Shown: piece after piece, positions 1-64,000 of the stretch
Position numbering within the stretch: the stretch's first letter is position 1
How the letters are laid out: each line of letters opens with the position of its first letter
Source of the DNA: an uncultured bacterium
Lineage (GTDB): Bacteria; Eisenbacteria; RBG-16-71-46; JAFGJU01
Assembly: GCA_964570935.1 (NCBI GenBank)
Contig: CAZMZP010000073.1
Span: 28,820 to 92,819 of the forward strand
Direction of reading: 5' to 3'
DNA: 64,000 nt
Notes under the pieces: model-generated
What the model saw: the letters and a program-made list of their open reading frames with translations, nothing else
Databases searched by the model: none
What the model was told of the DNA's origin: nothing
Made by a program: the position numbers and the translations under genes

Positions 1-278
1 TGATTTTTGACGAGGCGACGTCGGCGCTCGACACGGAATCGGAGATCCTGGTGCAGCAGGCCATCGAGCGGCTCATGGAGAACAGGACGACCTTCGTCAT
101 CGCACACCGTCTCTCGACGATCCAGCGGGCAGACCTGATACTCGTGATGGACAAGGGGAGGATCGTGCAGCGCGGAACGCACGACGGCCTGCTGGCCGAG
201 GAAGGGCTTTACAGGAGGCTCTACGAGCTGCAGTTCGCCGTCTCGCAGCCGGCGCGGCCGGTGGAAACAGTGAAGTGA
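1..278 (+). CDS. ABC transporter ATP-binding/permease (MsbA-like lipid A flippase), 3' end only
   Basis: Frame open from nt 3: [14 protein letters not shown]...[13 protein letters not shown]...GTHDGLL...[10 protein letters not shown] (Walker B, D-loop, H-loop of type IV exporters); directly upstream of LPS core genes. Confidence 0.85.
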
Positions 279-2545
279 ATCAGCGCGTCCCGCTCAGAAC
301 ACTCGTCATCAGGTCGAGCTCCCTCGGAGACGTCGTGCTCGCCGCGGCCGTGCCTCGCGCGCTCAAGGAGCGCGCCCCCGAGGCCCGCGTCACGTTCCTG
401 ACGAAAGACTCCTACGCGTACACCCTATTGAACAATCCGTCAATTGACGAAGTGCTCACCATCGGCAGTCGAGGTAACTCCCTCCTAGGCGCTCTCAGAC
501 TGGGCAGAGAGGTCAGAGCCCGGCGGTTCGACCTCGTGGTAGATCTCCAGTCCAACGTCCGTTCCTTCCTGCTTTGCCGTCTTGCCTCTCCCAGGAAGGT
601 GGTCAGGCCGCGGAAGGATTCTCTCTCGAGACACGGAATGGTGAGGTTCAAGGGTCTCCGCGCCAGGGCGCCCAGACACGTGGTGCAGCGCTACCTGAGC
701 GGCCTGCAGAAGATGTTCGGGCCCATGCCGGCTTACAGGCCGCGGATTCATCTTACTGAGCGGGAGAATGAGGCCGGTCTCCGCTTCGTGCAGGGGACCG
801 GGGTCCCCGGGGGGAGCGGGGCTGCCGAGGCGCGGCCCGCAGTCGGGATCTGCCCGGGCGCCAAGTGGAAGACGAAGATGTGGGGTGAGGACAAAGTGGT
901 CTCGCTTGCGCATCGGCTCGTGGAGCGGGGCTTTCGAGTGCTGGTGCTCGGCGGGCCTTCGGACGAGCCCTCGCTGGCCGCGTTCAGGTCGCTGCTCCGG
1001 GTGGGAGCCATGATGGAGGCCAGGATGTCGACCGTGACTGCCGGCGCCGGTACGGCGGGAGAAGCGACGGGACAGACGGCCCCGGCCGAGCCCGAACTCG
1101 GAATGCGTTTCCTCATCTCCGACCTGAGGACAATCGCGGCAGTCATGTCGCACTGCGCGTGCGTGGTCTCCAACGATTCTGGTCTGATGCACGTGGCGCA
1201 CGCGGTGGACACGCCAGTCGTGACGATTTTCGGTCCGACCACGCCTGAATTTGGGTTCTTCCCGCCTGACGGCCGTTCCGTGGTGTTCTCCAACGAGTTT
1301 GACTGCAAGCCCTGCGACGTCCACGGGACCGCGACGTGCAAGAAGGGTCGCGCGGTGTGCATGGAGTCCGTGGAGGCGGACGAGGTGGCCGACGCCGTGG
1401 AGGCCGTGACGGCCTCCAGGACCAGGCCTCTTCCGGGGCGCGTGTCGGACACGCTGGAGCTGCCGGCTTTCAGGACCAAACAGACGTCAACCGAACGCAG
1501 GGAACGGCAGTGGAGACTGCCGGAGACAGGGAGCATCGCGGTGCGTGTCCCCAACTGGGTCGGAGACGCCGTCATGGCCTGGCCCACTCTCAGCGCTCTG
1601 AGCAGGCTTGCGCCTAACAGGTTGGTGCTGGTGGCGCACAGACGCGTGGCGGGTCTTTTCCAGAACGGCGAATTCGGCAGAGACGTCGTGGTCGTGGGCT
1701 CGAGCCGGTGGCCGTCCCTGGTCGTGGCCGCCCTGCGGCTCCGGAGGCGCAAGTGCGGCCTCGCGCTGGCCATGCCAGATTCGCTGTCCTCCGCCTTGCA
1801 GATGTGGCTGGCCGGAGTGCCCCGGCGCGTGGGCTTCAGGAGCGAGCTGAGAGGAGCGTTCCTGACCACGCGGCTGAGCAAGCCCCGCTGGTTACATCTT
1901 TGTGAGCAGTATTCCCACCTGCTGCCCGCCGGCGCCGAATACGACGGCCGCGTAAGCATGTCCGTCTCGGAGGCAGACTCCAGGAGAGTCGAGCGGCTTC
2001 TGGAAAGCAAAGGAGTGAAAGATGGTTCCAGCCTGGTGCTTCTAGCGCCGGGCGCCTCGTACGGTGAGACGAAGATGTGGCCCGCGCCCGGGTACGTGAG
2101 GCTCTCGGAGCTCCTGGGCAGGTCGGAGCAGGCGCTGGTTGCGCTCGTGGGCACGCCGGCCGAGAAAGAGCTATGCGAGTCGATGCGGCGCGAAAGCCGC
2201 GTCCCGGTGCTCAACCTGGCCGGGGAGACGAGCCTGGGCGAGCTGGCGGCCCTGTCCTCTGCGGCCACGTTGTTTGTGGGGAACGACTCCGGCGCGGCGC
2301 ACGTGGCGGCTGCCGCCGGGTGTCCCGTCGTCATCATAGTCGGTTCGACGGACCCAAGCTGGACGATTCCCAGGGGTGACGCGGTGGCCGTAGTCCAGAA
2401 AAGGGTCTCGTGTTCGCCGTGTTTTCTGAAGAAGTGTCCGTACGGGCTGGAGTGCCTGACCCGGATCGACCCGGAGTGCGTGCACGAGGTCGCGGTCAAG
2501 TTGAGGCGGCGGTTGACGGTCGAGCTGCGTCGGCGGCCGGACTGA
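275..2545 (+). CDS. Tandem fusion of two GT9 (ADP-heptose:LPS heptosyltransferase-like) domains
   Basis: Domain 1: SSLGDVV...[11 protein letters not shown]...[12 protein letters not shown]...IFGPT. Domain 2: [10 protein letters not shown]...[13 protein letters not shown]...[12 protein letters not shown] (WaaF-like). Each ends in a four-Cys motif. Confidence 0.9.
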
Positions 2546-2587
2546 GCAGGAGTCGGCCGATGGCGGACGGCGCGCGATAGAGGTTAC

Positions 2588-3187
2588 ATGCTGAGAAAGC
2601 AATCCAGGGGAATGCGCACCGAAAAAAGAACGGACTGGGCCGTGTTCGTGGACAGAGACGGCACGGTCATCGAGGAGATCGGATACCAGTCCGACCCGGA
2701 CGGAGTCCGGGTCATCCCCGGCGCCGCCGGCTCGATCTCGAAGCTGAACAAGCTGGGCATTCCTGTCGTGGTCATCTCCAACCAGGCGGGCGTGGCGAGA
2801 GGCCTGTTCACGACGGGCGACCTGGACAGGGTGCACGAGCGGTTCGTGGACCTTCTGGCCGCGCAGGGCGCGTTTGTGGACGCCGCCTACTACTGTCCCC
2901 ACCATCCCGAATTCGACGTCGAGTGCGATTGCAGGAAACCCAGGCCCGGGCTCCTGCTCAAGGCCGCCGAAGACCTGAAAATAGACCTCGGACGGAGCTT
3001 CATGGTCGGAGACCGTCTGATAGACGTGCAGGCCGGCAAGGCGGCCGGGGTCACGGCCGTGTTCCTACTCACCGGGTACGGGCAGAGGGAGCTCGAGGAA
3101 CATCGCGCCGACGTCATGAAGACCGCGGACAGGGTGTGCGGCGACCTCGCCCGGGCGGTGGACTGGATACTGGATGAAAGACTCTAG
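2588..3187 (+). CDS. gmhB: D-glycero-D-manno-heptose-1,7-bisphosphate phosphatase (HAD family)
   Basis: AVFVDRDGT, SNQAGVARG, YYCPHHP...CDCRKPRPG, SFMVGD motifs; LPS context; true start may be ATG 2612. Confidence 0.9.
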   Translation: MLRKQSRGMRTEKRTDWAVFVDRDGTVIEEIGYQSDPDGVRVIPGAAGSISKLNKLGIPVVVISNQAGVARGLFTTGDLDRVHERFVDLLAAQGAFVDAAYYCPHHPEFDVECDCRKPRPGLLLKAAEDLKIDLGRSFMVGDRLIDVQAGKAAGVTAVFLLTGYGQRELEEHRADVMKTADRVCGDLARAVDWILDERL

Positions 3188-4136
3188 AACGGCCGTCAAA
3201 AACGCTGTCGCGTTCCTCGCAGACAGGTTCTTCCTTCTGAGACCTCTGGTCATAGTCCCGGCCGCAACGTTCTTTTTGCTCGGTTACGCGGAAGCCCTCC
3301 TTCGGAGCCGCGAAGCGTGGCCCGGCTATCCGCGGCTCGGCCACCCGTGGCTGGGACTCGTTTCATACTCCCTGCTGATGGCCTCCGTGTACGTCATGAA
3401 CCAGGTCTACGACGCCGAGAGCGACAGGGCTAACCAGAAGCTGTTCATCATTCCCCGGGGCCTTGTATCGAAGACGGAGGCGTGGGGTGTGGCGGCCGCG
3501 CTCATGGTCCTGGGCCTGGCCGGAGGCGCGAGATGCGGGCAGACCACGGCGTTCCTGTTCGGGCTGTCCTTCGTGCTGGGCATGGCGTACTCGATCCCGC
3601 CGGTGGCCCTGAAGAGGGTTTTCCCGTTCGACCTCGCGGCCAACGCAATCGGGTACGGTACGCTGGCGTTCTTGTCGGGCTGGTCGGTCGCCTCGAGCGC
3701 CGGGCTGAGGGCCGTCGCGATGTCGGAGCCGCTGGCCCTCTGCGTGGGTGCGGTGTTCACGCTCACGGCCGTTCAGGACAGGAAGGGGGACGAACGGAGT
3801 GGCTTCCGCACGACAGGGGTGGTGTTGGGACTCGGGCGCGGCACGCTGCTGGCTCTGATCCTGATGGCGGCGGCGATACCGCTGAGCTTTCTCATCGACA
3901 ACCGGTTTGTGCTCGTGGGCGCGGCGGCGGCCCTGCCGTTCTTCGTGTACGCCTGCGCGAAGCCCTCGGAGCAGGCGGTCAAGGTGGCGTACAGGGCTTC
4001 CTCGGCCGTCTTCGTACTCATGGTGGGGTTCGCCTTCCCTTATTTCCTCTTGATCGTGCTGACGCTCATGGGACTGGCGCGGCTGTACTATTCACTGCGC
4101 TTCTCTCTGAATTACCCCACGCTGACGGGGAAGTAA
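3174..4136 (+). CDS. UbiA-family membrane prenyltransferase
   Basis: Multi-TM; Asp-rich motifs NQVYDAESDRAN and QDRKGD; YS.PP.LK motif. Confidence 0.8.
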   Translation: MKDSRTAVKNAVAFLADRFFLLRPLVIVPAATFFLLGYAEALLRSREAWPGYPRLGHPWLGLVSYSLLMASVYVMNQVYDAESDRANQKLFIIPRGLVSKTEAWGVAAALMVLGLAGGARCGQTTAFLFGLSFVLGMAYSIPPVALKRVFPFDLAANAIGYGTLAFLSGWSVASSAGLRAVAMSEPLALCVGAVFTLTAVQDRKGDERSGFRTTGVVLGLGRGTLLALILMAAAIPLSFLIDNRFVLVGAAAALPFFVYACAKPSEQAVKVAYRASSAVFVLMVGFAFPYFLLIVLTLMGLARLYYSLRFSLNYPTLTGK

Positions 4137-4175
4137 AGACGGTTCCGGGCGGAGCGCGACGGTCGGGGTCGTTCC

Positions 4176-5237
4176 TTACTTGCGATGAAGCGAAAAGCCT
4201 TCGGGGGTTCTCGTGTAGATGAACCTCTGGGGCGTGGCCTCTCGCGCCAGGCCCTCGGACACGAGCTGTGTCAGGTTGTCCGGGTAGGCACCCTTGGCTG
4301 CCTTGTAGACTTCGATGGCCAGGCGCACGTCTTCCTCGCGCACCTTTTCTGTCCGGCCGGCCGGGTCCACGGAGGGCGCGGCCGCGGCCTCGAACCTCGC
4401 CACCGCCCACCTCACGCCCAGACTCGCGGCAGCCAGCGCCACCACGAGCAGGGCGATCCTCAGGGCCGGAATGAGCTGGATCTTGGCTCCGACGTCACCG
4501 GCGGCTTCCTCGCCGGACGGCTCCGCCGACCAGTCGGTCGTCTCTATCAGGCCGGTCTCGACCAGGCGGTCCAGGACTTCGTATGTCCGGAACTCGCCCA
4601 GCTTGGAGCTGGCCGCGATGCGGTGGATCGGCGTCTGGCCGTCCACGAGGCTCAGGACTCTCCTCTCGTGCTCTCCCATCTCGTCGGGATGCGCCTTGTC
4701 CGTGGCACGCATTATGACACTGGGGGAATACATCTCCTTCATTCGCGCGCTCTCGTCGATCCTCCTCATGCATTCCATCAGGAGGGCCTCGGTGCGCATG
4801 GGAACCTTGAAGTAGAGCCTGGACACGGTCTTCTCGTCGCCCGAGAAGACGTAGGTGCCTTTCTTCCAGACCACGAGACTGGGTAGCAGTTCTCTGGCGA
4901 GGTGTTCGATGGCCTCGGTGAGCTGCTTCGAGCTCAGGTAGCCGCCGCTGATTATGATCTCCGGGAGCTCCTTCTTGCTCTGGCCCCGGATCGCGCAGAC
5001 CTGTTCGACCTGCTCTTTGCTGAGTCTGCCGGTGTCGGACAGAAAACCCAGCAGGGGGTCGGGCTTCTTCTCGCGTTCCCGCCTGTCTGACAGCGAGACT
5101 ATGTTGCCTTTCTCGAAGAACAGGACGGCGCTGTTCGTCTCCGAGGTCAGCCTGAGGACCCCGGACTTCCTCTGCACGGCTATGAGCTGGAGGATCTCAA
5201 CCAGACTGAAGTCTTGTAGGTTTCCCTGTAACGCCAT
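4176..5237 (-). CDS. DUF4388-like domain protein with C-terminal TM and pseudopilin-like tail
   Basis: N-term MALQGNLQDFSLVEILQLIA..RKSGVLRL and ...LLMECMRRIDE typical of DUF4388; C-term TM followed by RLAIEVYKAAKGAYPDNLTQLV. Confidence 0.7.
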   Translation of the reverse strand: MALQGNLQDFSLVEILQLIAVQRKSGVLRLTSETNSAVLFFEKGNIVSLSDRREREKKPDPLLGFLSDTGRLSKEQVEQVCAIRGQSKKELPEIIISGGYLSSKQLTEAIEHLARELLPSLVVWKKGTYVFSGDEKTVSRLYFKVPMRTEALLMECMRRIDESARMKEMYSPSVIMRATDKAHPDEMGEHERRVLSLVDGQTPIHRIAASSKLGEFRTYEVLDRLVETGLIETTDWSAEPSGEEAAGDVGAKIQLIPALRIALLVVALAAASLGVRWAVARFEAAAAPSVDPAGRTEKVREEDVRLAIEVYKAAKGAYPDNLTQLVSEGLAREATPQRFIYTRTPEGFSLHRK

Positions 5238-7077
5238 CTCTGAGCGATTTCCCCGGGGTTTGAGTCCGGATGACTCTGAGCTGCGGCACGCGTCTCTTCG
5301 CCGTCCTGACCAACCACATGAGCGAAACCCCGTGGATCAGGACCGCCGGCACGAGCAACAGCGAATATGTTAACACGCCCTGGGTCTCGTAGGGAAGAGA
5401 AGGCAGGTAGTCCACCCAGTATCCCCGGACGGCGATGCAGACGGCGATGACGGTGTAGAGCAGGACCACGAGGAATCCCGAAATGGCGTACCCGGACTGC
5501 ACCAAGCTGAAGCCCGGCAAGGCGATGCCGGCCGCGGAGGAGACAGGACGGAGCCTTCTCGTCTCGAGCTGGAATTGGTTGGCCAGGAGCAGCTTCGTGA
5601 ACTCGGGCGACTTGACGGAGCTCGCCGCCACGGCGCACTTGAGGCAGTAGACCTGCTTCTGCGCCCTGGACAGGCACTTCCGGCAGACTATCTTTCCGCA
5701 ATTGGTACACCTGTGAGCCCTCAGATTCCGGAAAACAAGTGCGCTTGCGGCAAGACTCAGCGCGAAGAAAAAGGCTATTGTGCCACTCCGTCGCTCGCGG
5801 CCCAGACCCAACAGGCGCAGCGCCGGCTCCAAAGCCTCGGACGTCCGGGAGCGGGCTCCCTCCCGGCGAAGCGCGCTCCAGAACCGCGAGGCGGGAAACA
5901 CCGCGTCGATAACGCTGCGGTTCAGCTGTTCCCGGCTGTTGAGCGAGAACTCGTTTATCAGCTCCGCGTCCAGCTGCTTCGCCGTGCCGATCTCCGCGTT
6001 GGCCTCGGCGAAGAGCAGTCTCTTGGTGTAGACCTGCGCAAGGTTGTAGTGCGGCTCGGGCAGGGACGGAGCCATGCTGGCCGCCTTGCGATAGCACTTG
6101 TCGGCGGTGTCGAAGTCTCCGAGGTTGAAGTAGACGTTTCCAAGATTGTTGAGATAGCGTGCGTCGTTCGGAGACAGCTGGACCGCCCTTTCCAGCTCCG
6201 TCCTTGCTATGCCGAGCCGCCCGGCCCTCCTGGCCACGGTGCCGTAGACAAAATGGTGCGACGCGTCGCCAGGATCGCTCTGAATCGAGCGCAAGAGGGC
6301 CTTCTCGTGCTGGTCGCTCCATCCGTCTCTCAGGGCGGCGTAGGAAACGTACGTGGGGGAGTCGTAGCCGAGCGGGGGGAACCTCCTGCCCATCTGTACG
6401 GACGCGAACGGCGCCGACACTACCAGCGCCAGAAAAACCGCGGTGAAGAACCTCTCTCTCTTGCTCATGCAGTTCCAGAGGGCTCCTCCGCAGCACAGCA
6501 CAGTGCCAGCCAGGCCCAGCCCCCACAGCAGCGGTTGCAGAACGGCGAACACGCCCAGCCATCCGGCTGTTCTCGGCGGCATCTCCGCCGACAGCCTCTC
6601 GCCGACCACGTGCCTGAGCTCGGCGACGTGCCTGACGATCGCCATGACCACGAAGACCGCCAGAGCGATCGCCAGGATCAGGAAGATCATCGCGGACAGG
6701 TTCTGAAGGAGGAAGTACTGCGCCGGGAAATCGCGCCTGAGGACGTCGGCGACGGCGGAAAGCTCCGCGATCGCGCGGCCGGGGTCGCTGAGCAGGTAGG
6801 CCCTGGCCAGAGAGTACTTGGGGTCCAGAAAGTTCGGGTCCAGCTCCGACGCGGCCCTGAACGCCTTGAGCGCCGTCTCCGAGTCGCCTCCCCTTCGTGC
6901 CTGCACTCCGATGCGGTAGTAAGCATGTGCGTGGGCCGAGAGGGATGGTATGCCGCTGTTGAGCCTGACCTCGTTCAGCTCGGACAGGTAGCGCTCCGAC
7001 ATCGGCGTCACGTCGCCGGCCGCGACGCCGCACGACGCGAGGCAAAGGAACACGACGAGGGCCACGGTCTTCTTCAT
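5197..7077 (-). CDS. Membrane-anchored tetratricopeptide-repeat protein with Cys-rich (Zn-finger-like) segment
   Basis: Signal peptide from ATG 7077 (RBS GAGGAG); TPR motifs (YLNNLGNVYFNLGDFDTA, PEPHYNLAQVY); TM helices; CTNCGKIVCRKC...YCLKC. Confidence 0.7.
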   Translation of the reverse strand: MKKTVALVVFLCLASCGVAAGDVTPMSERYLSELNEVRLNSGIPSLSAHAHAYYRIGVQARRGGDSETALKAFRAASELDPNFLDPKYSLARAYLLSDPGRAIAELSAVADVLRRDFPAQYFLLQNLSAMIFLILAIALAVFVVMAIVRHVAELRHVVGERLSAEMPPRTAGWLGVFAVLQPLLWGLGLAGTVLCCGGALWNCMSKRERFFTAVFLALVVSAPFASVQMGRRFPPLGYDSPTYVSYAALRDGWSDQHEKALLRSIQSDPGDASHHFVYGTVARRAGRLGIARTELERAVQLSPNDARYLNNLGNVYFNLGDFDTADKCYRKAASMAPSLPEPHYNLAQVYTKRLLFAEANAEIGTAKQLDAELINEFSLNSREQLNRSVIDAVFPASRFWSALRREGARSRTSEALEPALRLLGLGRERRSGTIAFFFALSLAASALVFRNLRAHRCTNCGKIVCRKCLSRAQKQVYCLKCAVAASSVKSPEFTKLLLANQFQLETRRLRPVSSAAGIALPGFSLVQSGYAISGFLVVLLYTVIAVCIAVRGYWVDYLPSLPYETQGVLTYSLLLVPAVLIHGVSLMWLVRTAKRRVPQLRVIRTQTPGKSLRDGVTGKPTRLQSG

Positions 7078-7110
7078 TGCACTCCTCTTTAGAAGCCTCA
7101 AAATCAACTC

Positions 7111-7139
7111 AAAATATTCGCTGCAACTTCCCATGTCAA
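7111..7139 (-). promoter_or_regulatory. Putative sigma70 promoter for TPR/DUF4388 pair
   Basis: Minus strand TTGACA-N17-TATTTT upstream of ATG 7077. Confidence 0.5.
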
Positions 7140-7176
7140 GAGAAAATAGCCCGGTTGCGACGCCCGCAGTTTTCGG

Positions 7177-7205
7177 TTGACTACCCGCAAAAACGCCGGT
7201 AAGTT
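7177..7205 (+). promoter_or_regulatory. Putative sigma70 promoter for asnS
   Basis: TTGACT-N17-TAAGTT, divergent from the previous promoter. Confidence 0.45.
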
Positions 7206-7290
7206 TCAGGAAAATTCAGTGCGGCGTTCCCGGCAATCGAAGTGTCGCCGCGACAGGGAACGGTGCAATCCGCAAACGCAGGGAATCACA

Positions 7291-8580
7291 ATGCACGTAT
7301 ACGTCAATCAGGTGTCCGGGTTTGTGTCCGACGAAGTCGAGATACGGGGCTGGCTCTACAACAAGCGCTCCAGCGGCAAGATCCACTTCCTGCTGCTGCG
7401 CGACGGAACCGGGACGATACAGGCGGTGGTCGACCGCGCAGCCGTCGGCGAAGAGGTCTTCGAGAGGTGCGAGCGGCTGACCCAGGAGAGCTCGGTGATC
7501 GTGAGGGGGAAGGTCAGGGAGGAACGCCGGGCGCCCGGCGGGTTCGAGCTCCTGCTGACGGGTCTGGACGTCGTCCAGATCGCGCAGGATTATCCCATAA
7601 CGCCCAAGGAACATGGGGTGTCGTTCCTGCTGGACCACAGGCACCTGTGGCTCAGGTCGTCGCGGCAGCACGCTATCCTGCTCGTCAGGAGCACGGTCGA
7701 AAGGGCGATACGGGACTTCTTCGAGTCCGAGGGGTTCGTGGCCGTGGACGCGCCCATCTTCACGCCGTCTGCGGTCGAGGGAACGAGCACTCTGTTCGAG
7801 ACCGACTATTTCGGAGACAAGGCCTACCTGAGTCAGAGCGGCCAGCTCTACATGGAGGCCGCCGCGATGGCGCTGGCGAAGGTCTACTGCTTCGGCCCGA
7901 CGTTCAGGGCCGAGAAGTCCAAGACCAGGCGGCACCTGATAGAGTTCTGGATGGTGGAGCCGGAGATGGCGTTCGCCGAGCTCGAGGACGTGATTCAACT
8001 GGCCGAACGTCTGATCTGCTACGTGGTCGGCCGCGTGCTCGAGCAGCGACGGGCCGAGCTGGTCAGGCTCGAGCGGTCAGTGGAGAAGCTCGAAAACGTG
8101 AAGCCCCCGTTCCCCCGCCTGCAGTACGATGAGGCCGTCAGAGTTCTCAGAGACAAAGGTGTCGCCATCGAGTGGGGGTCGGACTTCGGAGCGGTCGAAG
8201 AGGCGGAGCTCTCGGCGGCGTTCGACAGGCCGCTGTTCGTGTGGGGCTACCCGCGGGAGTGCAAGGCCTTTTACATGAAGCAGAGCGCCGACGACCCGAG
8301 GATCACGATGTCCGTCGACCTGATAGCGCCGGAGGGCTACGGCGAGATAATCGGCGGGGGCCAGAGGGAGGACAGTCTCGAGCTGCTCGAGAAGCAGATA
8401 GAAGCCCAGAAGCTGCCCAGGGAAGCCTTCGAGTGGTACCTGGACCTCAGGCGCTACGGCACCGTGAAGCACGGCGGGTTCGGACTTGGGCTGGAGAGGA
8501 CGGTGGCGTGGATTTGCGGGATCGAGCACATAAGAGAAGCCATACCGTTTCCCAGGATGCTCCAGAGACTGGGCCCGTAG
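7291..8580 (+). CDS. asnS: Asparagine--tRNA ligase
   Basis: OB-fold [18 protein letters not shown]; [11 protein letters not shown]; YLSQSGQLY; [25 protein letters not shown]; [10 protein letters not shown]; start ATG 7291. Confidence 0.95.
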
Positions 8581-8640
8581 TCCGTGCGGCACGGGCTACC
8601 AGGCGGCCTCGCAGCGCGCCCGGCCTGAGTCACGAATGGA

Positions 8641-8669
8641 TTGACAGCCGTGCAGCCGGGACTTAGACT
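8641..8669 (+). promoter_or_regulatory. Putative sigma70 promoter for exbB operon
   Basis: TTGACA-N17-TAGACT about 100 nt upstream of exbB. Confidence 0.55.
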
Positions 8670-8764
8670 CCGGGCGTTCGAAGGCGCCGACCCGCAGCGG
8701 GCGCCTTCGCCTGCTTGCTGCGCAGTCCGGTCGAGCTTGGGGATGAGAATCCACAAACACGGAG

Positions 8765-9622
8765 TTGAACCTCATGTCTAGGCGTGCCTTCTTGTTCTGT
8801 GTCTTTACTCTTCTGATGGTGTTGGCGCCGATGCTTCCTGTCTGTTCCCTGGCGCAGGAAACAGCTCCCGCGTCCGGCCAGGAAATGGTCGAACGGAACG
8901 ACGAGCCGTCCGCGGCCGTGGCCGCGCCCGACGCCGGGGCTCCGGACGCCGGGCTTGATACCTCGTGGCTCGGGAGGATTAGAAGAAGCGGGATAGTGGA
9001 CTTCTACGTCAGGGGCGGCTTCTTCATGCACCCCATCCTGCTCTGCTCCATCCTGGGCCTGGCCGTCATACTGGAAAGGGCGTACGTCCTCAGCAGGGCC
9101 CGCACCGACGCCAAGAAGCTCGTGGCCGAGATGCTGCACGCTCTGAAAAGCGGCGGTCCCGAGGCCGCGCGCGGGCTGCTCGAGAAGACCAGGGGACCGA
9201 TAGCCGCCATACTCCACGCGGGACTGTTGAGGGCCGACGTGGGACTGGAGGCCGTCGAGAGGTCGATCCTGACCGCGGCCGCCATCGAAGTGTCCTTTCT
9301 CGAGAGGGGACTCATTTGGCTTGCGAGCATAGCCAACATCGCCCCTCTGCTCGGGTTCCTGGGGACGGTGTCGGGAATGATCCACGCGTTCGAGGCCATC
9401 GCGGCCGCCGAGCAGGTGAGCCCGAAGCTCGTGGCGGACGGCATCGCCGAGGCCCTGATCACCACCGCGGCAGGCCTCATAGTCGCAATACCGGTCCAGG
9501 TGGCCTACAACTACTTCGTGCAGAGAATAGAGCGCTACAGCGTGGACATGGAGGAGTCGAGCCACGACCTGCTGGACGCGCTGACTCAGGGAGCCGTAGG
9601 CGCCCGCGGACCTGCGAAGTAA
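8765..9622 (+). CDS. exbB: MotA/TolQ/ExbB proton channel family protein
   Basis: IANIAPLLGFLGTVSGMIHAF...GIAEALITTAAGLIVAIP signature. Confidence 0.9.
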   Translation: MNLMSRRAFLFCVFTLLMVLAPMLPVCSLAQETAPASGQEMVERNDEPSAAVAAPDAGAPDAGLDTSWLGRIRRSGIVDFYVRGGFFMHPILLCSILGLAVILERAYVLSRARTDAKKLVAEMLHALKSGGPEAARGLLEKTRGPIAAILHAGLLRADVGLEAVERSILTAAAIEVSFLERGLIWLASIANIAPLLGFLGTVSGMIHAFEAIAAAEQVSPKLVADGIAEALITTAAGLIVAIPVQVAYNYFVQRIERYSVDMEESSHDLLDALTQGAVGARGPAK

Positions 9623-9649
9623 CAGATTCCCGGAACGGGGTGAGGTCGT

Positions 9650-10063
9650 ATGAGACTGATGCGGAGGAAAAGGGAATCACCCGAGATTCCGCTGGCGTCC
9701 ACCGCGGACGTGGCTTTCCTGCTGCTCATATTCTTCATCGCCACCACCGTCTTCTCGATCGACGAGGGCCTGCCTCTCATCCTTCCCGCAAGAGGGTCTT
9801 CCGTAGTGAAGGTCTCGGTCAAGAACGTTGCCAGGATCGTCGTTCACGAGGACGGCACCGTGACGGTGGACAAAAAGGCGGTCCCGGTCGAGAGCATCTC
9901 GGGGCTTGTGCGCAAGATGATCGCCCAGAACGACAAGCTCGTCGTGTCCCTGGAGACCCACCCCCGGTGCAGGTACGGACGGATGGTGCGCGTGCTTGAC
10001 CAGCTCAAGCTGGCGAGCGCCACCAGGATCTCCTTGAGGCTTTACGCTCCGGAAACCGGATAG
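9650..10063 (+). CDS. exbD: ExbD/TolR family protein
   Basis: TM with conserved Asp (STADVAFLLLIFF), periplasmic domain ending YG.MV.VLD.LK. Confidence 0.88.
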   Translation: MRLMRRKRESPEIPLASTADVAFLLLIFFIATTVFSIDEGLPLILPARGSSVVKVSVKNVARIVVHEDGTVTVDKKAVPVESISGLVRKMIAQNDKLVVSLETHPRCRYGRMVRVLDQLKLASATRISLRLYAPETG

Positions 10064-10083
10064 CAGGATTGGAGTAGTGTGAC

Positions 10084-10521
10084 ATGCTGCCCGGCAGGAT
10101 GCCGAGGACCAATCGCAGGGCCGTGAGCACCATCCCGACGTGCACGATGGGCGACATCTCCATGCTCCTGATGATATTCTTCATGTCGACGGTCATCTTC
10201 CGCATGGACAACGGGCTTCCGGTCAGCCTCCCGAGGTCCGAAGCGGGCCAGCACGTTCCGAGGGAGAACTCGGTCCGCATATGGATCGACGTGAACGGCC
10301 GGGTGTCCATAGACGACAACATAATCGACATATCCGATATAGAGCCCATCATCGCCCGCAAGCTCACGCGCAACCCGGCCCTCATCGTGTCTTTCAACAC
10401 CGACAAAAGGTGTCCGTACGGCATCGTCTCTCGAGCCATCGATCACCTTAAAGACGCCAATGCGGTCAGAGTCGCGTTCATGGCGCCCCGGATCGAGAGG
10501 GGAGGCTCGCTCGACGAATGA
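10084..10521 (+). CDS. exbD: ExbD/TolR family protein (second copy)
   Basis: MGDISMLLMIFFMSTVIF...LPVSLP...DK..PYG. Confidence 0.88.
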   Translation: MLPGRMPRTNRRAVSTIPTCTMGDISMLLMIFFMSTVIFRMDNGLPVSLPRSEAGQHVPRENSVRIWIDVNGRVSIDDNIIDISDIEPIIARKLTRNPALIVSFNTDKRCPYGIVSRAIDHLKDANAVRVAFMAPRIERGGSLDE

Positions 10522-11132
10522 AGCAGACCGCGGAGAGCATACTCAGGTCCAGGTACTATAGGTACCTGGAGGTGAGCACGGCATTCGCCGTGGTCGTCCA
10601 CGCGGTCGTGTTCTTCGCGTGGCCTCCGTACGTCCCGAGGCCGTATCAGATACAGGAAAGGAAACTCGAAGTCCTCAACCTCCCGGAAGGGATCGACATA
10701 CCGCCGCTGCCCGCGGAGGTCGAGCGGCCGGAGCTTCCTCAAGAAGCCGAGATATCGGCCGACGTGAGCGAGGAAGCCACCATCGCGCCGACCGAATTCA
10801 ATCCGTTCGCTCCGCCGGTGATCCCGTCCAGACCGGAGCCGGAAGCCTTCTACGCGTTCGACTCGCCACCGGAGGTTTTGAGGGCGGTCGAGCCCAGGTA
10901 TCCCGACCGCGCCATGGAGGCCGAGGCCGAGGGTGAGGTGCTGGTGGAGGTAATAATTGACGAGAACGGCAGAGTCGTTTCTGCTAAAGTCATAGACAGC
11001 GACACGGTCGACGTCCTCGAGAACGCGGCCCTGGAGGCGGCCTACAAGTTTCTGTTCAAGCCGGCCAGGCAGGGGGACGTGCCGGTGAAGTGCAGGGTAG
11101 TGATCCCGTTCAGGTTCACGCTGAATGACTAG
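10518..11132 (+). CDS. tonB: Energy transducer TonB
   Basis: N-term TM with conserved His (S..AVVVHA), Pro-rich linker, C-term PRYP..A...EGEV.VEVIIDENGRV domain. Confidence 0.88.
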   Translation: MKQTAESILRSRYYRYLEVSTAFAVVVHAVVFFAWPPYVPRPYQIQERKLEVLNLPEGIDIPPLPAEVERPELPQEAEISADVSEEATIAPTEFNPFAPPVIPSRPEPEAFYAFDSPPEVLRAVEPRYPDRAMEAEAEGEVLVEVIIDENGRVVSAKVIDSDTVDVLENAALEAAYKFLFKPARQGDVPVKCRVVIPFRFTLND

Positions 11133-11348
11133 AGCCGGAAAGGCCGGTCCGCCTCGGGCCGATTCGTACGGCAGTCGTGTGGAAAAGAGGTAAGCTTGCA
11201 GGAAACATCGGGGGCGGTGCGGGACTATCGCACTGCCTCCTTGCGTTAACCCTGTGCCGAGAGCTCGCTCCGCCGGCGCGGTAGAGACGGGTTCCGGCCG
11301 AACACGTTCGTGCAGCCGATGCAGTGGGCCGCGGACAAGGAGGACGAG

Positions 11349-12101
11349 ATGAGCGACGCAGCGACAGTAGACGCCGGAGGGGCCAGGGCGGGAGGATTCA
11401 GTGGTTCCGTGGGCAGGGCAATTCGTGTTCTGTTTGCCCCCACCCAGGTGTTCACCGAGCTCGAGAGAAAGCCGGAGTGGCTCGTGCCCATAATCATCTG
11501 CGTGCTCGTGGCCATCTTGAGTTCGATCATTCTGATTCCGAGCGTTATCCTGCCCCATCAACGGGAGCTTCTGGAGGAGCGCGGGCTGACCGAGGAGCAG
11601 ATGGAGGCCGCGAGGCCGTGGCTGGAGGGCGGCAGGACGATGATCATCGCCGTCGTCACGTCCGTTGTCGGCACGCCGATCGTGCTGTTGATAGTGGCCG
11701 GGGTCTTCCACCTGGTGTGCGGTTTACTCCTGGGCGGGCAGGCCAACTTCGTGCGCACGTTCTCGGTCGCGTCGTTCGCCTGGATGGTGTCGCTGCCCGA
11801 GAGCATCGTGAAGGTGCCACTGGCGCTTGCGTCCAAATCGGCGGAGGTGCAGACGAGTCTCGGCCTGCTGATGGCCCGCGACCAGGCCGCCGGGTTCGGC
11901 TATCGTTTCGTTCAGAGTTTTTTGGCTCACATAGACATATTCTCCGTGTGGAAGGTGCTCCTGCTGGCTATTGGCGTGTCCGTGATGTTCAGGTTCACGA
12001 GGCAGAAGTCGTACTACGTGGCAGGCGGCATCTGGGTGGTCTACATTCTCCTGGCGTCGGCCCTGGGCTCCGTGATGCCGGGGTCCATGATGATGCGTTA
12101 G
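11349..12101 (+). CDS. Yip1-family membrane protein
   Basis: VLFAPTQVFTELERKP.W.VP and DIFSVW motifs, about 5 TM; precedes efflux genes; start ATG 11349. Confidence 0.75.
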   Translation: MSDAATVDAGGARAGGFSGSVGRAIRVLFAPTQVFTELERKPEWLVPIIICVLVAILSSIILIPSVILPHQRELLEERGLTEEQMEAARPWLEGGRTMIIAVVTSVVGTPIVLLIVAGVFHLVCGLLLGGQANFVRTFSVASFAWMVSLPESIVKVPLALASKSAEVQTSLGLLMARDQAAGFGYRFVQSFLAHIDIFSVWKVLLLAIGVSVMFRFTRQKSYYVAGGIWVVYILLASALGSVMPGSMMMR

Positions 12102-12256
12102 GGAGTCGGGACGGCCTGCTGTAACACGGCGGCAGGCAATTGCGTATACACACAGGACTGCGGCCCGCCGGCGCGCGGCACGACACCGGACTCCTCACTA
12201 CTGAGGACAGGCGCCGTACGGGTCCGCCAGGTTCCTTTTGCAGCAGGAGGAAATAG

Positions 12257-13615
12257 ATGGGTTTGAGATTCCGATTGTTCGCGTGCTGTTTCGTTCTGGC
12301 CGCCCTGGCCTTTCCCGTGTTGCCCGGGCCGGGCGGCGCGGGGGCTCTCGCCGCCGCGCTCCCCGACGGGCCGCTCGACGCGTCCGACTGCGTGAAGCTG
12401 GCTCTGGACAGGAACCCGACCGTACTGAATGCCCGGGAGAACATAAGGGAGTCGTCCGGCCAGGCGCTCACGGCCCTGAGCTCATTCGTGCCCAGCATTC
12501 AGTCGCGCGCCGCTTATTCCCGGCGCATCCAGGGTCCGCAGGAGTACTACATCCCTTCTTTCGACCTGACTCTTCTGACCAAGAGCGTGAGCTCGGAGGA
12601 CTGGTCGTACAACGTGTCCGCCTCGCAGAGCCTGCTGGACGTGAGTCAGTTCGGGCGGGTGCTGGGAGCGCGGGCGTCCGTGCGCGCGACCCGGCATTCT
12701 TTCGAGGCCACGCGCCAGGCGGTGGCCTACGAGGTAAGGATTCAGTTCTACGAACTCCTGAAGGCCGTGAAGCTGGCGGAAGTCAGCAAGGGCGCGAAGG
12801 AGCTGAGCGAGGACGAGCTGAGGAGGGCGAGGGCCCTGTTCGACGTGGGCTCGGTCGCGAAGGGGGACGTCCTCAAGGCGGAGGTCCAGCTGTCGCAGAG
12901 CACGCTGGATTTCATCGCAGTGGAAAACAGAGTGAAGCTGGAACGTTCCAGACTGGCCAAACTGATGGGGCTGCCGGTGGACGCGGAGATAGAGGTTGCC
13001 GAGGACCTGGGAGAAGAATCACCCAGAGTGAGCCTCGACGGCGCAATCGGCCTCGCGAACTCGCGCAGGCCGGACCTGTTGGCCGCGAAGGAGACACTGA
13101 AGTCCGCCAGGAGGTCCGCGTTCGCCTACAAGGCCTCCAGACTTCCGAGCCTGTCGGGCAGCGTCTCTTATGGGTGGTCCGACAACTCCTTCCCGGAGAC
13201 GGGCGACGACCACAGAAGGAACTACGCCTGGGACATCGGCGTCGGGCTGCAGCTGCCGATCTTTGACGGATTCATGACGATCGCCAACATACGCCAGGCA
13301 AAGGCGCGCGCCGCGATCGCGGACAACCAGCTCCGTGACGCGGAGCTTCAGGTGGCGCTGGAGGTCAAGGAAGCGCTGTTGACCATCGCGGAGGCGGCGG
13401 AGCGCATCAAGGTGTCCAAGAACGGGCTGGCGAGCGCTGAGGAAGACTACAGGCTTTCCCGAGAAAAATACGGCCTGGGGTCTGGCACCATGCTGGAGTT
13501 GCTGGACGCGCAGGTGAACCTGTCGCGGGCGCGAAGCTCGTACGTCGACGCACTCGCGAGCCTCAGGGAGGCCGAGGCGTTGTTCGGAAGGGCGACCGGC
13601 GAACCCATAAGTTGA
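12257..13615 (+). CDS. TolC-family outer membrane efflux protein
   Basis: Signal peptide; ALDRNP; LPSLS...LQLPIFDG...Y.LG.GT.LELLDAQ motifs. Confidence 0.9.
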   Translation: MGLRFRLFACCFVLAALAFPVLPGPGGAGALAAALPDGPLDASDCVKLALDRNPTVLNARENIRESSGQALTALSSFVPSIQSRAAYSRRIQGPQEYYIPSFDLTLLTKSVSSEDWSYNVSASQSLLDVSQFGRVLGARASVRATRHSFEATRQAVAYEVRIQFYELLKAVKLAEVSKGAKELSEDELRRARALFDVGSVAKGDVLKAEVQLSQSTLDFIAVENRVKLERSRLAKLMGLPVDAEIEVAEDLGEESPRVSLDGAIGLANSRRPDLLAAKETLKSARRSAFAYKASRLPSLSGSVSYGWSDNSFPETGDDHRRNYAWDIGVGLQLPIFDGFMTIANIRQAKARAAIADNQLRDAELQVALEVKEALLTIAEAAERIKVSKNGLASAEEDYRLSREKYGLGSGTMLELLDAQVNLSRARSSYVDALASLREAEALFGRATGEPIS

Positions 13616-13664
13616 GCCGCCGGAGCGCCGTGAGACGATCTTTTCCATTGGAGGCATCGAAGCG

Positions 13665-15074
13665 ATGAAACGCGTGCCGAAGAAGTTCTTCATAATCGCA
13701 GGAGTTGTCGTCGTCGTCATCCTGATCGTCGTGGGCAACCTTGCCAAGGGCAGGGAGAAGACCGTCAGCGTCCAGCTGGGGACGGTGGAGAAGGGCGAAA
13801 TCACCGCGACTGTCAGGGCTCCGGGGACCGTGAGACCGGAGAAGGAAGTCCAGGTGAGCTCCAGTGTCCCGGGGCAGATTGTTCGACTCCTCGTCCGCGA
13901 CGGAGACAGGGTCGAGCAGGGGCAGCTCCTGATGCAGTTGGACAAGACGGAGTACATCGCGCAAATGCAGCAGGGGCGCGCGTCCCTCGAGAGCGCGAAG
14001 GCCAGCCTTAGCCTGGCGGAGGCGTCGCTCCAGCAGTCCACCTCGATATACGACAGGAGGAAGGCGCTGCACGAGAGGGGCCTGGCCTCTCCGGAGGAGC
14101 TGGAGGCCGCCAGGACGCAGTGGAGTCTGAACACGGCGGAAACCGAGTCGGCCAGACAGAGGGTGGCCGAGGCCGCGGCCATCCTTAACATAGCTGAAGA
14201 CGCTCTCAGAAAGACGACCTTCGTTGCCGCGCAGTCCGGCGTGGTGTCCGACCTCAACGTCGAAGAAGGCGAGAACGTTGTCCTGGGCACGATGAACGTG
14301 CCTGGCACCGTCATAATGACCGTGGCGGACCTGGCCCACATGCAGGTGGAGTGCGGCGTCGACGAGACGGACATCGTCAGAGTGGAGAAAGGACAAAAGG
14401 CCAAGATCTTCGTCGACGCGTTTCCGGACACCTCGTTCGAGGCGACGGTTGTGGAAGTGGGTAGCTCCGGGCAGAGCAGCTCGCTGACGGGCGAGACGTC
14501 CGCGACCGACTTCAAGGTGAAGCTGGCGCTGGCGCCGGGCATCGAGAACCTCAAACCGGGCATGACGGCCGACGCGGAGATAGAGACCGCGACTCACACG
14601 AACGTGGTCAAGGTCCCGATTCAGGCGGTCGCGGTAAGGGACAAGAAGACGGTGGACAGATGGGAGTCCAAACGGGCGGAGGCAGTAAAGAAGACCCCGG
14701 GCAAGGCGAAGAAAGAGGCCGGGAACAAGAGCCAGGCCTCCAAGAAAGCCGGGAAGAGCTCCGGTGCGAACCCGGCGGCTGGCGCCCCGGCAGCCGAGCG
14801 TCCTGACACGTCGTCGGCCGGAAAGAACCAAAAAGACGACGAGGACGTGACCGGCGTCTTCGTGGTCGCGGACGGCAAGGCCAGGTTCGTGCCCGTGCGC
14901 ACCGGCATCATGAGCGAGACCGACGTGGAGATCCTGAGCGGAATAGCCGAGAAGGACCGCGTCGTGACCGGCCCCTTCAAGGTGCTGAGGGACCTGAAGG
15001 ACGGGCAGGCCGTGAAGGAAGAGAAGAAAGACAAGAAGGGCGAGAAGGAAGGCGCTGATGGCAGAACTGATTGA
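13665..15074 (+). CDS. Efflux periplasmic adaptor subunit (MacA-like)
   Basis: V...V.GQI..L.V.DGD.VE.GQLL lipoyl half, alpha-hairpin, VDETDI..V..GQ, LKPGMTA. Confidence 0.9.
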
Positions 15075-15741
15075 GATAAAGGACGTCAAGAAGATATACA
15101 ACGTGGGCGCGGAGGACGTTCACGCGCTGGACGGGATCACTCTCACGATGAAGAAGAACGAATACCTCGCCATCATGGGACCGTCCGGGTCGGGCAAGTC
15201 GACGCTCATGAACCTCATAGGATGCCTGGACACGCCCACGAGCGGGTCGTACCGCTTCAACGACAAGGAAGTGAAAGACCTGTCGGACGACGAGCTGGCC
15301 AGAATACGGAACAAGGAGATCGGGTTCGTCTTTCAGACGTTCAACCTGCTGCCCCGAGCTGACGCCGCCCACAACGTCGAGCTGCCGCTCATCTACGCGG
15401 GCATCCCCAGGGCCGAGAGACGACGCAAGGTCGAGCAGGCCCTGGAGGCGGTCGGGCTGGCTGAGAGGGCCCGGCACCGCCCTTCGGAGCTGTCGGGAGG
15501 CCAGCGGCAGCGCGCCGCCATCGCGCGCGCCCTGGTGAACGACCCGGCCGTGATACTGGCCGACGAACCCACCGGCAACCTGGACAGCAAGACCGGCGAA
15601 GAGATCATGCAGGTGTTCGAGAAGATCCACGAAGCCGGCAACACCATCATACTCGTGACACACGAAGAGTACATCGCTAAACACTCGGGCCGGATAATCA
15701 GACTGAGGGACGGGCTCGTGGAGTCCGACGTCAGCGTCTGA
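15058..15741 (+). CDS. ABC transporter ATP-binding protein (MacB/LolD-like)
   Basis: [46 protein letters not shown]. Confidence 0.93.
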
Positions 15742-15765
15742 TCCCGCCGGGTTCGGAGGACGTCC

Positions 15766-16983
15766 TTGCAGGTTTCCGAGAGTCTGCGCATTGCGGTCAC
15801 CAACCTCCGCGTACACAAGGTGCGCTCCCTGCTGACGGTTCTGGGCACGGTCATCGGGGTAATGTCCGTGATCGCCATCGTGTCGATTATAGAGGGCATG
15901 AACAGGTACGTGTCAGAACGGCTCCTGGAAGAGGGCTCGAACACCTTCTACGTGGACAAGATCGGTTTCATCACCGACTACGAGGAATACCTGGACGCCA
16001 TGAACCGGAAGGACCTGACGATCGACGACGCCAGGGCGCTCGAGCGTCTGTCGACGTCCATCCTGGTGGTGGGCTCCATGTCCCAGAGCCGGAGCGACGT
16101 CCGGTATCGTTCGAGAGAGGTTTCCGGCGTGGAGATTCGGGGCGTGGACGAAGGCTACCAGCCGTCCAGCGCGATCGAGGTCGAATACGGCAGGTTCCTC
16201 TCGCGGGAGGACGTGGTGCGCAGAAGGCCCGTGTGCGTGCTGGGCGCCGACGTCAGAGACAAGTTGTTCGCCGGCCTGGACCCGCTGGGCAAGGAAGTCC
16301 GCGTCGGCAGGCACATCTATAGGGTGATCGGGGTGGCGGAGAAGAAGGGTAGCCTCCTGGGCATGTCACAAGACAGCAACGTGATGATGCCGCTCACCGC
16401 GTTCCAGAAGGCCTTCGGGTCCAGGTCTCCGGTGATGCTTGTGGCCAAGGCCAGAGACCAGGAGAGCCTGGAGCTGGCACAGGACGAGGCCAGGTCCATC
16501 CTCAGGGCCAGGCGAAAGGTGCCCTTCTCGAAACCGGACGACTTCGCCATCATGAGCGCCGAGACGTTCATGGAGATGTACAAGAACTTCACGTCCACCG
16601 CCTACCTGGTGACGGTCGGAATCGCAGGCCTGTCGCTGGTGGTGGGCGGGATCGTGATAATGAACATCATGATCGTTTCCGTCACGGAAAGGACCAAGGA
16701 GATCGGCATCAGGAAGGCGGTGGGCGCGCGGCGCGCGGACATCATGTTCCAGTTCCTGATAGAGTCGCTGATCCTGTCCGGCTCCGGCGGGCTCATAGGC
16801 GTGCTGGTGGGGGTCGGGCTCGCGGTGCTGATCTCCAACGTCACGCCGCTTCCCGCGGCAGTGAAGGCGTGGGCGATCGGCATGGGCCTCCTGGTCGCGT
16901 TCGGAGTGGGCGGGTTCTTCGGGATCTATCCGGCGGCCAGGGCGGCCAAGTTGGACCCGATCGTGGCCCTTCGGTACGAATGA
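15766..16983 (+). CDS. MacB-like ABC transporter permease
   Basis: RSLLTVLG; GGIVIMNIMIVSVTERTKEIGIRKAVGA; YPAARAAKLDPIVALRYE. Confidence 0.93.
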   Translation: MQVSESLRIAVTNLRVHKVRSLLTVLGTVIGVMSVIAIVSIIEGMNRYVSERLLEEGSNTFYVDKIGFITDYEEYLDAMNRKDLTIDDARALERLSTSILVVGSMSQSRSDVRYRSREVSGVEIRGVDEGYQPSSAIEVEYGRFLSREDVVRRRPVCVLGADVRDKLFAGLDPLGKEVRVGRHIYRVIGVAEKKGSLLGMSQDSNVMMPLTAFQKAFGSRSPVMLVAKARDQESLELAQDEARSILRARRKVPFSKPDDFAIMSAETFMEMYKNFTSTAYLVTVGIAGLSLVVGGIVIMNIMIVSVTERTKEIGIRKAVGARRADIMFQFLIESLILSGSGGLIGVLVGVGLAVLISNVTPLPAAVKAWAIGMGLLVAFGVGGFFGIYPAARAAKLDPIVALRYE

Positions 16984-17025
16984 CGCACGGCGGTCCGGGC
17001 GTTCCCGATGCCCGGCCAGTGAGGT

Positions 17026-18264
17026 GTGATGCGCCCCAAAACAGGGATTCTGAACGAGAGCCTGAGGATGGCCCTCTCGTCCCTCGCGACTCACAAGCTC
17101 AGAGCAGGGTTGACCGTGCTGGGCATCATCATAGGCATTACCACGGTCGTCGCGATGGTGTCCCTGGTGCAGGGCCTCAACCGCAGCATGGCCCAGCAGA
17201 TCAAGTCTCTGGGCACGTCGGTGATCTACGTCAGGAAGTTCGAGCCGGGGCTGATCATGGGCGAGATGCCGGAAAGCCTGAGGCACAGGGAGGACTTCGA
17301 GGTCTCAGACGCGGACGCCATCGACAGACTGTGTCCTTCGGTGGCCGCGGCGGTCCCGCTCACGTACACCGGCGGCACTTTCAAGTACAGGGACAGGGAG
17401 ACCAAGTCCAACTACGCCATCGGAACCTTCCCCGCCTACCTCGAGATTCAGGAGCTCGCTATCTCCGAGGGCAGATGCTTCACTGAAGAGGAGATGACCC
17501 ACAGGGCGGACGTCTGTGTCATGGGGCAGGACCTGCTGGAGGCGCTGTTCCCGCACAGCTCGGCAGTAGGCAGATGGGTCTCGTTCGGAGGAAGGCGGTT
17601 CCTGGTGGTCGGCGAGCTCGAGAAACGGGGGAAGTTCCTGGGACAGAGCCTGGACGACTATGCGATAGTGCCGTACTCGACGTTGCAGAAACGCTTCGGT
17701 CCCAACTTAGAAACATACATCAACGCCAGACCCGTGAGCGTGGAAGACACCGACAACGCGATCGACGAGATCAAGGAGGTCCTCAGGAGAAGGCGGGGAA
17801 TCCTGCCGCACAAGTCGGAAGACTTCGCCGTGTTCACCGAGGACGCACTGATGGACCTCTACCACAAGATCACCGGCACCTTCTACGTGGTCATGATCGC
17901 GATATCCTCGATAGCTCTGATGGTGGGAGGTATAGGCGTCACAAACATAATGTTCGTCTCCGTCACCGAGAGGACCAGAGAGATAGGCGTGAGGATGGCC
18001 GTCGGCGCCAACAGGAAGGACGTGCTCCTGCAGTTCGTCATAGAGGCCGTCGTCCTGACCGCCACTGGCGGCGTGATAGGCATCGGAATCGGCACCGGAG
18101 TGGGCTGGCTCGTGGAGAAGCTGGTGCACATTCCCTCCGCGGCGCCGCTCTGGGCCCTGCTTCTGGGCCTGGGGTTCTCCTCGGCCATCGGGCTGTTCTT
18201 CGGAATCTATCCGGCTGTGAAGGCCTCCCGGCTGGACCCGGTCGACGCCCTGAGATACGAGTAG
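17026..18264 (+). CDS. MacB-like ABC transporter permease (paralog)
   Basis: GGIGVTNIMFVSVTERTREIGVRMAVGA; YPAVKASRLDPVDALRYE. Confidence 0.93.
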   Translation: MMRPKTGILNESLRMALSSLATHKLRAGLTVLGIIIGITTVVAMVSLVQGLNRSMAQQIKSLGTSVIYVRKFEPGLIMGEMPESLRHREDFEVSDADAIDRLCPSVAAAVPLTYTGGTFKYRDRETKSNYAIGTFPAYLEIQELAISEGRCFTEEEMTHRADVCVMGQDLLEALFPHSSAVGRWVSFGGRRFLVVGELEKRGKFLGQSLDDYAIVPYSTLQKRFGPNLETYINARPVSVEDTDNAIDEIKEVLRRRRGILPHKSEDFAVFTEDALMDLYHKITGTFYVVMIAISSIALMVGGIGVTNIMFVSVTERTREIGVRMAVGANRKDVLLQFVIEAVVLTATGGVIGIGIGTGVGWLVEKLVHIPSAAPLWALLLGLGFSSAIGLFFGIYPAVKASRLDPVDALRYE

Positions 18265-18312
18265 ACGGTCACCCACACAGGACAAGGCGGATACGATGGA
18301 GACCAGCGTCGG

Positions 18313-21300
18313 ATGAAAGTCCCGAGAAACTGCATTAGAGCCGCCCGGTTATCGTTTGTGATTTGCGTAGTTACGCTGTTCGTGAGTCCCGCGCAGGTCG
18401 TGGCTGAAGAGGCCTCCGTAAGGGGCGGGAGCGGCGAGTTCGAGTACGCCGAGAAGCTCATCAAAGACGGGCTCTACGACGTGGCACGCGTAGAGCTGGG
18501 AAGGTTCACCGGACAGGATACGCCCGCGGGTTTGCGCCAGCGGGCGTTCCTGCTGCTTGGCGACATCGAGACAGCTGCTTCGGACCACGACAAGGCGAGG
18601 AAACTGTACGGATCCGCGTACGAGGCCAGTCCGAAGGGGGAGGACGCGTGCCGTGCCCTGGCCAAGGTGGGAGAGGCGGGGTTTCTGCTCGAGGACTACA
18701 GGGGCGCCGCGGCAGTGTTCGAGAGGCTGTCGGCCCTGTTTCCTGACTGCCGGCTCGTCTGCTCGGCGATGTTCGACCTTGGGCGCGCCCGCTTCGAGCT
18801 GGGCGACTACGAGCAGGCCGTTAGGGAATTCGAGCGCGCGCGCTCCGCGTGCGGGGTAGAGAAGGAAGACCCCGAGCTGCTTCTGTGGCTGGGGAGAGCT
18901 CAGTTCAAGCTGGACCCGGGCAGGGGCCGGGAGACCTTCGAGAGCATAGTCAATTCGTACGCCGGCACTCCGGCGGCCTTCGCGGCTTCCCTTGAACTCG
19001 CCGCGGAGCTCGACAGACAAGGCAATTCAGAGGCGGCCGCGGCCGTGCTGGAGCGGGCGCTCAAGTACAAGAACGTGGAGAAGGCCGCATACGCAGTCGG
19101 TCTTTCGCGTCACGCGGCGCTGCTCGCGTCGGGCGGCAGGCTGAAGGAAGCGGGCCGGGCTTTCTCCGGGTGCTTCGAGCTTTCGCCGGATTCCGCCCTT
19201 TGCGAGTGGTGTAACCTGAGAGCGCAGGAGTCGTTCCTGTCGGCCGGCGAGCACAGAGAAGCGGACTCGATCGCGCAGAAGCTCCTTTCCGGTTCATACA
19301 GCAATCAGGGCAGGGACGCATCGCTGCTGACGCGCGCCGCTTCCGCCCGGGCGAAGGGCGACCTCGAAGGCGCGCTGGCGTTCCTGGGCAGGCTCAAGCG
19401 GACAGCCGGCGTGGATTCCCTGTACTGCCTCGCGAGGATACAGGAGGCCGAAACCAGGGAAGCACTGTCCAATTTCAGCGGGGCGGAGTCGGCCTACCTT
19501 CTGGCCATGAAGCACTCGTGTCCTGAGACCCTGCGGCCGAGAGTGCTGCTGGGGCTTGCGGACCTCTACCGGGCGCGTATGGCGGACCCGGACAGGGCGT
19601 CGCTGTACTACGGGCTCCTGGTGCAGCAGCATCCGGGTTCGGATGCCGCGGCCGCGGCGGCTCGAGAAATGGCGTACGCCGCCGAGAAGCGGGGTGATTT
19701 CGCCGGGGCGGCAGGGCTGTTTGCCGGGGTGGCGAAAGAGTTTCCGTTGAGCGAGCAGGCGGACGAGTGCCAGGAGAAGGCCGTGGCGCTGCAAGCGCTG
19801 TTTCCTCCGTCGGTCCGGGCGGAGGACCTCGGCAAGCTGAGCAGCGTCGTGTCCTCTGCGGCCTCGGGCTCGCTCGAGGGCGGGAGGGCGTTGGAGCGGG
19901 CGGCCGAAGTGTTGCGTACGGAGTTCCGGGCTTTCGGAGAGGCCGAGGCGCTGCTTGAACAGGCACTGCTGAGCGCGCCGGTCGAACGGAAGCATATTGT
20001 GTTGTTCGCCCTGGGCGAGGTGCGTCTCCTGGAGGCCGGAAAAGCCGAGTACCTGGGTAGAACCGACCAGGCCGCAAGCTTGAGGAGCACCGGGCTGAGA
20101 AGCTTCCGGGACCTGGTTTCCCAGTATTCCGAGACTCCTCTGGCGGACAACGCGAGGCTGGAGCTCGTCCGGGCCGAACTCGAACGCGTGGCTTCGCCGG
20201 ACAGGGGAAGACGCGCGCTCGCGCTCTACACAGAATTCCTGCAGCAGTACCCGGAGACGGACAGGTTCGACGAGGGGCTCTTCCGGCGGGCCGAAGCCCT
20301 CGAGGCGTTATCGGAGCGTGCAGAGGACGAATTCGCCGCCGACGCGCTGACCAGTTTCGACAGGCTGATTCGGGATTTTCCGCGAAGCTCGTTCGTGGCC
20401 GAAGCGCGGCTCAGAAGGGGAAGGATGCTCTGCCGCGAAGGGAACACGGCAGCAGGCGAGCGCGACTTCGAGGTCGTCGTTGACCAGTTGGCTTCGGCTC
20501 CGGCTGCGCCCGAGGCGGCGTACGAGCTGGGAGAGCTGAAGCTGGCCAAGCGGGAGACGGCGAGGGCGGCCTCGCTGTACACACAGGCGTTCGAGAAGGC
20601 GACGAGCCGCTCGCTGCGCGAGAGAGCGCTGGCAAGAAGAGGAGACTCCTACCTCGTGGCCGGGGACCTGGCCAGGGCGATAGACGAGTACGAATACGTG
20701 CTGGCGCGCGACCCCCGCGGCCCGTTCGCGGACGACCTCCTGGCCAAGGTGGCGCAGGCGTACCTCGGCCGGGGCAAGCTCGCGGAGGCGTCCGCCCCTC
20801 TCAAGAGGCTGGGGCGCGAATTCCCACAGAGCTCGCTGCTCCCGGGACTCATGATGCGGAAGGCGCAGGCGGAGGAGCGGGCCGGTGATTTCGCGGCGGC
20901 AAAGTCCACTTACGACGAGATCGGCAGGAGGTTCGCGCAGGCGGGCGGCGACACCAGTTTCGTGATGGGATTGGGCAGGACCAGCTTCAGCTCCGGTGAT
21001 TTCGCCCTCAGCCTGAACGCCTTCGAGAGGCTGCTCAAGATGGACGCGAGCGACGAGCTGCGGAGAGAGGCCGGCCGGGGGGCCGTACTGTCGTTGGCCA
21101 AGCTGGGAGACGAGCCCAAGCTGAAGAAGCGGTTGGCCTGGTACCTCGACGCTTTCCCTGAGGACAGCTCGGTCGTGGACGAGGTCACGCTGCAGAGGGG
21201 ACTGGGCCTGTACCGGGCGGGCCAGTATGAAGAAGCCTACTCCGTGCTGTCTTCCGTGGAGGCGGAGCTGCCGGTGTCCGGGCGGATGAACGCTCTCGTT

Positions 21301-22002
21301 ACGATGGGTCTCGCGAGGCTCAAGGTGGGTGACTACGCGACCGCCGCGGGCGCGTTCAGGGAGGCCGTCGAGGCCGGCCGGGGGGCTCGTGCCGACAGCT
21401 CGCTCGCCTTTACGGCGCGCTTCAAGCTCGGAAGCTCCCTCTTCGCCATGTCCGCGTTCAGGGAGGCGTCCGTCGCATACACGGACGCGGCCGGATTCTG
21501 CCGGGACTCCACGCAGTGCTGCGAGACATGGTATAATGCGGGGTTGTGCCTCGAGAGGATGGAGGACTGGCGCGGAGCGGCGGACCTCTACCTCAGAGTT
21601 GCCGGCGGCTGCGCCGGAGAGCTGGGCAAGGACGCCGCCTTCAAGGCCGGATACTGCAGGCTCAACGCAGGCGACAACCGTGAGGCGATGACCCTGCTCG
21701 GCAAGGCGCTCGAGACGTCCGACGAATCCGAGAAGCCCGAGATACAGTACTGGATCGGAGAGGCTCACGCCGCCGCCGGTGACATGGAAAGGGCGGCCGC
21801 GGAGTTCCTGAAGGTGCCGTATCTTTACGGAGAGAGCACTCTCTGGGCCGTGACCGCGCGCTACAAGGCCGGCCAGGCTTTCGAGGCGGCCGGGAACAGA
21901 GACGCGGCCGTGAGGCAGTACAGAGCAATAATCCAGAGAGAGGGTGAGCAGTCAGAGTGGGGAAGCATGGCAAAGGAAAGGCTGCTTCTGCTTTCGAAAT
22001 AG
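18313..22002 (+). CDS. Large exported tetratricopeptide-repeat protein (1229 aa)
   Basis: Signal peptide followed by many TPR-like units (A...F..L...YP.S..A..A) along the whole length. Confidence 0.8.
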
Positions 22003-24857
22003 GGTCTTCTCGGAGAGCCCCTTCCGGGTTCATAGCGGTCAGAGGGGCCAGGGAACACAACCTCAAGAACATAGACGTGGACATCCCCAGAAACTCGCTG
22101 GTGGTCGTCACCGGAGTGAGCGGTTCGGGCAAGAGCTCACTCGCCTTCGACACAGTCTACGCGGAGGGCCAGAGGCGCTACGTAGAGTCCCTTTCGGCCT
22201 ACGCGCGACAGTTCCTGGGCCAGATGGAGAAACCCGACGTGGACTCCATCGAGGGACTTTCGCCGGCAGTGTCGATCGAGCAGCGGACCGCGGGCGCCAA
22301 CCCGCGTTCCACGGTGGCCACCGTCACAGAATTGTACGACTACCTCAGACTGCTGTTCTCGCGCCTCGGAGTGCAGTACTGTCACAAGTGCGGCGCGCCG
22401 GTCGGTGCGCAGACTTCTTCCCAGATCGTGACCTCGCTCCTGGACACTGAGGCGGGAAAGACTGTCCAGGTCATGGCGCCGCTGGTCAGGGGCAGGAAGG
22501 GCGAGTACAAGAAGGAGCTGGAGCAGGCCAGAAGACAGGGTTTCCTGCGCGCCCGCATCGACGGCGAACTGGTGGAGCTGGAGCGTGCCGGGCCTCTCAA
22601 GAAGACCAGGAAACACGACATAGACATCGTGGTGGACAGGCTGGTCGTGTCTGAGAAGAGCCGAACGCGCCTGGCGGACTCGGTGGAGACCGCGCTCCGC
22701 GTGACTTCCGGCACCGTGAGCGTGCTGGCCGGCGCCAGGGAGCTCCTGTTCAGCGACAGGCGCGCGTGCGCCACGTGCGGAATCGGATTCGACGAGCTCA
22801 ATCCCCGGAACTTCTCGTTCAACAGTCCTTACGGCGCCTGCCCGGTGTGCGACGGCCTGGGGAGCCGCCTCGAGATAGACCCCTCGCTGGTCGTGCCAGA
22901 CCCGCGGCTGTCACTGGCGGAGGGGGCGCTCGCGCCGTGGGGAGAAGCCAAGGCCGGCTGGTTCTGGACCCAGATCAGGGCCCTCGCGCGGCACTATAGG
23001 TTTGACCTGAGAACTCCGTTCGAGGTACTTCCGGAGCCGGCGAGGAAGGGGATTCTGTACGGTACCGGTCCCGACGAAGTGGAATCCACGTACACGAGCA
23101 CGCGGTTCACGGTGAAGAGGCGCGCGAGTTTTCCGGGCATCGTTCCCGACCTGGCCCGCAGGTACAGGGCCACTACCTCGGACGCCGTGCGGGAGTGGAT
23201 AGAAGGGTTCATGGCCCAGGGAGAGTGTCCTGCGTGCGGAGGGAAGCGGCTCAAGCCGGAGAGTCTGGCCGTGCGGCTCGACGGGAAGAGCATCGCCGAT
23301 TATTCCTCCGCGTCGGTCAAGGAAGCACGCGAGCTGTTCGAGAGACTGGATGTCCGGCAGGCGGACGAGGCCGTGGCGCGTCCAGTCCTGAAAGAGATTC
23401 TCCAGCGTCTCAAGTTCCTCTGCGACGTGGGTCTGGATTATCTCACCCTCGACAGAGGCGCCGCGACTCTCGCGGGCGGCGAGGCTCAGAGACTCCGGCT
23501 GGCCACGCAGATAGGCTCGAAGCTGAGCGGCGTGCTGTACGTGCTGGACGAGCCCAGCATAGGGCTCCACCATCGCGACCAGCGGCGGTTACTCAACACT
23601 CTTTGCGAGCTGAGGGACATGGGGAACACAGTGCTGGTGGTGGAGCACGACAGGGACACCATCCTGTCGGCCGACCACGTTATCGACCTGGGACCCGGGG
23701 CCGGCGAGACTGGCGGTTACCTCGTGGCAGCCGGGACGGCCAAGGAAATAGCGGACGACGAGGCGTCGCTGACCGGGCAGTACCTGTCTGGAAGGAAGGA
23801 CGTGGAGCTCCCGGAAACGCGGCGCCGTCCGGCGGGGCCCGGACTCGTCGTGAGGGGCGCGGCCGCCAACAACTTGAAGACGATAGATGTGTCCTTTCCG
23901 TTGGGACTGTTCGTGTGCGTGACCGGCGTCTCCGGTTCCGGGAAGAGCACTCTTGTGAATGACATTTTGTTCAGGGCTCTCGCCAGGCATTTCTACTCGT
24001 CCACCGACTCCCCCGGCAAACACGCCAGGATAGAGGGGCTCGAGGCCATAGATAAGGTCGTGGACATCGACCAGTCACCGATCGGGCGCACGCCGCGCTC
24101 CAACGCCGCCACGTACGTCGGCGCTTTCACTCACATACGAGACCTGTTCGCGCAGCTCCCCGAGTCGAAGGTGAGAGGATACCGGCCGGGCAGGTTCAGC
24201 TTCAACGTTCACGGCGGCCGCTGCGAGGCCTGCCAGGGCGACGGCCTGGTGAAGATCGCGATGCACTTCCTTCCCGACGTGTACGTTACGTGCGACACCT
24301 GCCGGGGCAAGAGGTACAACCGGGAGACTCTGGAGATACTGTACAAGGGGCACAGCATCGCCGACGTTCTGGACATGACGATAGAGAGCGCTCATCAGTT
24401 CTTCCTACAGATACCCGTCGTGCGGAGGAAGCTGGAGGCGCTGAGGGACGTGGGGCTGGGATACTTGCGCGTGGGACAGCCCGCGACGCGACTCTCGGGC
24501 GGCGAGGCGCAGAGAGTGAAGCTGGCAGCCGAGCTCTCGAAGGTGGCCACGGGGAAGACGGCCTACATACTGGACGAACCCACGACCGGTCTCCATTTCG
24601 ATGACGTGAGGCTTCTGCTCCGGGTTCTGAACAAGCTCGTGGCCGCGGGCAATTCGGTGATAGTCATAGAGCACAACCTTGACGTCATAAAAACGGCCGA
24701 TTACGTCATCGACCTCGGACCCGAGGGGGGAGAGGACGGCGGGCTGGTCGTGGTCGCCGGCGCCCCCGAGGAGCTCGTGGCCTGCGAACAGTCGCACACG
24801 GGCAGGGCGCTGCGGGAAGTCGTCGGCCTGTGCGGGAAAGTGCGGAGCAGGGAGTAG
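21957..24857 (+). CDS. uvrA: Excinuclease ABC subunit A
   Basis: [42 protein letters not shown], second ATPase [21 protein letters not shown]; exact start uncertain. Confidence 0.97.
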
Positions 24858-24912
24858 TCGTGCGGGAAGGCCGGCCCGGCGCGGACGCCGGGCGCGGCCC
24901 GAGCTCCAGTCT

Positions 24913-25437
24913 CTAGTACTTTCCGTCCATCTTGAATTCCGGCACGTTGAACCAGAAGCCGGTGTTGTTGATGCTGTCCATCTCGGCCTGAATCAGGTCG
25001 AAGTGCGCGTCCTCCCACTGCGCCAGGTGCTCAAAGAGACTCCTGGCCTTCGGGTCAATCGCCGCCTCGGCCTGCTCACGGAAGAACTTCGCCGCTTTCC
25101 GCTCCAGGTCCAGGGCTATTTTCAGGGCTTCCGTCTCGGCCCCTCCGGACTCTCCGGTGACCTTCTGCTGCCTGTCGGTCATGGTGGGCGCCACGTTCTC
25201 TATCTCGTACTTCGGCACCTCTATCTCGACCCAGGGCTGCCCCTCGGCCAGATGGTGCATCTGTTTCTCCAGAATCCTGCGGTGTTCGTTCTCATCCATC
25301 GCCAGACGTATGAACATGTTCTTGCCGAACTCGTGTTTAGTCCGGCGGGCAAACTTCAGAAAGGTCACGAGGCCGTTGTCTTCTATGTCTACGGCCATCT
25401 TCAGAGCTTTCATGATTGCGCTCGGTGCGTCACTCAT
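24913..25437 (-). CDS. Rubrerythrin/ferritin-like di-iron protein
   Basis: Two helix pairs with E...E..H motifs: A.DIE...LAMDENEH and ALDLE...LAQWEDAH. Confidence 0.8.
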   Translation of the reverse strand: MSDAPSAIMKALKMAVDIEDNGLVTFLKFARRTKHEFGKNMFIRLAMDENEHRRILEKQMHHLAEGQPWVEIEVPKYEIENVAPTMTDRQQKVTGESGGAETEALKIALDLERKAAKFFREQAEAAIDPKARSLFEHLAQWEDAHFDLIQAEMDSINNTGFWFNVPEFKMDGKY

Positions 25438-25655
25438 TACGGTCCTCCTTTGCCACGTCCCGTCGCCAAAGCCTCGAGCACTCCGTTTTCCATCCGCCCC
25501 AGTCCTAGCCCGGAGTGCGACCCCTACACGTTATTGGAATCGGGACGCGCTGTCAAGGTTGAGCGGTGTGTGGTATAGTATGTCTTACGCACGCACGCGC
25601 TTCGCCTTGTCATGACCACGCCGTTGTCCGGCGGTTCGGAGGTAGACCGGGAGCA

Positions 25656-27428
25656 ATGCGAAAACTCAAACTGAGACTCAGCAGACCGTCGTCGTGCGTA
25701 TTGATGCTGGGGGCGGTTCTCTTTCTGAGCGTTGCTATCCCGGCAGCGGAGGCCCGGGCCGCCGCCACGGACCAGGCTTTTCCGGCTGTCGCTTTCGACG
25801 GGACCAACTACCTCGTGGTCTGGGAGGACGGCCGCACCGGCACGTACCCCGACATCTACGGCGCGCGCGTGAGCAAGGCCGGCCTCGCTGTCGACCCGGA
25901 TGGGTTCGCCATCTCTATGGCGTGGCACACCCAGGCGCGTCCGTCGCTGGCGTTCGACGGCACAAACTACCTGGTCGTCTGGCACGACTTCCGCTCCAAC
26001 TCGTACTACTCGGTGTATTTCGCACGCGTCAGCCCGGCGGGCGTCGTGCTCGACTCGGACGGAATCCGCGTGTCCACGACCGCCTCGCAGCAGATGTGGC
26101 CTGCCGTTGCGTTCGACGGCACCAACTACCTCGTGGCCTGGCAGGACTTACGCAGCGGCAACTTCGACATATACGGTACGCGGGTCAGCAAGTCCGGGGC
26201 GGTGCTGGACCCGTCCGGGATCGCCATATCCACGGCTACCGCCAGGCAGGCGCACCCCGCCGTGGCGTTCGACGGCGTGCACTACCTGGTTGTTTGGGAC
26301 GACCAGCGCACCAATCTTTCGGACGACATCTACGGCTCCCGCGTGAATCCGTCCGGAGGAGTGCTGGACGCGAAAGGAATCGCGATCTCGACGGCTGCCA
26401 ACCGCCAGGAGTACCCCAGTGTCACGTACGGCGGCGGCAGCTACCTCGTGGCCTGGCAGGACGACCGGAGCGGATTCGAGGACATCTACGGCGCACGCGT
26501 GACGCCGTCAGGGGGAGTGCTCAACTCCGGCGGGATTCCGATCTCGCGGGCCGCCAACAGCCAGGCTTACCCGGCGGTGAGCTTCGACGGAACCAATTAC
26601 ATGGCGGTGTGGCAGGATTTCCGCGCCGGCTACTACTTCGACATCTACGGAGCGCGCATTGGTGTGTCCGGCTCGGTGCTGGACACGGCCGGAATCGCAA
26701 TATCCGTGGCCGGGGACGACCAGCTGGCGCCGGCGGTGGGATATGACGGGACCAACTACATGGTCTTCTGGCAGGACAACCGCGGCGAGACTTACGACGT
26801 GTTCGCCGCGCGCGTGGAGAGTTCCGGCGCCGTGCTCGACCCCGGAGGCCTGACTGACGTGCTGGTGGCGTCCGCTTCCGCGCGCGTGGAGGCCGGGTGC
26901 GTGGCCGTTTCCTGGCAGACGACGTCCGAGGTCCCCGCGTCGAGTTTCTCAGTGGAGCGTTCGGAGTCCGGGGAGGGAGCGTTCACTGCTCTGGAGACCG
27001 CGGTTGTGGCGTCGGACGCGCTGTCGTTCTCAGTCACTGACTGCTCCGTGACGCCCGGCACGACTCTGTGGTATCGGATCGTCCTGGAGGGCGCTTCGGG
27101 CGCGAGAGAGTTCTACGGCCCGATTGAAGTCCTGGTGGACGCGGCGCCAGCCACGTACAGGGCGTACGACGCGTACCCCAATCCCTTCAATCCGTCCTGC
27201 ACAATACGTTATGACTTGCCGGAAGGCGCGGGCGTGAGCTTGCGAGTGTTTGACGTGAACGGCAGCCTGGTGCGCACCCTGGTTGACGGATGGCGCGGTC
27301 CCGGGGTCCACAGCGAGACCTGGGACGGCAGAGCCCATGACGGTTCGCCATTGCCGTCGGGAATCTACTTCTATTCCGTCGAGGCCGGCCAGCTGGAGGC
27401 GACCAGGAAGATGCTGCTCCTCAGGTAG
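25656..27428 (+). CDS. Exported repeat (probable 7-blade beta-propeller) protein with C-terminal FlgD-Ig/T9SS-like sorting domain
   Basis: Signal peptide from ATG 25656; 7 repeats Q..PAVAFDGTNYLV.W.D.R....DIYG.RV; C-term YPNPFNP...WDGR..G..LPSGIY...KMLLLR. Confidence 0.8.
   Translation: MRKLKLRLSRPSSCVLMLGAVLFLSVAIPAAEARAAATDQAFPAVAFDGTNYLVVWEDGRTGTYPDIYGARVSKAGLAVDPDGFAISMAWHTQARPSLAFDGTNYLVVWHDFRSNSYYSVYFARVSPAGVVLDSDGIRVSTTASQQMWPAVAFDGTNYLVAWQDLRSGNFDIYGTRVSKSGAVLDPSGIAISTATARQAHPAVAFDGVHYLVVWDDQRTNLSDDIYGSRVNPSGGVLDAKGIAISTAANRQEYPSVTYGGGSYLVAWQDDRSGFEDIYGARVTPSGGVLNSGGIPISRAANSQAYPAVSFDGTNYMAVWQDFRAGYYFDIYGARIGVSGSVLDTAGIAISVAGDDQLAPAVGYDGTNYMVFWQDNRGETYDVFAARVESSGAVLDPGGLTDVLVASASARVEAGCVAVSWQTTSEVPASSFSVERSESGEGAFTALETAVVASDALSFSVTDCSVTPGTTLWYRIVLEGASGAREFYGPIEVLVDAAPATYRAYDAYPNPFNPSCTIRYDLPEGAGVSLRVFDVNGSLVRTLVDGWRGPGVHSETWDGRAHDGSPLPSGIYFYSVEAGQLEATRKMLLLR
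25773..26850 (+). repeat. Seven degenerate ~53-codon intragenic repeats
   Basis: Recurrent ttcgacgg(c/g/a)acc aactacct-like units; seven peptide repeats counted. Confidence 0.8.
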
Positions 27429-29544
27429 CGGTCTGCTCGTGCAGCTGTCCCCATTCCTCCAACAGCATTTCCATCTCCTGCTCAGCGCTCATGTATTCTT
27501 CGGCCAGCCGCTGTATCTCTTCACGTTCTGCAGGCGGATTGGCGAGACTGTCACGGAGGCGGGCGAGCTTTTCTTCCAGGGCTGAAATCCCGGCTTCGAC
27601 TTCACCGAGCCGCTTCTGGCGCTTGAGCTCCGCTGCCCTGGCCCGGCGCTCCTGGGCTATCTCGCGGTTCTTGGAGGCCCGCGCCTTCTTGAACGCCTCG
27701 CCCTTTTGGAGTCGCGACGCTTCCGAGGCGGCGTCCGAACCTGCCGCGGACTCGGCCCTCTCACGGTACTCGGTATACGTCCCCCTGAAGACGTTGAGGA
27801 CGCCCTCAACCTTGTCGATTTCCCACACCTGGGTCGCCAGGGCGTCTATCAGGTAACGGTCGTGCGAGACCAGGATGACGGTGCCGTCGAAATCGGCCAG
27901 GACGTTCTGGAGGACCTCCTGCGAAGGGATGTCGAGGTGATTCGTCGGCTCGTCCAGCAGGAGGAGGTTGGCGTTGCCCAGGGCGAGCTTCGCCAGTGCC
28001 AGGCGGCCGCGCTCGCCGCCGGACAGGACCCGCACCTTCTTGAACACGTCTGCTCCGGTGAAAAGGTACCGGGCCAGATGGCTTCGTATCTCGGCGACCA
28101 GCATTTCCGGCGCCGCGGAGGATATCTCCTGAATCAGATCCTTTTCCGGGTCGAGGTTTTCGTGCGCCTGGGCGAAGTAGCCGACGTCGAGACTGGCGCC
28201 GAGCTGAGCCTCTCCCCGAGGCGGAGGCAGCTGGCCGAGCAGCATCTTCAGGAACGTCGTCTTGCCGGCCCCGTTCGGACCTATCAGGGCAACGCATCCC
28301 AGGCGCTGGAGCTCCAGGTCGGGGACCGAGAAAAGAAAATTGCCCGGATAACCTATTTCGAGTCCGTGGGTCCGGAGCACGATGTTGCCGCCGCGCTTGG
28401 CCGCGCTCAGCCTGAGTTTCAACTCGGTCGGATGCCGGAGCGGGTTGCGTAGTGCCCTGAGCCGCGACTCGGCCTCCTCGGGAGTCATCACGCCGGCCTC
28501 TATCTGCACGTCCTGACTGATCTGCAGCCACTTCTTGCCGCGCATGGCCTCCAGCCCCACCTGCTCGATGGCCTGGATCTGGCGGCTCATGCGCCTGAGG
28601 CGGCCCCTGGCCTGCGTCACATTCTGCGCCGCGATGTTCCGCTTTATGTAGTCCATCTCGTGCAGGAGTCGTTCTTTCTCCGCCTCGAATTCCTTGGAGC
28701 GTAGCTCCCAGCGCTCCTGGCGCTGGGTCAGGTAGTGAGTGTAGTTGCCGTGGTAGGCCTCGACGCCGGCCCTGCTCATCTCCCAGATGTTGTTGCATAC
28801 CTTGTCCAAGAGGTAGCGGTCGTGAGACACGATCAGGATCGCGCCGTCCCAGTCTCTGATGTAGCTCTCGAGCCATTCCACCGCCGCCGTGTCCAGGTGG
28901 TTTGTGGGTTCGTCCAAAACGAGCAGTGTCGGGTTCTCGAGCAGGAGCCGGGCCAGCAGAGCGCGCGTGCGCTGTCCGCCGGAAAGATGCGTGAGTGGGA
29001 GCGAGTACTCGTCCTGGCGGAATCCCAGGCCAGTGAGCACCTGGCGGATGCGCGTCTCGTACGTGTACCCACCGCCGTGTTCGAAACGGGCCTGCAGCGT
29101 GCCGTAGCGGTCCATGACGTCCTGGACCTCCGCGTGCCCGACCTTGCCGTCCCCAAGTGCGCTCACGTCGGAGGCGCCGCCCGAGCCGCCGGCGGTGGAC
29201 TGCTCGCTTCCGTGCGCGGCCATTTCGGCCTCGAGTCGGGCCAGCTCCTTCTGCACGTCCAAGAGGTCACGGAACGGCAAGAGGCACTCGTCCCACAGTG
29301 TGTTCGCAGACTCGACCACGGACTCTTGCGGCAGATAGCCGATCGTGAGGGCTTTCGAGCGTCGCACCGTGCCGGCAGAAGGCGGTTCCGTCCCCGCAAT
29401 GACCCGAAGAAGCGTCGTCTTGCCGATGCCGTTCGGGCCCACTATGGCGATGCGCGCACCGTGCGGGATGCTGAGCGAAAGTCCGGCAAACACGTCAAGA
29501 GCGCCGAACGATTTGCCCAAGTTGTGCGTGGTTACAATTGCCAT
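27421..29544 (-). CDS. ABC-F family ribosome-associated ATPase
   Basis: Two ABC domains (GPNGIGKTT/LSGGQ/LDEPTNHLD; GPNGAGKTT/LSGGE/LDEPTNHLD), no TM, C-terminal coiled coil; 8-bp convergent overlap with the previous gene. Confidence 0.93.
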   Translation of the reverse strand: MAIVTTHNLGKSFGALDVFAGLSLSIPHGARIAIVGPNGIGKTTLLRVIAGTEPPSAGTVRRSKALTIGYLPQESVVESANTLWDECLLPFRDLLDVQKELARLEAEMAAHGSEQSTAGGSGGASDVSALGDGKVGHAEVQDVMDRYGTLQARFEHGGGYTYETRIRQVLTGLGFRQDEYSLPLTHLSGGQRTRALLARLLLENPTLLVLDEPTNHLDTAAVEWLESYIRDWDGAILIVSHDRYLLDKVCNNIWEMSRAGVEAYHGNYTHYLTQRQERWELRSKEFEAEKERLLHEMDYIKRNIAAQNVTQARGRLRRMSRQIQAIEQVGLEAMRGKKWLQISQDVQIEAGVMTPEEAESRLRALRNPLRHPTELKLRLSAAKRGGNIVLRTHGLEIGYPGNFLFSVPDLELQRLGCVALIGPNGAGKTTFLKMLLGQLPPPRGEAQLGASLDVGYFAQAHENLDPEKDLIQEISSAAPEMLVAEIRSHLARYLFTGADVFKKVRVLSGGERGRLALAKLALGNANLLLLDEPTNHLDIPSQEVLQNVLADFDGTVILVSHDRYLIDALATQVWEIDKVEGVLNVFRGTYTEYRERAESAAGSDAASEASRLQKGEAFKKARASKNREIAQERRARAAELKRQKRLGEVEAGISALEEKLARLRDSLANPPAEREEIQRLAEEYMSAEQEMEMLLEEWGQLHEQTAT

Positions 29545-29666
29545 GACACCTGAATCTACTACAGCGGGCGCTCGGGGTCAAAGCGTGGCGCGAGGGTCGG
29601 ACCCGCGCATGGGCGGGCGACGCTCTGCGATGACTCCGCGCCGCGGTCGGCGCCCGCATCACGAGA

Positions 29667-29695
29667 TTGACATTCACACCTGATTGTGATACCCT
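29667..29695 (+). promoter_or_regulatory. Putative sigma70 promoter, long leader
   Basis: TTGACA-N17-TACCCT with TGn extension, about 250 nt upstream of ATG 29946. Confidence 0.5.
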
Positions 29696-29812
29696 AATCT
29701 GTTGTAGGAGTGTGCAGGCTCGCTGACGAGCATGCGGCGTTGGGTGGTGCTTCTTCAGGAGTTGATAGTGGTCAGCTGGTCTTTGGGGTTATAAGACAAT
29801 CAGGCGGTGAGC

Positions 29813-29848
29813 GGCCTTGCCCGTTTGGGCGAGGCCTTTGCTGTCTTT
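29813..29848 (+). terminator. Terminator-like hairpin inside leader
   Basis: GGCCTTGCCC-GTTT-GGGCGAGGCC followed by TTTGCTGTCTTT. Confidence 0.45.
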
Positions 29849-29945
29849 AGCGGCTGTAATTCGGAGCCCGAAACCCTGTGCAGCAAGTCGGAGTGCGTGT
29901 TTCCTGCCCCGGCAGGAGCGGCACGCGGGAAGAGGAGGTCAGTTC

Positions 29946-31901
29946 ATGAAGACAAAGGCGAGCGTACTTAGTGTCCTGTTCATTTTGTGCCTGTGTCTGT
30001 CAGGCGCGCTTTGTCCGTCCTCCGCTACCTGGCTGGAAGGCGGCAACCCGGTCTGCGCAGCAGCGGGCTACCAGCGCTATCACCAGATTGCCTCAGACGG
30101 GTTCGGAGGGGCAATCATAGCTTGGTACGACGGCCGTACTGCCTGGGACTCGTACGTTCAACGGATCAGAGCCGACGGCTCGCCGGCCTGGGCGGTCAAC
30201 GGGGTTTGCGTAAGCAATGTCCCCACCGATCACGCAAGTCCGCAGCCTTTGTCTGACGGTGCGGGCGGCGCCATAGTCGTGTGGCAGGACTACCGAAGCG
30301 GCAAGTGGGACATCTATGCGCAGCGAATTCGCGCAGACGGTACGGTGGCGTGGGCAAGCGGGGGCCTCCCGGTCTGCGCGGTACCCGGAACTCACGCCGG
30401 GCCACGCGCTGTCTGTGACGGAGCCGGCGGGGCAGTCGTCGCCTGGGAGGACACTCGGAACGGCAATTACGATATCTACGCGCAGCGGATCAGTGCCAAC
30501 GGCACGCTGACGTGGGCTGCGGGTGGGGTCGTCATCTGTGTCGCCGCAGGGAACCAACGCTCTCTTCGCATGACGGCCGATGGTGCGGGTGGGGCGATCA
30601 TGACTTGGGAGGACTATCGAACCTATCTGGACGTTTATGCCCAGCGGGTCAGCGCCGGCGGCACGCCAATGTGGACTGCTGATGGTGTGGCTGTGTGCGT
30701 GGCCGCTCGAAACCAATACTACCCGAGGATTGCGCCGGACGGCGCGGGCGGCGCAATCATCACGTGGCAGGATGACCGCACGACGGCCTACGACATTTAT
30801 GCGCAGAGGATAGATGCCGGAGGTATGCCGGCGTGGGTGGTTGATGGCGTTCTCATCTGTGGAGCCATCGGCCACCAGAGTCACCCTCAGATCGCGTCTG
30901 ATGGCGCCGGAGGCGCCGTCATCGCCTGGGACGAGATTCGAGGCGGGCTCGGCTACGACATCTTTGCTCGAAGAGTCAGCGCCGGCGGCACGCCGATGTG
31001 GGCAGTCGACGGTGTTCGAATTTGTGCGGCGCGCTATGACCAGGCGAGCCCGGAGATTGTGCCGGATGGCGCCGGAGGTGCAATCGTCACATGGCCGGAC
31101 TGGCGGAGCGGGAACGTAGACATCTACGCGCGAAGAGTCAATGCTGACGGCACACCGATGTGGAACGCAGACGGCGTGAGGCTATCCACGTCTCCCAGCA
31201 GTGAGGACTCCCCCTTGATTGTAGCGGATTGCTGTGGTGGTGCGGTTGTGGCTTGGGTGGAGTGGCACCAGGATACGGCATATGACATATACGCACAACG
31301 CGTGGATGCGAATGGCGCTGGCGGTCCGACGCCGGTAGTCTTCGCCGAGGCTTCCGCGAGGATGGAGAACGGCTGCGTTTCTCTGTCGTGGCAGGTGGCC
31401 GCCGACGTGCCAGCTTCGAGCTTTGTCGTCCGGCGCGCCGATGCGCCAGACGGGATGTTCGGCCCTGTCGAAGTCTCCGTGGTGAGGGTTGCGGGCTCTT
31501 CGTTCTCGTGCTTGGATTGCTCCGTCCAGTCAGGTAGAACCTACTGGTACGAGATCATACTGGCCGGTCTGTCGGGAGAGGAGAGCTCGGGCCCAGTAGA
31601 GGTTCGAGTGGATTCTGCGCCAGTTGCGTTCAGGGCGTATGGGAGTTATCCGAACCCGTTCAATCCTGTGTGCACGGTTCGATACGAAGTGCCGAGCGCA
31701 TGCAATGTGAGCTTGAAGGTTTTCGACGTAAGTGGTTCTGTGGTGCGCGTGTTGGTGGACGGATGGAGAGAGCCTGGTGTGTACAGCGAGGTCTGGGACG
31801 GTAGGGGCGGTGACGGCAGAGGGTTACCGTCTGGAGTGTATCTCTATTCGTTCCAGGCGAGGGAGTTCACGGCAACGCACAAAATGATTCTGCTAAGGTA
31901 G
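29946..31901 (+). CDS. Exported repeat (probable 8-blade beta-propeller) protein with C-terminal FlgD-Ig/T9SS-like sorting domain
   Basis: RBS GAGGAGG, ATG 29946, signal peptide; 8 repeats DGAGGA...W.D.R....DIYAQR(I/V); C-term YPNPFNP...WDGR...LPSGVY...KMILLR. Confidence 0.8.
   Translation: MKTKASVLSVLFILCLCLSGALCPSSATWLEGGNPVCAAAGYQRYHQIASDGFGGAIIAWYDGRTAWDSYVQRIRADGSPAWAVNGVCVSNVPTDHASPQPLSDGAGGAIVVWQDYRSGKWDIYAQRIRADGTVAWASGGLPVCAVPGTHAGPRAVCDGAGGAVVAWEDTRNGNYDIYAQRISANGTLTWAAGGVVICVAAGNQRSLRMTADGAGGAIMTWEDYRTYLDVYAQRVSAGGTPMWTADGVAVCVAARNQYYPRIAPDGAGGAIITWQDDRTTAYDIYAQRIDAGGMPAWVVDGVLICGAIGHQSHPQIASDGAGGAVIAWDEIRGGLGYDIFARRVSAGGTPMWAVDGVRICAARYDQASPEIVPDGAGGAIVTWPDWRSGNVDIYARRVNADGTPMWNADGVRLSTSPSSEDSPLIVADCCGGAVVAWVEWHQDTAYDIYAQRVDANGAGGPTPVVFAEASARMENGCVSLSWQVAADVPASSFVVRRADAPDGMFGPVEVSVVRVAGSSFSCLDCSVQSGRTYWYEIILAGLSGEESSGPVEVRVDSAPVAFRAYGSYPNPFNPVCTVRYEVPSACNVSLKVFDVSGSVVRVLVDGWREPGVYSEVWDGRGGDGRGLPSGVYLYSFQAREFTATHKMILLR
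30072..31320 (+). repeat. Eight degenerate ~55-codon intragenic repeats
   Basis: Eight DG(A/F)GGA/DCCGGA peptide repeats counted. Confidence 0.8.
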
Positions 31902-31977
31902 GCGCAGGGACTGGCGCCAGCCGGGACAGTTGAGAGAGTCAGCTGTCTCATCATCCCAAGTGACGAAAAATGTTGCG

Positions 31978-32007
31978 GGGCCGGCGAGCGCCGGCCCTCG
32001 TGGTTTT
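31978..32007 (+). terminator. Possible intrinsic terminator
   Basis: GGGCCGGC-GAGC-GCCGGCCC followed by TCGTGGTTTT, downstream of the propeller gene. Confidence 0.35.
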
Positions 32008-32227
32008 GGGCGTTGTGAAGGCACCCGGATGTCTGCCGGTTGGTTGAGGCAGGGTGTTGGAGTTTTTCGGTTGTCCCGGCGTTCCTTCTGTGGGATACTG
32101 CCTGATGTACCCGGCGAAGGCAGCTGAGGGGGCGGTAACAGTGGTAGCCGCCTCTCTGCGTTAACGGGACGTGCAGCCGGGCGTGGGTCACGACTTCAAC
32201 GGTGCTGACCGTGCAGGGACGGACTTG

Positions 32228-33304
32228 ATGACCAGGAATTACTCGATCATAGTTGGAACTGGCAGTTACATCCCTTCGCGAAGGGTTCACAATGACGAGT
32301 TTCTTGAACACCAATTTTACGATTCAGGAGGGACGCTGCTCGGTCAGCCCAACGAGGAGATTGTAAAGACCTTTGCGAAGATCACCGGCATAGCCGAACG
32401 AAGGTACGTTACGGACGATCTCGTCACTTCGGACATTGCCTTCTATGCTGCGGCCGACGCCCTCGAATCGTCAGGAATCGCCAGAGAAACCCTCGATTTC
32501 ATTATCGTGGCGCACAATTTCGGCGACGTGAAGGCGGACAACAGATGTGTCGATCTCGTCCCAAGCCTTGCCGCCCGCGTGAAGAGGCGGCTGGAAATCC
32601 AGAACCCCAGAACGGTGGCTCTTGACGTGGCTTTTGGCTGCCCCGGCTGGCTGCAGGGGATGATACAGGCCGATTACTATCTCAAGTGCGGTGACGCGAA
32701 GAGAATCCTCGTCATAGGAGCGGAGACGCTGTCAAGGGTTTCGGACCCTCACGACAGAGACAGCATGATATACGCTGACGGAGCCGGAGCGACAATTGTG
32801 GAGGCAGCGGAGAGCAGCGCACCGGTCGGAATACTCTCTCATACTGCGCGTTCTGATACAGACCACGCGTATTTGCTCCACATGGGCAGGTCGAACAAGC
32901 GTGGCAACTCCAGTGACGGGTTGTTCCTGAAGATGGAGGGCCACAGGCTTTATGAGTACGCCCTTGGGACCGTGCCCGGAGTGGTGAAGGAGACCCTTGA
33001 CAAGGCAGGGTTGTCGCTGAGGAACGTGAACAAGGTCTTGTTTCACCAGGCGAATGAGAAGATGGACGAAGCGATGCTGAGGCGTCTGTATAGATTGTGC
33101 GGAGAGGAGAAGATCGCGGAACATGTCATGCCCATGACAATATCGTGGCTCGGGAACAGTTCTGTGGCCACGTTGCCCACGCTGCTTGATCTACTGCTGA
33201 AGGGAAAGCTCGAGAATCACGGGTTGGCCAGGGGGGACAACGTCGTGTTTGCATCCGTCGGGGCAGGCATGAACGTTAACTCGCTTGTGTACAGAATGCC
33301 GTGA
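32228..33304 (+). CDS. fabH: 3-oxoacyl-ACP synthase III (FabH family)
   Basis: TGIAERR, catalytic AFGCPGW, DGAGA, FHQAN, GNSS.AT.P, SVGAG; start ATG 32228. Confidence 0.88.
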   Translation: MTRNYSIIVGTGSYIPSRRVHNDEFLEHQFYDSGGTLLGQPNEEIVKTFAKITGIAERRYVTDDLVTSDIAFYAAADALESSGIARETLDFIIVAHNFGDVKADNRCVDLVPSLAARVKRRLEIQNPRTVALDVAFGCPGWLQGMIQADYYLKCGDAKRILVIGAETLSRVSDPHDRDSMIYADGAGATIVEAAESSAPVGILSHTARSDTDHAYLLHMGRSNKRGNSSDGLFLKMEGHRLYEYALGTVPGVVKETLDKAGLSLRNVNKVLFHQANEKMDEAMLRRLYRLCGEEKIAEHVMPMTISWLGNSSVATLPTLLDLLLKGKLENHGLARGDNVVFASVGAGMNVNSLVYRMP

Positions 33305-33424
33305 TGTCGGCTTAGTCGCTGTACACACACCCGCTTCGTCTGCACCCGATCCGACGCCACTGTCGAGCCCGCCCCAGTGCGGGATCACATCAGTATCTCC
33401 CCGGCTCCGAACAAGCTGTCCTGC

Positions 33425-33452
33425 TTGACTTTCAGTGTTCCTGTGCTATTCT
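33425..33452 (+). promoter_or_regulatory. Putative sigma70 promoter of gcv operon
   Basis: TTGACT-N16-TATTCT with TGn extension. Confidence 0.45.
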
Positions 33453-33545
33453 GAATAGATTTTTGCTGCGGGTATGCTTGTTGAGGGCGCGGGCAGCGGG
33501 GCGCGCCCCGGGCCGTGCGAAGCAGGAGCAGCGTAAGGGAGACCC

Positions 33546-34646
33546 ATGCCCAAAGAGACTCCTCTCACAGTAGGGCACCGTGAGCTGGGTGCCAGGCTGA
33601 TAGAGTTCGCCGGGTGGCTGATGCCTATCCAGTACACAGGCATCGTGGACGAGCACAAGGCCGTGCGTGAGGCCGCCGGGTTGTTCGACGTGTGTCACAT
33701 GGGCGAGATATGGTTCAGGGGCTCCGGTGCCATCGAGACGGCCAACAGGCTGGTGACGAACGACCTCGAACCGCTCCAATCGGGTGCGTGTCTGTACTCA
33801 CCGATGTGCAACGAGAAGAGCGGCATCGTGGACGACGTCATTATTTACAGGGTCGGCGACGAAATGCTGTTTGTGGTCAACGCGGCCAACACCGCCAAGG
33901 ACCTCGCGTGGATACAGGCGAGATGCGCTGAGCTCGGCAGCCGGACTCAGATCGAGGACCGCTCGATGAAGACCGTGCAGATCGCTCTCCAGGGGCCCGG
34001 CACTGACGAAGTGATGAAGAAGGCCGGCCTGGGTGAGCTGGTTCCGTTGGGCCGCAACCGCCACATCCAGGTCATGGTGAAGGGAACGCCGGTGCTGGCG
34101 TCCAGGACCGGGTACACCGGCGAGGCCGGGTTTGAGTTCTACCACGACTGGGACGCCGGCGATTTCCTGTGGAGGCTGCTGTTCGAGGCCGGGCGCGGGT
34201 TGGGCGTCAAGCCCATCGGGCTGGGCGCGCGCGACACGCTCAGGTTCGAGATGGGGTACTGTCTGTACGGAAACGACATCGACGACACGACCTCGCCCCT
34301 GGAGGCGGGTCTGGGATGGACGGTCAAGCTGGACAAGCCCGATTTCGTAGGCAGGCGGGCGCTGGTCGCGGAGAAAGCCGCCGGAGTGAAACGCAAACTG
34401 GTCGGGATGGAGCTCCTCGAGAGCGGCATTCCGCGCAAGGGTTATCCCATCAGGGTGGGCGGCAGGGGAGTGGGCCATGTGACGAGCGGCACCTTCTCGC
34501 CCTGCCTGGGCAAGGGCCTGGCCATGGGCTACGTCGAGGCCGGATTGTCGCAGCAGGGCACGGAGGTCAGCATCACGATAAGGGACAAGGAGCTCAGAGC
34601 CAGGATCACAAAGCTGCCGTTCTACGTGCGCGGCAGCCGCAAATAG
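33546..34646 (+). CDS. gcvT: Glycine cleavage system T protein (aminomethyltransferase)
   Basis: FAGWLMP.QY, GLFDVCHMGE, SRTGYTGEAGFE, GLGARDTLRFEMG..LYGNDI. Confidence 0.97.
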   Translation: MPKETPLTVGHRELGARLIEFAGWLMPIQYTGIVDEHKAVREAAGLFDVCHMGEIWFRGSGAIETANRLVTNDLEPLQSGACLYSPMCNEKSGIVDDVIIYRVGDEMLFVVNAANTAKDLAWIQARCAELGSRTQIEDRSMKTVQIALQGPGTDEVMKKAGLGELVPLGRNRHIQVMVKGTPVLASRTGYTGEAGFEFYHDWDAGDFLWRLLFEAGRGLGVKPIGLGARDTLRFEMGYCLYGNDIDDTTSPLEAGLGWTVKLDKPDFVGRRALVAEKAAGVKRKLVGMELLESGIPRKGYPIRVGGRGVGHVTSGTFSPCLGKGLAMGYVEAGLSQQGTEVSITIRDKELRARITKLPFYVRGSRK

Positions 34647-34690
34647 GCGTACCACGGAAGAGGCGGTAGACCTTAAAGCGAGGTAACAGC

Positions 34691-35071
34691 ATGACAGCGA
34701 TCCCCGAGGACCTGAAATACACCGACGAGCACGAGTGGCTCCGCATAGACGGAGACACTGCCGTGGTCGGGATCACCGATTACGCCCAGCACGAGCTGGG
34801 CGACATCGTATACATCGAGCTCCCGGCTGTGGGGAAGAGAGCAGAGGTCAAGAAGCCGTTCGGCGTCGTGGAGGCAGTCAAGACCGTCAGCGATATCTTC
34901 GCCCCCGTCTCGGGAGAGATTGTCGCAGTGAACGAGGCGCTTTCGACGGATGCGTCCATAGTTAACAAGGAACCCTACGGCCAGGGTTGGCTGATAAAGA
35001 TAAAGATGTCGAACCCGGCTGACGCTGGCTCGCTGCTCGGGCCGGCGGAGTACAAGAAACTGGTCGGATAG
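34691..35071 (+). CDS. gcvH: Glycine cleavage system H protein
   Basis: YTDEHEW, GITDYAQ.ELGDIVY, lipoyl-Lys VEAVKTVSD, N.EPYG.GW. Confidence 0.97.
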   Translation: MTAIPEDLKYTDEHEWLRIDGDTAVVGITDYAQHELGDIVYIELPAVGKRAEVKKPFGVVEAVKTVSDIFAPVSGEIVAVNEALSTDASIVNKEPYGQGWLIKIKMSNPADAGSLLGPAEYKKLVG

Positions 35072-35153
35072 AAGGCGCCGGGAGAGTCGTGGCGGACGGG
35101 CATGGGCCTTGGACACGCTCGCACCGACTGCGCCGGCCGGAGATGGACTCGCG

Positions 35154-36530
35154 ATGGCTGGATACATCGGTAGAAGCGACAAAGAGCGGGAGGACATGCT
35201 CCGCTCCACGGGGGTGGGGAGCATAGACGAGCTCTTGGGCGCGGTTCCGGCCAGGCTCAGGGAACGGGCCGGGATAGACCTCGGCCCGGGGATGTCCGAG
35301 ATGGAGGTCTCGGCGGGTCTCTCCGAGATGGCGTCGCGCGATCAGTCTTCACTGAACACGGTCTGCTTCGCCGGCGCGGGCATCTACGACCACTACGTGC
35401 CGGCGGCGGTGAAGCATCTGCTCCTGAGGAGCGAGTTCTACACGTGCTACACGCCGTACCAGGCGGAGGCGAGCCAGGGCACGCTCCAGTGCATCTTCGA
35501 GTTCCAGTCCCTGATGTGCCGGCTCACCGGGATGGACGTGTGCAACGCGTCCATGTACGACGGCGCGACCGCGGTGGCGGAGGCGGCTCTCCTGGCTGTT
35601 GCCGCCAGGGAAACGCCGAGAGTGCTGGTCTCCTCGTGTGTTCATCCTCATCACAGAGAGGTTCTCAAGACCTACTGCGCCGCGTCGGGCATCGAGGTTG
35701 TGGAAATAGCTTCGCGTGACGGCATCACTGACTTGGAAGCGCTCAAGGTTGCGCTTCAGACCGGCGCCGCCTGCTTCATCCATCAACAGCCGAACTTCTA
35801 TGGAATAGTGGAAGACACTTCTGAATTCTCCAGGCTCCGGAGCGCTGACCCCGCTCTGCTCGTGTCGTACGTGGACCCGGTCTCGCTGGCGCTGCTCCAG
35901 CCGCCGTCCGAATACGGCGCGGACATCGTGGTGGGCGAGGGCCAGGCCTTCGGCAACGCCATGAGTTTCGGTGGGCCGTTGCTGGGCTTCTTTGCGGCCA
36001 GGAACGAGTACGTGCGGCGGCTCCCGGGCAGGGTGGTGGGCATGACCGTGGACGGAAACGGAAAGCGCGGGTTCGTCCTCACACTCCAGACCCGCGAGCA
36101 GCACATAAGACGCGCGAAGGCCACGTCCAACATCTGCACGAACGAGGCGCTTGTCGCCCTGGCCGCCACGATACATCTGTCCCTGCTGGGCGGGAAGGGT
36201 CTCAAGGCGGCGGCCGAGCGCTGTCTGGCCAAGAGTCATTACGCGGCCGAGAAGGTGTCCAGGGTCCACGGTTTTGGACTCAGGTATCAGAAGCCCTTCT
36301 TCAAGGAGTTCCTGTTGAGCTGTCCGGTCTCGGCGGAGGCGCTCGTGTCCGAGCTGGCGAAGAGGGGGATCCTGGCTGGCGTGCCGCTCTCGCGGTTCAC
36401 GCTGCCCGGCGAGACTGAGAGCCATCGCCTCCTTCTGGTGGCGGTGACTGAGAAGAGGACGGCGGGCGAAATAGACAGACTGTGCAAGGCGCTGGGTGAC
36501 GTGGCCGCAACGATGCGCAGGGTGGACTGA
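35154..36530 (+). CDS. gcvPA: Glycine dehydrogenase (decarboxylating) subunit 1
   Basis: GAGIYDHYVP, RSEFYT.YTPYQAE.SQG, NASMYDGATA, REQHIRR.KATSNICTN; start ATG 35154. Confidence 0.96.
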   Translation: MAGYIGRSDKEREDMLRSTGVGSIDELLGAVPARLRERAGIDLGPGMSEMEVSAGLSEMASRDQSSLNTVCFAGAGIYDHYVPAAVKHLLLRSEFYTCYTPYQAEASQGTLQCIFEFQSLMCRLTGMDVCNASMYDGATAVAEAALLAVAARETPRVLVSSCVHPHHREVLKTYCAASGIEVVEIASRDGITDLEALKVALQTGAACFIHQQPNFYGIVEDTSEFSRLRSADPALLVSYVDPVSLALLQPPSEYGADIVVGEGQAFGNAMSFGGPLLGFFAARNEYVRRLPGRVVGMTVDGNGKRGFVLTLQTREQHIRRAKATSNICTNEALVALAATIHLSLLGGKGLKAAAERCLAKSHYAAEKVSRVHGFGLRYQKPFFKEFLLSCPVSAEALVSELAKRGILAGVPLSRFTLPGETESHRLLLVAVTEKRTAGEIDRLCKALGDVAATMRRVD

Positions 36531-36543
36531 GCAGGATAGGACC

Positions 36544-38031
36544 ATGACTGAAGAAAGCTCACCGGAAAAGGGAATCCGACGGCTTCGTGCGGAATCCGAG
36601 CCAGTGTTGTTCGAACTGCACGAGGAAGGCCACGGCTCATTCTCGCTGCCGAGGCCGGACGTGCCCGCGGTGGAGATGGAGAAGGTCCTGCCCCGGCACC
36701 TCATCCGCAAACAGGGCCCCGGCCTGCCTGAGCTGAGCGAGCCCGAGGCCATCAGGCATTTCACGCGGCTTTCATCGCTCAACTACCACGTGGACATGGG
36801 CATGTATCCGCTGGGCTCCTGTACGATGAAGTACAACCCCAAGGTGAACGAAGACGCGGCCGCGCTTCCCGGCTTCAGAGACGCGCACCCGCTCGCGCCC
36901 GAGGAGTCCTCCCAGGGCGCGCTCGAGCTGATGTATCTTCTGGGGCAAGCGCTCACCGCAATCACCGGCATGAGCGAGTTCTGCCTCCATCCTGCCGCGG
37001 GCGCGCACGGTGAGCTCACGGGAATGCTTCTGGCAGCGGCCTACCATCGCTCCAGGGGAAACAAGAAGACGTCGGTCATCATACCCGACTCGGCGCACGG
37101 CACTAACCCGGCAAGCGTGCGGCTGGCGGGGTTCGAGGCGCTGGAAGTCAAGTCGGGCGAGAACGGGTGCCTGAACGCCCGGACGCTCAAGGACGCGGTG
37201 AACGACGGGGTCGCCGCGCTGATGCTCACGAACCCCAACACACTCGGCCTCTTCGAAGAAGAAGTGCTGGAGCTGGCGGAGGTCATCCATTCGGTGGACG
37301 GGCTTCTGTATTTGGACGGCGCCAACATGAACGCGCTGTTGGGAGTCGCGAAGCCGGCACACATGGGTTTCGACATAGTCCACTTGAACCTGCACAAGAC
37401 ATTTTCCACTCCGCACGGGGGTGGTGGGCCGGGCTCCGGGCCGGTCGGCGTGGCGGAGAAGCTCAGGCCCTTTCTGCCGATCCCGCGCGTGGTCAAGACC
37501 GACAGGGGCTTCGTCCTCCATCACGACGAACCCGCGAGCATAGGCAGGGTGCACAGCTTCTACGGTAACTTCGGCGTGATGGTGAAGGCATACGCTTACA
37601 TACTGTCCCTGGGTGGCGAGGGTCTCGAGGCGGTGGCGCGGGAATCAATACTGAACGCGAACTACTTGAAGTCGCTCCTCGCGCCTTACTTCGACATACC
37701 GTTCGACAGGCCCTGCATGCACGAGTTCGTGTTGTCGGGGAAGAAGCTCAAGGCCGGGGGCGTGAGGACACTGGACTTCGCGAAGCGGCTTCTGGATTAC
37801 GGATTCCACGCTCCGACCGTGTATTTTCCGCTTATAGTCGAAGAGGCGCTGATGATAGAACCGACCGAGACCGAGACGAAGCGCGAGCTGGACAGGTTCG
37901 CGGAGGCCATGAAGGCGATCGTGAACGAGGCCGCTGCAAGCCCCGAGCTTCTAAAACAGGCGCCGGTGGCGACGCCCGTGGGACGGCTGGATGAAGGCAA
38001 GGCGGCGCGCGAGCTGAGGCTTAAATGGTAG
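36544..38031 (+). CDS. gcvPB: Glycine dehydrogenase (decarboxylating) subunit 2
   Basis: YPLGSCTMKYNPK, PDSAHGTNPAS, PLP-Lys HLNLHKTFSTPHGGGGPG, MIEPTETE; start ATG 36544. Confidence 0.96.
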   Translation: MTEESSPEKGIRRLRAESEPVLFELHEEGHGSFSLPRPDVPAVEMEKVLPRHLIRKQGPGLPELSEPEAIRHFTRLSSLNYHVDMGMYPLGSCTMKYNPKVNEDAAALPGFRDAHPLAPEESSQGALELMYLLGQALTAITGMSEFCLHPAAGAHGELTGMLLAAAYHRSRGNKKTSVIIPDSAHGTNPASVRLAGFEALEVKSGENGCLNARTLKDAVNDGVAALMLTNPNTLGLFEEEVLELAEVIHSVDGLLYLDGANMNALLGVAKPAHMGFDIVHLNLHKTFSTPHGGGGPGSGPVGVAEKLRPFLPIPRVVKTDRGFVLHHDEPASIGRVHSFYGNFGVMVKAYAYILSLGGEGLEAVARESILNANYLKSLLAPYFDIPFDRPCMHEFVLSGKKLKAGGVRTLDFAKRLLDYGFHAPTVYFPLIVEEALMIEPTETETKRELDRFAEAMKAIVNEAAASPELLKQAPVATPVGRLDEGKAARELRLKW

Positions 38032-38549
38032 AGTCGCGGCCCGAACGGGATGGGCAGAAGGCGGCCGGTGGCGATGCATGCGGCCGGACCGGGGCGGCTC
38101 CCGGCAAATTGACCTGGAGCGTGAGACCGTGTACAATGAACTGGCTGAAGTTCGGCCTGGTGAGCGCCGTCATACTGGGTTTCGGCTTCTTAGTCCAGCT
38201 CGCCTTCGGAGACGTCTTTTTGGCGGTCCTCTCGATCGCCATACTCGTGGGCTCTCTCCACTCGTACTTTTTCGAGACCAGCTACAGTCTGAGTCCTGAA
38301 GGCATAGAGGTCAGGGGCGTCTTCGGCAGGCAGAGGAAGCCGTGGACGGGCTTCAAGAGCTTTTCTGTAGACAGGGCCGGCCTGAGCCTGAGCCCTTTTG
38401 CCAGGCGCTCGTGGCTGGAGCACTACAGGGGCGCGCGTCTGTTTTTCGGCGTGGAGGGAAGCGGTGGCAGGGACGAGGTCGTGGGTTACGTGACTGAGAA
38501 GCTGGGAAAGGAAGCCAGGCGTGGACAAAGGGTTACACCCGTTCCTTAA
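38025..38549 (+). CDS. Hypothetical membrane protein (2 TM + small beta domain)
   Basis: Overlaps gcvPB stop; two hydrophobic helices then YFF.T.Y...LSPF...SWLE.YRG. Confidence 0.65.
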   Translation: MVESRPERDGQKAAGGDACGRTGAAPGKLTWSVRPCTMNWLKFGLVSAVILGFGFLVQLAFGDVFLAVLSIAILVGSLHSYFFETSYSLSPEGIEVRGVFGRQRKPWTGFKSFSVDRAGLSLSPFARRSWLEHYRGARLFFGVEGSGGRDEVVGYVTEKLGKEARRGQRVTPVP

Positions 38550-38916
38550 GGAAACACTTAGGGAGGCGGTGAAGGACGGCATCCTGGACGAAGAGGCCCT
38601 GTTGGACGCAGTGGCCGCGAGGATCGCAAAGATGGGTCTGGGCGTTCCGGCCATCTTCTTCCTGGAGTCCTCGAAACCCCTGAGCTTTCTTGGAAGCCAG
38701 TTTCTGGTCTTCATCGAGCCGTTCGTGAAGACCTTCATAGACATAAAGAACTACGACAAGTTCTGCCTAATGATGGAGGACAGGAACAACGTCGAGAAGC
38801 TGATACTCAAAGTCGAGGAGCTCGAAGAGAAGGTCAGAGAAGAGAAGAGACAGCAGAAGAAAGAAAAGAAAGCTGAGAGAGAAAGGAAGAAGCATGAGCG
38901 TGTCCAATCCGGATAG
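38521..38916 (+). CDS. Hypothetical protein
   Basis: Overlaps both neighbours; PAIFFLESSKPLSFLGSQFLVF.EPF core and Lys/Glu-rich tail. Confidence 0.7.
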   Translation: MDKGLHPFLKETLREAVKDGILDEEALLDAVAARIAKMGLGVPAIFFLESSKPLSFLGSQFLVFIEPFVKTFIDIKNYDKFCLMMEDRNNVEKLILKVEELEEKVREEKRQQKKEKKAERERKKHERVQSG

Positions 38917-40714
38917 TGTCCGCACCATCCTTGCGACCGACTGCGGAAGCACGACGACGAAGGCCATTCTGATCGAAAAGAGGGGCGAGGAATACAGGTT
39001 GATCGTGCGCGGAGAGGCTCCGACGACCGTGGAGGCGCCTTTCGAAGACGTGACCAAGGGCGTGCTGAACGCCGTGAGAGAGGTGGAGGAGCTCGCCGGG
39101 AAGAAGATCCTGGAAGGCGAGAGGATCATCACTCCGTGCAAGAACGGCGAGGGCGTCGACCTCTACATATCCACGTCGAGCGCGGGCGGTGGCCTTCAGA
39201 TGATGGTGTTCGGCGTGGTCAAGACAATGACCGCGGAGAGCGCGCAGAGGGCGGCACTCGGCGCGGGCGCCATCGTCATGGACGTCATCGCTTCGAACGA
39301 CGGCAGGCTGCCGCACCAGAAGATCAAGCGCATTCGTCAGCTGAGACCCGACATGATCCTGCTTTCGGGCGGGATAGACGGGGGCACGACGGCGCACGTG
39401 GCCGAGCTGGCGGAGCTGCTGTCGGCGGCCGACCCCAAGGCGCGTCTGGGCGCGGGCTACATGCTTCCGGTCATATACGCCGGCAACAAGGACGCGAGGC
39501 GAATCGTGTCCGACCGGCTGGCGGACAAGACGGCGCTCGTCATAACCGACAACCTGAGACCCGTGCTGGAACGCGAGAACCTGGGCCCGGCGAGGATCAG
39601 GATACACGACCTCTTCATGGAGCACGTGATGGCGCACGCGCCCGGGTACAAGAAGCTGATGGAGTGGACGGCGGTGCCCATAATGCCAACTCCGGCGGCG
39701 GTCGGGAAGATAATCGAGACAATAGCGAAGGAAGAAGGAATCCAGCCCATAGGAGTGGACATCGGCGGGGCAACGACGGACGTGTTCTCGGTCTTCCAGG
39801 GCGTTTTCAACAGGACCGTGAGCGCCAACCTGGGCATGAGCTACAGCATCTCCAACGTGCTGGCGGAGACGGGGCTTCCTAACATCATGAGGTGGGTGCC
39901 GTTCCACGTGGGAGAGAAGGACCTGCGAAACAGGATCAAGAACAAGATGATCAGGCCCACGACGATTCCGCAGAGTCTTGAAGAGCTGATGATAGAGCAG
40001 GCCATCGCGCGCGAGGCTCTGAGGCTGGCGTTCGAGCAGCACAAGTCGCTGGCGGTGGGTCTCAAGGGCGTTCAGCAGGAAAGGACGATTTCGGACACGT
40101 TCGACCAGACCGCGAGCGGCGAGACCCTGGTCAATTTGAGGGACCTGGACATGCTGGTGGGGAGCGGCGGTGTGCTCTCGCACGCCCCGCGCCGCGTGCA
40201 GGCCGCGCTCATGATGATCGACGCGTTCCTGCCGGAGTGCGTGACTCATCTGGCCGTGGACAGTATTTTCATGATGCCGCAGCTGGGCGTGCTTTCCACA
40301 GTGCACGAGAAGGCCGCCACGGAGGTGTTCAAGAAAGACTGCCTGATTCACCTGGGCACATGCGTGGCCCCCGTCGGGACGGGGAAGCAAGGCAGCGAGT
40401 GCGTCAAGGTCAGGCTCGAGACCGGCGAGGGCCGGAAGGCAGACGCCTCGGTCAAGTTTGGACAGATGGTGGTCCTGCCGCTGGGTGTGGAGGAGACAGC
40501 TCGAGTGGTCGTGGAGCCTGCCAGAGGGTTTGACGCCGGCTCCGGACCCGGCAAGATGCACGAGGCGAAGGCGCAGGGAGGGGTCGTGGGCCTCATCATG
40601 GACTGCCGCGGGCGCCGGCCGTTCGCGCTTCCGTCAGACGACGCCGAAAGAGTGAGAAAGCTGACGGAATGGAACGCGGCGCTGAACGTGTACCCCGAGA
40701 ACCAACTCAAGTAA
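38894..40714 (+). CDS. GlmL/MutL (glutamate mutase L)-like ASKHA actin-fold ATPase
   Basis: Phosphate-1 ATDCGSTTTKA, SSAGGGL, PDMILLSGGIDGG, IMPTP.AV, phosphate-2 VDIGGATTDVFS, RTVSANLGMSYS, adenosine motif VGSGGVL. Confidence 0.85.
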   Translation: MSVSNPDSVRTILATDCGSTTTKAILIEKRGEEYRLIVRGEAPTTVEAPFEDVTKGVLNAVREVEELAGKKILEGERIITPCKNGEGVDLYISTSSAGGGLQMMVFGVVKTMTAESAQRAALGAGAIVMDVIASNDGRLPHQKIKRIRQLRPDMILLSGGIDGGTTAHVAELAELLSAADPKARLGAGYMLPVIYAGNKDARRIVSDRLADKTALVITDNLRPVLERENLGPARIRIHDLFMEHVMAHAPGYKKLMEWTAVPIMPTPAAVGKIIETIAKEEGIQPIGVDIGGATTDVFSVFQGVFNRTVSANLGMSYSISNVLAETGLPNIMRWVPFHVGEKDLRNRIKNKMIRPTTIPQSLEELMIEQAIAREALRLAFEQHKSLAVGLKGVQQERTISDTFDQTASGETLVNLRDLDMLVGSGGVLSHAPRRVQAALMMIDAFLPECVTHLAVDSIFMMPQLGVLSTVHEKAATEVFKKDCLIHLGTCVAPVGTGKQGSECVKVRLETGEGRKADASVKFGQMVVLPLGVEETARVVVEPARGFDAGSGPGKMHEAKAQGGVVGLIMDCRGRRPFALPSDDAERVRKLTEWNAALNVYPENQLK

Positions 40715-40777
40715 CAACGACCCGGCGGAACGAGTCGGGAAGAAACCTGTGCCGAATAAGAGGGAGGGAACAGCAAA

Positions 40778-41905
40778 TTGGCTCACGCGTACACGCCAGG
40801 AGTCACAGTAACTGCTGAGACAAGATTGATAAGGGAGAGGCGGCTCCCCCTGGCCGGGACAGTCCAGGCCAAGAAGGGAGACAGAGTCAAGGCCGAGGAC
40901 GTGGTGGCCCGGACGGAGCTGCCGGGAAACGTCCAGACGATAAACATCGCCAACATCCTGAGTCTGCTGCCCGAGGACGTGGAGAGCGCCCTCCTCAAGC
41001 CGGTGGGCTCGCCGCTCCAGCACGGCGAAGTGTTCGCCATGAGCCGGAGCTTCTTCGGACTGTTCAAGTCCAAGTGCAAGAGCCCGGTCAACGGAACGCT
41101 GGAAAGCGTGTCGAACATAACGGGCCAGGCCATAATGCGCGAGCCGCCCATTCCGGTGGAAGTCCACGCCTACGTGGACGGCGTGGTGGTGGAGGAGATG
41201 CCGCGGGAAGGCGTGAAGGTGGAGACCGAGTGCTCGTTCATCCAGGGAATCTTCGGAATCGGCGGCGAGACGTGGGGGGAGCTGAAGCTCCTGGTGAAAC
41301 GTTCCGACGAACCCCTGGATGAGAAGTCCCTGGACGCTTCGTGCAAGGACAAGCTGCTCATAGGCGGCTCCAGGGTGGACGTGAGCTTCCTCAACAGGGC
41401 AGCCTCGCTCGGGGTCAAGGGTGTGATCGTCGGCGGAATCGATGCCTCCGACCTTCGCGAGTTCCTCGGGTACGACCTGGGAGTGGCCATCACCGGCTCC
41501 GAGGAAAAGGGCATTTCTCTCATCATCACCGAGGGCTTCGGTGATATGAGAATGGCCGAAAAGACCTTCTCGCTGTTGCGCTCGCTGGAGGGAAGGAAGG
41601 CGTCCATGAGCGGCGTGACGCAGATCAGGGCCGGCGTGATGAGGCCCGAGGTCATAGTCGCCCAGGGCGACCGGAAGACTCAGGGCGTCGAAAAGGTCTT
41701 CTTCTCAACTTCGGGCATGGAAATCGGGAGCTCCATCAGGGTCATCAGAGAGCCCTACTTCGGAAGGCTGGGGAAGGTCGCCGACCTTCCGCCGGAGCTG
41801 AGGCAGCTGGAGACCGAGGCCAAGGTCAGAGTGCTCGAAGTCGAGTTTGAGAACGGTGAGAGGGCGGTGCTCCCGAGAGCCAACGTCGAGATGATCGAAG
41901 GTTGA
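40778..41905 (+). CDS. Hypothetical protein with barrel-sandwich-hybrid-like motifs and C-terminal KOW/SH3-like segment
   Basis: RBS GGAGG, TTG start; G.V.AKKGDRVKAEDVVA, KPVGS.L.HGEVFA...CKSPVNG.LE, AYVDG.V; GS.IRVIREPYFG.LG.V. Confidence 0.75.
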   Translation: MAHAYTPGVTVTAETRLIRERRLPLAGTVQAKKGDRVKAEDVVARTELPGNVQTINIANILSLLPEDVESALLKPVGSPLQHGEVFAMSRSFFGLFKSKCKSPVNGTLESVSNITGQAIMREPPIPVEVHAYVDGVVVEEMPREGVKVETECSFIQGIFGIGGETWGELKLLVKRSDEPLDEKSLDASCKDKLLIGGSRVDVSFLNRAASLGVKGVIVGGIDASDLREFLGYDLGVAITGSEEKGISLIITEGFGDMRMAEKTFSLLRSLEGRKASMSGVTQIRAGVMRPEVIVAQGDRKTQGVEKVFFSTSGMEIGSSIRVIREPYFGRLGKVADLPPELRQLETEAKVRVLEVEFENGERAVLPRANVEMIEG

Positions 41906-44900
41906 GATCAAAGGTTGACGCCGTGCCCCGTCTTCTACGTGCCCTGCTAGCAGTCGTTCTGGTGCAGGCGCTCGCCGGCGCCTGCGCGGCCGAGCCCGGT
42001 CCAGCGCCGACGCCCGGAGGCCGCGACCGTGCGAGCCCGCCTTCCGAAGCTCAGGTCAGATGCCGGGGCGAGTCCTTCGAGATCCTGAGCGACGGCCGGT
42101 GGACCCCGGTCTTCTTCAAAGGGTTCAACATCGGCGCGGCACCGCCCGGGAAATTCCCGGGCGAATTCGCCATCACCAAGGCCCAGTACTCCAAGTGGAT
42201 GGGCGAGCTGGCCGAGCTGGGCGCCAACGCAATCCGAGTCTACACGCTCCACCCCCCACAGTTCTACGAGGCCCTGGCAGAGCACAATTCCAGAAATGGC
42301 TCGCAGACCCTGTGGCTCTTCCAGGGAGCGTGGTGCGAGCTGCCCGACGACCTGGACTTCTACAACGACTCCTTTTCCGGGGAGTTCCGGTCTGAAATCC
42401 GCCGCGTGGTGGACGCAGTACACGGAGCGGCAGCGGTCCCGGAGCGCCGGGGGCATGCCTCGGGCACGTACGCCGCTGACGTGTCGCGCTGGGTGGCGGG
42501 CTACGTGGTGGCGCGTGAGCTGGAGCCGTTCGCCGTCATCCATACGAACGAGGCGCACCCCGGGATTTCCGCGTTCGGTGGCCACTATCTGACAGTCGCC
42601 AAGGGCAGCCCGACCGAGTGCTGGCTCGCCGGTATGTGCGATTTCCTGGTCGGCTACGAGCTCGAGAAGCACGGATGCGCTCACCCGGTGTCGTTCACGA
42701 ACTGGCCCACGCTGGACCCCATCTCGCATCCGACTGAGAGAGAGCGCGGCGAAACCAGGGCGTATCACGATGAGGACGCAGTCTCGCTCGACCCGGCCGT
42801 CGTAAGGCCCACTGAGAACTTCGACGCGGGCTTCTTCGCGACGTTCCACGCCTACCCGTACTACCCTGACTTCATGAACCTGGACCCGGGATACTGCGCG
42901 ACAACAGACGAGCACGGGCCGTGCAATTACGCCGGGTACCTGCGGGACCTGAAGTCCACCCTGAAGGGGATGCCTCTGTTGATTGGGGAGACCGGCGTGC
43001 CGACCAGCCGGGGAATCGCCCATTTCCAGCCGCAGGGCTTGAACCACGGCGGCGCCACCGAGGCCGAGCAGGGCGCGCAGAACTGCCGGATCGTCGAGGA
43101 CTGTTTCTCCAACGGCACGGCCGGCGTGCTCCTCTTCGAGCTCTTCGACGAATGGTTCAAGGACAACTGGCTGGTCGACGACTTCGAGCTTCCGGCCGAC
43201 AGAGACGTGCTGTGGCAGAACGTGCAGGACGCGGAAGAGTTCTTCGGCGTGCTGGCCGAAGAACCGCCCGCCTGGCCGGGCCCGGGCTTCGTAGACTGGA
43301 GCCGTGTGCCGCCCCTTTGTTCTGATACTCACGGTGACCCGCTCGATGCACCGGAAGACGTGCTGTCGTATTGCAGGCGTGACCTCAGCGAACTTCGCGC
43401 GGCGTCGGATTCCAGGTACCTGTATCTGCGGGTGCGCACCTGGGCCGTCGACTGTTCGCCCGAGTACCTTTGTGAACCGCCGTCCCGGCGTCCGTGTCCT
43501 TGCGGAGCGCGACTCCTGATAGGCCTCGACGTGCTCGACAGGGACAGGGGGGACACCAGGTTTCCGGTGGTTTCGGACTTCACGACGCAGGCCGGGATGG
43601 AATTCGTGATATACGTGCAGGACGCCGACTCGGCCGCGCTGTTGATCGACTCGGGATACAACTATTCCAGGTTCAGCAGAGTCCTGGACAGGGGAGAGTT
43701 CAAGCTTTGCCCGTGGCCGTTCAGGCCGTCCGTCAACTCTGACGGGAAGTTCGAGCACCTCATCGTGGAAACGAACCGAGAGCGAGTGGACGCGGCGGGA
43801 CGAGTGTATCCGGCTCTCCATCTGGATGCCGGGAAGCTCAAGTACCTCAAATCAAGTGGCGCGGCCGCGCCGGCCGATGGCGACTGGCGGGTGAGTGAGG
43901 GGGGAAGGTCGGTGGAGCTGAGGATACCGTGGGCTCTGCTCAACGTCACGGACCCGTCGTCGCGCTCCGTGCTGGACGATTCGGCAGGAACGCGCGAACT
44001 GGAGGTCACAAAGACGGACGGGATCGCGATCACAGTGCTGTCGCTCACGGGCGGCAAACGGCCGCGAGTGGCGGACGCGATGCCCAATCCGGTCCGGGAC
44101 GGGGAAGGATACGTCATCCCGAGAGGCGACATCCCGGTCTACACCTGGACGGGCTGGGAGGACGTGAAATACGTAGAGCGCAGGAAGGGCTCCTTCGGCG
44201 CAGTCTCCTCGTGTTTGTCGTCGCTGCCGGGCGCGCCGGGTCCGTCCATGGCCGGGGCCAAGACGCCCGCGTCCGGGGTCAGGGCGCGCATCGCGCTCTG
44301 GCCTGGTAACCGCCCGGCCGCGGCGTCGGTGAGCTTCGACGACGGCACGGCGAGCCAGGTAGAACACGCCCTCCCGATTCTGGAGAGCCTGGGGCTCAAA
44401 GCCACCTTCGGACTGTGCGGCGCGTGGACGGAGCCCGAACGCATGAAGCTGGAGCTGGCTCCGGGCTGCGTACGGGAGCAGCTGTCCGATGCGGACGCGA
44501 GAACTCTCCGCGGCCTTGGCCACGAGATTGCGAGTCACGGCTTCAGGCACATCTTCCTGGATACGCTGCGCGAGACGGCGCTGGCCGATGAGATGCGTCT
44601 GGCAAGGTCGTCCGTTGAGTCGGCGCTCGGACACGAGGCCGGCCGGGCGGGGATGTTTGCTGAGCCGGCCGAGGGCGGCGTGGCGATGTTCCACTACCCG
44701 TTTTCCCGGTGGAACGAGCGAGTGAAGGAGGAGGTCGCCGCGGCAGGATTCCTGGGCGCCAGGAGCATCGGCAGGATAAACTCCGCGTCGCCCGACAGGT
44801 ATCTTCTGGAAAGCGTTCCGGTGGTGTCCGACAGGGTGCCGGACATGAAGGCAGTCAAGGCGCTGCTGAGGGAGACGCGGGAGAAGAACGGATGGCTGAT

Positions 44901-45321
44901 CCTGAACTACCACAACGTGCTTCCCCGGGGTTCGTCGGAAGCCAAGTGCTACGCGCGCCTGGACCCTGAAGAACCGTACTCTGTCACGCCCGGTACCTTC
45001 CTTGCGCACATGAAGTTGCTGGAATCCAGCGGATTCTATGTCGCTCCCGAGGGTGATGTGTTAACGTACATACTCGCAAGAGACAACACAAGGCTGTCTG
45101 TCTGGGAAGACGGCGACGAAGTAGACATAAAGGTCCTTAGCGGAAGTGCCGACGTTGAATACGTAACAAAGTTGACGCTTGTCATCAAGCTGCCCTGGAA
45201 GAAGGTTGGGGTTCTGGTGAGTCCCGGCGGCGCGGGCTACGAGCTGCAAGCCGTGGTCGGCGGCGTCATTACGGTAGAAGCCGCCCCGGGGAGCCGGGTG
45301 AGCGTGCGTCGCATGGAGTGA
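41902..45321 (+). CDS. Exported glycoside-hydrolase-like (TIM-barrel) protein fused to a C-terminal polysaccharide deacetylase (CE4/NodB) domain
   Basis: Signal peptide; KGFNIG...GANAIRVYT, HAYPYYPDF, PLLIGETGVP, FE..DEWFK; C-term SFDDG, HEIASHG.RH, F.YP, LILNYH. Confidence 0.75.
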   Translation: MRSKVDAVPRLLRALLAVVLVQALAGACAAEPGPAPTPGGRDRASPPSEAQVRCRGESFEILSDGRWTPVFFKGFNIGAAPPGKFPGEFAITKAQYSKWMGELAELGANAIRVYTLHPPQFYEALAEHNSRNGSQTLWLFQGAWCELPDDLDFYNDSFSGEFRSEIRRVVDAVHGAAAVPERRGHASGTYAADVSRWVAGYVVARELEPFAVIHTNEAHPGISAFGGHYLTVAKGSPTECWLAGMCDFLVGYELEKHGCAHPVSFTNWPTLDPISHPTERERGETRAYHDEDAVSLDPAVVRPTENFDAGFFATFHAYPYYPDFMNLDPGYCATTDEHGPCNYAGYLRDLKSTLKGMPLLIGETGVPTSRGIAHFQPQGLNHGGATEAEQGAQNCRIVEDCFSNGTAGVLLFELFDEWFKDNWLVDDFELPADRDVLWQNVQDAEEFFGVLAEEPPAWPGPGFVDWSRVPPLCSDTHGDPLDAPEDVLSYCRRDLSELRAASDSRYLYLRVRTWAVDCSPEYLCEPPSRRPCPCGARLLIGLDVLDRDRGDTRFPVVSDFTTQAGMEFVIYVQDADSAALLIDSGYNYSRFSRVLDRGEFKLCPWPFRPSVNSDGKFEHLIVETNRERVDAAGRVYPALHLDAGKLKYLKSSGAAAPADGDWRVSEGGRSVELRIPWALLNVTDPSSRSVLDDSAGTRELEVTKTDGIAITVLSLTGGKRPRVADAMPNPVRDGEGYVIPRGDIPVYTWTGWEDVKYVERRKGSFGAVSSCLSSLPGAPGPSMAGAKTPASGVRARIALWPGNRPAAASVSFDDGTASQVEHALPILESLGLKATFGLCGAWTEPERMKLELAPGCVREQLSDADARTLRGLGHEIASHGFRHIFLDTLRETALADEMRLARSSVESALGHEAGRAGMFAEPAEGGVAMFHYPFSRWNERVKEEVAAAGFLGARSIGRINSASPDRYLLESVPVVSDRVPDMKAVKALLRETREKNGWLILNYHNVLPRGSSEAKCYARLDPEEPYSVTPGTFLAHMKLLESSGFYVAPEGDVLTYILARDNTRLSVWEDGDEVDIKVLSGSADVEYVTKLTLVIKLPWKKVGVLVSPGGAGYELQAVVGGVITVEAAPGSRVSVRRME

Positions 45322-46955
45322 AGATGAGACTCTCGAGGCAGTTGTTCGTGACTCTCGCGTTGCTCGCGATACCGCTGGGGTGTGCATGCGCGTTGTGCCA
45401 GAGCGCTCCGGCTTTCGGGCAGACCGTCCTGGGCGAGTCGAACGAGCCCCAGGCGCAGGAGCCGGAAGACCAGAGATTGAACGAGGCGCGCGCCCTGATA
45501 TACGACGGCCGATACGCCGAGGGCATGGCCATCCTTGATGGACTGCTGTCAGAGCGGCCGGACTCGAGAGAGGCGCTGTTCCTGCTGGGCACCGCGTACG
45601 AATGGCAGGACCAGCTGGACGAGGCCCAGAAGATATACAGAACGATAGTCTCAGTGAACGAGAACGACCTGGAAGCGTGGGAACAGGTAGCGAAGCTGGA
45701 CGCCTGGCAGGGCAGGCACGAGGAGGCCATCTCGCTATACGGGAAGCTCATTTCCAGGTTTGGCGACAGGCCTTCTCTGCTGGTGGGACTGGCCAGGTCC
45801 TTGAGCTGGGCGGACAGACTCGACGAGGCGCTTCTTTACTACGACAGGGTGCTGCTCCAGGAGCCGGAAAACCCGGATGCACTGGCGGGAAAGGCGCAGG
45901 TGCTGAGATGGACGGGGGATATGCGGGCCGCCAGGACCGTCATAAGCAAGGCTCAGAGCTCCAGCCCGTCGCACCCCGAGGTGAGGAGGGAGGCGGAGCA
46001 GATCCGGCTCGCCATGAGCCCCAAGGTCACGGTTTCGTACCTCGAGTCCCTGGAGAAGGACTACCTGCGCACAGGAGGCTCCTCCTCCTACAACCTGGGA
46101 AACAGGACCTGGAGGGCGGAAGCGGACTTCTTCCCCCAGCTGCTGGAATCGGTGAGCCTGGACATCTGGTCATCGCGCGACTGGGAGCTTGACAGGGCCC
46201 TTGGAACCGAGAACTTCCGTTTGTCCTCACTCGGGTTCTCCGCGGGCGTGGGCGTCCCGCTGGGCGACCTGGGCACCGCGGGCGGGAGCTTCAGCATCAG
46301 GGAATTCGAGAGATACAGGGAGAACGTGCTCTACCCGCTGTACAGCGAGGAATCGCGCGTTCAGGACTACGAACTGTGGCTTTCGGCTGGACGCGGACGG
46401 TGGAGCTTCGGCGCCAATCTGAGCACCTACCCGTACTTCCACAAGGAAGACAGGGTGACACCGCCAATCAGAAAGCTGGAGATAGGACAGCAGACCGTGG
46501 GAAGAGTCCAGGTCGGGAGGCACCTGACCAGGACGTCGTTCGCCGCGGTGGGTTGCGAGTTTGGTGACTACTCTGAAGAGAACGACCGCGTGAGAGTGTT
46601 CGGCAGCGTCGAGGGTTCGCCATCCGGCGCCGACTGGGTGTACCTGAAGTACGCCGCGTACTTCCAGGATTTCGATTCGACCTCGCGCGACTACTTCGCG
46701 CCGATGAACGAGTTCAACCACAAACTGCAGGCTCAGTTCAGCAAGTCGCGGGGCAGGAACTTCGTGAGCGCGGGCTTGACGCTCGGGCAGTCGCATTCCA
46801 GAAACTTCGGCGACATTTTCTCGGTGGCCCTGTCCGGGTTCGCGTCGCACACGCTCGCGCAGAGATGGAAGGTGTTCGCAGACGGGTTTCAGTCGTACGA
46901 CGACAACGACTATTCCGTCGGCTCCATACGGGTCGGGCTGGAGCTGACGCTCTGA
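45318..46955 (+). CDS. TPR + outer-membrane beta-barrel protein (PgaA/YaiO-like export subunit)
   Basis: Signal peptide; TPRs with the WQD/WQG/WAD/WTG pattern; C-terminal amphipathic beta strands, YFAP motif, ends IRVGLELTL. Confidence 0.7.
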   Translation: MKMRLSRQLFVTLALLAIPLGCACALCQSAPAFGQTVLGESNEPQAQEPEDQRLNEARALIYDGRYAEGMAILDGLLSERPDSREALFLLGTAYEWQDQLDEAQKIYRTIVSVNENDLEAWEQVAKLDAWQGRHEEAISLYGKLISRFGDRPSLLVGLARSLSWADRLDEALLYYDRVLLQEPENPDALAGKAQVLRWTGDMRAARTVISKAQSSSPSHPEVRREAEQIRLAMSPKVTVSYLESLEKDYLRTGGSSSYNLGNRTWRAEADFFPQLLESVSLDIWSSRDWELDRALGTENFRLSSLGFSAGVGVPLGDLGTAGGSFSIREFERYRENVLYPLYSEESRVQDYELWLSAGRGRWSFGANLSTYPYFHKEDRVTPPIRKLEIGQQTVGRVQVGRHLTRTSFAAVGCEFGDYSEENDRVRVFGSVEGSPSGADWVYLKYAAYFQDFDSTSRDYFAPMNEFNHKLQAQFSKSRGRNFVSAGLTLGQSHSRNFGDIFSVALSGFASHTLAQRWKVFADGFQSYDDNDYSVGSIRVGLELTL

Positions 46956-46966
46956 GGTAACTGGTA

Positions 46967-48055
46967 GTGATAATCCCTCTGTACATACTCTACTGGGTCT
47001 TCGTGATCCTCGTGTTCTTCGTGCTGGCGACGGTGCTGGCCGCCGGGCTGAACCGGATGGTGTCGAGTTCGCGCCAGGCCAGAGACCGGGCGCATCGGAC
47101 GAGGGCGCGCGAACTGCTGCTTTCGTTCTCGCGCGAAACGGGCGAGAGAAGGGGAGTGCTGCTGGGACAGATCCAGAGCTTCCTGAGTCCGGAGACGGCC
47201 GAACACGTGGCGCTGGCACTCCACAGGCTGGAGCCTCCGGGCAGACGGGACGTCGTGGCGTTGTTCGAGTCCGGCGGGATGGTGTCGCACTTCATCAGAT
47301 TGCTCAAGACCGGGTCCAAGTGGAACAGGGCGAAGGCGGCCAGGATCCTCGGCGAGCTCGACCTGCCTGTGGCCTCCGCGGCCCTGTACAAGGCGCTGGA
47401 CGACTCCGACCCGGACGTGCGGAACGTGGCCGCCAGGGCTTTGAGCCGCCTCAGGCATCCGATGGCCCAGTCAGTGCTGATCTCGGTCCTGGGCAAGCAT
47501 GAGGAACCAGTCTCTTCGCGCATCGCGGCGATGTTCATCGAGGCCGGCGCGGCCTCCGTTCCTTTGCTGATAAAGAACATGAGGAACGACAACTGGCGCG
47601 CCAGGTTCTGGTCGGCGGAGATACTCGGACAGGTTGGCGACCAGCGCGCGGAAAGGGCGCTGATCTCGGCCCTGGGTGACGCCAGCGCCGACGTCAGGTC
47701 GGCGGCCGCGAAAGCGCTGGGCAAGACGGGAACCGGCGCGTCGGTGGAACACCTCGTGCCGCTGCTTAGGGACGAAGAGTGGTTCGTACGCTGCCACGCC
47801 GCGTGGGCCCTCGGACGGCTCAAGGCGGTGGACGCCATCGGCGAGCTGGCGCACGGTCTGCGCGACAGGTCGTGGTGGATGCGCAAGAACACGCTGGAGG
47901 CGCTCGCGAACCTCGGCGACAGCGCCATCCCGGCTCTGATGCACGCGCTCGAGGGAGACGACAAATTCGCCAGGGAAAGCGCCCTGGAGGCGCTGCAGAA
48001 GCTGGGTGTGGAGGTCCGCGGGTCCGGCGGGGAAGGCAAGGTGGGCGAGAGATGA
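46967..48055 (+). CDS. Membrane-anchored HEAT-repeat protein
   Basis: N-terminal TM; repeated L.D.D.DVR..AA.AL / W.VR..AA.ALG units. Confidence 0.88.
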   Translation: MIIPLYILYWVFVILVFFVLATVLAAGLNRMVSSSRQARDRAHRTRARELLLSFSRETGERRGVLLGQIQSFLSPETAEHVALALHRLEPPGRRDVVALFESGGMVSHFIRLLKTGSKWNRAKAARILGELDLPVASAALYKALDDSDPDVRNVAARALSRLRHPMAQSVLISVLGKHEEPVSSRIAAMFIEAGAASVPLLIKNMRNDNWRARFWSAEILGQVGDQRAERALISALGDASADVRSAAAKALGKTGTGASVEHLVPLLRDEEWFVRCHAAWALGRLKAVDAIGELAHGLRDRSWWMRKNTLEALANLGDSAIPALMHALEGDDKFARESALEALQKLGVEVRGSGGEGKVGER

Positions 48056-49482
48056 CATACCTGCACCTCATGGCTCTGGAACACGCTCTCTTCATCGCGA
48101 GCATCGTGATACTCGTTTACTTCTCGGCGCTGCAGGTGCTGCTCCTGGTCTTGACTCTCCTGTCTTTCCTGGACATGAGGCGCAGACTGAGGCAGAACTA
48201 TTACACCGACTTCGAGTGCATGGCCAGGTCACACTTCACGATGCCGGTGTCGATAGTCATCCCGGCTCACAACGAGGCGGCGGTGATAGTGCCGTGCGTG
48301 GACTCGGTGCTTTCGCTGGATTACCCCGAGTTCGAGGTCATAGTCCTCAACGACGGCTCGACGGACGAGACTCTGGCGCTTCTGAAGAAGGCCTTCCAGC
48401 TCGTGGAGCGCCGCTTCGTGTACAGGAAGAGCATTCCCACCGGCGACATAACCGCCATATACAAGTCCGCTTCAAGACCCAACCTGACGGTGGTTGACAA
48501 GCGGCACTCGGGCAAGAGCGACAGCCTCAACATAGGCATCAACCTCGCCCGGTACCATCTGTTCTGCAGCATCGACGCCGACTCCCTGTTCCAGTCGAAC
48601 GCGCTTCTCAGGATAGTGAGACCCATTCTCGAGAGCCCGGACGAGGTCGTGGCGGTGGGAGGCCAGGTCCGGGTGGCCAACGGATGCGTCGTGGAGGATA
48701 ACCGCGTTGTGGAGCCGCGACTCCCGCGTAGACTCCTGGCCGCCTTCCAGGTGGTCGAGTACCTGAGAGCGTTCGTGGCCAGCAGGCTGGGCCTGAGCCG
48801 CATAAACAACCTGCTCATCCTCTCTGGCGTGTTCGCGCTGTTCAGGAAAGACATGGTCATACAGGCCGGCGGATACAAGTCCAACACCGTGACCGAAGAC
48901 ATGGAGCTCGTGGTCAGGCTTCACAGGTTCGTCAGAGAGATCAGCGAGAAGGGGCAGCGCTACCGCGTCGTGTTCCTGCCGGACCCCATCTGCTGGACTG
49001 AGGTGCCCGTTTCGCTCCGCAATTTGGCGCGCCAGAGGAACCGGTGGCACAGGGGCCTGATTCAGTCCATCTCACAGAACATCAAGATGCTGTTCAACCC
49101 CAGGTACGGAAGCGTAGGTTTCCTGGGAATGCCCTACTACTTCTTCTTCGAGATGCTGGGCCCGATAGTGGAGTTCGTGGGTTACCTGCTCATCCCGCTG
49201 GGTTACTTCCTGGGGATACTGTCGCTCACGTATTTCGTCACGTTCCTGCTCTTGGCCATCGTGGCCGGCACCCTGCTGTCCACGCTGGCAGTCCTGCTCG
49301 AGGAGGCCAGCTTCGGCCTGTACAAAGGTTGGGGCGACTTCGCCCGGATGATGTCGCTGGCGCTCTTCGAGAACTTCGGCTACCGTCAGCTCACCCTCCT
49401 CTTCAGACTGAAGGCGACGGTCGATTTCCTGTTCGGCAGGAAGGACTGGGCCAAGACGAAGAGAGAAAACGACACTCGTTGA
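48052..49482 (+). CDS. Processive GT2 polysaccharide synthase (PgaC/IcaA-like)
   Basis: IPAHNE, NDGSTD, GKSDSLN, SIDADS, Q.VEY, TEDME, RQRNRW; N- and C-terminal TMs; ATG 48052 overlaps HEAT stop (ATGA). Confidence 0.9.
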   Translation: MTYLHLMALEHALFIASIVILVYFSALQVLLLVLTLLSFLDMRRRLRQNYYTDFECMARSHFTMPVSIVIPAHNEAAVIVPCVDSVLSLDYPEFEVIVLNDGSTDETLALLKKAFQLVERRFVYRKSIPTGDITAIYKSASRPNLTVVDKRHSGKSDSLNIGINLARYHLFCSIDADSLFQSNALLRIVRPILESPDEVVAVGGQVRVANGCVVEDNRVVEPRLPRRLLAAFQVVEYLRAFVASRLGLSRINNLLILSGVFALFRKDMVIQAGGYKSNTVTEDMELVVRLHRFVREISEKGQRYRVVFLPDPICWTEVPVSLRNLARQRNRWHRGLIQSISQNIKMLFNPRYGSVGFLGMPYYFFFEMLGPIVEFVGYLLIPLGYFLGILSLTYFVTFLLLAIVAGTLLSTLAVLLEEASFGLYKGWGDFARMMSLALFENFGYRQLTLLFRLKATVDFLFGRKDWAKTKRENDTR

Positions 49483-49507
49483 CAACCGCGTCCGTGTCTG
49501 CTATCTT
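49479..49507 (+). promoter_or_regulatory. Putative sigma70 promoter for the membrane-protein operon
   Basis: TTGACA-N17-TATCTT with TGn extension; the -35 overlaps the GT2 stop codon. Confidence 0.6.
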
Positions 49508-49565
49508 TCCGCTCACGTAGCGAACGTGTCAGCCGGGCTGATTCACACTTGAGCTGGTAGAGATA

Positions 49566-50465
49566 GTGCGCAGCACCAAGCCGATTGTTCTCTTCGCCGT
49601 GTTTCTCCTGCTGTTCGCCTGCGGCCACGTCCTGACCGCCATGGCGCAGGAGTCCGCTCCGGCGCCCACGACCGCGGCCGAGGGGCCCGTCAGGTGGTTC
49701 GACCCTGCCAGGGCCAACATCGCCATCGTGGTCGCGGTGTTCTTCATCCTGGTCCTCATTTTCATCAGACAGGCGGGTAAGGGCGCGTCTTACTTCATAC
49801 GTAAGATCGCGGGGCTTGACGCCATCGAGGAAGCCATAGGCAGGGCCACCGAGATGGGGAAGCCCGTGCTCTACGTCCCCGGCATCGACGACGTCAACAA
49901 CATCCAGACGATTTACAGCATGGTCATACTGGGCAACGTGGCCAAGCTCGTGGCCAGGTACGAGACGTCTCTCATCGTGCCGGTCTGCAGGGCGTTCGTG
50001 GTCCCACTGGCCGAGGAGACGGTCAAACAGGGGTACCTCGACGCGGGACGCCCCGAGGCCTACAACCCGAACAACATCAGATACCTCTCCGACGAGCAGT
50101 TCGCCTTCACCGCGGGAGTGGACGGCATAATGCTCCGCGAGAAGCCCGCCGCGAACCTTTTCCTGGGCTCTTTCTTCGCGGAATCGCTGGTGCTGGCGGA
50201 GACCGGTTTCAGCACCGGGGCAATACAGATCGCCGGGACCGCGAACATACACCAGCTTCCGTTTTTCGTGGTGGCCTGCGACTACACGCTCATAGGCGAG
50301 GAGTTCTACGCGGCGACGGCGTACCTTTCCAAGGAAGCAAAGCTGGTCGGCACGCTGAAGGGCTCAGACTGGATGAAGATCTTGATCATCGGGGTCTTGG
50401 TGGTTGGGGCCGTGCTCGAGACGTTCGGGGTGACGGCCCTTACGAAATGGTTCATCGTGCAGTGA
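49566..50465 (+). CDS. DUF6754-like membrane-anchored protein
   Basis: Signal peptide, TM, then IRKIAGLDAIEEAIGRATEMGKPV...ESL.LAE.G...GAIQIAGT...QLPFF...CDYTLIGEE.YAA.AYL, C-terminal TM; family name from memory. Confidence 0.75.
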   Translation: MRSTKPIVLFAVFLLLFACGHVLTAMAQESAPAPTTAAEGPVRWFDPARANIAIVVAVFFILVLIFIRQAGKGASYFIRKIAGLDAIEEAIGRATEMGKPVLYVPGIDDVNNIQTIYSMVILGNVAKLVARYETSLIVPVCRAFVVPLAEETVKQGYLDAGRPEAYNPNNIRYLSDEQFAFTAGVDGIMLREKPAANLFLGSFFAESLVLAETGFSTGAIQIAGTANIHQLPFFVVACDYTLIGEEFYAATAYLSKEAKLVGTLKGSDWMKILIIGVLVVGAVLETFGVTALTKWFIVQ

Positions 50466-50475
50466 GAACCGTACA

Positions 50476-51096
50476 ATGAAGAAAGAAATCCCACTCCTGA
50501 TAACGGCGATCTTCGGGTCGTTCATGGTCATAGACTACTTCGTGCCGCACCCTTCCGTGTCTGCCGTGGGAGAGAACCTCCAGCAGTGGGCGATAATCGT
50601 CATCTCGTTCTCGTACGTTCTGGGAGTTGCCAACATCGCCCGCATCAACGGCCAGAAGATATCCAAGCGCTCGAAGGACTGGCCGTACGCGATTCCGCTC
50701 CTGGCGGGACTGGCCTTCATGCTGGGCGTGGGCATCTTCGGCGGGATTAGAGAGGGGACCCTGTTCAACGACTTCTACCTCTACGCCTACACGCCGATGT
50801 CCGGGACGATGTTCGCCTTGCTGGCATTTTTTATTGCCTCCGCGGCCTTCAGGTCCTTCCGCGTCAGAACGGTTGAGGCGGGGCTTCTGGCCGCGGCTGC
50901 GATAATCGTGATGTTGGGTAGGGTTCCGGTGGGCGCCGAGATATGGGACAAGCTGCCCGCGGTCTCGGACTGGATTAACAACGTGCCGCAGATGGCCGCC
51001 AAGCGCGCCATACTCATAGGCGCGGCCCTGGGCGCCATTTCGACAGGGCTGAAGATCATCCTGGGCCTGGAGAGGAACTATCTGGGCGGGGAATAG
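50476..51096 (+). CDS. Hypothetical polytopic membrane protein
   Basis: About 5-6 TM; TMFALLAFFIASAAFRSFR and P..AAKRAI.IGAALG.I...LKIILG.E. Confidence 0.75.
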   Translation: MKKEIPLLITAIFGSFMVIDYFVPHPSVSAVGENLQQWAIIVISFSYVLGVANIARINGQKISKRSKDWPYAIPLLAGLAFMLGVGIFGGIREGTLFNDFYLYAYTPMSGTMFALLAFFIASAAFRSFRVRTVEAGLLAAAAIIVMLGRVPVGAEIWDKLPAVSDWINNVPQMAAKRAILIGAALGAISTGLKIILGLERNYLGGE

Positions 51097-51097
51097 A

Positions 51098-51907
51098 ATG
51101 GAGAAGGTCGACAGACGTTACATATTCCTGGCCATACTGCTGGTGGTGCTGGTGCCGCTTCTTGCGCCCTTGGGCCTGCCCATCAGGATCAGCAGGGAAG
51201 TGCAGTCCGCGTACGACGCCGTGGCCAGGGTGCCGGACGGTTCCAAGGTGTACTTCGCCGCGGACTACGACCCATCCACGATGCCCGAGCTTCATCCGAT
51301 GGCGATGGCCACGCTGGACCATCTGTTTTCGAAGAACTGCAAGGTCATAGGCGCTTGCCTCTGGCCCGGGTGCCCCCCCCTCCTTGAGGATGCCCTGCGC
51401 CGCATCGGAGAGGAGAGGTACGGAAAGAAATACGGCGTGGATTTCGTCAACCTGGGGTATAAGCCCGGGAATGAAGTCGCCATGGTGAGCGTTGGAAGAA
51501 GCATACCTGCCACTTTCCCGGCTGATTTCTACGGCACGCCGGTAGAGAGCCTGGAAGTGATGCAGGGCGTGCGGAGCCTGACGGACCTCGCCATACTCGT
51601 CAACATCTCGGCCGGGTATCCGGGTACGAAGGAATGGGTCCAGCAGGTGCAGTCAAGATACCACGTGGTCCTCGTCGCCGGATGCACGGCGGTCAGCGCT
51701 CCGGAGTACTATCCGTATTTCCAGTCAGGCCAGCTTTCGGGGCTGATGGGAGGACTGGCCGGAGCGGCCGAATACGAGAAACTGGTCGGAAGGCCGGGCA
51801 CGGCGACGAGAGGAATGGACGCGCAGTCGCTCGGCCACATAGCCATAGTAATATTCATAGTGCTTGGGAACATTCTGTATTTCGCGTCAAAGAAGAAGGC
51901 GGCCTAG
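51098..51907 (+). CDS. Hypothetical membrane-anchored alpha/beta protein
   Basis: N- and C-terminal TM; DYDP...PEL.P, YG.DFVNLGY.PG, AGCTAV.AP..YPY..SGQL.G..GGL.GAAEYE, MDAQS..H. Confidence 0.75.
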   Translation: MEKVDRRYIFLAILLVVLVPLLAPLGLPIRISREVQSAYDAVARVPDGSKVYFAADYDPSTMPELHPMAMATLDHLFSKNCKVIGACLWPGCPPLLEDALRRIGEERYGKKYGVDFVNLGYKPGNEVAMVSVGRSIPATFPADFYGTPVESLEVMQGVRSLTDLAILVNISAGYPGTKEWVQQVQSRYHVVLVAGCTAVSAPEYYPYFQSGQLSGLMGGLAGAAEYEKLVGRPGTATRGMDAQSLGHIAIVIFIVLGNILYFASKKKAA

Positions 51908-51919
51908 GGAGGTAGTCGG

Positions 51920-52555
51920 TTGCTTCCAGCACCTTTCGTGAATACGATGGCGGCTCTGCTTACGCTGGCCGTGTTCAGCTTCTTGTACAAGGACAACCCC
52001 TTCTACAAGTTCGCCGAGTACTTGTTCGTCGGCATCGCGGCCGGCTACATCGTGGCGCTCGAGTACCATAACGTGATAATCCCGAACCTCTGGAGACCGC
52101 TTGTGGGGGGGGATCTGAAGCTCCTGGTGCCCTTCGTGCTGGGCGTACTCCTGTTTTCCAGGTTCACTTCGAGCCTCGGATGGCTGAGCAGGTGGGCCAT
52201 AGGACTCATGGTGGGCACTTTCTCGGGGCTTGCCATAATCGGATTCGCGCAGGGAGACCTCGTGGCGCAGATCCAGGCGAACATGCTTCCGCTGAAGACG
52301 GATACCCTGCTGGGCACTTTCAGCAATTGGGTCATCTTCGTGGGGCTTCTGACCAGTCTGGTCTACTTCTTTTTCTCGAAGGAGCACAAGGGAGCGCTGG
52401 GCGCCTCGGCGAAGCTGGGGATATGGTTCCTCATGGTATCCTTCGGCGCCTCGTACGGCTTCACCGTGATGTCGAGGTTCTCTCTCCTGATAGGCAGGCT
52501 GCTCTTCCTGCTGGTGGACTGGCCCGCTTCGTTCGGGTTTTACTGGTTGCACTAG
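51920..52555 (+). CDS. Hypothetical polytopic membrane protein
   Basis: RBS GGAGG, TTG start; about 6 TM; FSFLYKDNPFYKFAE.LFVG, YFFFS, LM.SFGA.YG.TVM.R. Confidence 0.75.
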   Translation: MLPAPFVNTMAALLTLAVFSFLYKDNPFYKFAEYLFVGIAAGYIVALEYHNVIIPNLWRPLVGGDLKLLVPFVLGVLLFSRFTSSLGWLSRWAIGLMVGTFSGLAIIGFAQGDLVAQIQANMLPLKTDTLLGTFSNWVIFVGLLTSLVYFFFSKEHKGALGASAKLGIWFLMVSFGASYGFTVMSRFSLLIGRLLFLLVDWPASFGFYWLH

Positions 52556-52579
52556 CGCCTCCTGGACCTGCATTCTCAC

Positions 52580-53467
52580 ATGAACGACAACGCCGTTTAT
52601 CTTCACAGGCTGTCAGCCGACGGTTTCCTCAACATGGCCGTGGACGAATACCTGCTGGAGCTCTGCCGCGCGGGCGGCGCCCGGGCGGCGTTGCGCTTCT
52701 ACGAGTGGGAGCCGCCTGCCGTGTCACTGGGCCGCTCGCAGTCGTTTGACCTGCTGGACCTGGCCGAGTGCAGGGAGCAGGGCATAGACGTTGTAAGGCG
52801 CATCACTGGAGGAGGCGCCATACTGCACTGGGAGGAGCTGACCTATTGCTTTGCGCTTCGCAGGGACGTGAGCGCGCCCGCTGCGTGGCCCAGACAGACT
52901 GCTAACGCGGTGTCGAGGTCTCTGGTTCTGGGGCTTTCGAAGCTTGGAGTGCGGGCGTCAGCACGCGCGCGGAGGGGTCGTGCCGCGGATGTACATGACC
53001 CCGTCGCGGCCGAGCGTCCGGCCGCTCCGTCGGACCGGAGGCTCACTGACCTGTGCTTCATGTCGGGAGTGGAGAACGAGATTGAGGCCTGCGGGAGGAA
53101 GCTCGCGGGCTGCGCCCACAAGTTCACGCGAGAGGCCTTTTTCTCTCATGGATCCATCATGACCGGGCCGAGTCACGTTCATGTCGCTCGCCTGGTCCAG
53201 CCGGACGCGCGGGCTTCTCAGGACGCCCTGGCTCAGACCATCGCGGAGAAGTCAGTGGCGCTGTCCCAGCTCCTGCCCGGGCCGCCGGCGGCCGGCCAGA
53301 TGGAGGCGGCGTTCAAGAGCGCGTTCGAAGAGGTGTTCGAGCTCTGTTTGGCGCCGGAGAGCCTGTCCCAGTCGGGAACAAGACTCGTGGAAGAGCGCGC
53401 CGCGGAGAAGCGCTCAGTCCTGGCCGCGGCTTTTAGAACCGCCAAGTCGACCGGAGGTGCGCGTTGA
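52580..53467 (+). CDS. Lipoate-protein ligase / octanoyltransferase (LplA/LipM family)
   Basis: NMAVDE.L, LRFY.W.PPAVSLG..Q, VVRR.TGGGAILH, ELTY, GRKLAG, HGSI. Confidence 0.88.
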   Translation: MNDNAVYLHRLSADGFLNMAVDEYLLELCRAGGARAALRFYEWEPPAVSLGRSQSFDLLDLAECREQGIDVVRRITGGGAILHWEELTYCFALRRDVSAPAAWPRQTANAVSRSLVLGLSKLGVRASARARRGRAADVHDPVAAERPAAPSDRRLTDLCFMSGVENEIEACGRKLAGCAHKFTREAFFSHGSIMTGPSHVHVARLVQPDARASQDALAQTIAEKSVALSQLLPGPPAAGQMEAAFKSAFEEVFELCLAPESLSQSGTRLVEERAAEKRSVLAAAFRTAKSTGGAR

Positions 53468-53916
53468 GGCTTGTGATCCTGGTTGTGTTCGCAGTGGCCA
53501 TGGCCTTCGTGGAGGCGGCCGTGGTCGTCTACTTGCGGGGGCTTTTCTATCCGGAGGGGTTCTACGCGACCCTGGCCGCGTTCCCGGTGCTTTACTACGG
53601 AACGGAGGTGTTCAGGGAAGCCGCGACGATAATAATGCTGGCCACCGTGGCGATTCTCGCCGCCCGGAGAGGCTGGTGGGAAAGGGGCGCTTACTTCCTG
53701 CTCTGTTTCGGAGTGTGGGATATTTTCTACTACGTCTGGCTTTACGTGCTGCTGGAGTGGCCGCCGTCGCTCTTGACCAGCGACGTTCTGTTCCTCATAC
53801 CGGTGCCCTGGGTGGCGCCTGTGATAGCGCCGGTCATCGCGTCAGTCGTGATGATAGCCGTGTCGTTGTGGATTTTGGCCAGAAAAACCAGGAGTCTGTT
53901 CGAGGGAGCCGAGTAG
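53464..53916 (+). CDS. Hypothetical membrane protein (about 4 TM)
   Basis: TTG start overlapping the ligase stop; EAAVVVYLR, E..REAAT, WDIFYY, DVLFLIPVPW..PV. Confidence 0.7.
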   Translation: MRLVILVVFAVAMAFVEAAVVVYLRGLFYPEGFYATLAAFPVLYYGTEVFREAATIIMLATVAILAARRGWWERGAYFLLCFGVWDIFYYVWLYVLLEWPPSLLTSDVLFLIPVPWVAPVIAPVIASVVMIAVSLWILARKTRSLFEGAE

Positions 53917-53918
53917 AG

Positions 53919-54755
53919 ATGAACGCGAACGACGAACCGAGCTCTTCCGGGTCCGGTGGCGGGCCGGGTGCCGGCGGAGCGGCCGGCGAGACCCGAGAGT
54001 ACTTCCTCCCGCCCATAGTGGCGCTGGGAATCACTCTGGCCAGTTACGTGGCGCTCCAGGTGCTCGCGGCAGTGTTCATGCTGCTTCTGGGCACGGGCTA
54101 CGCCCTTCTGCCTTCTTTCCTCATCGGTGTCGTCGTGCCGATTCTGCTGGTGACGCGGGAACACAGTCCGTCAGTCAGGAAGACCCTTCGGCTCTTGCCC
54201 ATGAGGGCCGCGCCGCTGGTGTTCACAATCGGGGCCGCGTTCAGCTTCATACTCCTCCAGTATCACGTGGCCGGACTGCTGGAGAGGGTCTTCCCCATGC
54301 CGTTCTGGATCCAGGACTTCCTGCTGGAGATGACCCGTATAAGGAGCGTGGCCGAGGGCCTGCGGGTCGTGAGCGGAGTCGTGCTGGCCGCGGCCGTGGC
54401 CGAGGAGCTTCTTTTCAGGGGATTCCTCCAGGGCGCGCTCGAGCACAGACGCGGGAGGTGGCCTGCCATCATTCTCACGTCGCTTCTGTTCGCCGTGCTG
54501 CATGACCCGTGGCGGCTCGTGCCGGTCTTCTTCATAGGCGTGCTGCTGGGTTATCTGACCTCCAGGGGTGGCAGCATCTACTACGCCATGGTGGCGCACG
54601 CGGTGACCAACGGGACCAGCGTGGCGGGCCTCAACATCTTCGGGCTCGAGACTGACGCCGAGTTCGCGTTCCCCGCTGCGTTCATACCGGTCATGGTGCT
54701 GATGTTCGTGCTGTCCATCCTGGGGTTTGCGAGGACCGTGGCCGCCCGGGAGTAG
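53919..54755 (+). CDS. CPBP (CAAX/Abi) family intramembrane glutamic endopeptidase
   Basis: AEELLFRG, FA.LH, H..TN motifs; start ATG 53919 (the longer ORF-track start runs through the upstream genes). Confidence 0.9.
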   Translation: MNANDEPSSSGSGGGPGAGGAAGETREYFLPPIVALGITLASYVALQVLAAVFMLLLGTGYALLPSFLIGVVVPILLVTREHSPSVRKTLRLLPMRAAPLVFTIGAAFSFILLQYHVAGLLERVFPMPFWIQDFLLEMTRIRSVAEGLRVVSGVVLAAAVAEELLFRGFLQGALEHRRGRWPAIILTSLLFAVLHDPWRLVPVFFIGVLLGYLTSRGGSIYYAMVAHAVTNGTSVAGLNIFGLETDAEFAFPAAFIPVMVLMFVLSILGFARTVAARE

Positions 54756-55043
54756 GGGAATCCAGGGAGTCTTCCGTGTCCCCGGAATGCGGCATTAGGG
54801 GAATCCCGCCACGCCGCTGGGGAATAGCACCCAAACGTAGTCCATCTCCGTCGACCGCCGCGCCAGTCCCAACGCCCGCGCGATCCTTCCGCCTGACCTT
54901 CCGCCGAAAAGCGACTTCCAATCTACAGCCGTCTGGCAAGTTAGTCCGCGCGACCGTTAATGTCCCGAATTCGCCAGTTTTCCCGCCTTCCGGGCCTGCT
55001 GGCATGCAGGTTGCTCATGTATGTTAGTAGAAAACAGAATAGG

Positions 55044-55152
55044 AAAAGTTCCCTGCTATGGCCGTGCTTGTCCCGGTAGAGGGCTGATCCCCCAGACGTA
55101 GAAGGTGCAGTTTCATCTTGACCGGCACACGCCATTACAGCGGGGAACTTTT
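55044..55152 (+). ncRNA. Candidate rod-shaped structured RNA (short 6S-like?)
   Basis: Nested inverted repeat: AAAAGTTCCC/GGGAACTTTT, GCT/AGC, ATGGC/GCCAT, GTGC/GCAC, CCGGT/ACCGG; intergenic; AT-rich promoter-like DNA just upstream; strand uncertain. Confidence 0.4.
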
Positions 55153-55249
55153 GTTTGAGCCGCGCGGCGCGCTGCCGACGCACGTATGCGCTGTGGTCAG
55201 ACGGGGAGAGAGCAAGTAGTGTTGGGAGTGATGGAGGCGGCCGCCGGGG

Positions 55250-55525
55250 TTATTCTTTCACAAAGAACTCAACGGCCGCGATCGTGATTACCACGATGCC
55301 GCCGGTGACGTAAACCACGGTGGCAAGTGTCAGGCCGTTGTTCGGCAGCACTGCGCAGCTTAGTTGCAGGCTGCAGAGCCCCCTGCCCAGTGTGATCACG
55401 AGCAGAGTCATGGCCAGCAGGAACCACTTCCGCATGACGGCCAGAATCATGAGTAGCGCTGTCAGAAGCAGCGCCAGGGGCGAATTCCAGTCCACGCGGC
55501 TCAGAAAGTCTGACATCCAGGACAT
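55250..55525 (-). CDS. Small hypothetical membrane protein (3 TM)
   Basis: RBS GAGGT and ATG 55525; strongly hydrophobic 91 aa. Confidence 0.6.
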   Translation of the reverse strand: MSWMSDFLSRVDWNSPLALLLTALLMILAVMRKWFLLAMTLLVITLGRGLCSLQLSCAVLPNNGLTLATVVYVTGGIVVITIAAVEFFVKE

Positions 55526-55821
55526 TGAACACCTCTCGAGAATTGGAGCATTCGGCCGGGCCCTTTGCCCGGCAACACCCGCCATTCATACTTATCGGCA
55601 TAGTCGGGCGGGTTGATTAGCCCCGGGATGTCGCGCTGCGGCCGGGTGGTAGGGTGCCTGTAACGCACGCTACACCTTGACCATACGCGCCCCCAGTGGT
55701 ATTCTGCGCTTGCTGGCGCGGGAAGCCGCCGCAGCCGGGCGCGGACCGCCGGCTGGTCGCACGCCGCGCCGCGAGCTCACAGGGAATGTCTGACTCAGGC
55801 CGCGCCAAAGGGGGTGTCGCC

Positions 55822-56496
55822 GTGGAATTGGAGCCTTACCTCGCGAAGCTGAAGAAGAGCGGTGCGACTTACGCCAGGGTCATCTCCGCCTCCAGGGTGG
55901 TGACCGCGGATTGGGTGAGACTCAAGTGCCAATTCGGATGCGGCGCGTACCGCACGAGACTGACGTGCCCGCCGTATTCACCCACGCCGTCTCTGACTCG
56001 CGGCATGCTCCGGCATTTCGACAGGGGCATATTCGCCGCGTACCGGGTGTCGGGTACCGACTCCGAAAGAAACATGCGGAGGAAGATGAGAAAGTCGCTG
56101 GTCGCTGTCGAGAGGGAGCTCTTTCTGGACGGATACTACAGCGCTTTCGCGATGGCCTTCGGCCCCTGCAATCTTTGCCCTTCGTGCGAGTTGGACGCCG
56201 AGTGCAAGTATCCGGAGCTTGCCAGGCCCTCGATGGAGGCCTGCGGAATAGACGTCTACGCCACGGCTCGGAACGCCGGGTTCCTTCTTAGAGTTGTGCG
56301 CGACTACGACGAGGGTTGTGTGATGTGCGGGCTGGTCCTGGTGGGGAAGAAGGACTCGCGCGTGGGGAAGAGCGCTCGCGGTGGGGACCCTGGAAGTGCG
56401 GCGAACCGGCGCTCGATGAGGGCGGCGGGACGGAAAACCGGGACCGGCGGGCGAACAAAGGCGAGAGGAAGAGGGAATCGCGCCGCAAAAGGGTGA
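55822..56496 (+). CDS. DUF2284-like Cys-rich putative metal-binding protein
   Basis: VRLKC.FGC..Y...LTCPP, LF..GYY.AF....GPC.LC..C, ARPSMEACGIDVYAT; probable GTG start 55822. Confidence 0.8.
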   Translation: MELEPYLAKLKKSGATYARVISASRVVTADWVRLKCQFGCGAYRTRLTCPPYSPTPSLTRGMLRHFDRGIFAAYRVSGTDSERNMRRKMRKSLVAVERELFLDGYYSAFAMAFGPCNLCPSCELDAECKYPELARPSMEACGIDVYATARNAGFLLRVVRDYDEGCVMCGLVLVGKKDSRVGKSARGGDPGSAANRRSMRAAGRKTGTGGRTKARGRGNRAAKG

Positions 56497-56522
56497 CTTC
56501 ACGCGCTGTCGGCGCCGCGCCG

Positions 56523-58118
56523 TCAATCGGGCCGGGGCGTGGCGGCGGGCAGTCTCTCTACTGTTCTTACGTGCCCGTCCCACGTGTAGCCCACAGCCGT
56601 GAAACCCTCGAACTGCCGGCCCGTCTCCTGCGCAAAGGCCACTGTGTCCACCTGAGGGAAGAACAGTCGCACGCCTGTTCCGCCGGCGACGGCGGTGCGC
56701 AGGTTGGTGTCCCAGTACGGCCCCCCCATGACCAGATATGGATGCTCCGCAACCTTCCCCTCGGCTATAGCCTTGAGCGGACTAACGAGCAGCAGCCGGG
56801 AGTGGCCGGGCAGGTGTACTTTCCGCAGGTCGCTTATCAGGTTGCCGGCCACGATGGGCCTGTCGAACACGGGATCCTGCCTTCTGACGCTGTCAACCAC
56901 CGTGGCCCTCTCCACCCTGGAGACGAGGATGTACGAGTTGAACACGAACAGCACCAGCAGGGCCGCGGACACCGGGGCGTCGAGGCGCAGCGACTTGAGG
57001 GCGCGTGAGACCAGAAGCCCGAGCGCCGGACAGAGTCCGGCCAGGGGCAAGTAGAGATAGTAGTGATAAGGATGGCCGACGAGAGGGAGCACCGGCAGCA
57101 GCGTGAGCGCGAACCACAGGATGCAGTAGACGCTTTTCCTCCTGTCCCTCCGGCCGAGGAGCATCAGTGCGAACAGCGCCGCGCCGGCCAGGAGCCAGAT
57201 CGAGGCCTTCTCGTCGAGCACGTTCATGGGGTGACGCCTGAACGGCTCGAGGAAGTTGAGAGACCACTTGAGGTAGGTCTGCAAGCTTGTGACGAGGGCG
57301 GGTCCCAGGGTGACCACGTACGGCTGCCCGGCCGCTGGAGCCTCCCTCACGCCGAAGACGTTCGCCCTGTAGAAGAGATACGCGTATGTCACGGCCACGG
57401 CCGCGAGCACGGAGAACGGGGCGACGGCCCTCTTGAGCCCGAATCCGCGCTGCCAGTAGATGAAGAAAACAAGCGCCGGAAACAGAATAGCCGTTTCCTT
57501 CGAGAGCAGAGACGCGGCGAACAGCGTGGCGGCCAGCACAAGGCCGAGCGGTCGTTCCGGCCGCGACGCCCTGAGCAAGTACAGGGCGGCCGCCAGCGCG
57601 AACACGCAGCTCAGGATCTCTCCAGCGGAAGAAATGGCGTAGACGGAAGCGTAGAGAGCCGGGTGTGTGACGAACACGCAGGCGGCGAACAGGGCGGCCG
57701 TCCTTCCGAGAGACAGCGCCCTGGCCACCAGGAACACGAGCAGCCCGCAGGCAAAATGCGCGGCCAGCGAGACCGCGTGGAAGGCGGCGGGGTTCAGGCC
57801 GAAGAGCGCCTGGCCCGCGCGGAAGTACACGAAGCTGGAGAGGATTCTCCAGAAGGTGCCGGGTCCCTCCCTGGCGATCCAGAGACTCGTGAAGTCATCC
57901 TGTGAGAAGAAGTAGCGAAAGACCCTGTGGTAGACGAGGAGAACCGCAAACGCCAGCACCACGGCGCACACCGCGTCCGGCAGGACTCGTGAGGACCCCG
58001 GAAGACGCGGCAGGGAGGACGCCGGTCTACGGCCGCCGGCCGGCGTCCTCTGCCCGCTCTGGTCTCGTTTGCTTTGACGGGTCTTGTCGCTGCGCTTGGA
58101 CATCGACTTTTCCACCAC
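56523..58118 (-). CDS. Polytopic membrane protein, GT-C (PMT/ArnT-like) glycosyltransferase-like
   Basis: FFSQDDF, FGLNP..FH.VSL..H, LLSKE.A, YLYLP..G motifs; about 10 TM. Confidence 0.65.
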   Translation of the reverse strand: MVEKSMSKRSDKTRQSKRDQSGQRTPAGGRRPASSLPRLPGSSRVLPDAVCAVVLAFAVLLVYHRVFRYFFSQDDFTSLWIAREGPGTFWRILSSFVYFRAGQALFGLNPAAFHAVSLAAHFACGLLVFLVARALSLGRTAALFAACVFVTHPALYASVYAISSAGEILSCVFALAAALYLLRASRPERPLGLVLAATLFAASLLSKETAILFPALVFFIYWQRGFGLKRAVAPFSVLAAVAVTYAYLFYRANVFGVREAPAAGQPYVVTLGPALVTSLQTYLKWSLNFLEPFRRHPMNVLDEKASIWLLAGAALFALMLLGRRDRRKSVYCILWFALTLLPVLPLVGHPYHYYLYLPLAGLCPALGLLVSRALKSLRLDAPVSAALLVLFVFNSYILVSRVERATVVDSVRRQDPVFDRPIVAGNLISDLRKVHLPGHSRLLLVSPLKAIAEGKVAEHPYLVMGGPYWDTNLRTAVAGGTGVRLFFPQVDTVAFAQETGRQFEGFTAVGYTWDGHVRTVERLPAATPRPD

Positions 58119-58151
58119 GCGGCGCAGACCCGCGGCCGCGCCGCCGGGCGG

Positions 58152-60284
58152 CTAGTTCTTCGGTTTCTCGAACGCGGCTGGGTCCAGCGCCGGGTTTATC
58201 TTGATCTCGGTCACCTTCGTGGTCGATATTGTCTTTGTGGCGGTCCGCTGCGCGGACGCGAAGCTCATCTTTATGCCGCCGACGTCCCTGAAGTCGGAGT
58301 AGACCTCGGTGACGTCGGTGGGTCCTTCCATCGTGAACATCTTCCTCACGCTGCCGACCATCATGTTGCTCGTGGGGTCCACGTACGCGTGGACCACGGC
58401 GTCCTCGCCCAGGGTGACGAGGACGTCGTGTACCTTCTTGCCGTCGAGCTCGGCCTCCCCGACGTACTGGGCCCCGGCGGTACCGGAGGCCAGCGCCTTG
58501 AGGACACTCAGCTGGTCGAACTGGATCTGCTTCCTGAGCTCGTCCGACTGGCTGCCCTGAAGATCCATCACTCCCTGCGGGCTGGACATCCAGGCCTTGT
58601 CCTTGTTGAGCACCTGGACCATCGTTCCCATCGGGGTGATGATGTCGAGACGCATTCTGTCGGGATACGCCAGCACGATCTTCGCGTCGAGCACCATGTC
58701 CCCGCCGGGGGTCGAAACGGTGGCCTTGAACGAGTCGGTGACGTTCTTCACGGCCAGGATCTTGTCGGCCCCGCCGGCGGCGGCCACCACCTTACGCACT
58801 ATCTCGTTCGCCCTGTCCGATGACGCCTGAGTGGCCTCCGGCACGGCTTCCTTGATTTCCGGGATCGCTATGTCGATGGTGCTCACCGTGCCCAGGGTCG
58901 AAAGCGGTTTGTCGAACTTGCTGGCGTCACCCACGGCCAGGATGATCATCTTGTCGGGATGCAGCCTCCTCCTGGCGACATCCAGGATGTCCTGCTTCGT
59001 GACCTTCTCTATGGCCGTCCTGGTACGCTGCAGGAAGTCCTCGGGATATCCATAGAACTGGTAGACCATCAGACGCTCGAGAATCTTGCCGACCGAGTCG
59101 AACTTGAACGCGAAGGAATTGAGGTAGCCGTTCTTGGCGAGCTCGAGCTCCCTGTCCGTCACCTCCGTCTCCGTTATGAGCTTGATCTCGTCCAGCATGG
59201 TCGTGATGACTTCGTGCGCCGAGGCGAACTTGGTCGACGAGAACGTGTAGAACGGGCCGGGATGGTCCAGCTCGGACATGAGGCCGCCTCCGGCGGAGTA
59301 GGCCAGGCCCTTCTCGGTCCGCACCTTCTTGAATATCCTCGAGGTCCAGCCGCCCCCGAGGATGTCACTCATCACGTAGAAGCTGGGGTAGTCCGGGTCG
59401 TCCAGACGCATGCACATGTGCCCCATCAGGATGAAGCACTGCTCGATGTCGGTCTTCTCTATGTAATTGACCGACGGCGTGAGCGTCATGTCCACCTCGG
59501 CGACCGGCGGGTATTCGGCCTTCGCTGCCGGCCAGCCGGCGAAGGCGTTCTCCAGTTTCGTCTTCATGTCGGCCGCGTTGAAGTCGCCGTACACTCCCAG
59601 TATCACTCCGCCCGGATGGAAGTACTTGCCGTGAAAATCGAGCAGGTCGGCCCGTGACAGTCTGTCCACGTCGGCGTACTCGTACTGCCGCGCGTACGGC
59701 GAGTCCGCGCCGTAGACCAGCTTCGGATACTCCCGCATCAGGATGCCCATCGGCTCGTCGTTGCGCCTGGCAATGGCGCTCCTCAAGTGCGTCTTGGCCA
59801 GCTCGATCTTGTCCTCGCTGAACCCCGGGTGCTCCAGGATGTCCACAAACACGGTCAGGGTCTTGTCGAAGTTCTCCACCAGGGAGTTGGCCGTGAGGTG
59901 GGCGGCGCTGTTGTCCACAGAGCCCTCCACGGAGGAGCCCATGGCCTCGAGGAGCTCGTCTATCTCGTCGCCGGACTTGGACGTCGTGCCGCCGGTGCGC
60001 CATGCCTCGCTCATGAGCTCGGAGAGGCCGCGGCGGTCCTTGGGCTCAAACACGGTCCCGGCCTTGACCATCGCCCGCATCTTGATCAGCGGGAGCTCGT
60101 GGTCCTCCACGAGCATGAGGATCATGCCGTTCTCCAGAGTGAGCTTCTCGACTTTGGGAATCTGAATTTCGTTCAGCTTCGGGTACTTCAAGTCACTCAC
60201 GCCGGCGGCCGCGGCCGCTCCCACCGCGAGCGAGGCGAAGACCGCGAGACCGATCAACGCCGTCAACGTTGTCCTGCGCGTCAT
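58152..60284 (-). CDS. M16B peptidase, non-catalytic subunit, with additional C-terminal beta-rich domain
   Basis: Signal peptide; L.NG..L.LVEDHELP; no HXXEH; ILGGG..SR....VR..KGLAY; about 230-aa C-terminal extension. Confidence 0.85.
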   Translation of the reverse strand: MTRRTTLTALIGLAVFASLAVGAAAAAGVSDLKYPKLNEIQIPKVEKLTLENGMILMLVEDHELPLIKMRAMVKAGTVFEPKDRRGLSELMSEAWRTGGTTSKSGDEIDELLEAMGSSVEGSVDNSAAHLTANSLVENFDKTLTVFVDILEHPGFSEDKIELAKTHLRSAIARRNDEPMGILMREYPKLVYGADSPYARQYEYADVDRLSRADLLDFHGKYFHPGGVILGVYGDFNAADMKTKLENAFAGWPAAKAEYPPVAEVDMTLTPSVNYIEKTDIEQCFILMGHMCMRLDDPDYPSFYVMSDILGGGWTSRIFKKVRTEKGLAYSAGGGLMSELDHPGPFYTFSSTKFASAHEVITTMLDEIKLITETEVTDRELELAKNGYLNSFAFKFDSVGKILERLMVYQFYGYPEDFLQRTRTAIEKVTKQDILDVARRRLHPDKMIILAVGDASKFDKPLSTLGTVSTIDIAIPEIKEAVPEATQASSDRANEIVRKVVAAAGGADKILAVKNVTDSFKATVSTPGGDMVLDAKIVLAYPDRMRLDIITPMGTMVQVLNKDKAWMSSPQGVMDLQGSQSDELRKQIQFDQLSVLKALASGTAGAQYVGEAELDGKKVHDVLVTLGEDAVVHAYVDPTSNMMVGSVRKMFTMEGPTDVTEVYSDFRDVGGIKMSFASAQRTATKTISTTKVTEIKINPALDPAAFEKPKN

Positions 60285-60357
60285 GTCCTACTCCTTTCGA
60301 GAGATGAATCGAACGCGTTCTCCGGGGCCGGACCGCCTCCGGCCCTGGAGGCAAAGC

Positions 60358-61902
60358 CTATTCGCTCTCCGGCTTCACTATCTCGGCGATCGTGCAGTTC
60401 GTCTTCGTCAGGTACTGTTTCGCGACCCGCTGTACGTCCTCGGCCGTGACCTTGTCTATGAGGTCCAGCTTCGTGAACATGTTCCTCCACGAACCAGTCA
60501 CGTGCTCCGCGTCGGCCAGTCCTATTGCCATGCCCTCGTTGCTGTCCAGGGAGTTGATGAACTTGGCCTTTTCTCTGGCCTTCACGGCCGCCAGCTCTTC
60601 GGCGGGCACGAGCTCCTTCTTCAATCGCTCAAGCTCCTCGAAGATGGCGGTCTCGTTCTCGGCAGTGGTCTTTCCCTGGTTAGGGAAGGCGCCCAGCGCG
60701 AAGAGCCCGGGGTATTTCTCTCCGAGCGACTGGCAGAAGGTCACCAGCGCCAGCTTGTCCTTCTTGACAAGCCGCTCATACAACCGCGAGGTCCTGCCCT
60801 CGCCCAGCAGGGTGGTGATGACCGTGAACGTGGCGTTGTCGGCGTCCCTCACGCCGGGGCGGTGGAACACCATCGCCAGCACCGGCTGGGAGGCGTCCTC
60901 CACGTACACCCTCTTCAGACCCCTCTGCGGCGGCTCGACTGTCTCGACCGGCGTCGGTTTTTCACCGGCCGGAATCTTGGACAGGTGTTTCTCCAGAATG
61001 GGCATGGCCTTCGCCGGGTCGACGTCACCCACGACGCACACGGTGAGGTTCCTGCCGCTGTAGTATTTCTTGAACCACGCCTCCGCCTCTTCGCGCGTGA
61101 TGGTCTCGAGGTCGGACATGTGGCCGACCACGAGCACGTGGTACGGATGCGCCTTGAAGGCCGCGGCCACTAGCTCCTCGAACAGCTTCCCTGTGGGCGA
61201 GCTCTCGAAGCCCATGCGCCTCTCTTCGCGTATGACCGAAACCTCCTTGTAGAACTCCCTCAGGACAGGGTTCGCGAACCTGTCGGCCTCCAGCGCTGCC
61301 CAGAGCTCCAGCTTGTTGGATGGCATGGAGTAGTGGTACACGGTCTGGTCGAATGACGTAAAGGCGTTCAGGCCCACGCCGCCTTCCCTCTCGACCATTT
61401 CGCCGAACTGGGCGGGTACGACATACTTGTCGGCCTCCTCCTGAGCCATCGCCAAGGCCGCCTCCAGCTCCTTCAGCTTGTCGGGAGAAGCCAGAGTGCC
61501 CTTGTTCCTTTCCGCCTTGAGCGCGTGGAAGGCGCTGTCCACCTTCTTCAGCGCCTCCTTTTCCTTGCCGTAATCTTTGGTGCCTATGGTCGTCGTGCCC
61601 TTGAACGCCATGTGCTCGAATATGTGAGCGAGGCCGGTTGCACCGGTTATCTCGTCCACCGAACCCACGTCAGCGTGCGTGGCCATGGAGGCGACCGGCG
61701 CCACGTGCCGCGGGAGAATCAGCACTTTCACCCCGTTCGGGAGCACCTTCTCGACCACGTCATTCTGCATGTCCTTGAACGTGCGGGCCAGCAGGGGAGA
61801 GGCCACGAGCGCCAGACCGACGACGACGAGCACGGCCACCAGGGCCGCGGCCGTCCAACCGCGACGGGAAGCGGCCTGGAAACAGCGCGAACAGTGAGAC
61901 AT
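60358..61902 (-). CDS. M16B zinc peptidase, catalytic subunit
   Basis: Signal peptide; VGSVDE..G.TGLAHIFEHMAFKGT (HXXEH), NAFTS.D.T.Y, E..VI.EERR, SRLY..LV. Confidence 0.92.
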   Translation of the reverse strand: MSHCSRCFQAASRRGWTAAALVAVLVVVGLALVASPLLARTFKDMQNDVVEKVLPNGVKVLILPRHVAPVASMATHADVGSVDEITGATGLAHIFEHMAFKGTTTIGTKDYGKEKEALKKVDSAFHALKAERNKGTLASPDKLKELEAALAMAQEEADKYVVPAQFGEMVEREGGVGLNAFTSFDQTVYHYSMPSNKLELWAALEADRFANPVLREFYKEVSVIREERRMGFESSPTGKLFEELVAAAFKAHPYHVLVVGHMSDLETITREEAEAWFKKYYSGRNLTVCVVGDVDPAKAMPILEKHLSKIPAGEKPTPVETVEPPQRGLKRVYVEDASQPVLAMVFHRPGVRDADNATFTVITTLLGEGRTSRLYERLVKKDKLALVTFCQSLGEKYPGLFALGAFPNQGKTTAENETAIFEELERLKKELVPAEELAAVKAREKAKFINSLDSNEGMAIGLADAEHVTGSWRNMFTKLDLIDKVTAEDVQRVAKQYLTKTNCTIAEIVKPESE

Positions 61903-62052
61903 GAGAGTCCCCCTTTCCGGAAGGATTGAAGAAACGGCCGGCCTCCGGCGGCGTGTTGAGCACGCGTCACTGCGGCCGCCTCTGGCCGACCTCCGAGCAT
62001 GAAGCCGGAAAACACAGCGTGCGCCGCCCCGCGGGCGGCGCCAAGTCGAATA

Positions 62053-62081
62053 AGACTATCTCCGCCGGGCCGTCCAGTCAA
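62053..62081 (-). promoter_or_regulatory. Putative sigma70 promoter of M16 operon
   Basis: Minus strand TTGACT-N17-TAGTCT. Confidence 0.5.
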
Positions 62082-62186
62082 GGCGAGATTACGCTGACGG
62101 GTAGTGTGCGGAGGGTCGGCCCGCGGGAGAGCGGACGCCGGCGCCCGGGGCGCGATGTGGGACACGAGGGGGGGAGCAGACTCCGG

Positions 62187-62759
62187 CTAGAACCAGTCGA
62201 GTTCGTTGAGCTCGTTTACTTTGTCTCTCAGGTCTTCGTGCAGGCGCTCGAGCCTGCCGGCGTGCTTTTCGAGCCGCTCCGCACGTTTTTCGAGCCTGCT
62301 CGCGGCGCGCTCGAGCTTCTCCTCTTTTCTTTCGAGATCCTCTTCGAGGTCGTCCGAGTCGTAGTCTGGAGAGAGGAGCCGGAGCACTCCGATGGCGGCC
62401 TTGAGCCCGAGGCCCGCGCCCTTGACGCCGAGCTTCGCGCCTTCTATGCCGACTGACTTAGCGTCTTCGACTATGCCGTTAAAAGTCGCGTAGTAGTCCC
62501 GGACGAGCTCTCGTTCGGAGGGGCTCAGGGTCACGGCCCGGTCGTTTACGAAGAGCTCGGCGCGTTCCGTGATCTCGACCGTTTCGTCGCTTTCTTTGTC
62601 GGTGAAGATGATGGAGCCATCTTCGAATTCGACCGAAACGTCGTCGCCGCGGAACAGTCTGTCCTCGTTGCACCGGACTTGCACCTCGGCGGACGAACTC
62701 AGCGGCGCGCAGATGGCCGCGGCGAACAGAACCATGGGGATAACGGCAAGCGTTTTCAT
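62187..62759 (-). CDS. Exported DUF2884/YggN-like protein
   Basis: RBS GGAGG, signal peptide; I...ELFVN...V.L...ER.LV.DY...A...G.EG, then coiled coil. Confidence 0.65.
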   Translation of the reverse strand: MKTLAVIPMVLFAAAICAPLSSSAEVQVRCNEDRLFRGDDVSVEFEDGSIIFTDKESDETVEITERAELFVNDRAVTLSPSERELVRDYYATFNGIVEDAKSVGIEGAKLGVKGAGLGLKAAIGVLRLLSPDYDSDDLEEDLERKEEKLERAASRLEKRAERLEKHAGRLERLHEDLRDKVNELNELDWF

Positions 62760-62901
62760 GGGATGTCCTCCTTTGGCGGCTGGTCCCAGCCCGCCCTGTC
62801 ATTATGTCATACGAACCGGCGGGGCCTATGGTTTCAGCCGACAGCGGCCGTATTCACGCTGAGGGCAGCGCCGGACCGGACGGGGGGTCTGGCGGAAGTC
62901 G

Positions 62902-62930
62902 TTGACTGGGCCCGCGCGCGAATGTAGAAT
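62902..62930 (+). promoter_or_regulatory. Putative sigma70 promoter of tRNA-Ala
   Basis: TTGACT-N17-TAGAAT. Confidence 0.6.
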
Positions 62931-63018
62931 GTGTGCCGTGTGAAACAACTGAATACACGGAGTGTCTGCCGCTGGCCGGAAGCATGCAGGACGCGGGCCG
63001 CGGGAGGCAGTCTACGGT

Positions 63019-63094
63019 GGGGCTGTAGCTCAGATGGGAGAGTACTTGACTGGCAGTCAAGGGGTCACGGGTTCGATCCCCGTCAGCTCCACCA
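63019..63094 (+). tRNA. tRNA-Ala(GGC)
   Basis: 76 nt; acceptor GGGGCTG/CAGCTCC with G3:U70; anticodon arm CTTGA-CTGGCAG-TCAAG; TTCGATC T-loop; encoded CCA. Confidence 0.97.
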
Positions 63095-63167
63095 TTTCTT
63101 TGTAACGAATCGGGAAGAAGGGCGGTTGGGGTTCAGAGCAGCGTGCCTACGGCTCGGGCCGGCCGGC

Positions 63168-63869
63168 TCAGTATTTCGGCCTGGGGGGCGTCGGCTCCAG
63201 CGCGTTTATGAACGACAGCGACCTGGAGCGCCAGACTCCGGAAAGACTGGCCTGCCTCTCGGCATCCTCTATCTGTCGCCCGTTCGAGTCCTCGTAGCCC
63301 AGAAACAGGTTGACGATCGAGAGTCTCAAGTAGTTCAGACACTTCCCCACGGCCACGTCGTTTCTTGGGTCGCAGTCAGCGCTGCTCCCGGTCGCCTGAG
63401 TCGCGGTCCGCGGGACCAGGACAGGAGGGACTCTGCCGGGTTCGGCGGTCCCGGACTCCCCGGCGTGAGGTCTGTCCGCGTTCCTCGCGCCGATTCTCTT
63501 CCACTGACCGTAAAGCCTGTCCGCCCGCTGGAGCAGCGGGTCCAGTCTCTCCAGGAATTCCTCCGTGCCTATGAGGTTCTGCCGCAATCGGCCCCTCAGC
63601 TCCTCCACCTGGCCGGCGATCACTCGCTGCTGGGTGAGAAAGCTGAAGTACCATCTCTGCATGTTGGTCAGCGAATGGCCGGCAGTCGCTCCGCTCTGAC
63701 CGGAGCCGGCGATGAGGAATGGCTGCATCGTGTGGACGGTGGTCAGGGAGAGGAGGCCGGGAAACCCCTGCGGCGTTGGGGCCGAAGCGAACACGGAGGC
63801 CGGCGCGGCGAACAGCGCGAGCGCCAGGGCAACCGTCAGCGACTGTTTTGCGAGAGCTTGCCGGGGCAT
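63168..63869 (-). CDS. Hypothetical exported helical protein
   Basis: RBS GGAGG upstream of ATG 63869; signal-peptide-like N-terminus; no family recognised. Confidence 0.5.
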   Translation of the reverse strand: MPRQALAKQSLTVALALALFAAPASVFASAPTPQGFPGLLSLTTVHTMQPFLIAGSGQSGATAGHSLTNMQRWYFSFLTQQRVIAGQVEELRGRLRQNLIGTEEFLERLDPLLQRADRLYGQWKRIGARNADRPHAGESGTAEPGRVPPVLVPRTATQATGSSADCDPRNDVAVGKCLNYLRLSIVNLFLGYEDSNGRQIEDAERQASLSGVWRSRSLSFINALEPTPPRPKY

Positions 63870-63971
63870 TGTGACCCCTCCGTCCAGAGGATATTCGGCA
63901 ACGGACCGTCCGAGTTAGAAATCGGCACGTCGGGGCCGCGGCTTTAGCCGGCCGGCGGCCGGCCTTTCTGC

Positions 63972-64000
63972 TTGACAGGCCCCGTCAGACCCCGTAATCT
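63972..64000 (+). promoter_or_regulatory. Putative sigma70 promoter for a gene beyond the window
   Basis: TTGACA-N17-TAATCT at the window edge. Confidence 0.5.

What the first reader, a model, noticed from the sequence alone, without database searches (positions are those of the whole stretch)
38025..53467. Candidate uncharacterised ATPase-coupled membrane complex embedded between the glycine cleavage genes and a lipoate ligase
Seen: gcvPB overlaps into two small ORFs (38025, 38521), an actin-fold GlmL-like ATPase (38894) and a barrel-sandwich-hybrid protein (40778). After an intervening cassette come four tightly spaced membrane proteins (49566 DUF6754-like, 50476, 51098, 51920) and then an LplA/LipM ligase. 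All are on one strand with overlaps or short gaps. None of these eight proteins has an assignable biochemical role here. From memory (unverified), GlmL-like, DUF6754 and these membrane hypotheticals co-occur in other anaerobic lineages. Inference: they form one machine (soluble ATPase + adaptor + multi-subunit membrane part), possibly a new primary transporter or an energy-conserving module linked to lipoyl/glycine metabolism.
Basis: partly seen in the sequence, partly recalled or inferred. Interest (0 to 1): 0.88.

Follow-up and report, generated by a model that had tools for sequence, protein, structure and literature searches.

The report
Undescribed actin-fold ATPase plus membrane-module system
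Eight unnamed genes wedged into a glycine-cleavage operon belong to a widespread, co-inherited and so far undescribed system made of an actin-like ATPase, its partner protein and a four-protein membrane block, whose job is still unknown.

Summary
In detail: all eight ORFs are there, on one strand, between gcvPB and an LplA-like gene. The 'one unit' idea is supported by comparative genomics. In 36 Eisenbacteria loci the GlmL-like ATPase sits directly before the barrel-sandwich protein (BSH) in 36/36, and DUF6754-m206-m269-m211 follows within 4.5 kb in 21/30 loci with room. In 201 genomes of the phylum, BSH and DUF6754 are both present in 179 and both absent in 15. The ATPase family is absent too in 5/5 of those tested. 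The same genes are linked in Zixibacteria, Ignavibacteria, Fermentibacteria and Riflebacteria, and still co-occur when dispersed in Poribacteria/WOR-3. About 90 natural ATPase-BSH fusions exist. The four membrane genes are a fixed block with 1-10 copies per genome. The link to glycine/lipoate is lineage-specific: other phyla lack it, and one relative has gcvTHP-Lpl with no cassette. The 7.6-kb 'intervening cassette' is a PNAG-like exopolysaccharide insert. No fold, family or paper explains the system. Physical contact and function remain unshown.

The parts
33546..38031 (+). Context: glycine cleavage genes gcvT (33546-34646), gcvH (34691-35071), gcvPA (35109-36530), gcvPB (36496-38031)
   Evidence: Pfam GCV_T 1.1e-85, GCV_H 1e-42, GDC-P 5.9e-121, GcvP2_C 2e-29. 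gcv genes lie upstream of the system in 32/32 Eisenbacteria loci with at least 6 kb of upstream sequence.
38025..38549 (+). s174: small membrane protein, hydrophobic hairpin (about residues 39-84) then a PH-like domain; the real start is probably near 38136
   Evidence: (bPH_6 E 4.4e-4, below cut-off). Found upstream of the ATPase in 34/36 Eisenbacteria loci and in 27/80 cross-phylum loci. Not detected beside the ATPase gene in 2 Poribacteria and 1 WOR-3 genome.
38521..38916 (+). s131: small protein with a conserved central hydrophobic stretch and a Lys/Glu-rich tail
   Evidence: conserved P..F.LE..KPL core. Present in 33/36 Eisenbacteria loci and 35/80 cross-phylum loci. No Pfam or NCBIfam family.
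38894..40714 (+). GlmL/MutL-family actin-fold ATPase (606 aa) with a C-terminal extension of about 120 aa beyond the family model
   Evidence: PF13941 E 5.9e-126, matching residues 12-483. NCBIfam GlmL equivalog scores 234 bits against a cut-off of 475. The Gly-rich stretches that I take (from recall) for the nucleotide-binding motifs of the actin fold are near-invariant in 35 sequences. Directly upstream of BSH in 36/36 Eisenbacteria loci. Fused to BSH in about 90 protein clusters.
40778..41905 (+). BSH375: three-part protein: beta-rich barrel-sandwich-like N-terminal part (about 11-171), Rossmann-like middle (about 190-295) with invariant Gly-rich loops, KOW/SH3-like C-terminal barrel (about 318-372)
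   Evidence: AlphaFold2 pLDDT 86.9. Foldseek against PDB matches only the KOW-like end. 66% mean column identity over 36 sequences. Found in 182/201 Eisenbacteria genomes. At least 595 species loci in genome contigs. At least 8000 90%-identity clusters, named 'hypothetical' or wrongly 'NusG'.
41902..49482 (+). NOT part of the system: inserted exopolysaccharide cassette. It holds a 1139-aa polysaccharide deacetylase (41902-45321), a TPR protein (45318-46955), a HEAT-repeat membrane protein (46967-48055) and a PgaC-like GT2 synthase (about 48052-49482)
   Evidence: Present between BSH and DUF6754 only in the window and in G018 (L018). The same-family genome G081 (L019) has BSH directly followed by DUF6754.
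49566..50465 (+). DUF6754 subunit (D): signal peptide, TM, conserved cytoplasmic alpha/beta part, a highly conserved hydrophobic stretch (190-241) and a C-terminal TM
   Evidence: PF20539 E 2.5e-114. AlphaFold2 pLDDT 69, with residues 190-241 below 50. No PDB fold match. 2496 clusters at 50% identity. Two paralogues in the own genome carry a periplasmic N-terminal part that I read as FN3-like by eye (Pfam reported only DUF6754 on them).
50476..51096 (+). m206: polytopic membrane subunit (about 5-6 TM)
   Evidence: Always follows DUF6754. No consistent Pfam family in 23 members at E up to 10.
51098..51907 (+). m269: N- and C-terminal TM segments around a conserved alpha/beta domain, predicted periplasmic by the positive-inside rule (inference)
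   Evidence: 30/30 nearest ESM-Atlas clusters are unnamed hypotheticals. Some homologues carry N-terminal zinc ribbons.
51920..52555 (+). m211: polytopic membrane subunit (about 5-6 TM)
   Evidence: No consistent Pfam family in 24 members. No homology to m206 by hhalign.
52580..53467 (+). Context: LplA/LipB-superfamily lipoyl/octanoyl transferase-like gene
   Evidence: PF21948 E 3e-28. TIGR00545 scores 58 bits against a cut-off of 280. It directly follows gcvPB in G032, which lacks the system.

Best explanation
The eight genes are the local copy of a widespread, undescribed system with two parts.

Part 1 is a cytoplasmic engine. It is a GlmL/MutL-family actin-fold ATPase working with (in many lineages fused to) a three-domain barrel-sandwich/Rossmann/KOW protein (BSH). 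Two small membrane-associated proteins, s174 and s131, usually accompany it.

Part 2 is a fixed four-subunit inner-membrane block, DUF6754-m206-m269-m211. Genomes hold 1-10 versions of it. These differ mainly in the periplasmic N-terminal domain of the DUF6754 subunit (none, FN3, beta-propeller).

Shown: shared inheritance, shared loss, repeated linkage in different gene orders, and ATPase-BSH fusion.

Inferred: the single engine docks on the conserved cytoplasmic face of the interchangeable membrane blocks. It uses ATP to drive a transport or assembly step at the cell envelope, much as one energising module serves many ECF transporters.

Its place inside the gcvTHP-lpl operon of Eisenbacteria and Fermentibacteria is an inherited operon context. 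It is not evidence that the system acts on glycine or lipoate.
For: (1) Phylum-wide synteny. In 36 Eisenbacteria loci from 18 families, the ATPase is directly upstream of BSH in 36/36. DUF6754 lies within 4.5 kb downstream in 21/30 loci that have at least 5 kb of room.

(2) Co-occurrence in 201 genomes (counts made by hand from the tables): both BSH and DUF6754 in 179, neither in 15, one only in 7. The 15 joint absences lie in 10 genera of 6 families. PF13941 is also absent in 5/5 high-quality genomes among them.

(3) Other phyla. The order s174-s131-ATPase-BSH-(D-a-b-c)x1-3 occurs in Zixibacteria, Ignavibacteria, Fermentibacteria and Latescibacteria. The reverse order D-a-b-c-s131-ATPase-BSH occurs in 3 loci: a Riflebacteria MAG, a MAG labelled 'uncultured Synergistia' and an unclassified MAG.

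(4) Dispersed but co-present in 3 Poribacteria and 2 WOR-3 genomes: PF20539 in 5/5, PF13941 in 4/5.

(5) 91 longer proteins match BSH. 90 carry PF13941 as well, as about 950-1050-aa fusions. One carries DUF6754.

(6) The membrane block keeps its order: 3 copies in the own genome, and 24 of 25 DUF6754 genes in 22 stand-alone loci are followed by m206-m269-m211.

(7) The own-genome paralogues share 51% identity in DUF6754, against 42-48% for m206, 38-40% for m269 and 43-46% for m211. DUF6754 is thus the best-kept subunit, as expected of a shared docking face (inference).

(8) The Gly-rich stretches that I take (from recall) for the nucleotide-binding motifs of the actin fold are near-invariant.
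Against: - No direct evidence of contact. No transcript or protein data beyond short near-identical contigs in one RNA library, which may be DNA carry-over.
- Copy numbers do not match: one ATPase/BSH against 3 blocks here. None of the 22 stand-alone block loci has an ATPase, BSH, s131 or s174 within about 7 kb. The blocks may therefore work alone.
- In 9/30 Eisenbacteria loci with room, no block follows BSH.
- In Poribacteria and WOR-3 the three parts are unlinked, and s174/s131 were not found beside the ATPase.
- The only BSH-DUF6754 fusion is a single, C-terminally truncated record.
- No fold or family match gives a hint of what would be moved.
- Kin are not independent, so the co-occurrence table overstates support.
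Confidence: 0.55

Rival explanations
1. There are two unrelated systems that are often neighbours. ATPase-BSH (with s131/s174) is a soluble ATP-dependent enzyme or chaperone, in the manner of reactivases (GlmL, EutA, DdrA) or hydantoinase/oxoprolinase-type enzymes. DUF6754-m206-m269-m211 is an independent membrane complex such as a secondary transporter or an envelope scaffold.
For: - Blocks occur alone in 22/22 stand-alone loci, and in 3-10 copies against one ATPase.
- All parts are dispersed in Poribacteria/WOR-3.
- The ATPase has weak Hydantoinase_A and Hydant_A_N hits, and PF01968 is precomputed on many fused homologues.
- ATPase-BSH pairs stand without a block within the fetched flanks in many loci. 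The block is seen in 18/38 loci with at least 7 kb on both sides, the ATPase in 24/38.
Against: - Joint presence in 179 and joint absence in 15 of 201 genomes, with triple absence in 5/5 tested.
- Linkage is kept in two opposite gene orders in different phyla.
- The parts co-occur even when unlinked.
- s174 and s131 are membrane-associated, so the 'soluble' part is probably at the membrane anyway.
Confidence: 0.22
2. The system is a membrane module mechanistically tied to glycine cleavage or lipoyl-protein metabolism. It might be an ion-coupled or energy-conserving partner of the P/H proteins, or a lipoate/glycine uptake or handling machine.
For: - It is embedded between gcvPB and an LplA-like gene throughout Eisenbacteria (gcv upstream in 32/32 loci with room) and in Fermentibacteria/Aegiribacteria (L115, L117, L130, L133).
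- gcvPB directly precedes s131-ATPase-BSH in four loci outside these phyla: L061 (unclassified MAG), L119 (WOR-3 MAG), L123 (MAG labelled Proteobacteria) and L069. An LplA-like gene follows BSH in L061 and L064.
- The N-terminal part of BSH has an H-protein-like fold (rank 45, E 0.039).
Against: - No gcv or Lpl is found near the system in Zixibacteria, Ignavibacteria, Riflebacteria, Poribacteria or most WOR-3 loci.
- gcvPB is found in 5/5 Eisenbacteria genomes that lack the whole system. In G032 the order is gcvT-H-PA-PB-Lpl with nothing between.
- Two Pyr_redox_dim (Lpd-like) genes lie elsewhere in the own genome.
- I saw no Cys-rich Fe-S-like or flavin-like motifs by eye in the eight proteins (a weak test).
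- BSH has no Lys at the hairpin where I would expect H protein to be lipoylated (position judged by eye).
- No glycine riboswitch lies upstream.
Confidence: 0.1
3. This is a cytoskeleton-like envelope organiser. The actin-fold ATPase polymerises or cycles at the membrane and positions the blocks. The blocks reach into the periplasm through their FN3 or beta-propeller domains, by analogy with MreB-RodZ-MreC-MreD.
For: - The ATPase has the actin fold.
- The block composition mirrors an elongasome core in outline only: a bitopic protein with cytoplasmic and periplasmic parts, a bitopic periplasmic protein, and two small polytopic proteins.
- Genes for surface products repeatedly sit between or after BSH and the block: a PNAG-like cassette, GT2 with DUF2270, Big_1 proteins, and a CTD-tagged M4 peptidase.
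Against: - There is no homology to MreB/C/D or RodZ in any search.
- To my recollection GlmL-family proteins are not known to polymerise.
- Surface-protein genes are very common in these genomes (22-33 Por_Secre_tail hits per genome), so their adjacency may be chance. Flanks of stand-alone blocks share no recurrent family.
Confidence: 0.08

Closest known systems
GlmL/MutL accessory protein of glutamate mutase (PF13941, NF040745), and by recall the reactivase-type actin-fold ATPases EutA and DdrA/PduG
   Same: The same Pfam family covers residues 12-483 (E 5.9e-126). It is an actin-fold ATPase.
   Different: - It scores 234 bits against the GlmL equivalog cut-off of 475.
- No glutamate mutase E subunit is found in the 94%-complete genome.
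- It has a C-terminal extension of about 120 aa.
- It is paired or fused with BSH.
- It co-inherits with membrane blocks.
ECF transporters, in which one energising module is shared by many substrate-specific membrane components (recalled analogy)
   Same: The logic of one cytoplasmic ATPase unit per genome against several interchangeable membrane units.
   Different: There is no ABC ATPase and no EcfT or S-component homology. Sharing is inferred from copy numbers, not shown.
RnfC / NqrA N-terminal barrel-sandwich domain (PF13375, PF05896)
   Same: Some BSH homologues and fused ATPase-BSH proteins carry precomputed PF13375, PF05896 or PF00364 hits on the BSH part.
   Different: The window protein itself gets no Pfam hit. 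No RnfC or NqrA structure is among the 50 listed Foldseek hits. I saw no Fe-S or flavin motifs by eye. Only 1/23 m206 members touch PF02508 Rnf-Nqr, at E 0.066.
NusG/Spt5 KOW domain
   Same: The C-terminal 55 or so residues fold like a KOW/SH3 barrel (top Foldseek hits). JGI names some homologues 'NusG'.
   Different: Whole-protein TM-score is 0.11-0.14. No NGN-domain match appeared in Pfam or Foldseek. The name is a mis-annotation.
MreB-RodZ-MreC-MreD elongasome core (recalled analogy)
   Same: An actin-fold ATPase together with bitopic and small polytopic membrane proteins.
   Different: No sequence or profile similarity was found. The block is multi-copy.

Membership tests
GlmL, methylaspartate mutase accessory protein (NCBIfam NF040745 equivalog) | Score at or above the curated equivalog cut-off (475 bits) | tested here: not met
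   234 bits. The GlmL-related ornithine protein NF040744 scores 212 against 600. The TIGR01319 subfamily scores 166 against 204.
GlmL, methylaspartate mutase accessory protein | Encoded with glutamate mutase subunits (glmS/glmE) | tested here: not met
   PF06368 Met_asp_mut_E: 0 matches in the own genome, which is 94.4% complete. No such gene lies in the window region.
MutL/GlmL Pfam family PF13941 (actin-fold ATPase) | Full-length match above the gathering score | tested here: met
   421 bits against 27, profile positions 1-450 of 450.
DUF6754 (PF20539) | Match above the gathering score | tested here: met
   381 bits against 27, profile positions 4-257 of 257. The family has no known function.
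RnfC_N / NQRA barrel-sandwich hybrid domain | Pfam match on the protein itself | tested here: not met
   No family at E up to 0.01 for window 40778-41905. Only some homologues carry PF13375 or PF05896.
Rnf/Nqr membrane subunits (PF02508) | Profile match of m206 or m211 | tested here: not met
   1/23 m206 members at E 0.066, and 0/24 m211 members.
ABC or ECF transporter | ABC-type ATPase (PF00005) and a known permease family among the eight genes | tested here: not met
   None of the eight proteins matches.
Lipoate-protein ligase LplA (TIGR00545 equivalog), for the flanking gene 52580-53467 | Score at or above the cut-off of 280 bits | tested here: not met
   58 bits. Superfamily domain PF21948 is met, at 99.6 bits against 27. 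Whether it is a ligase, an octanoyltransferase or an amidotransferase was not resolved.
PgaABCD-type PNAG system, for the inserted cassette 41902-49482 | PgaC equivalog TIGR03937 at or above 422 bits, and PgaA TIGR03939 at or above 367 bits | tested here: not met
   133 bits and 36 bits. GT2, polysaccharide deacetylase and TPR domains are present. It resembles a synthase-dependent EPS system but is not an equivalog.
NusG (the name JGI gives to some BSH homologues) | NGN domain plus KOW domain, whole-protein similarity | tested here: not met
   Only the C-terminal KOW-like barrel aligns. TM-score to NusG 2xhc is 0.11. The PDB profile hit to 2xhc has E 0.072.

The most novel reading that the evidence does not exclude
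This is a new class of primary, ATP-driven envelope machine. One actin-fold (GlmL-type) ATPase with its barrel-sandwich/KOW partner energises several interchangeable four-subunit DUF6754 membrane modules. Each module has its own periplasmic FN3 or beta-propeller adaptor. The machine would be a core, near-universal feature of Ignavibacteria, Eisenbacteria, Zixibacteria and allied uncultured phyla, and unrelated to ABC, P-, F/V-type or AAA+ machines.
Probability: 0.3. Interest if true: 0.9.

Novelty: categorically new. Interest (0 to 1): 0.78.

Why it matters
If the reading is right, a six-to-eight-gene system has gone unnoticed.

- It is present in 183/201 sampled Eisenbacteria genomes.
- It is present in 151/151 sampled genomes of the phylum that holds the Ignavibacteria-labelled MAG.
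- BSH has at least 595 species loci.
- DUF6754 has 2496 clusters at 50% identity.
- Its parts are filed as 'hypothetical', 'glutamate mutase L' or 'NusG'.

It would give the GlmL/MutL family a second role, outside B12 mutases. It would show how an actin-fold ATPase can be coupled to membrane complexes. It would also assign a context to four protein families with no annotation.

For annotators the practical points are these. The GlmL name is misleading here. The gcv and lpl neighbours should not be used to infer function. The DUF6754 block is a four-gene unit.

Full-text searches for DUF6754, PF13941 and TIGR01319 found 0 papers. The one paper found for 'glutamate mutase L' looked unrelated by its listing. 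The library does not cover most subscription journals, and supplements were closed.

Tried and rejected
- Complex prediction on BSH (alignment A5) with DUF6754 residues 72-299 (alignment A4): 'no answer', score 0.00 in two runs, controls not run. This is neither for nor against binding.
- Fusion idea from long 'open frames' around BSH: in 34 loci with both genes, the ATPase and BSH are separate genes with a stop between them or in different frames. Those long frames are a high-GC artefact. Real fusions were then found in other phyla.
- Internal homology: hhalign of m206 against m211 and of DUF6754 against m269 gave probability below 1%.
- PDB by sequence: profiles of BSH and DUF6754, and the ATPase as a single sequence, gave nothing significant.
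- PDB by fold: BSH matches KOW barrels only. For DUF6754 the best E is 0.17 and the model is partly low-confidence.
- ESM Atlas: m269 has only unnamed neighbours. The DUF6754 cytoplasmic part has no usable named hit.
- Pfam at E up to 10 on all members of the m206 and m211 alignments: no family shared by more than 6/23 or 4/24 members.
- T9SS idea (the blocks as an alternative exporter of CTD proteins): dropped. The own family has a SprA-like gene in 5/5 genomes and 22-33 Por_Secre_tail hits per genome, so adjacency to CTD proteins is expected by chance.
- Conserved neighbours of stand-alone blocks: no family recurs in more than 4 of 22 loci.
- 'Alternative L protein' idea: dropped, because Lpd-like genes exist elsewhere.
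- Fusions within the block: among 10 longer m269 homologues only one, partial, is an m269-m211 fusion (P0249). The others carry zinc ribbons or an unrelated tail.
- Promoter and terminator scan of 33000-52999: 4 promoter-like sites against 2.7 expected, and 19 terminator-like sites against 12.8 expected. Not informative.
- Rfam over the window: only a tRNA, and no glycine riboswitch.
- Read laying: DNA metagenome contigs of relatives and a few short RNA-library contigs. No contig bridges gene junctions in a way that shows a transcript, and parts without cover are not evidence.
- Literature: six full-text searches. I saw search listings only and read no paper. Supplements were closed and were not asked for.
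- Rows dropped. The DUF6754 alignment A4 leaves out L022 (short), L037 (cut by the locus end), L038 (my coordinates held stops) and the two own-genome paralogues. BSH alignment A5 leaves out L053 (same genus). The synteny script ignored tblastn hits covering less than 50% of the query, and those under 45%.
- Unpublished genome G015 is one of the 201 genomes counted (it has both genes). No other claim rests on it, and none of its DNA was fetched.

Full report
WHAT IS IN THE WINDOW. The window is part of contig C73 of a 2.48-Mb, 94%-complete metagenome-assembled genome with about 63% G+C. Named records that are the same contigs as two relatives (L059 = G052, L112 = G040) are titled Candidatus Eisenbacteria/Eiseniibacteriota.

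On the + strand lie, with overlaps or short gaps:
- gcvT, gcvH, gcvPA and gcvPB (33546-38031);
- s174 (38025-38549);
- s131 (38521-38916);
- a 606-aa MutL/GlmL-family protein (38894-40714);
- a 375-aa protein, here BSH (40778-41905);
- four genes of an exopolysaccharide type (41902-49482);
- DUF6754 (49566-50465), m206 (50476-51096), m269 (51098-51907) and m211 (51920-52555);
- an LplA-like gene (52580-53467).

Homologues of s174 are mostly 140-190 aa, so its start is probably the internal Met at about 38136.

THE INTERVENING CASSETTE IS AN INSERT. It encodes:
- a 1139-aa protein with a polysaccharide deacetylase domain;
- a TPR protein with a weak PgaA/BcsC-type match;
- a HEAT-repeat membrane protein;
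- a GT2 synthase whose best NCBIfam match is PgaC/IcaA (133 bits, below the 422-bit cut-off).

Among 36 Eisenbacteria loci it stands between BSH and DUF6754 only in the window and in G018. In G081, of the same family, BSH is followed at once by DUF6754. Other lineages hold other genes at this spot. Family f3 has DUF2270 and a GT2. A Zixibacteria locus has an M4 peptidase with a type-IX sorting tail. Families f9 and f13 have 1175-aa Big_1 proteins after BSH.

THE EIGHT GENES TRAVEL TOGETHER. I fetched 36 loci around BSH homologues from 18 families of the phylum and scored them with HMMs built from the window proteins and their orthologues.
- The ATPase lies directly upstream of BSH in 36/36 loci.
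- s131 is present in 33/36 and s174 in 34/36.
- gcv genes lie upstream in 32/32 loci with at least 6 kb of room.
- DUF6754 lies within 4.5 kb downstream in 21/30 loci with at least 5 kb of room, and 22 loci have the full D-m206-m269-m211 set.
- An LplA-like gene lies downstream in 14/36.
- The nine loci with room but no block after BSH are L018 (insert, contig end), L037 (block 9 kb away), L045 (block inverted) and six loci of families f9 and f13.

In the sample of 201 genomes, DUF6754 was found in 183 and BSH in 182. Comparing the two tables by hand gives both in 179, DUF6754 only in 4, BSH only in 3, and neither in 15. The 15 joint absences fall in 10 genera of 6 families, and ten of them are at least 90% complete. 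In five of those (G025, G026, G032, G036, G045) PF13941 is absent too (0/5) while gcvPB is present (5/5). These genomes are kin, so I make no formal test. Repeated joint loss is still what a functionally coupled set predicts.

BEYOND THE PHYLUM. A scan of one genome per species found at least 595 loci encoding a BSH relative. The best 80 are 52-64% identical over the whole length. By record title they come from Eisenbacteria, Zixibacteria, Poribacteria, WOR-3/Stahlbacteria, Ignavibacteria, Fermentibacteria/Aegiribacteria, Latescibacterota, Edwardsbacteria, Hydrothermota, Riflebacteria, Muiribacteriota and unclassified MAGs.

In these 80 loci the HMMs find the ATPase in 51, s131 in 35, s174 in 27, DUF6754 in 29 (the full block in 23), gcvPB in 21 and Lpl in 11. 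Among the 38 loci with at least 7 kb on both sides, the ATPase is present in 24 and the block in 18.

The gene orders differ by group.
- Eisenbacteria and Fermentibacteria have gcvTHP-s174-s131-ATPase-BSH-block.
- Zixibacteria have s174-s131-ATPase-BSH followed by two or three blocks in tandem, with no gcv.
- An Ignavibacteria MAG has ATPase-BSH and two blocks.
- Three loci have the block in front: D-a-b-c-(s174)-s131-ATPase-BSH. They are L107 (Riflebacteria MAG), L126 (unclassified) and L131 (MAG labelled 'uncultured Synergistia').
- In Poribacteria and many WOR-3 loci BSH stands among unrelated housekeeping genes. Yet the same genomes hold DUF6754 (5/5) and PF13941 (4/5) elsewhere. There the block is still a four-gene unit, and the ATPase stands alone without a detectable s131 or s174.

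Linkage kept in two orders, and co-presence without linkage, are independent signs of coupling. DUF6754 was found in 151/151 sampled genomes of the phylum that holds the Ignavibacteria-labelled MAG, at 2-10 matches each. It was found in 0/14 model organisms used as controls.

THE ATPASE AND BSH ARE ONE UNIT. A search for longer relatives of BSH returned 91 proteins. 90 also carry PF13941. About 50 of these are 974-1022 aa and cover 99-100% of BSH at 43-51% identity. NCBI names those that have a name 'glutamate mutase L', from Neomarinimicrobiota and Planctomycetota MAGs. About 40 are more distant (26-38% identity, 52-67% coverage), including Cloacimonadota and Aegiribacteria records. Some of these have RnfC_N, NQRA or Biotin_lipoyl hits on the BSH part. 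One fused protein that I read (P0004) joins the two parts by a short Ser/Gln-rich linker. Within Eisenbacteria they are separate genes.

One further protein (P0006, 707 aa) reads BSH, then a signal-anchor, an FN3-like stretch, and the first half of DUF6754. Its topology would be consistent, but it is a single, truncated record and counts for little.

THE MEMBRANE BLOCK IS AN AUTONOMOUS, MULTI-COPY UNIT. The own genome has three copies in the same order: C73 (the window), C75 and C77. Their pairwise identity to the window copy is 51% for DUF6754, 42-48% for m206, 38-40% for m269 and 43-46% for m211. The ATPase, BSH, s131 and s174 are single-copy. The neighbours of the two extra copies are unrelated. 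One has a Ser/Thr kinase, a SpoIIE phosphatase and DUF1003. The other has beta-helix proteins, one of them with a weak, below-cut-off Por_Secre_tail match.

In 22 stand-alone loci (20 from relatives, 2 own), 24 of 25 DUF6754 genes are followed by m206-m269-m211. None has the ATPase, BSH, s131 or s174 within the fetched 7-8 kb. The flanks share no recurrent family.

DUF6754 has 2496 representatives at 50% identity (E up to 1e-3; 1144 at 1e-30). In nearly all of the 150 listed hits the conserved part lies at the C-terminal end of proteins of 289-1276 aa. In 10 long ones the N-terminal part holds FN3 (2), PQQ_2/BamB-like beta-propellers (4) or nothing known (4). The two extra copies here carry a stretch that I read as FN3-like by eye. 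Pfam reported only DUF6754 on them.

WHAT THE PROTEINS LOOK LIKE. The ATPase matches PF13941 end to end. It falls far below NCBI's GlmL equivalog cut-off (234 against 475 bits). The Gly-rich stretches that I take, from recall, for the nucleotide-binding motifs of the actin fold are near-invariant. It has about 120 extra C-terminal residues. The genome has no glutamate mutase E subunit.

BSH folds confidently (pLDDT 86.9) into three parts: a beta-rich N-terminal part, a Rossmann-like middle with invariant loops (QGIFGxGGE, DLGVAITGxE, TEGFG, TQIRAG), and a small C-terminal barrel. Foldseek finds only KOW/SH3 barrels for the last part, and a GcvH domain at rank 45. It finds no whole-protein analogue.

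DUF6754 gives a mediocre model (pLDDT 69). It shows a Rossmann-like cytoplasmic part. Its most conserved stretch (residues 190-241), rich in Glu, Thr and Gln within hydrophobic sequence, has low confidence. That stretch may pack against the other subunits or lie in the membrane (inference). It has no fold match.

m206 and m211 are unrelated to each other and to any Pfam family. So are DUF6754 and m269. By the positive-inside rule the DUF6754 domain is cytoplasmic and the m269 domain periplasmic (inference). N-terminal zinc ribbons on some m269 homologues fit a cytoplasmic N-terminus.

THE GLYCINE/LIPOATE CONTEXT. The embedding is real and old. It is shared by Eisenbacteria and Fermentibacteria. 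A gcvPB-s131-ATPase-BSH junction, twice with an LplA-like gene a few kb on, recurs in a few MAGs of other labels: L061, L064, L069, L119 and L123. But the system is found without gcv in several phyla. gcv is found without the system. In G032 the order is gcvT-gcvH-gcvPA-gcvPB-Lpl with nothing in between.

So the LplA-like gene belongs with gcv; lipoylation of H protein is the textbook link. The eight genes are a separable cassette inside that operon. The own genome also has two Pyr_redox_dim genes elsewhere, so no missing L protein needs explaining. There is no glycine riboswitch in the window.

MOST LIKELY MECHANISM. The ATPase-BSH unit is probably held at the membrane by s174 and s131 where these exist. 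It acts on the DUF6754 blocks through the block's best-conserved, cytoplasmic face. It drives a step that reaches into the periplasm through m269 and the variable FN3 or propeller domains. One engine serves several blocks.

The inheritance pattern and the ATPase-BSH unity are shown. The docking, the direction of action and the cargo are inferred. The repeated presence of polysaccharide-synthesis and surface-protein genes between BSH and the block hints at an envelope role. Such genes are common in these genomes, so I give this hint little weight.

Short contigs nearly identical to the ATPase and BSH genes occur in one metatranscriptome library: 236 nt with 1 difference, 189 nt with 3, and 240 nt with 3. 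This is compatible with expression but does not prove it.

KNOWN OR NEW. No Pfam, NCBIfam, PDB-sequence, PDB-fold or ESM-Atlas result names the system. Full-text searches for DUF6754, PF13941 and TIGR01319 found no paper. 'Glutamate mutase L' found one paper that looked unrelated by its listing. Two broader searches gave nothing relevant in their listings. I read no paper. Within these limits the system is undescribed. Public annotation files its parts as 'hypothetical protein', 'glutamate mutase L' or 'NusG'.

VERDICT. Confidence in the two-part system reading is 0.55. Interest is 0.78.

Noticed in passing
window 41902-49482: A PNAG-like, synthase-dependent exopolysaccharide cassette: a 1139-aa deacetylase-domain protein, a TPR/porin-like protein, a HEAT-repeat membrane protein and a PgaC-like GT2. 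It is inserted between BSH and DUF6754. It is shared with G018 but absent at this spot in same-family genome G081, so it looks like a lineage-specific insertion.
   Followed up: partly
G000 contigs C75:26358-29919 and C77:73573-77355 (loci L004, L005): Two more DUF6754-m206-m269-m211 blocks in the own genome. Each DUF6754 has an N-terminal periplasmic stretch that I read as FN3-like by eye. One block lies next to a Ser/Thr kinase, a SpoIIE phosphatase and DUF1003. The other lies next to three beta-helix proteins, one of which has a weak Por_Secre_tail match.
   Followed up: partly
window 38025-38136: The first 37 codons of the s174 ORF are not conserved, and homologues are shorter. The true start is probably Met38, so the 7-nt overlap with gcvPB may not be real.
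   Followed up: partly
window 53464-54755: A small 5-TM protein (m150, 53464-53916) follows the LplA-like gene. It is conserved in that position in several Eisenbacteria loci (L028, L029, L052, L054, L056, L057, L059). An Rce1-like CAAX protease domain follows, in the C-terminal part of the long ORF 53181-54755.
   Followed up: no
L154 (G032:C1:314900-331900): An Eisenbacteria genome that lacks the ATPase, BSH and DUF6754 has gcvT-gcvH-gcvPA-gcvPB-Lpl contiguous. This is the 'empty site' form of the operon.
   Followed up: yes
G000 genome-wide; window-contig hits at C73:3677-3919, 55993-56232, 60466-60708: The own genome has a SprA-like gene (C41) and 33 Por_Secre_tail matches. Type-IX-style sorting tails are very common in this family (22-33 per genome).
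   Followed up: partly
proteins P0362, P0364, P0369 and others: JGI annotation calls some BSH homologues 'transcription antitermination factor NusG', apparently because of the C-terminal KOW-like barrel. NCBI calls ATPase-BSH fusions 'glutamate mutase L'. Both names mislead.
   Followed up: partly
window 63019-63091: A tRNA gene, the only Rfam match in the window at gathering threshold.
   Followed up: no
L034, L036, L038, L050: In four Eisenbacteria loci gcvH is followed directly by s174/s131 without gcvPA/PB. The P-protein genes must lie elsewhere, or be a fused form, in those genomes.
   Followed up: no
window 39641-39876, 40321-40509, 41608-41847: Short contigs from one metatranscriptome library (X10) are nearly identical to the ATPase and BSH genes, with 1-3 differences. 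This is a hint of expression by a very close relative. DNA carry-over is not excluded.
   Followed up: partly
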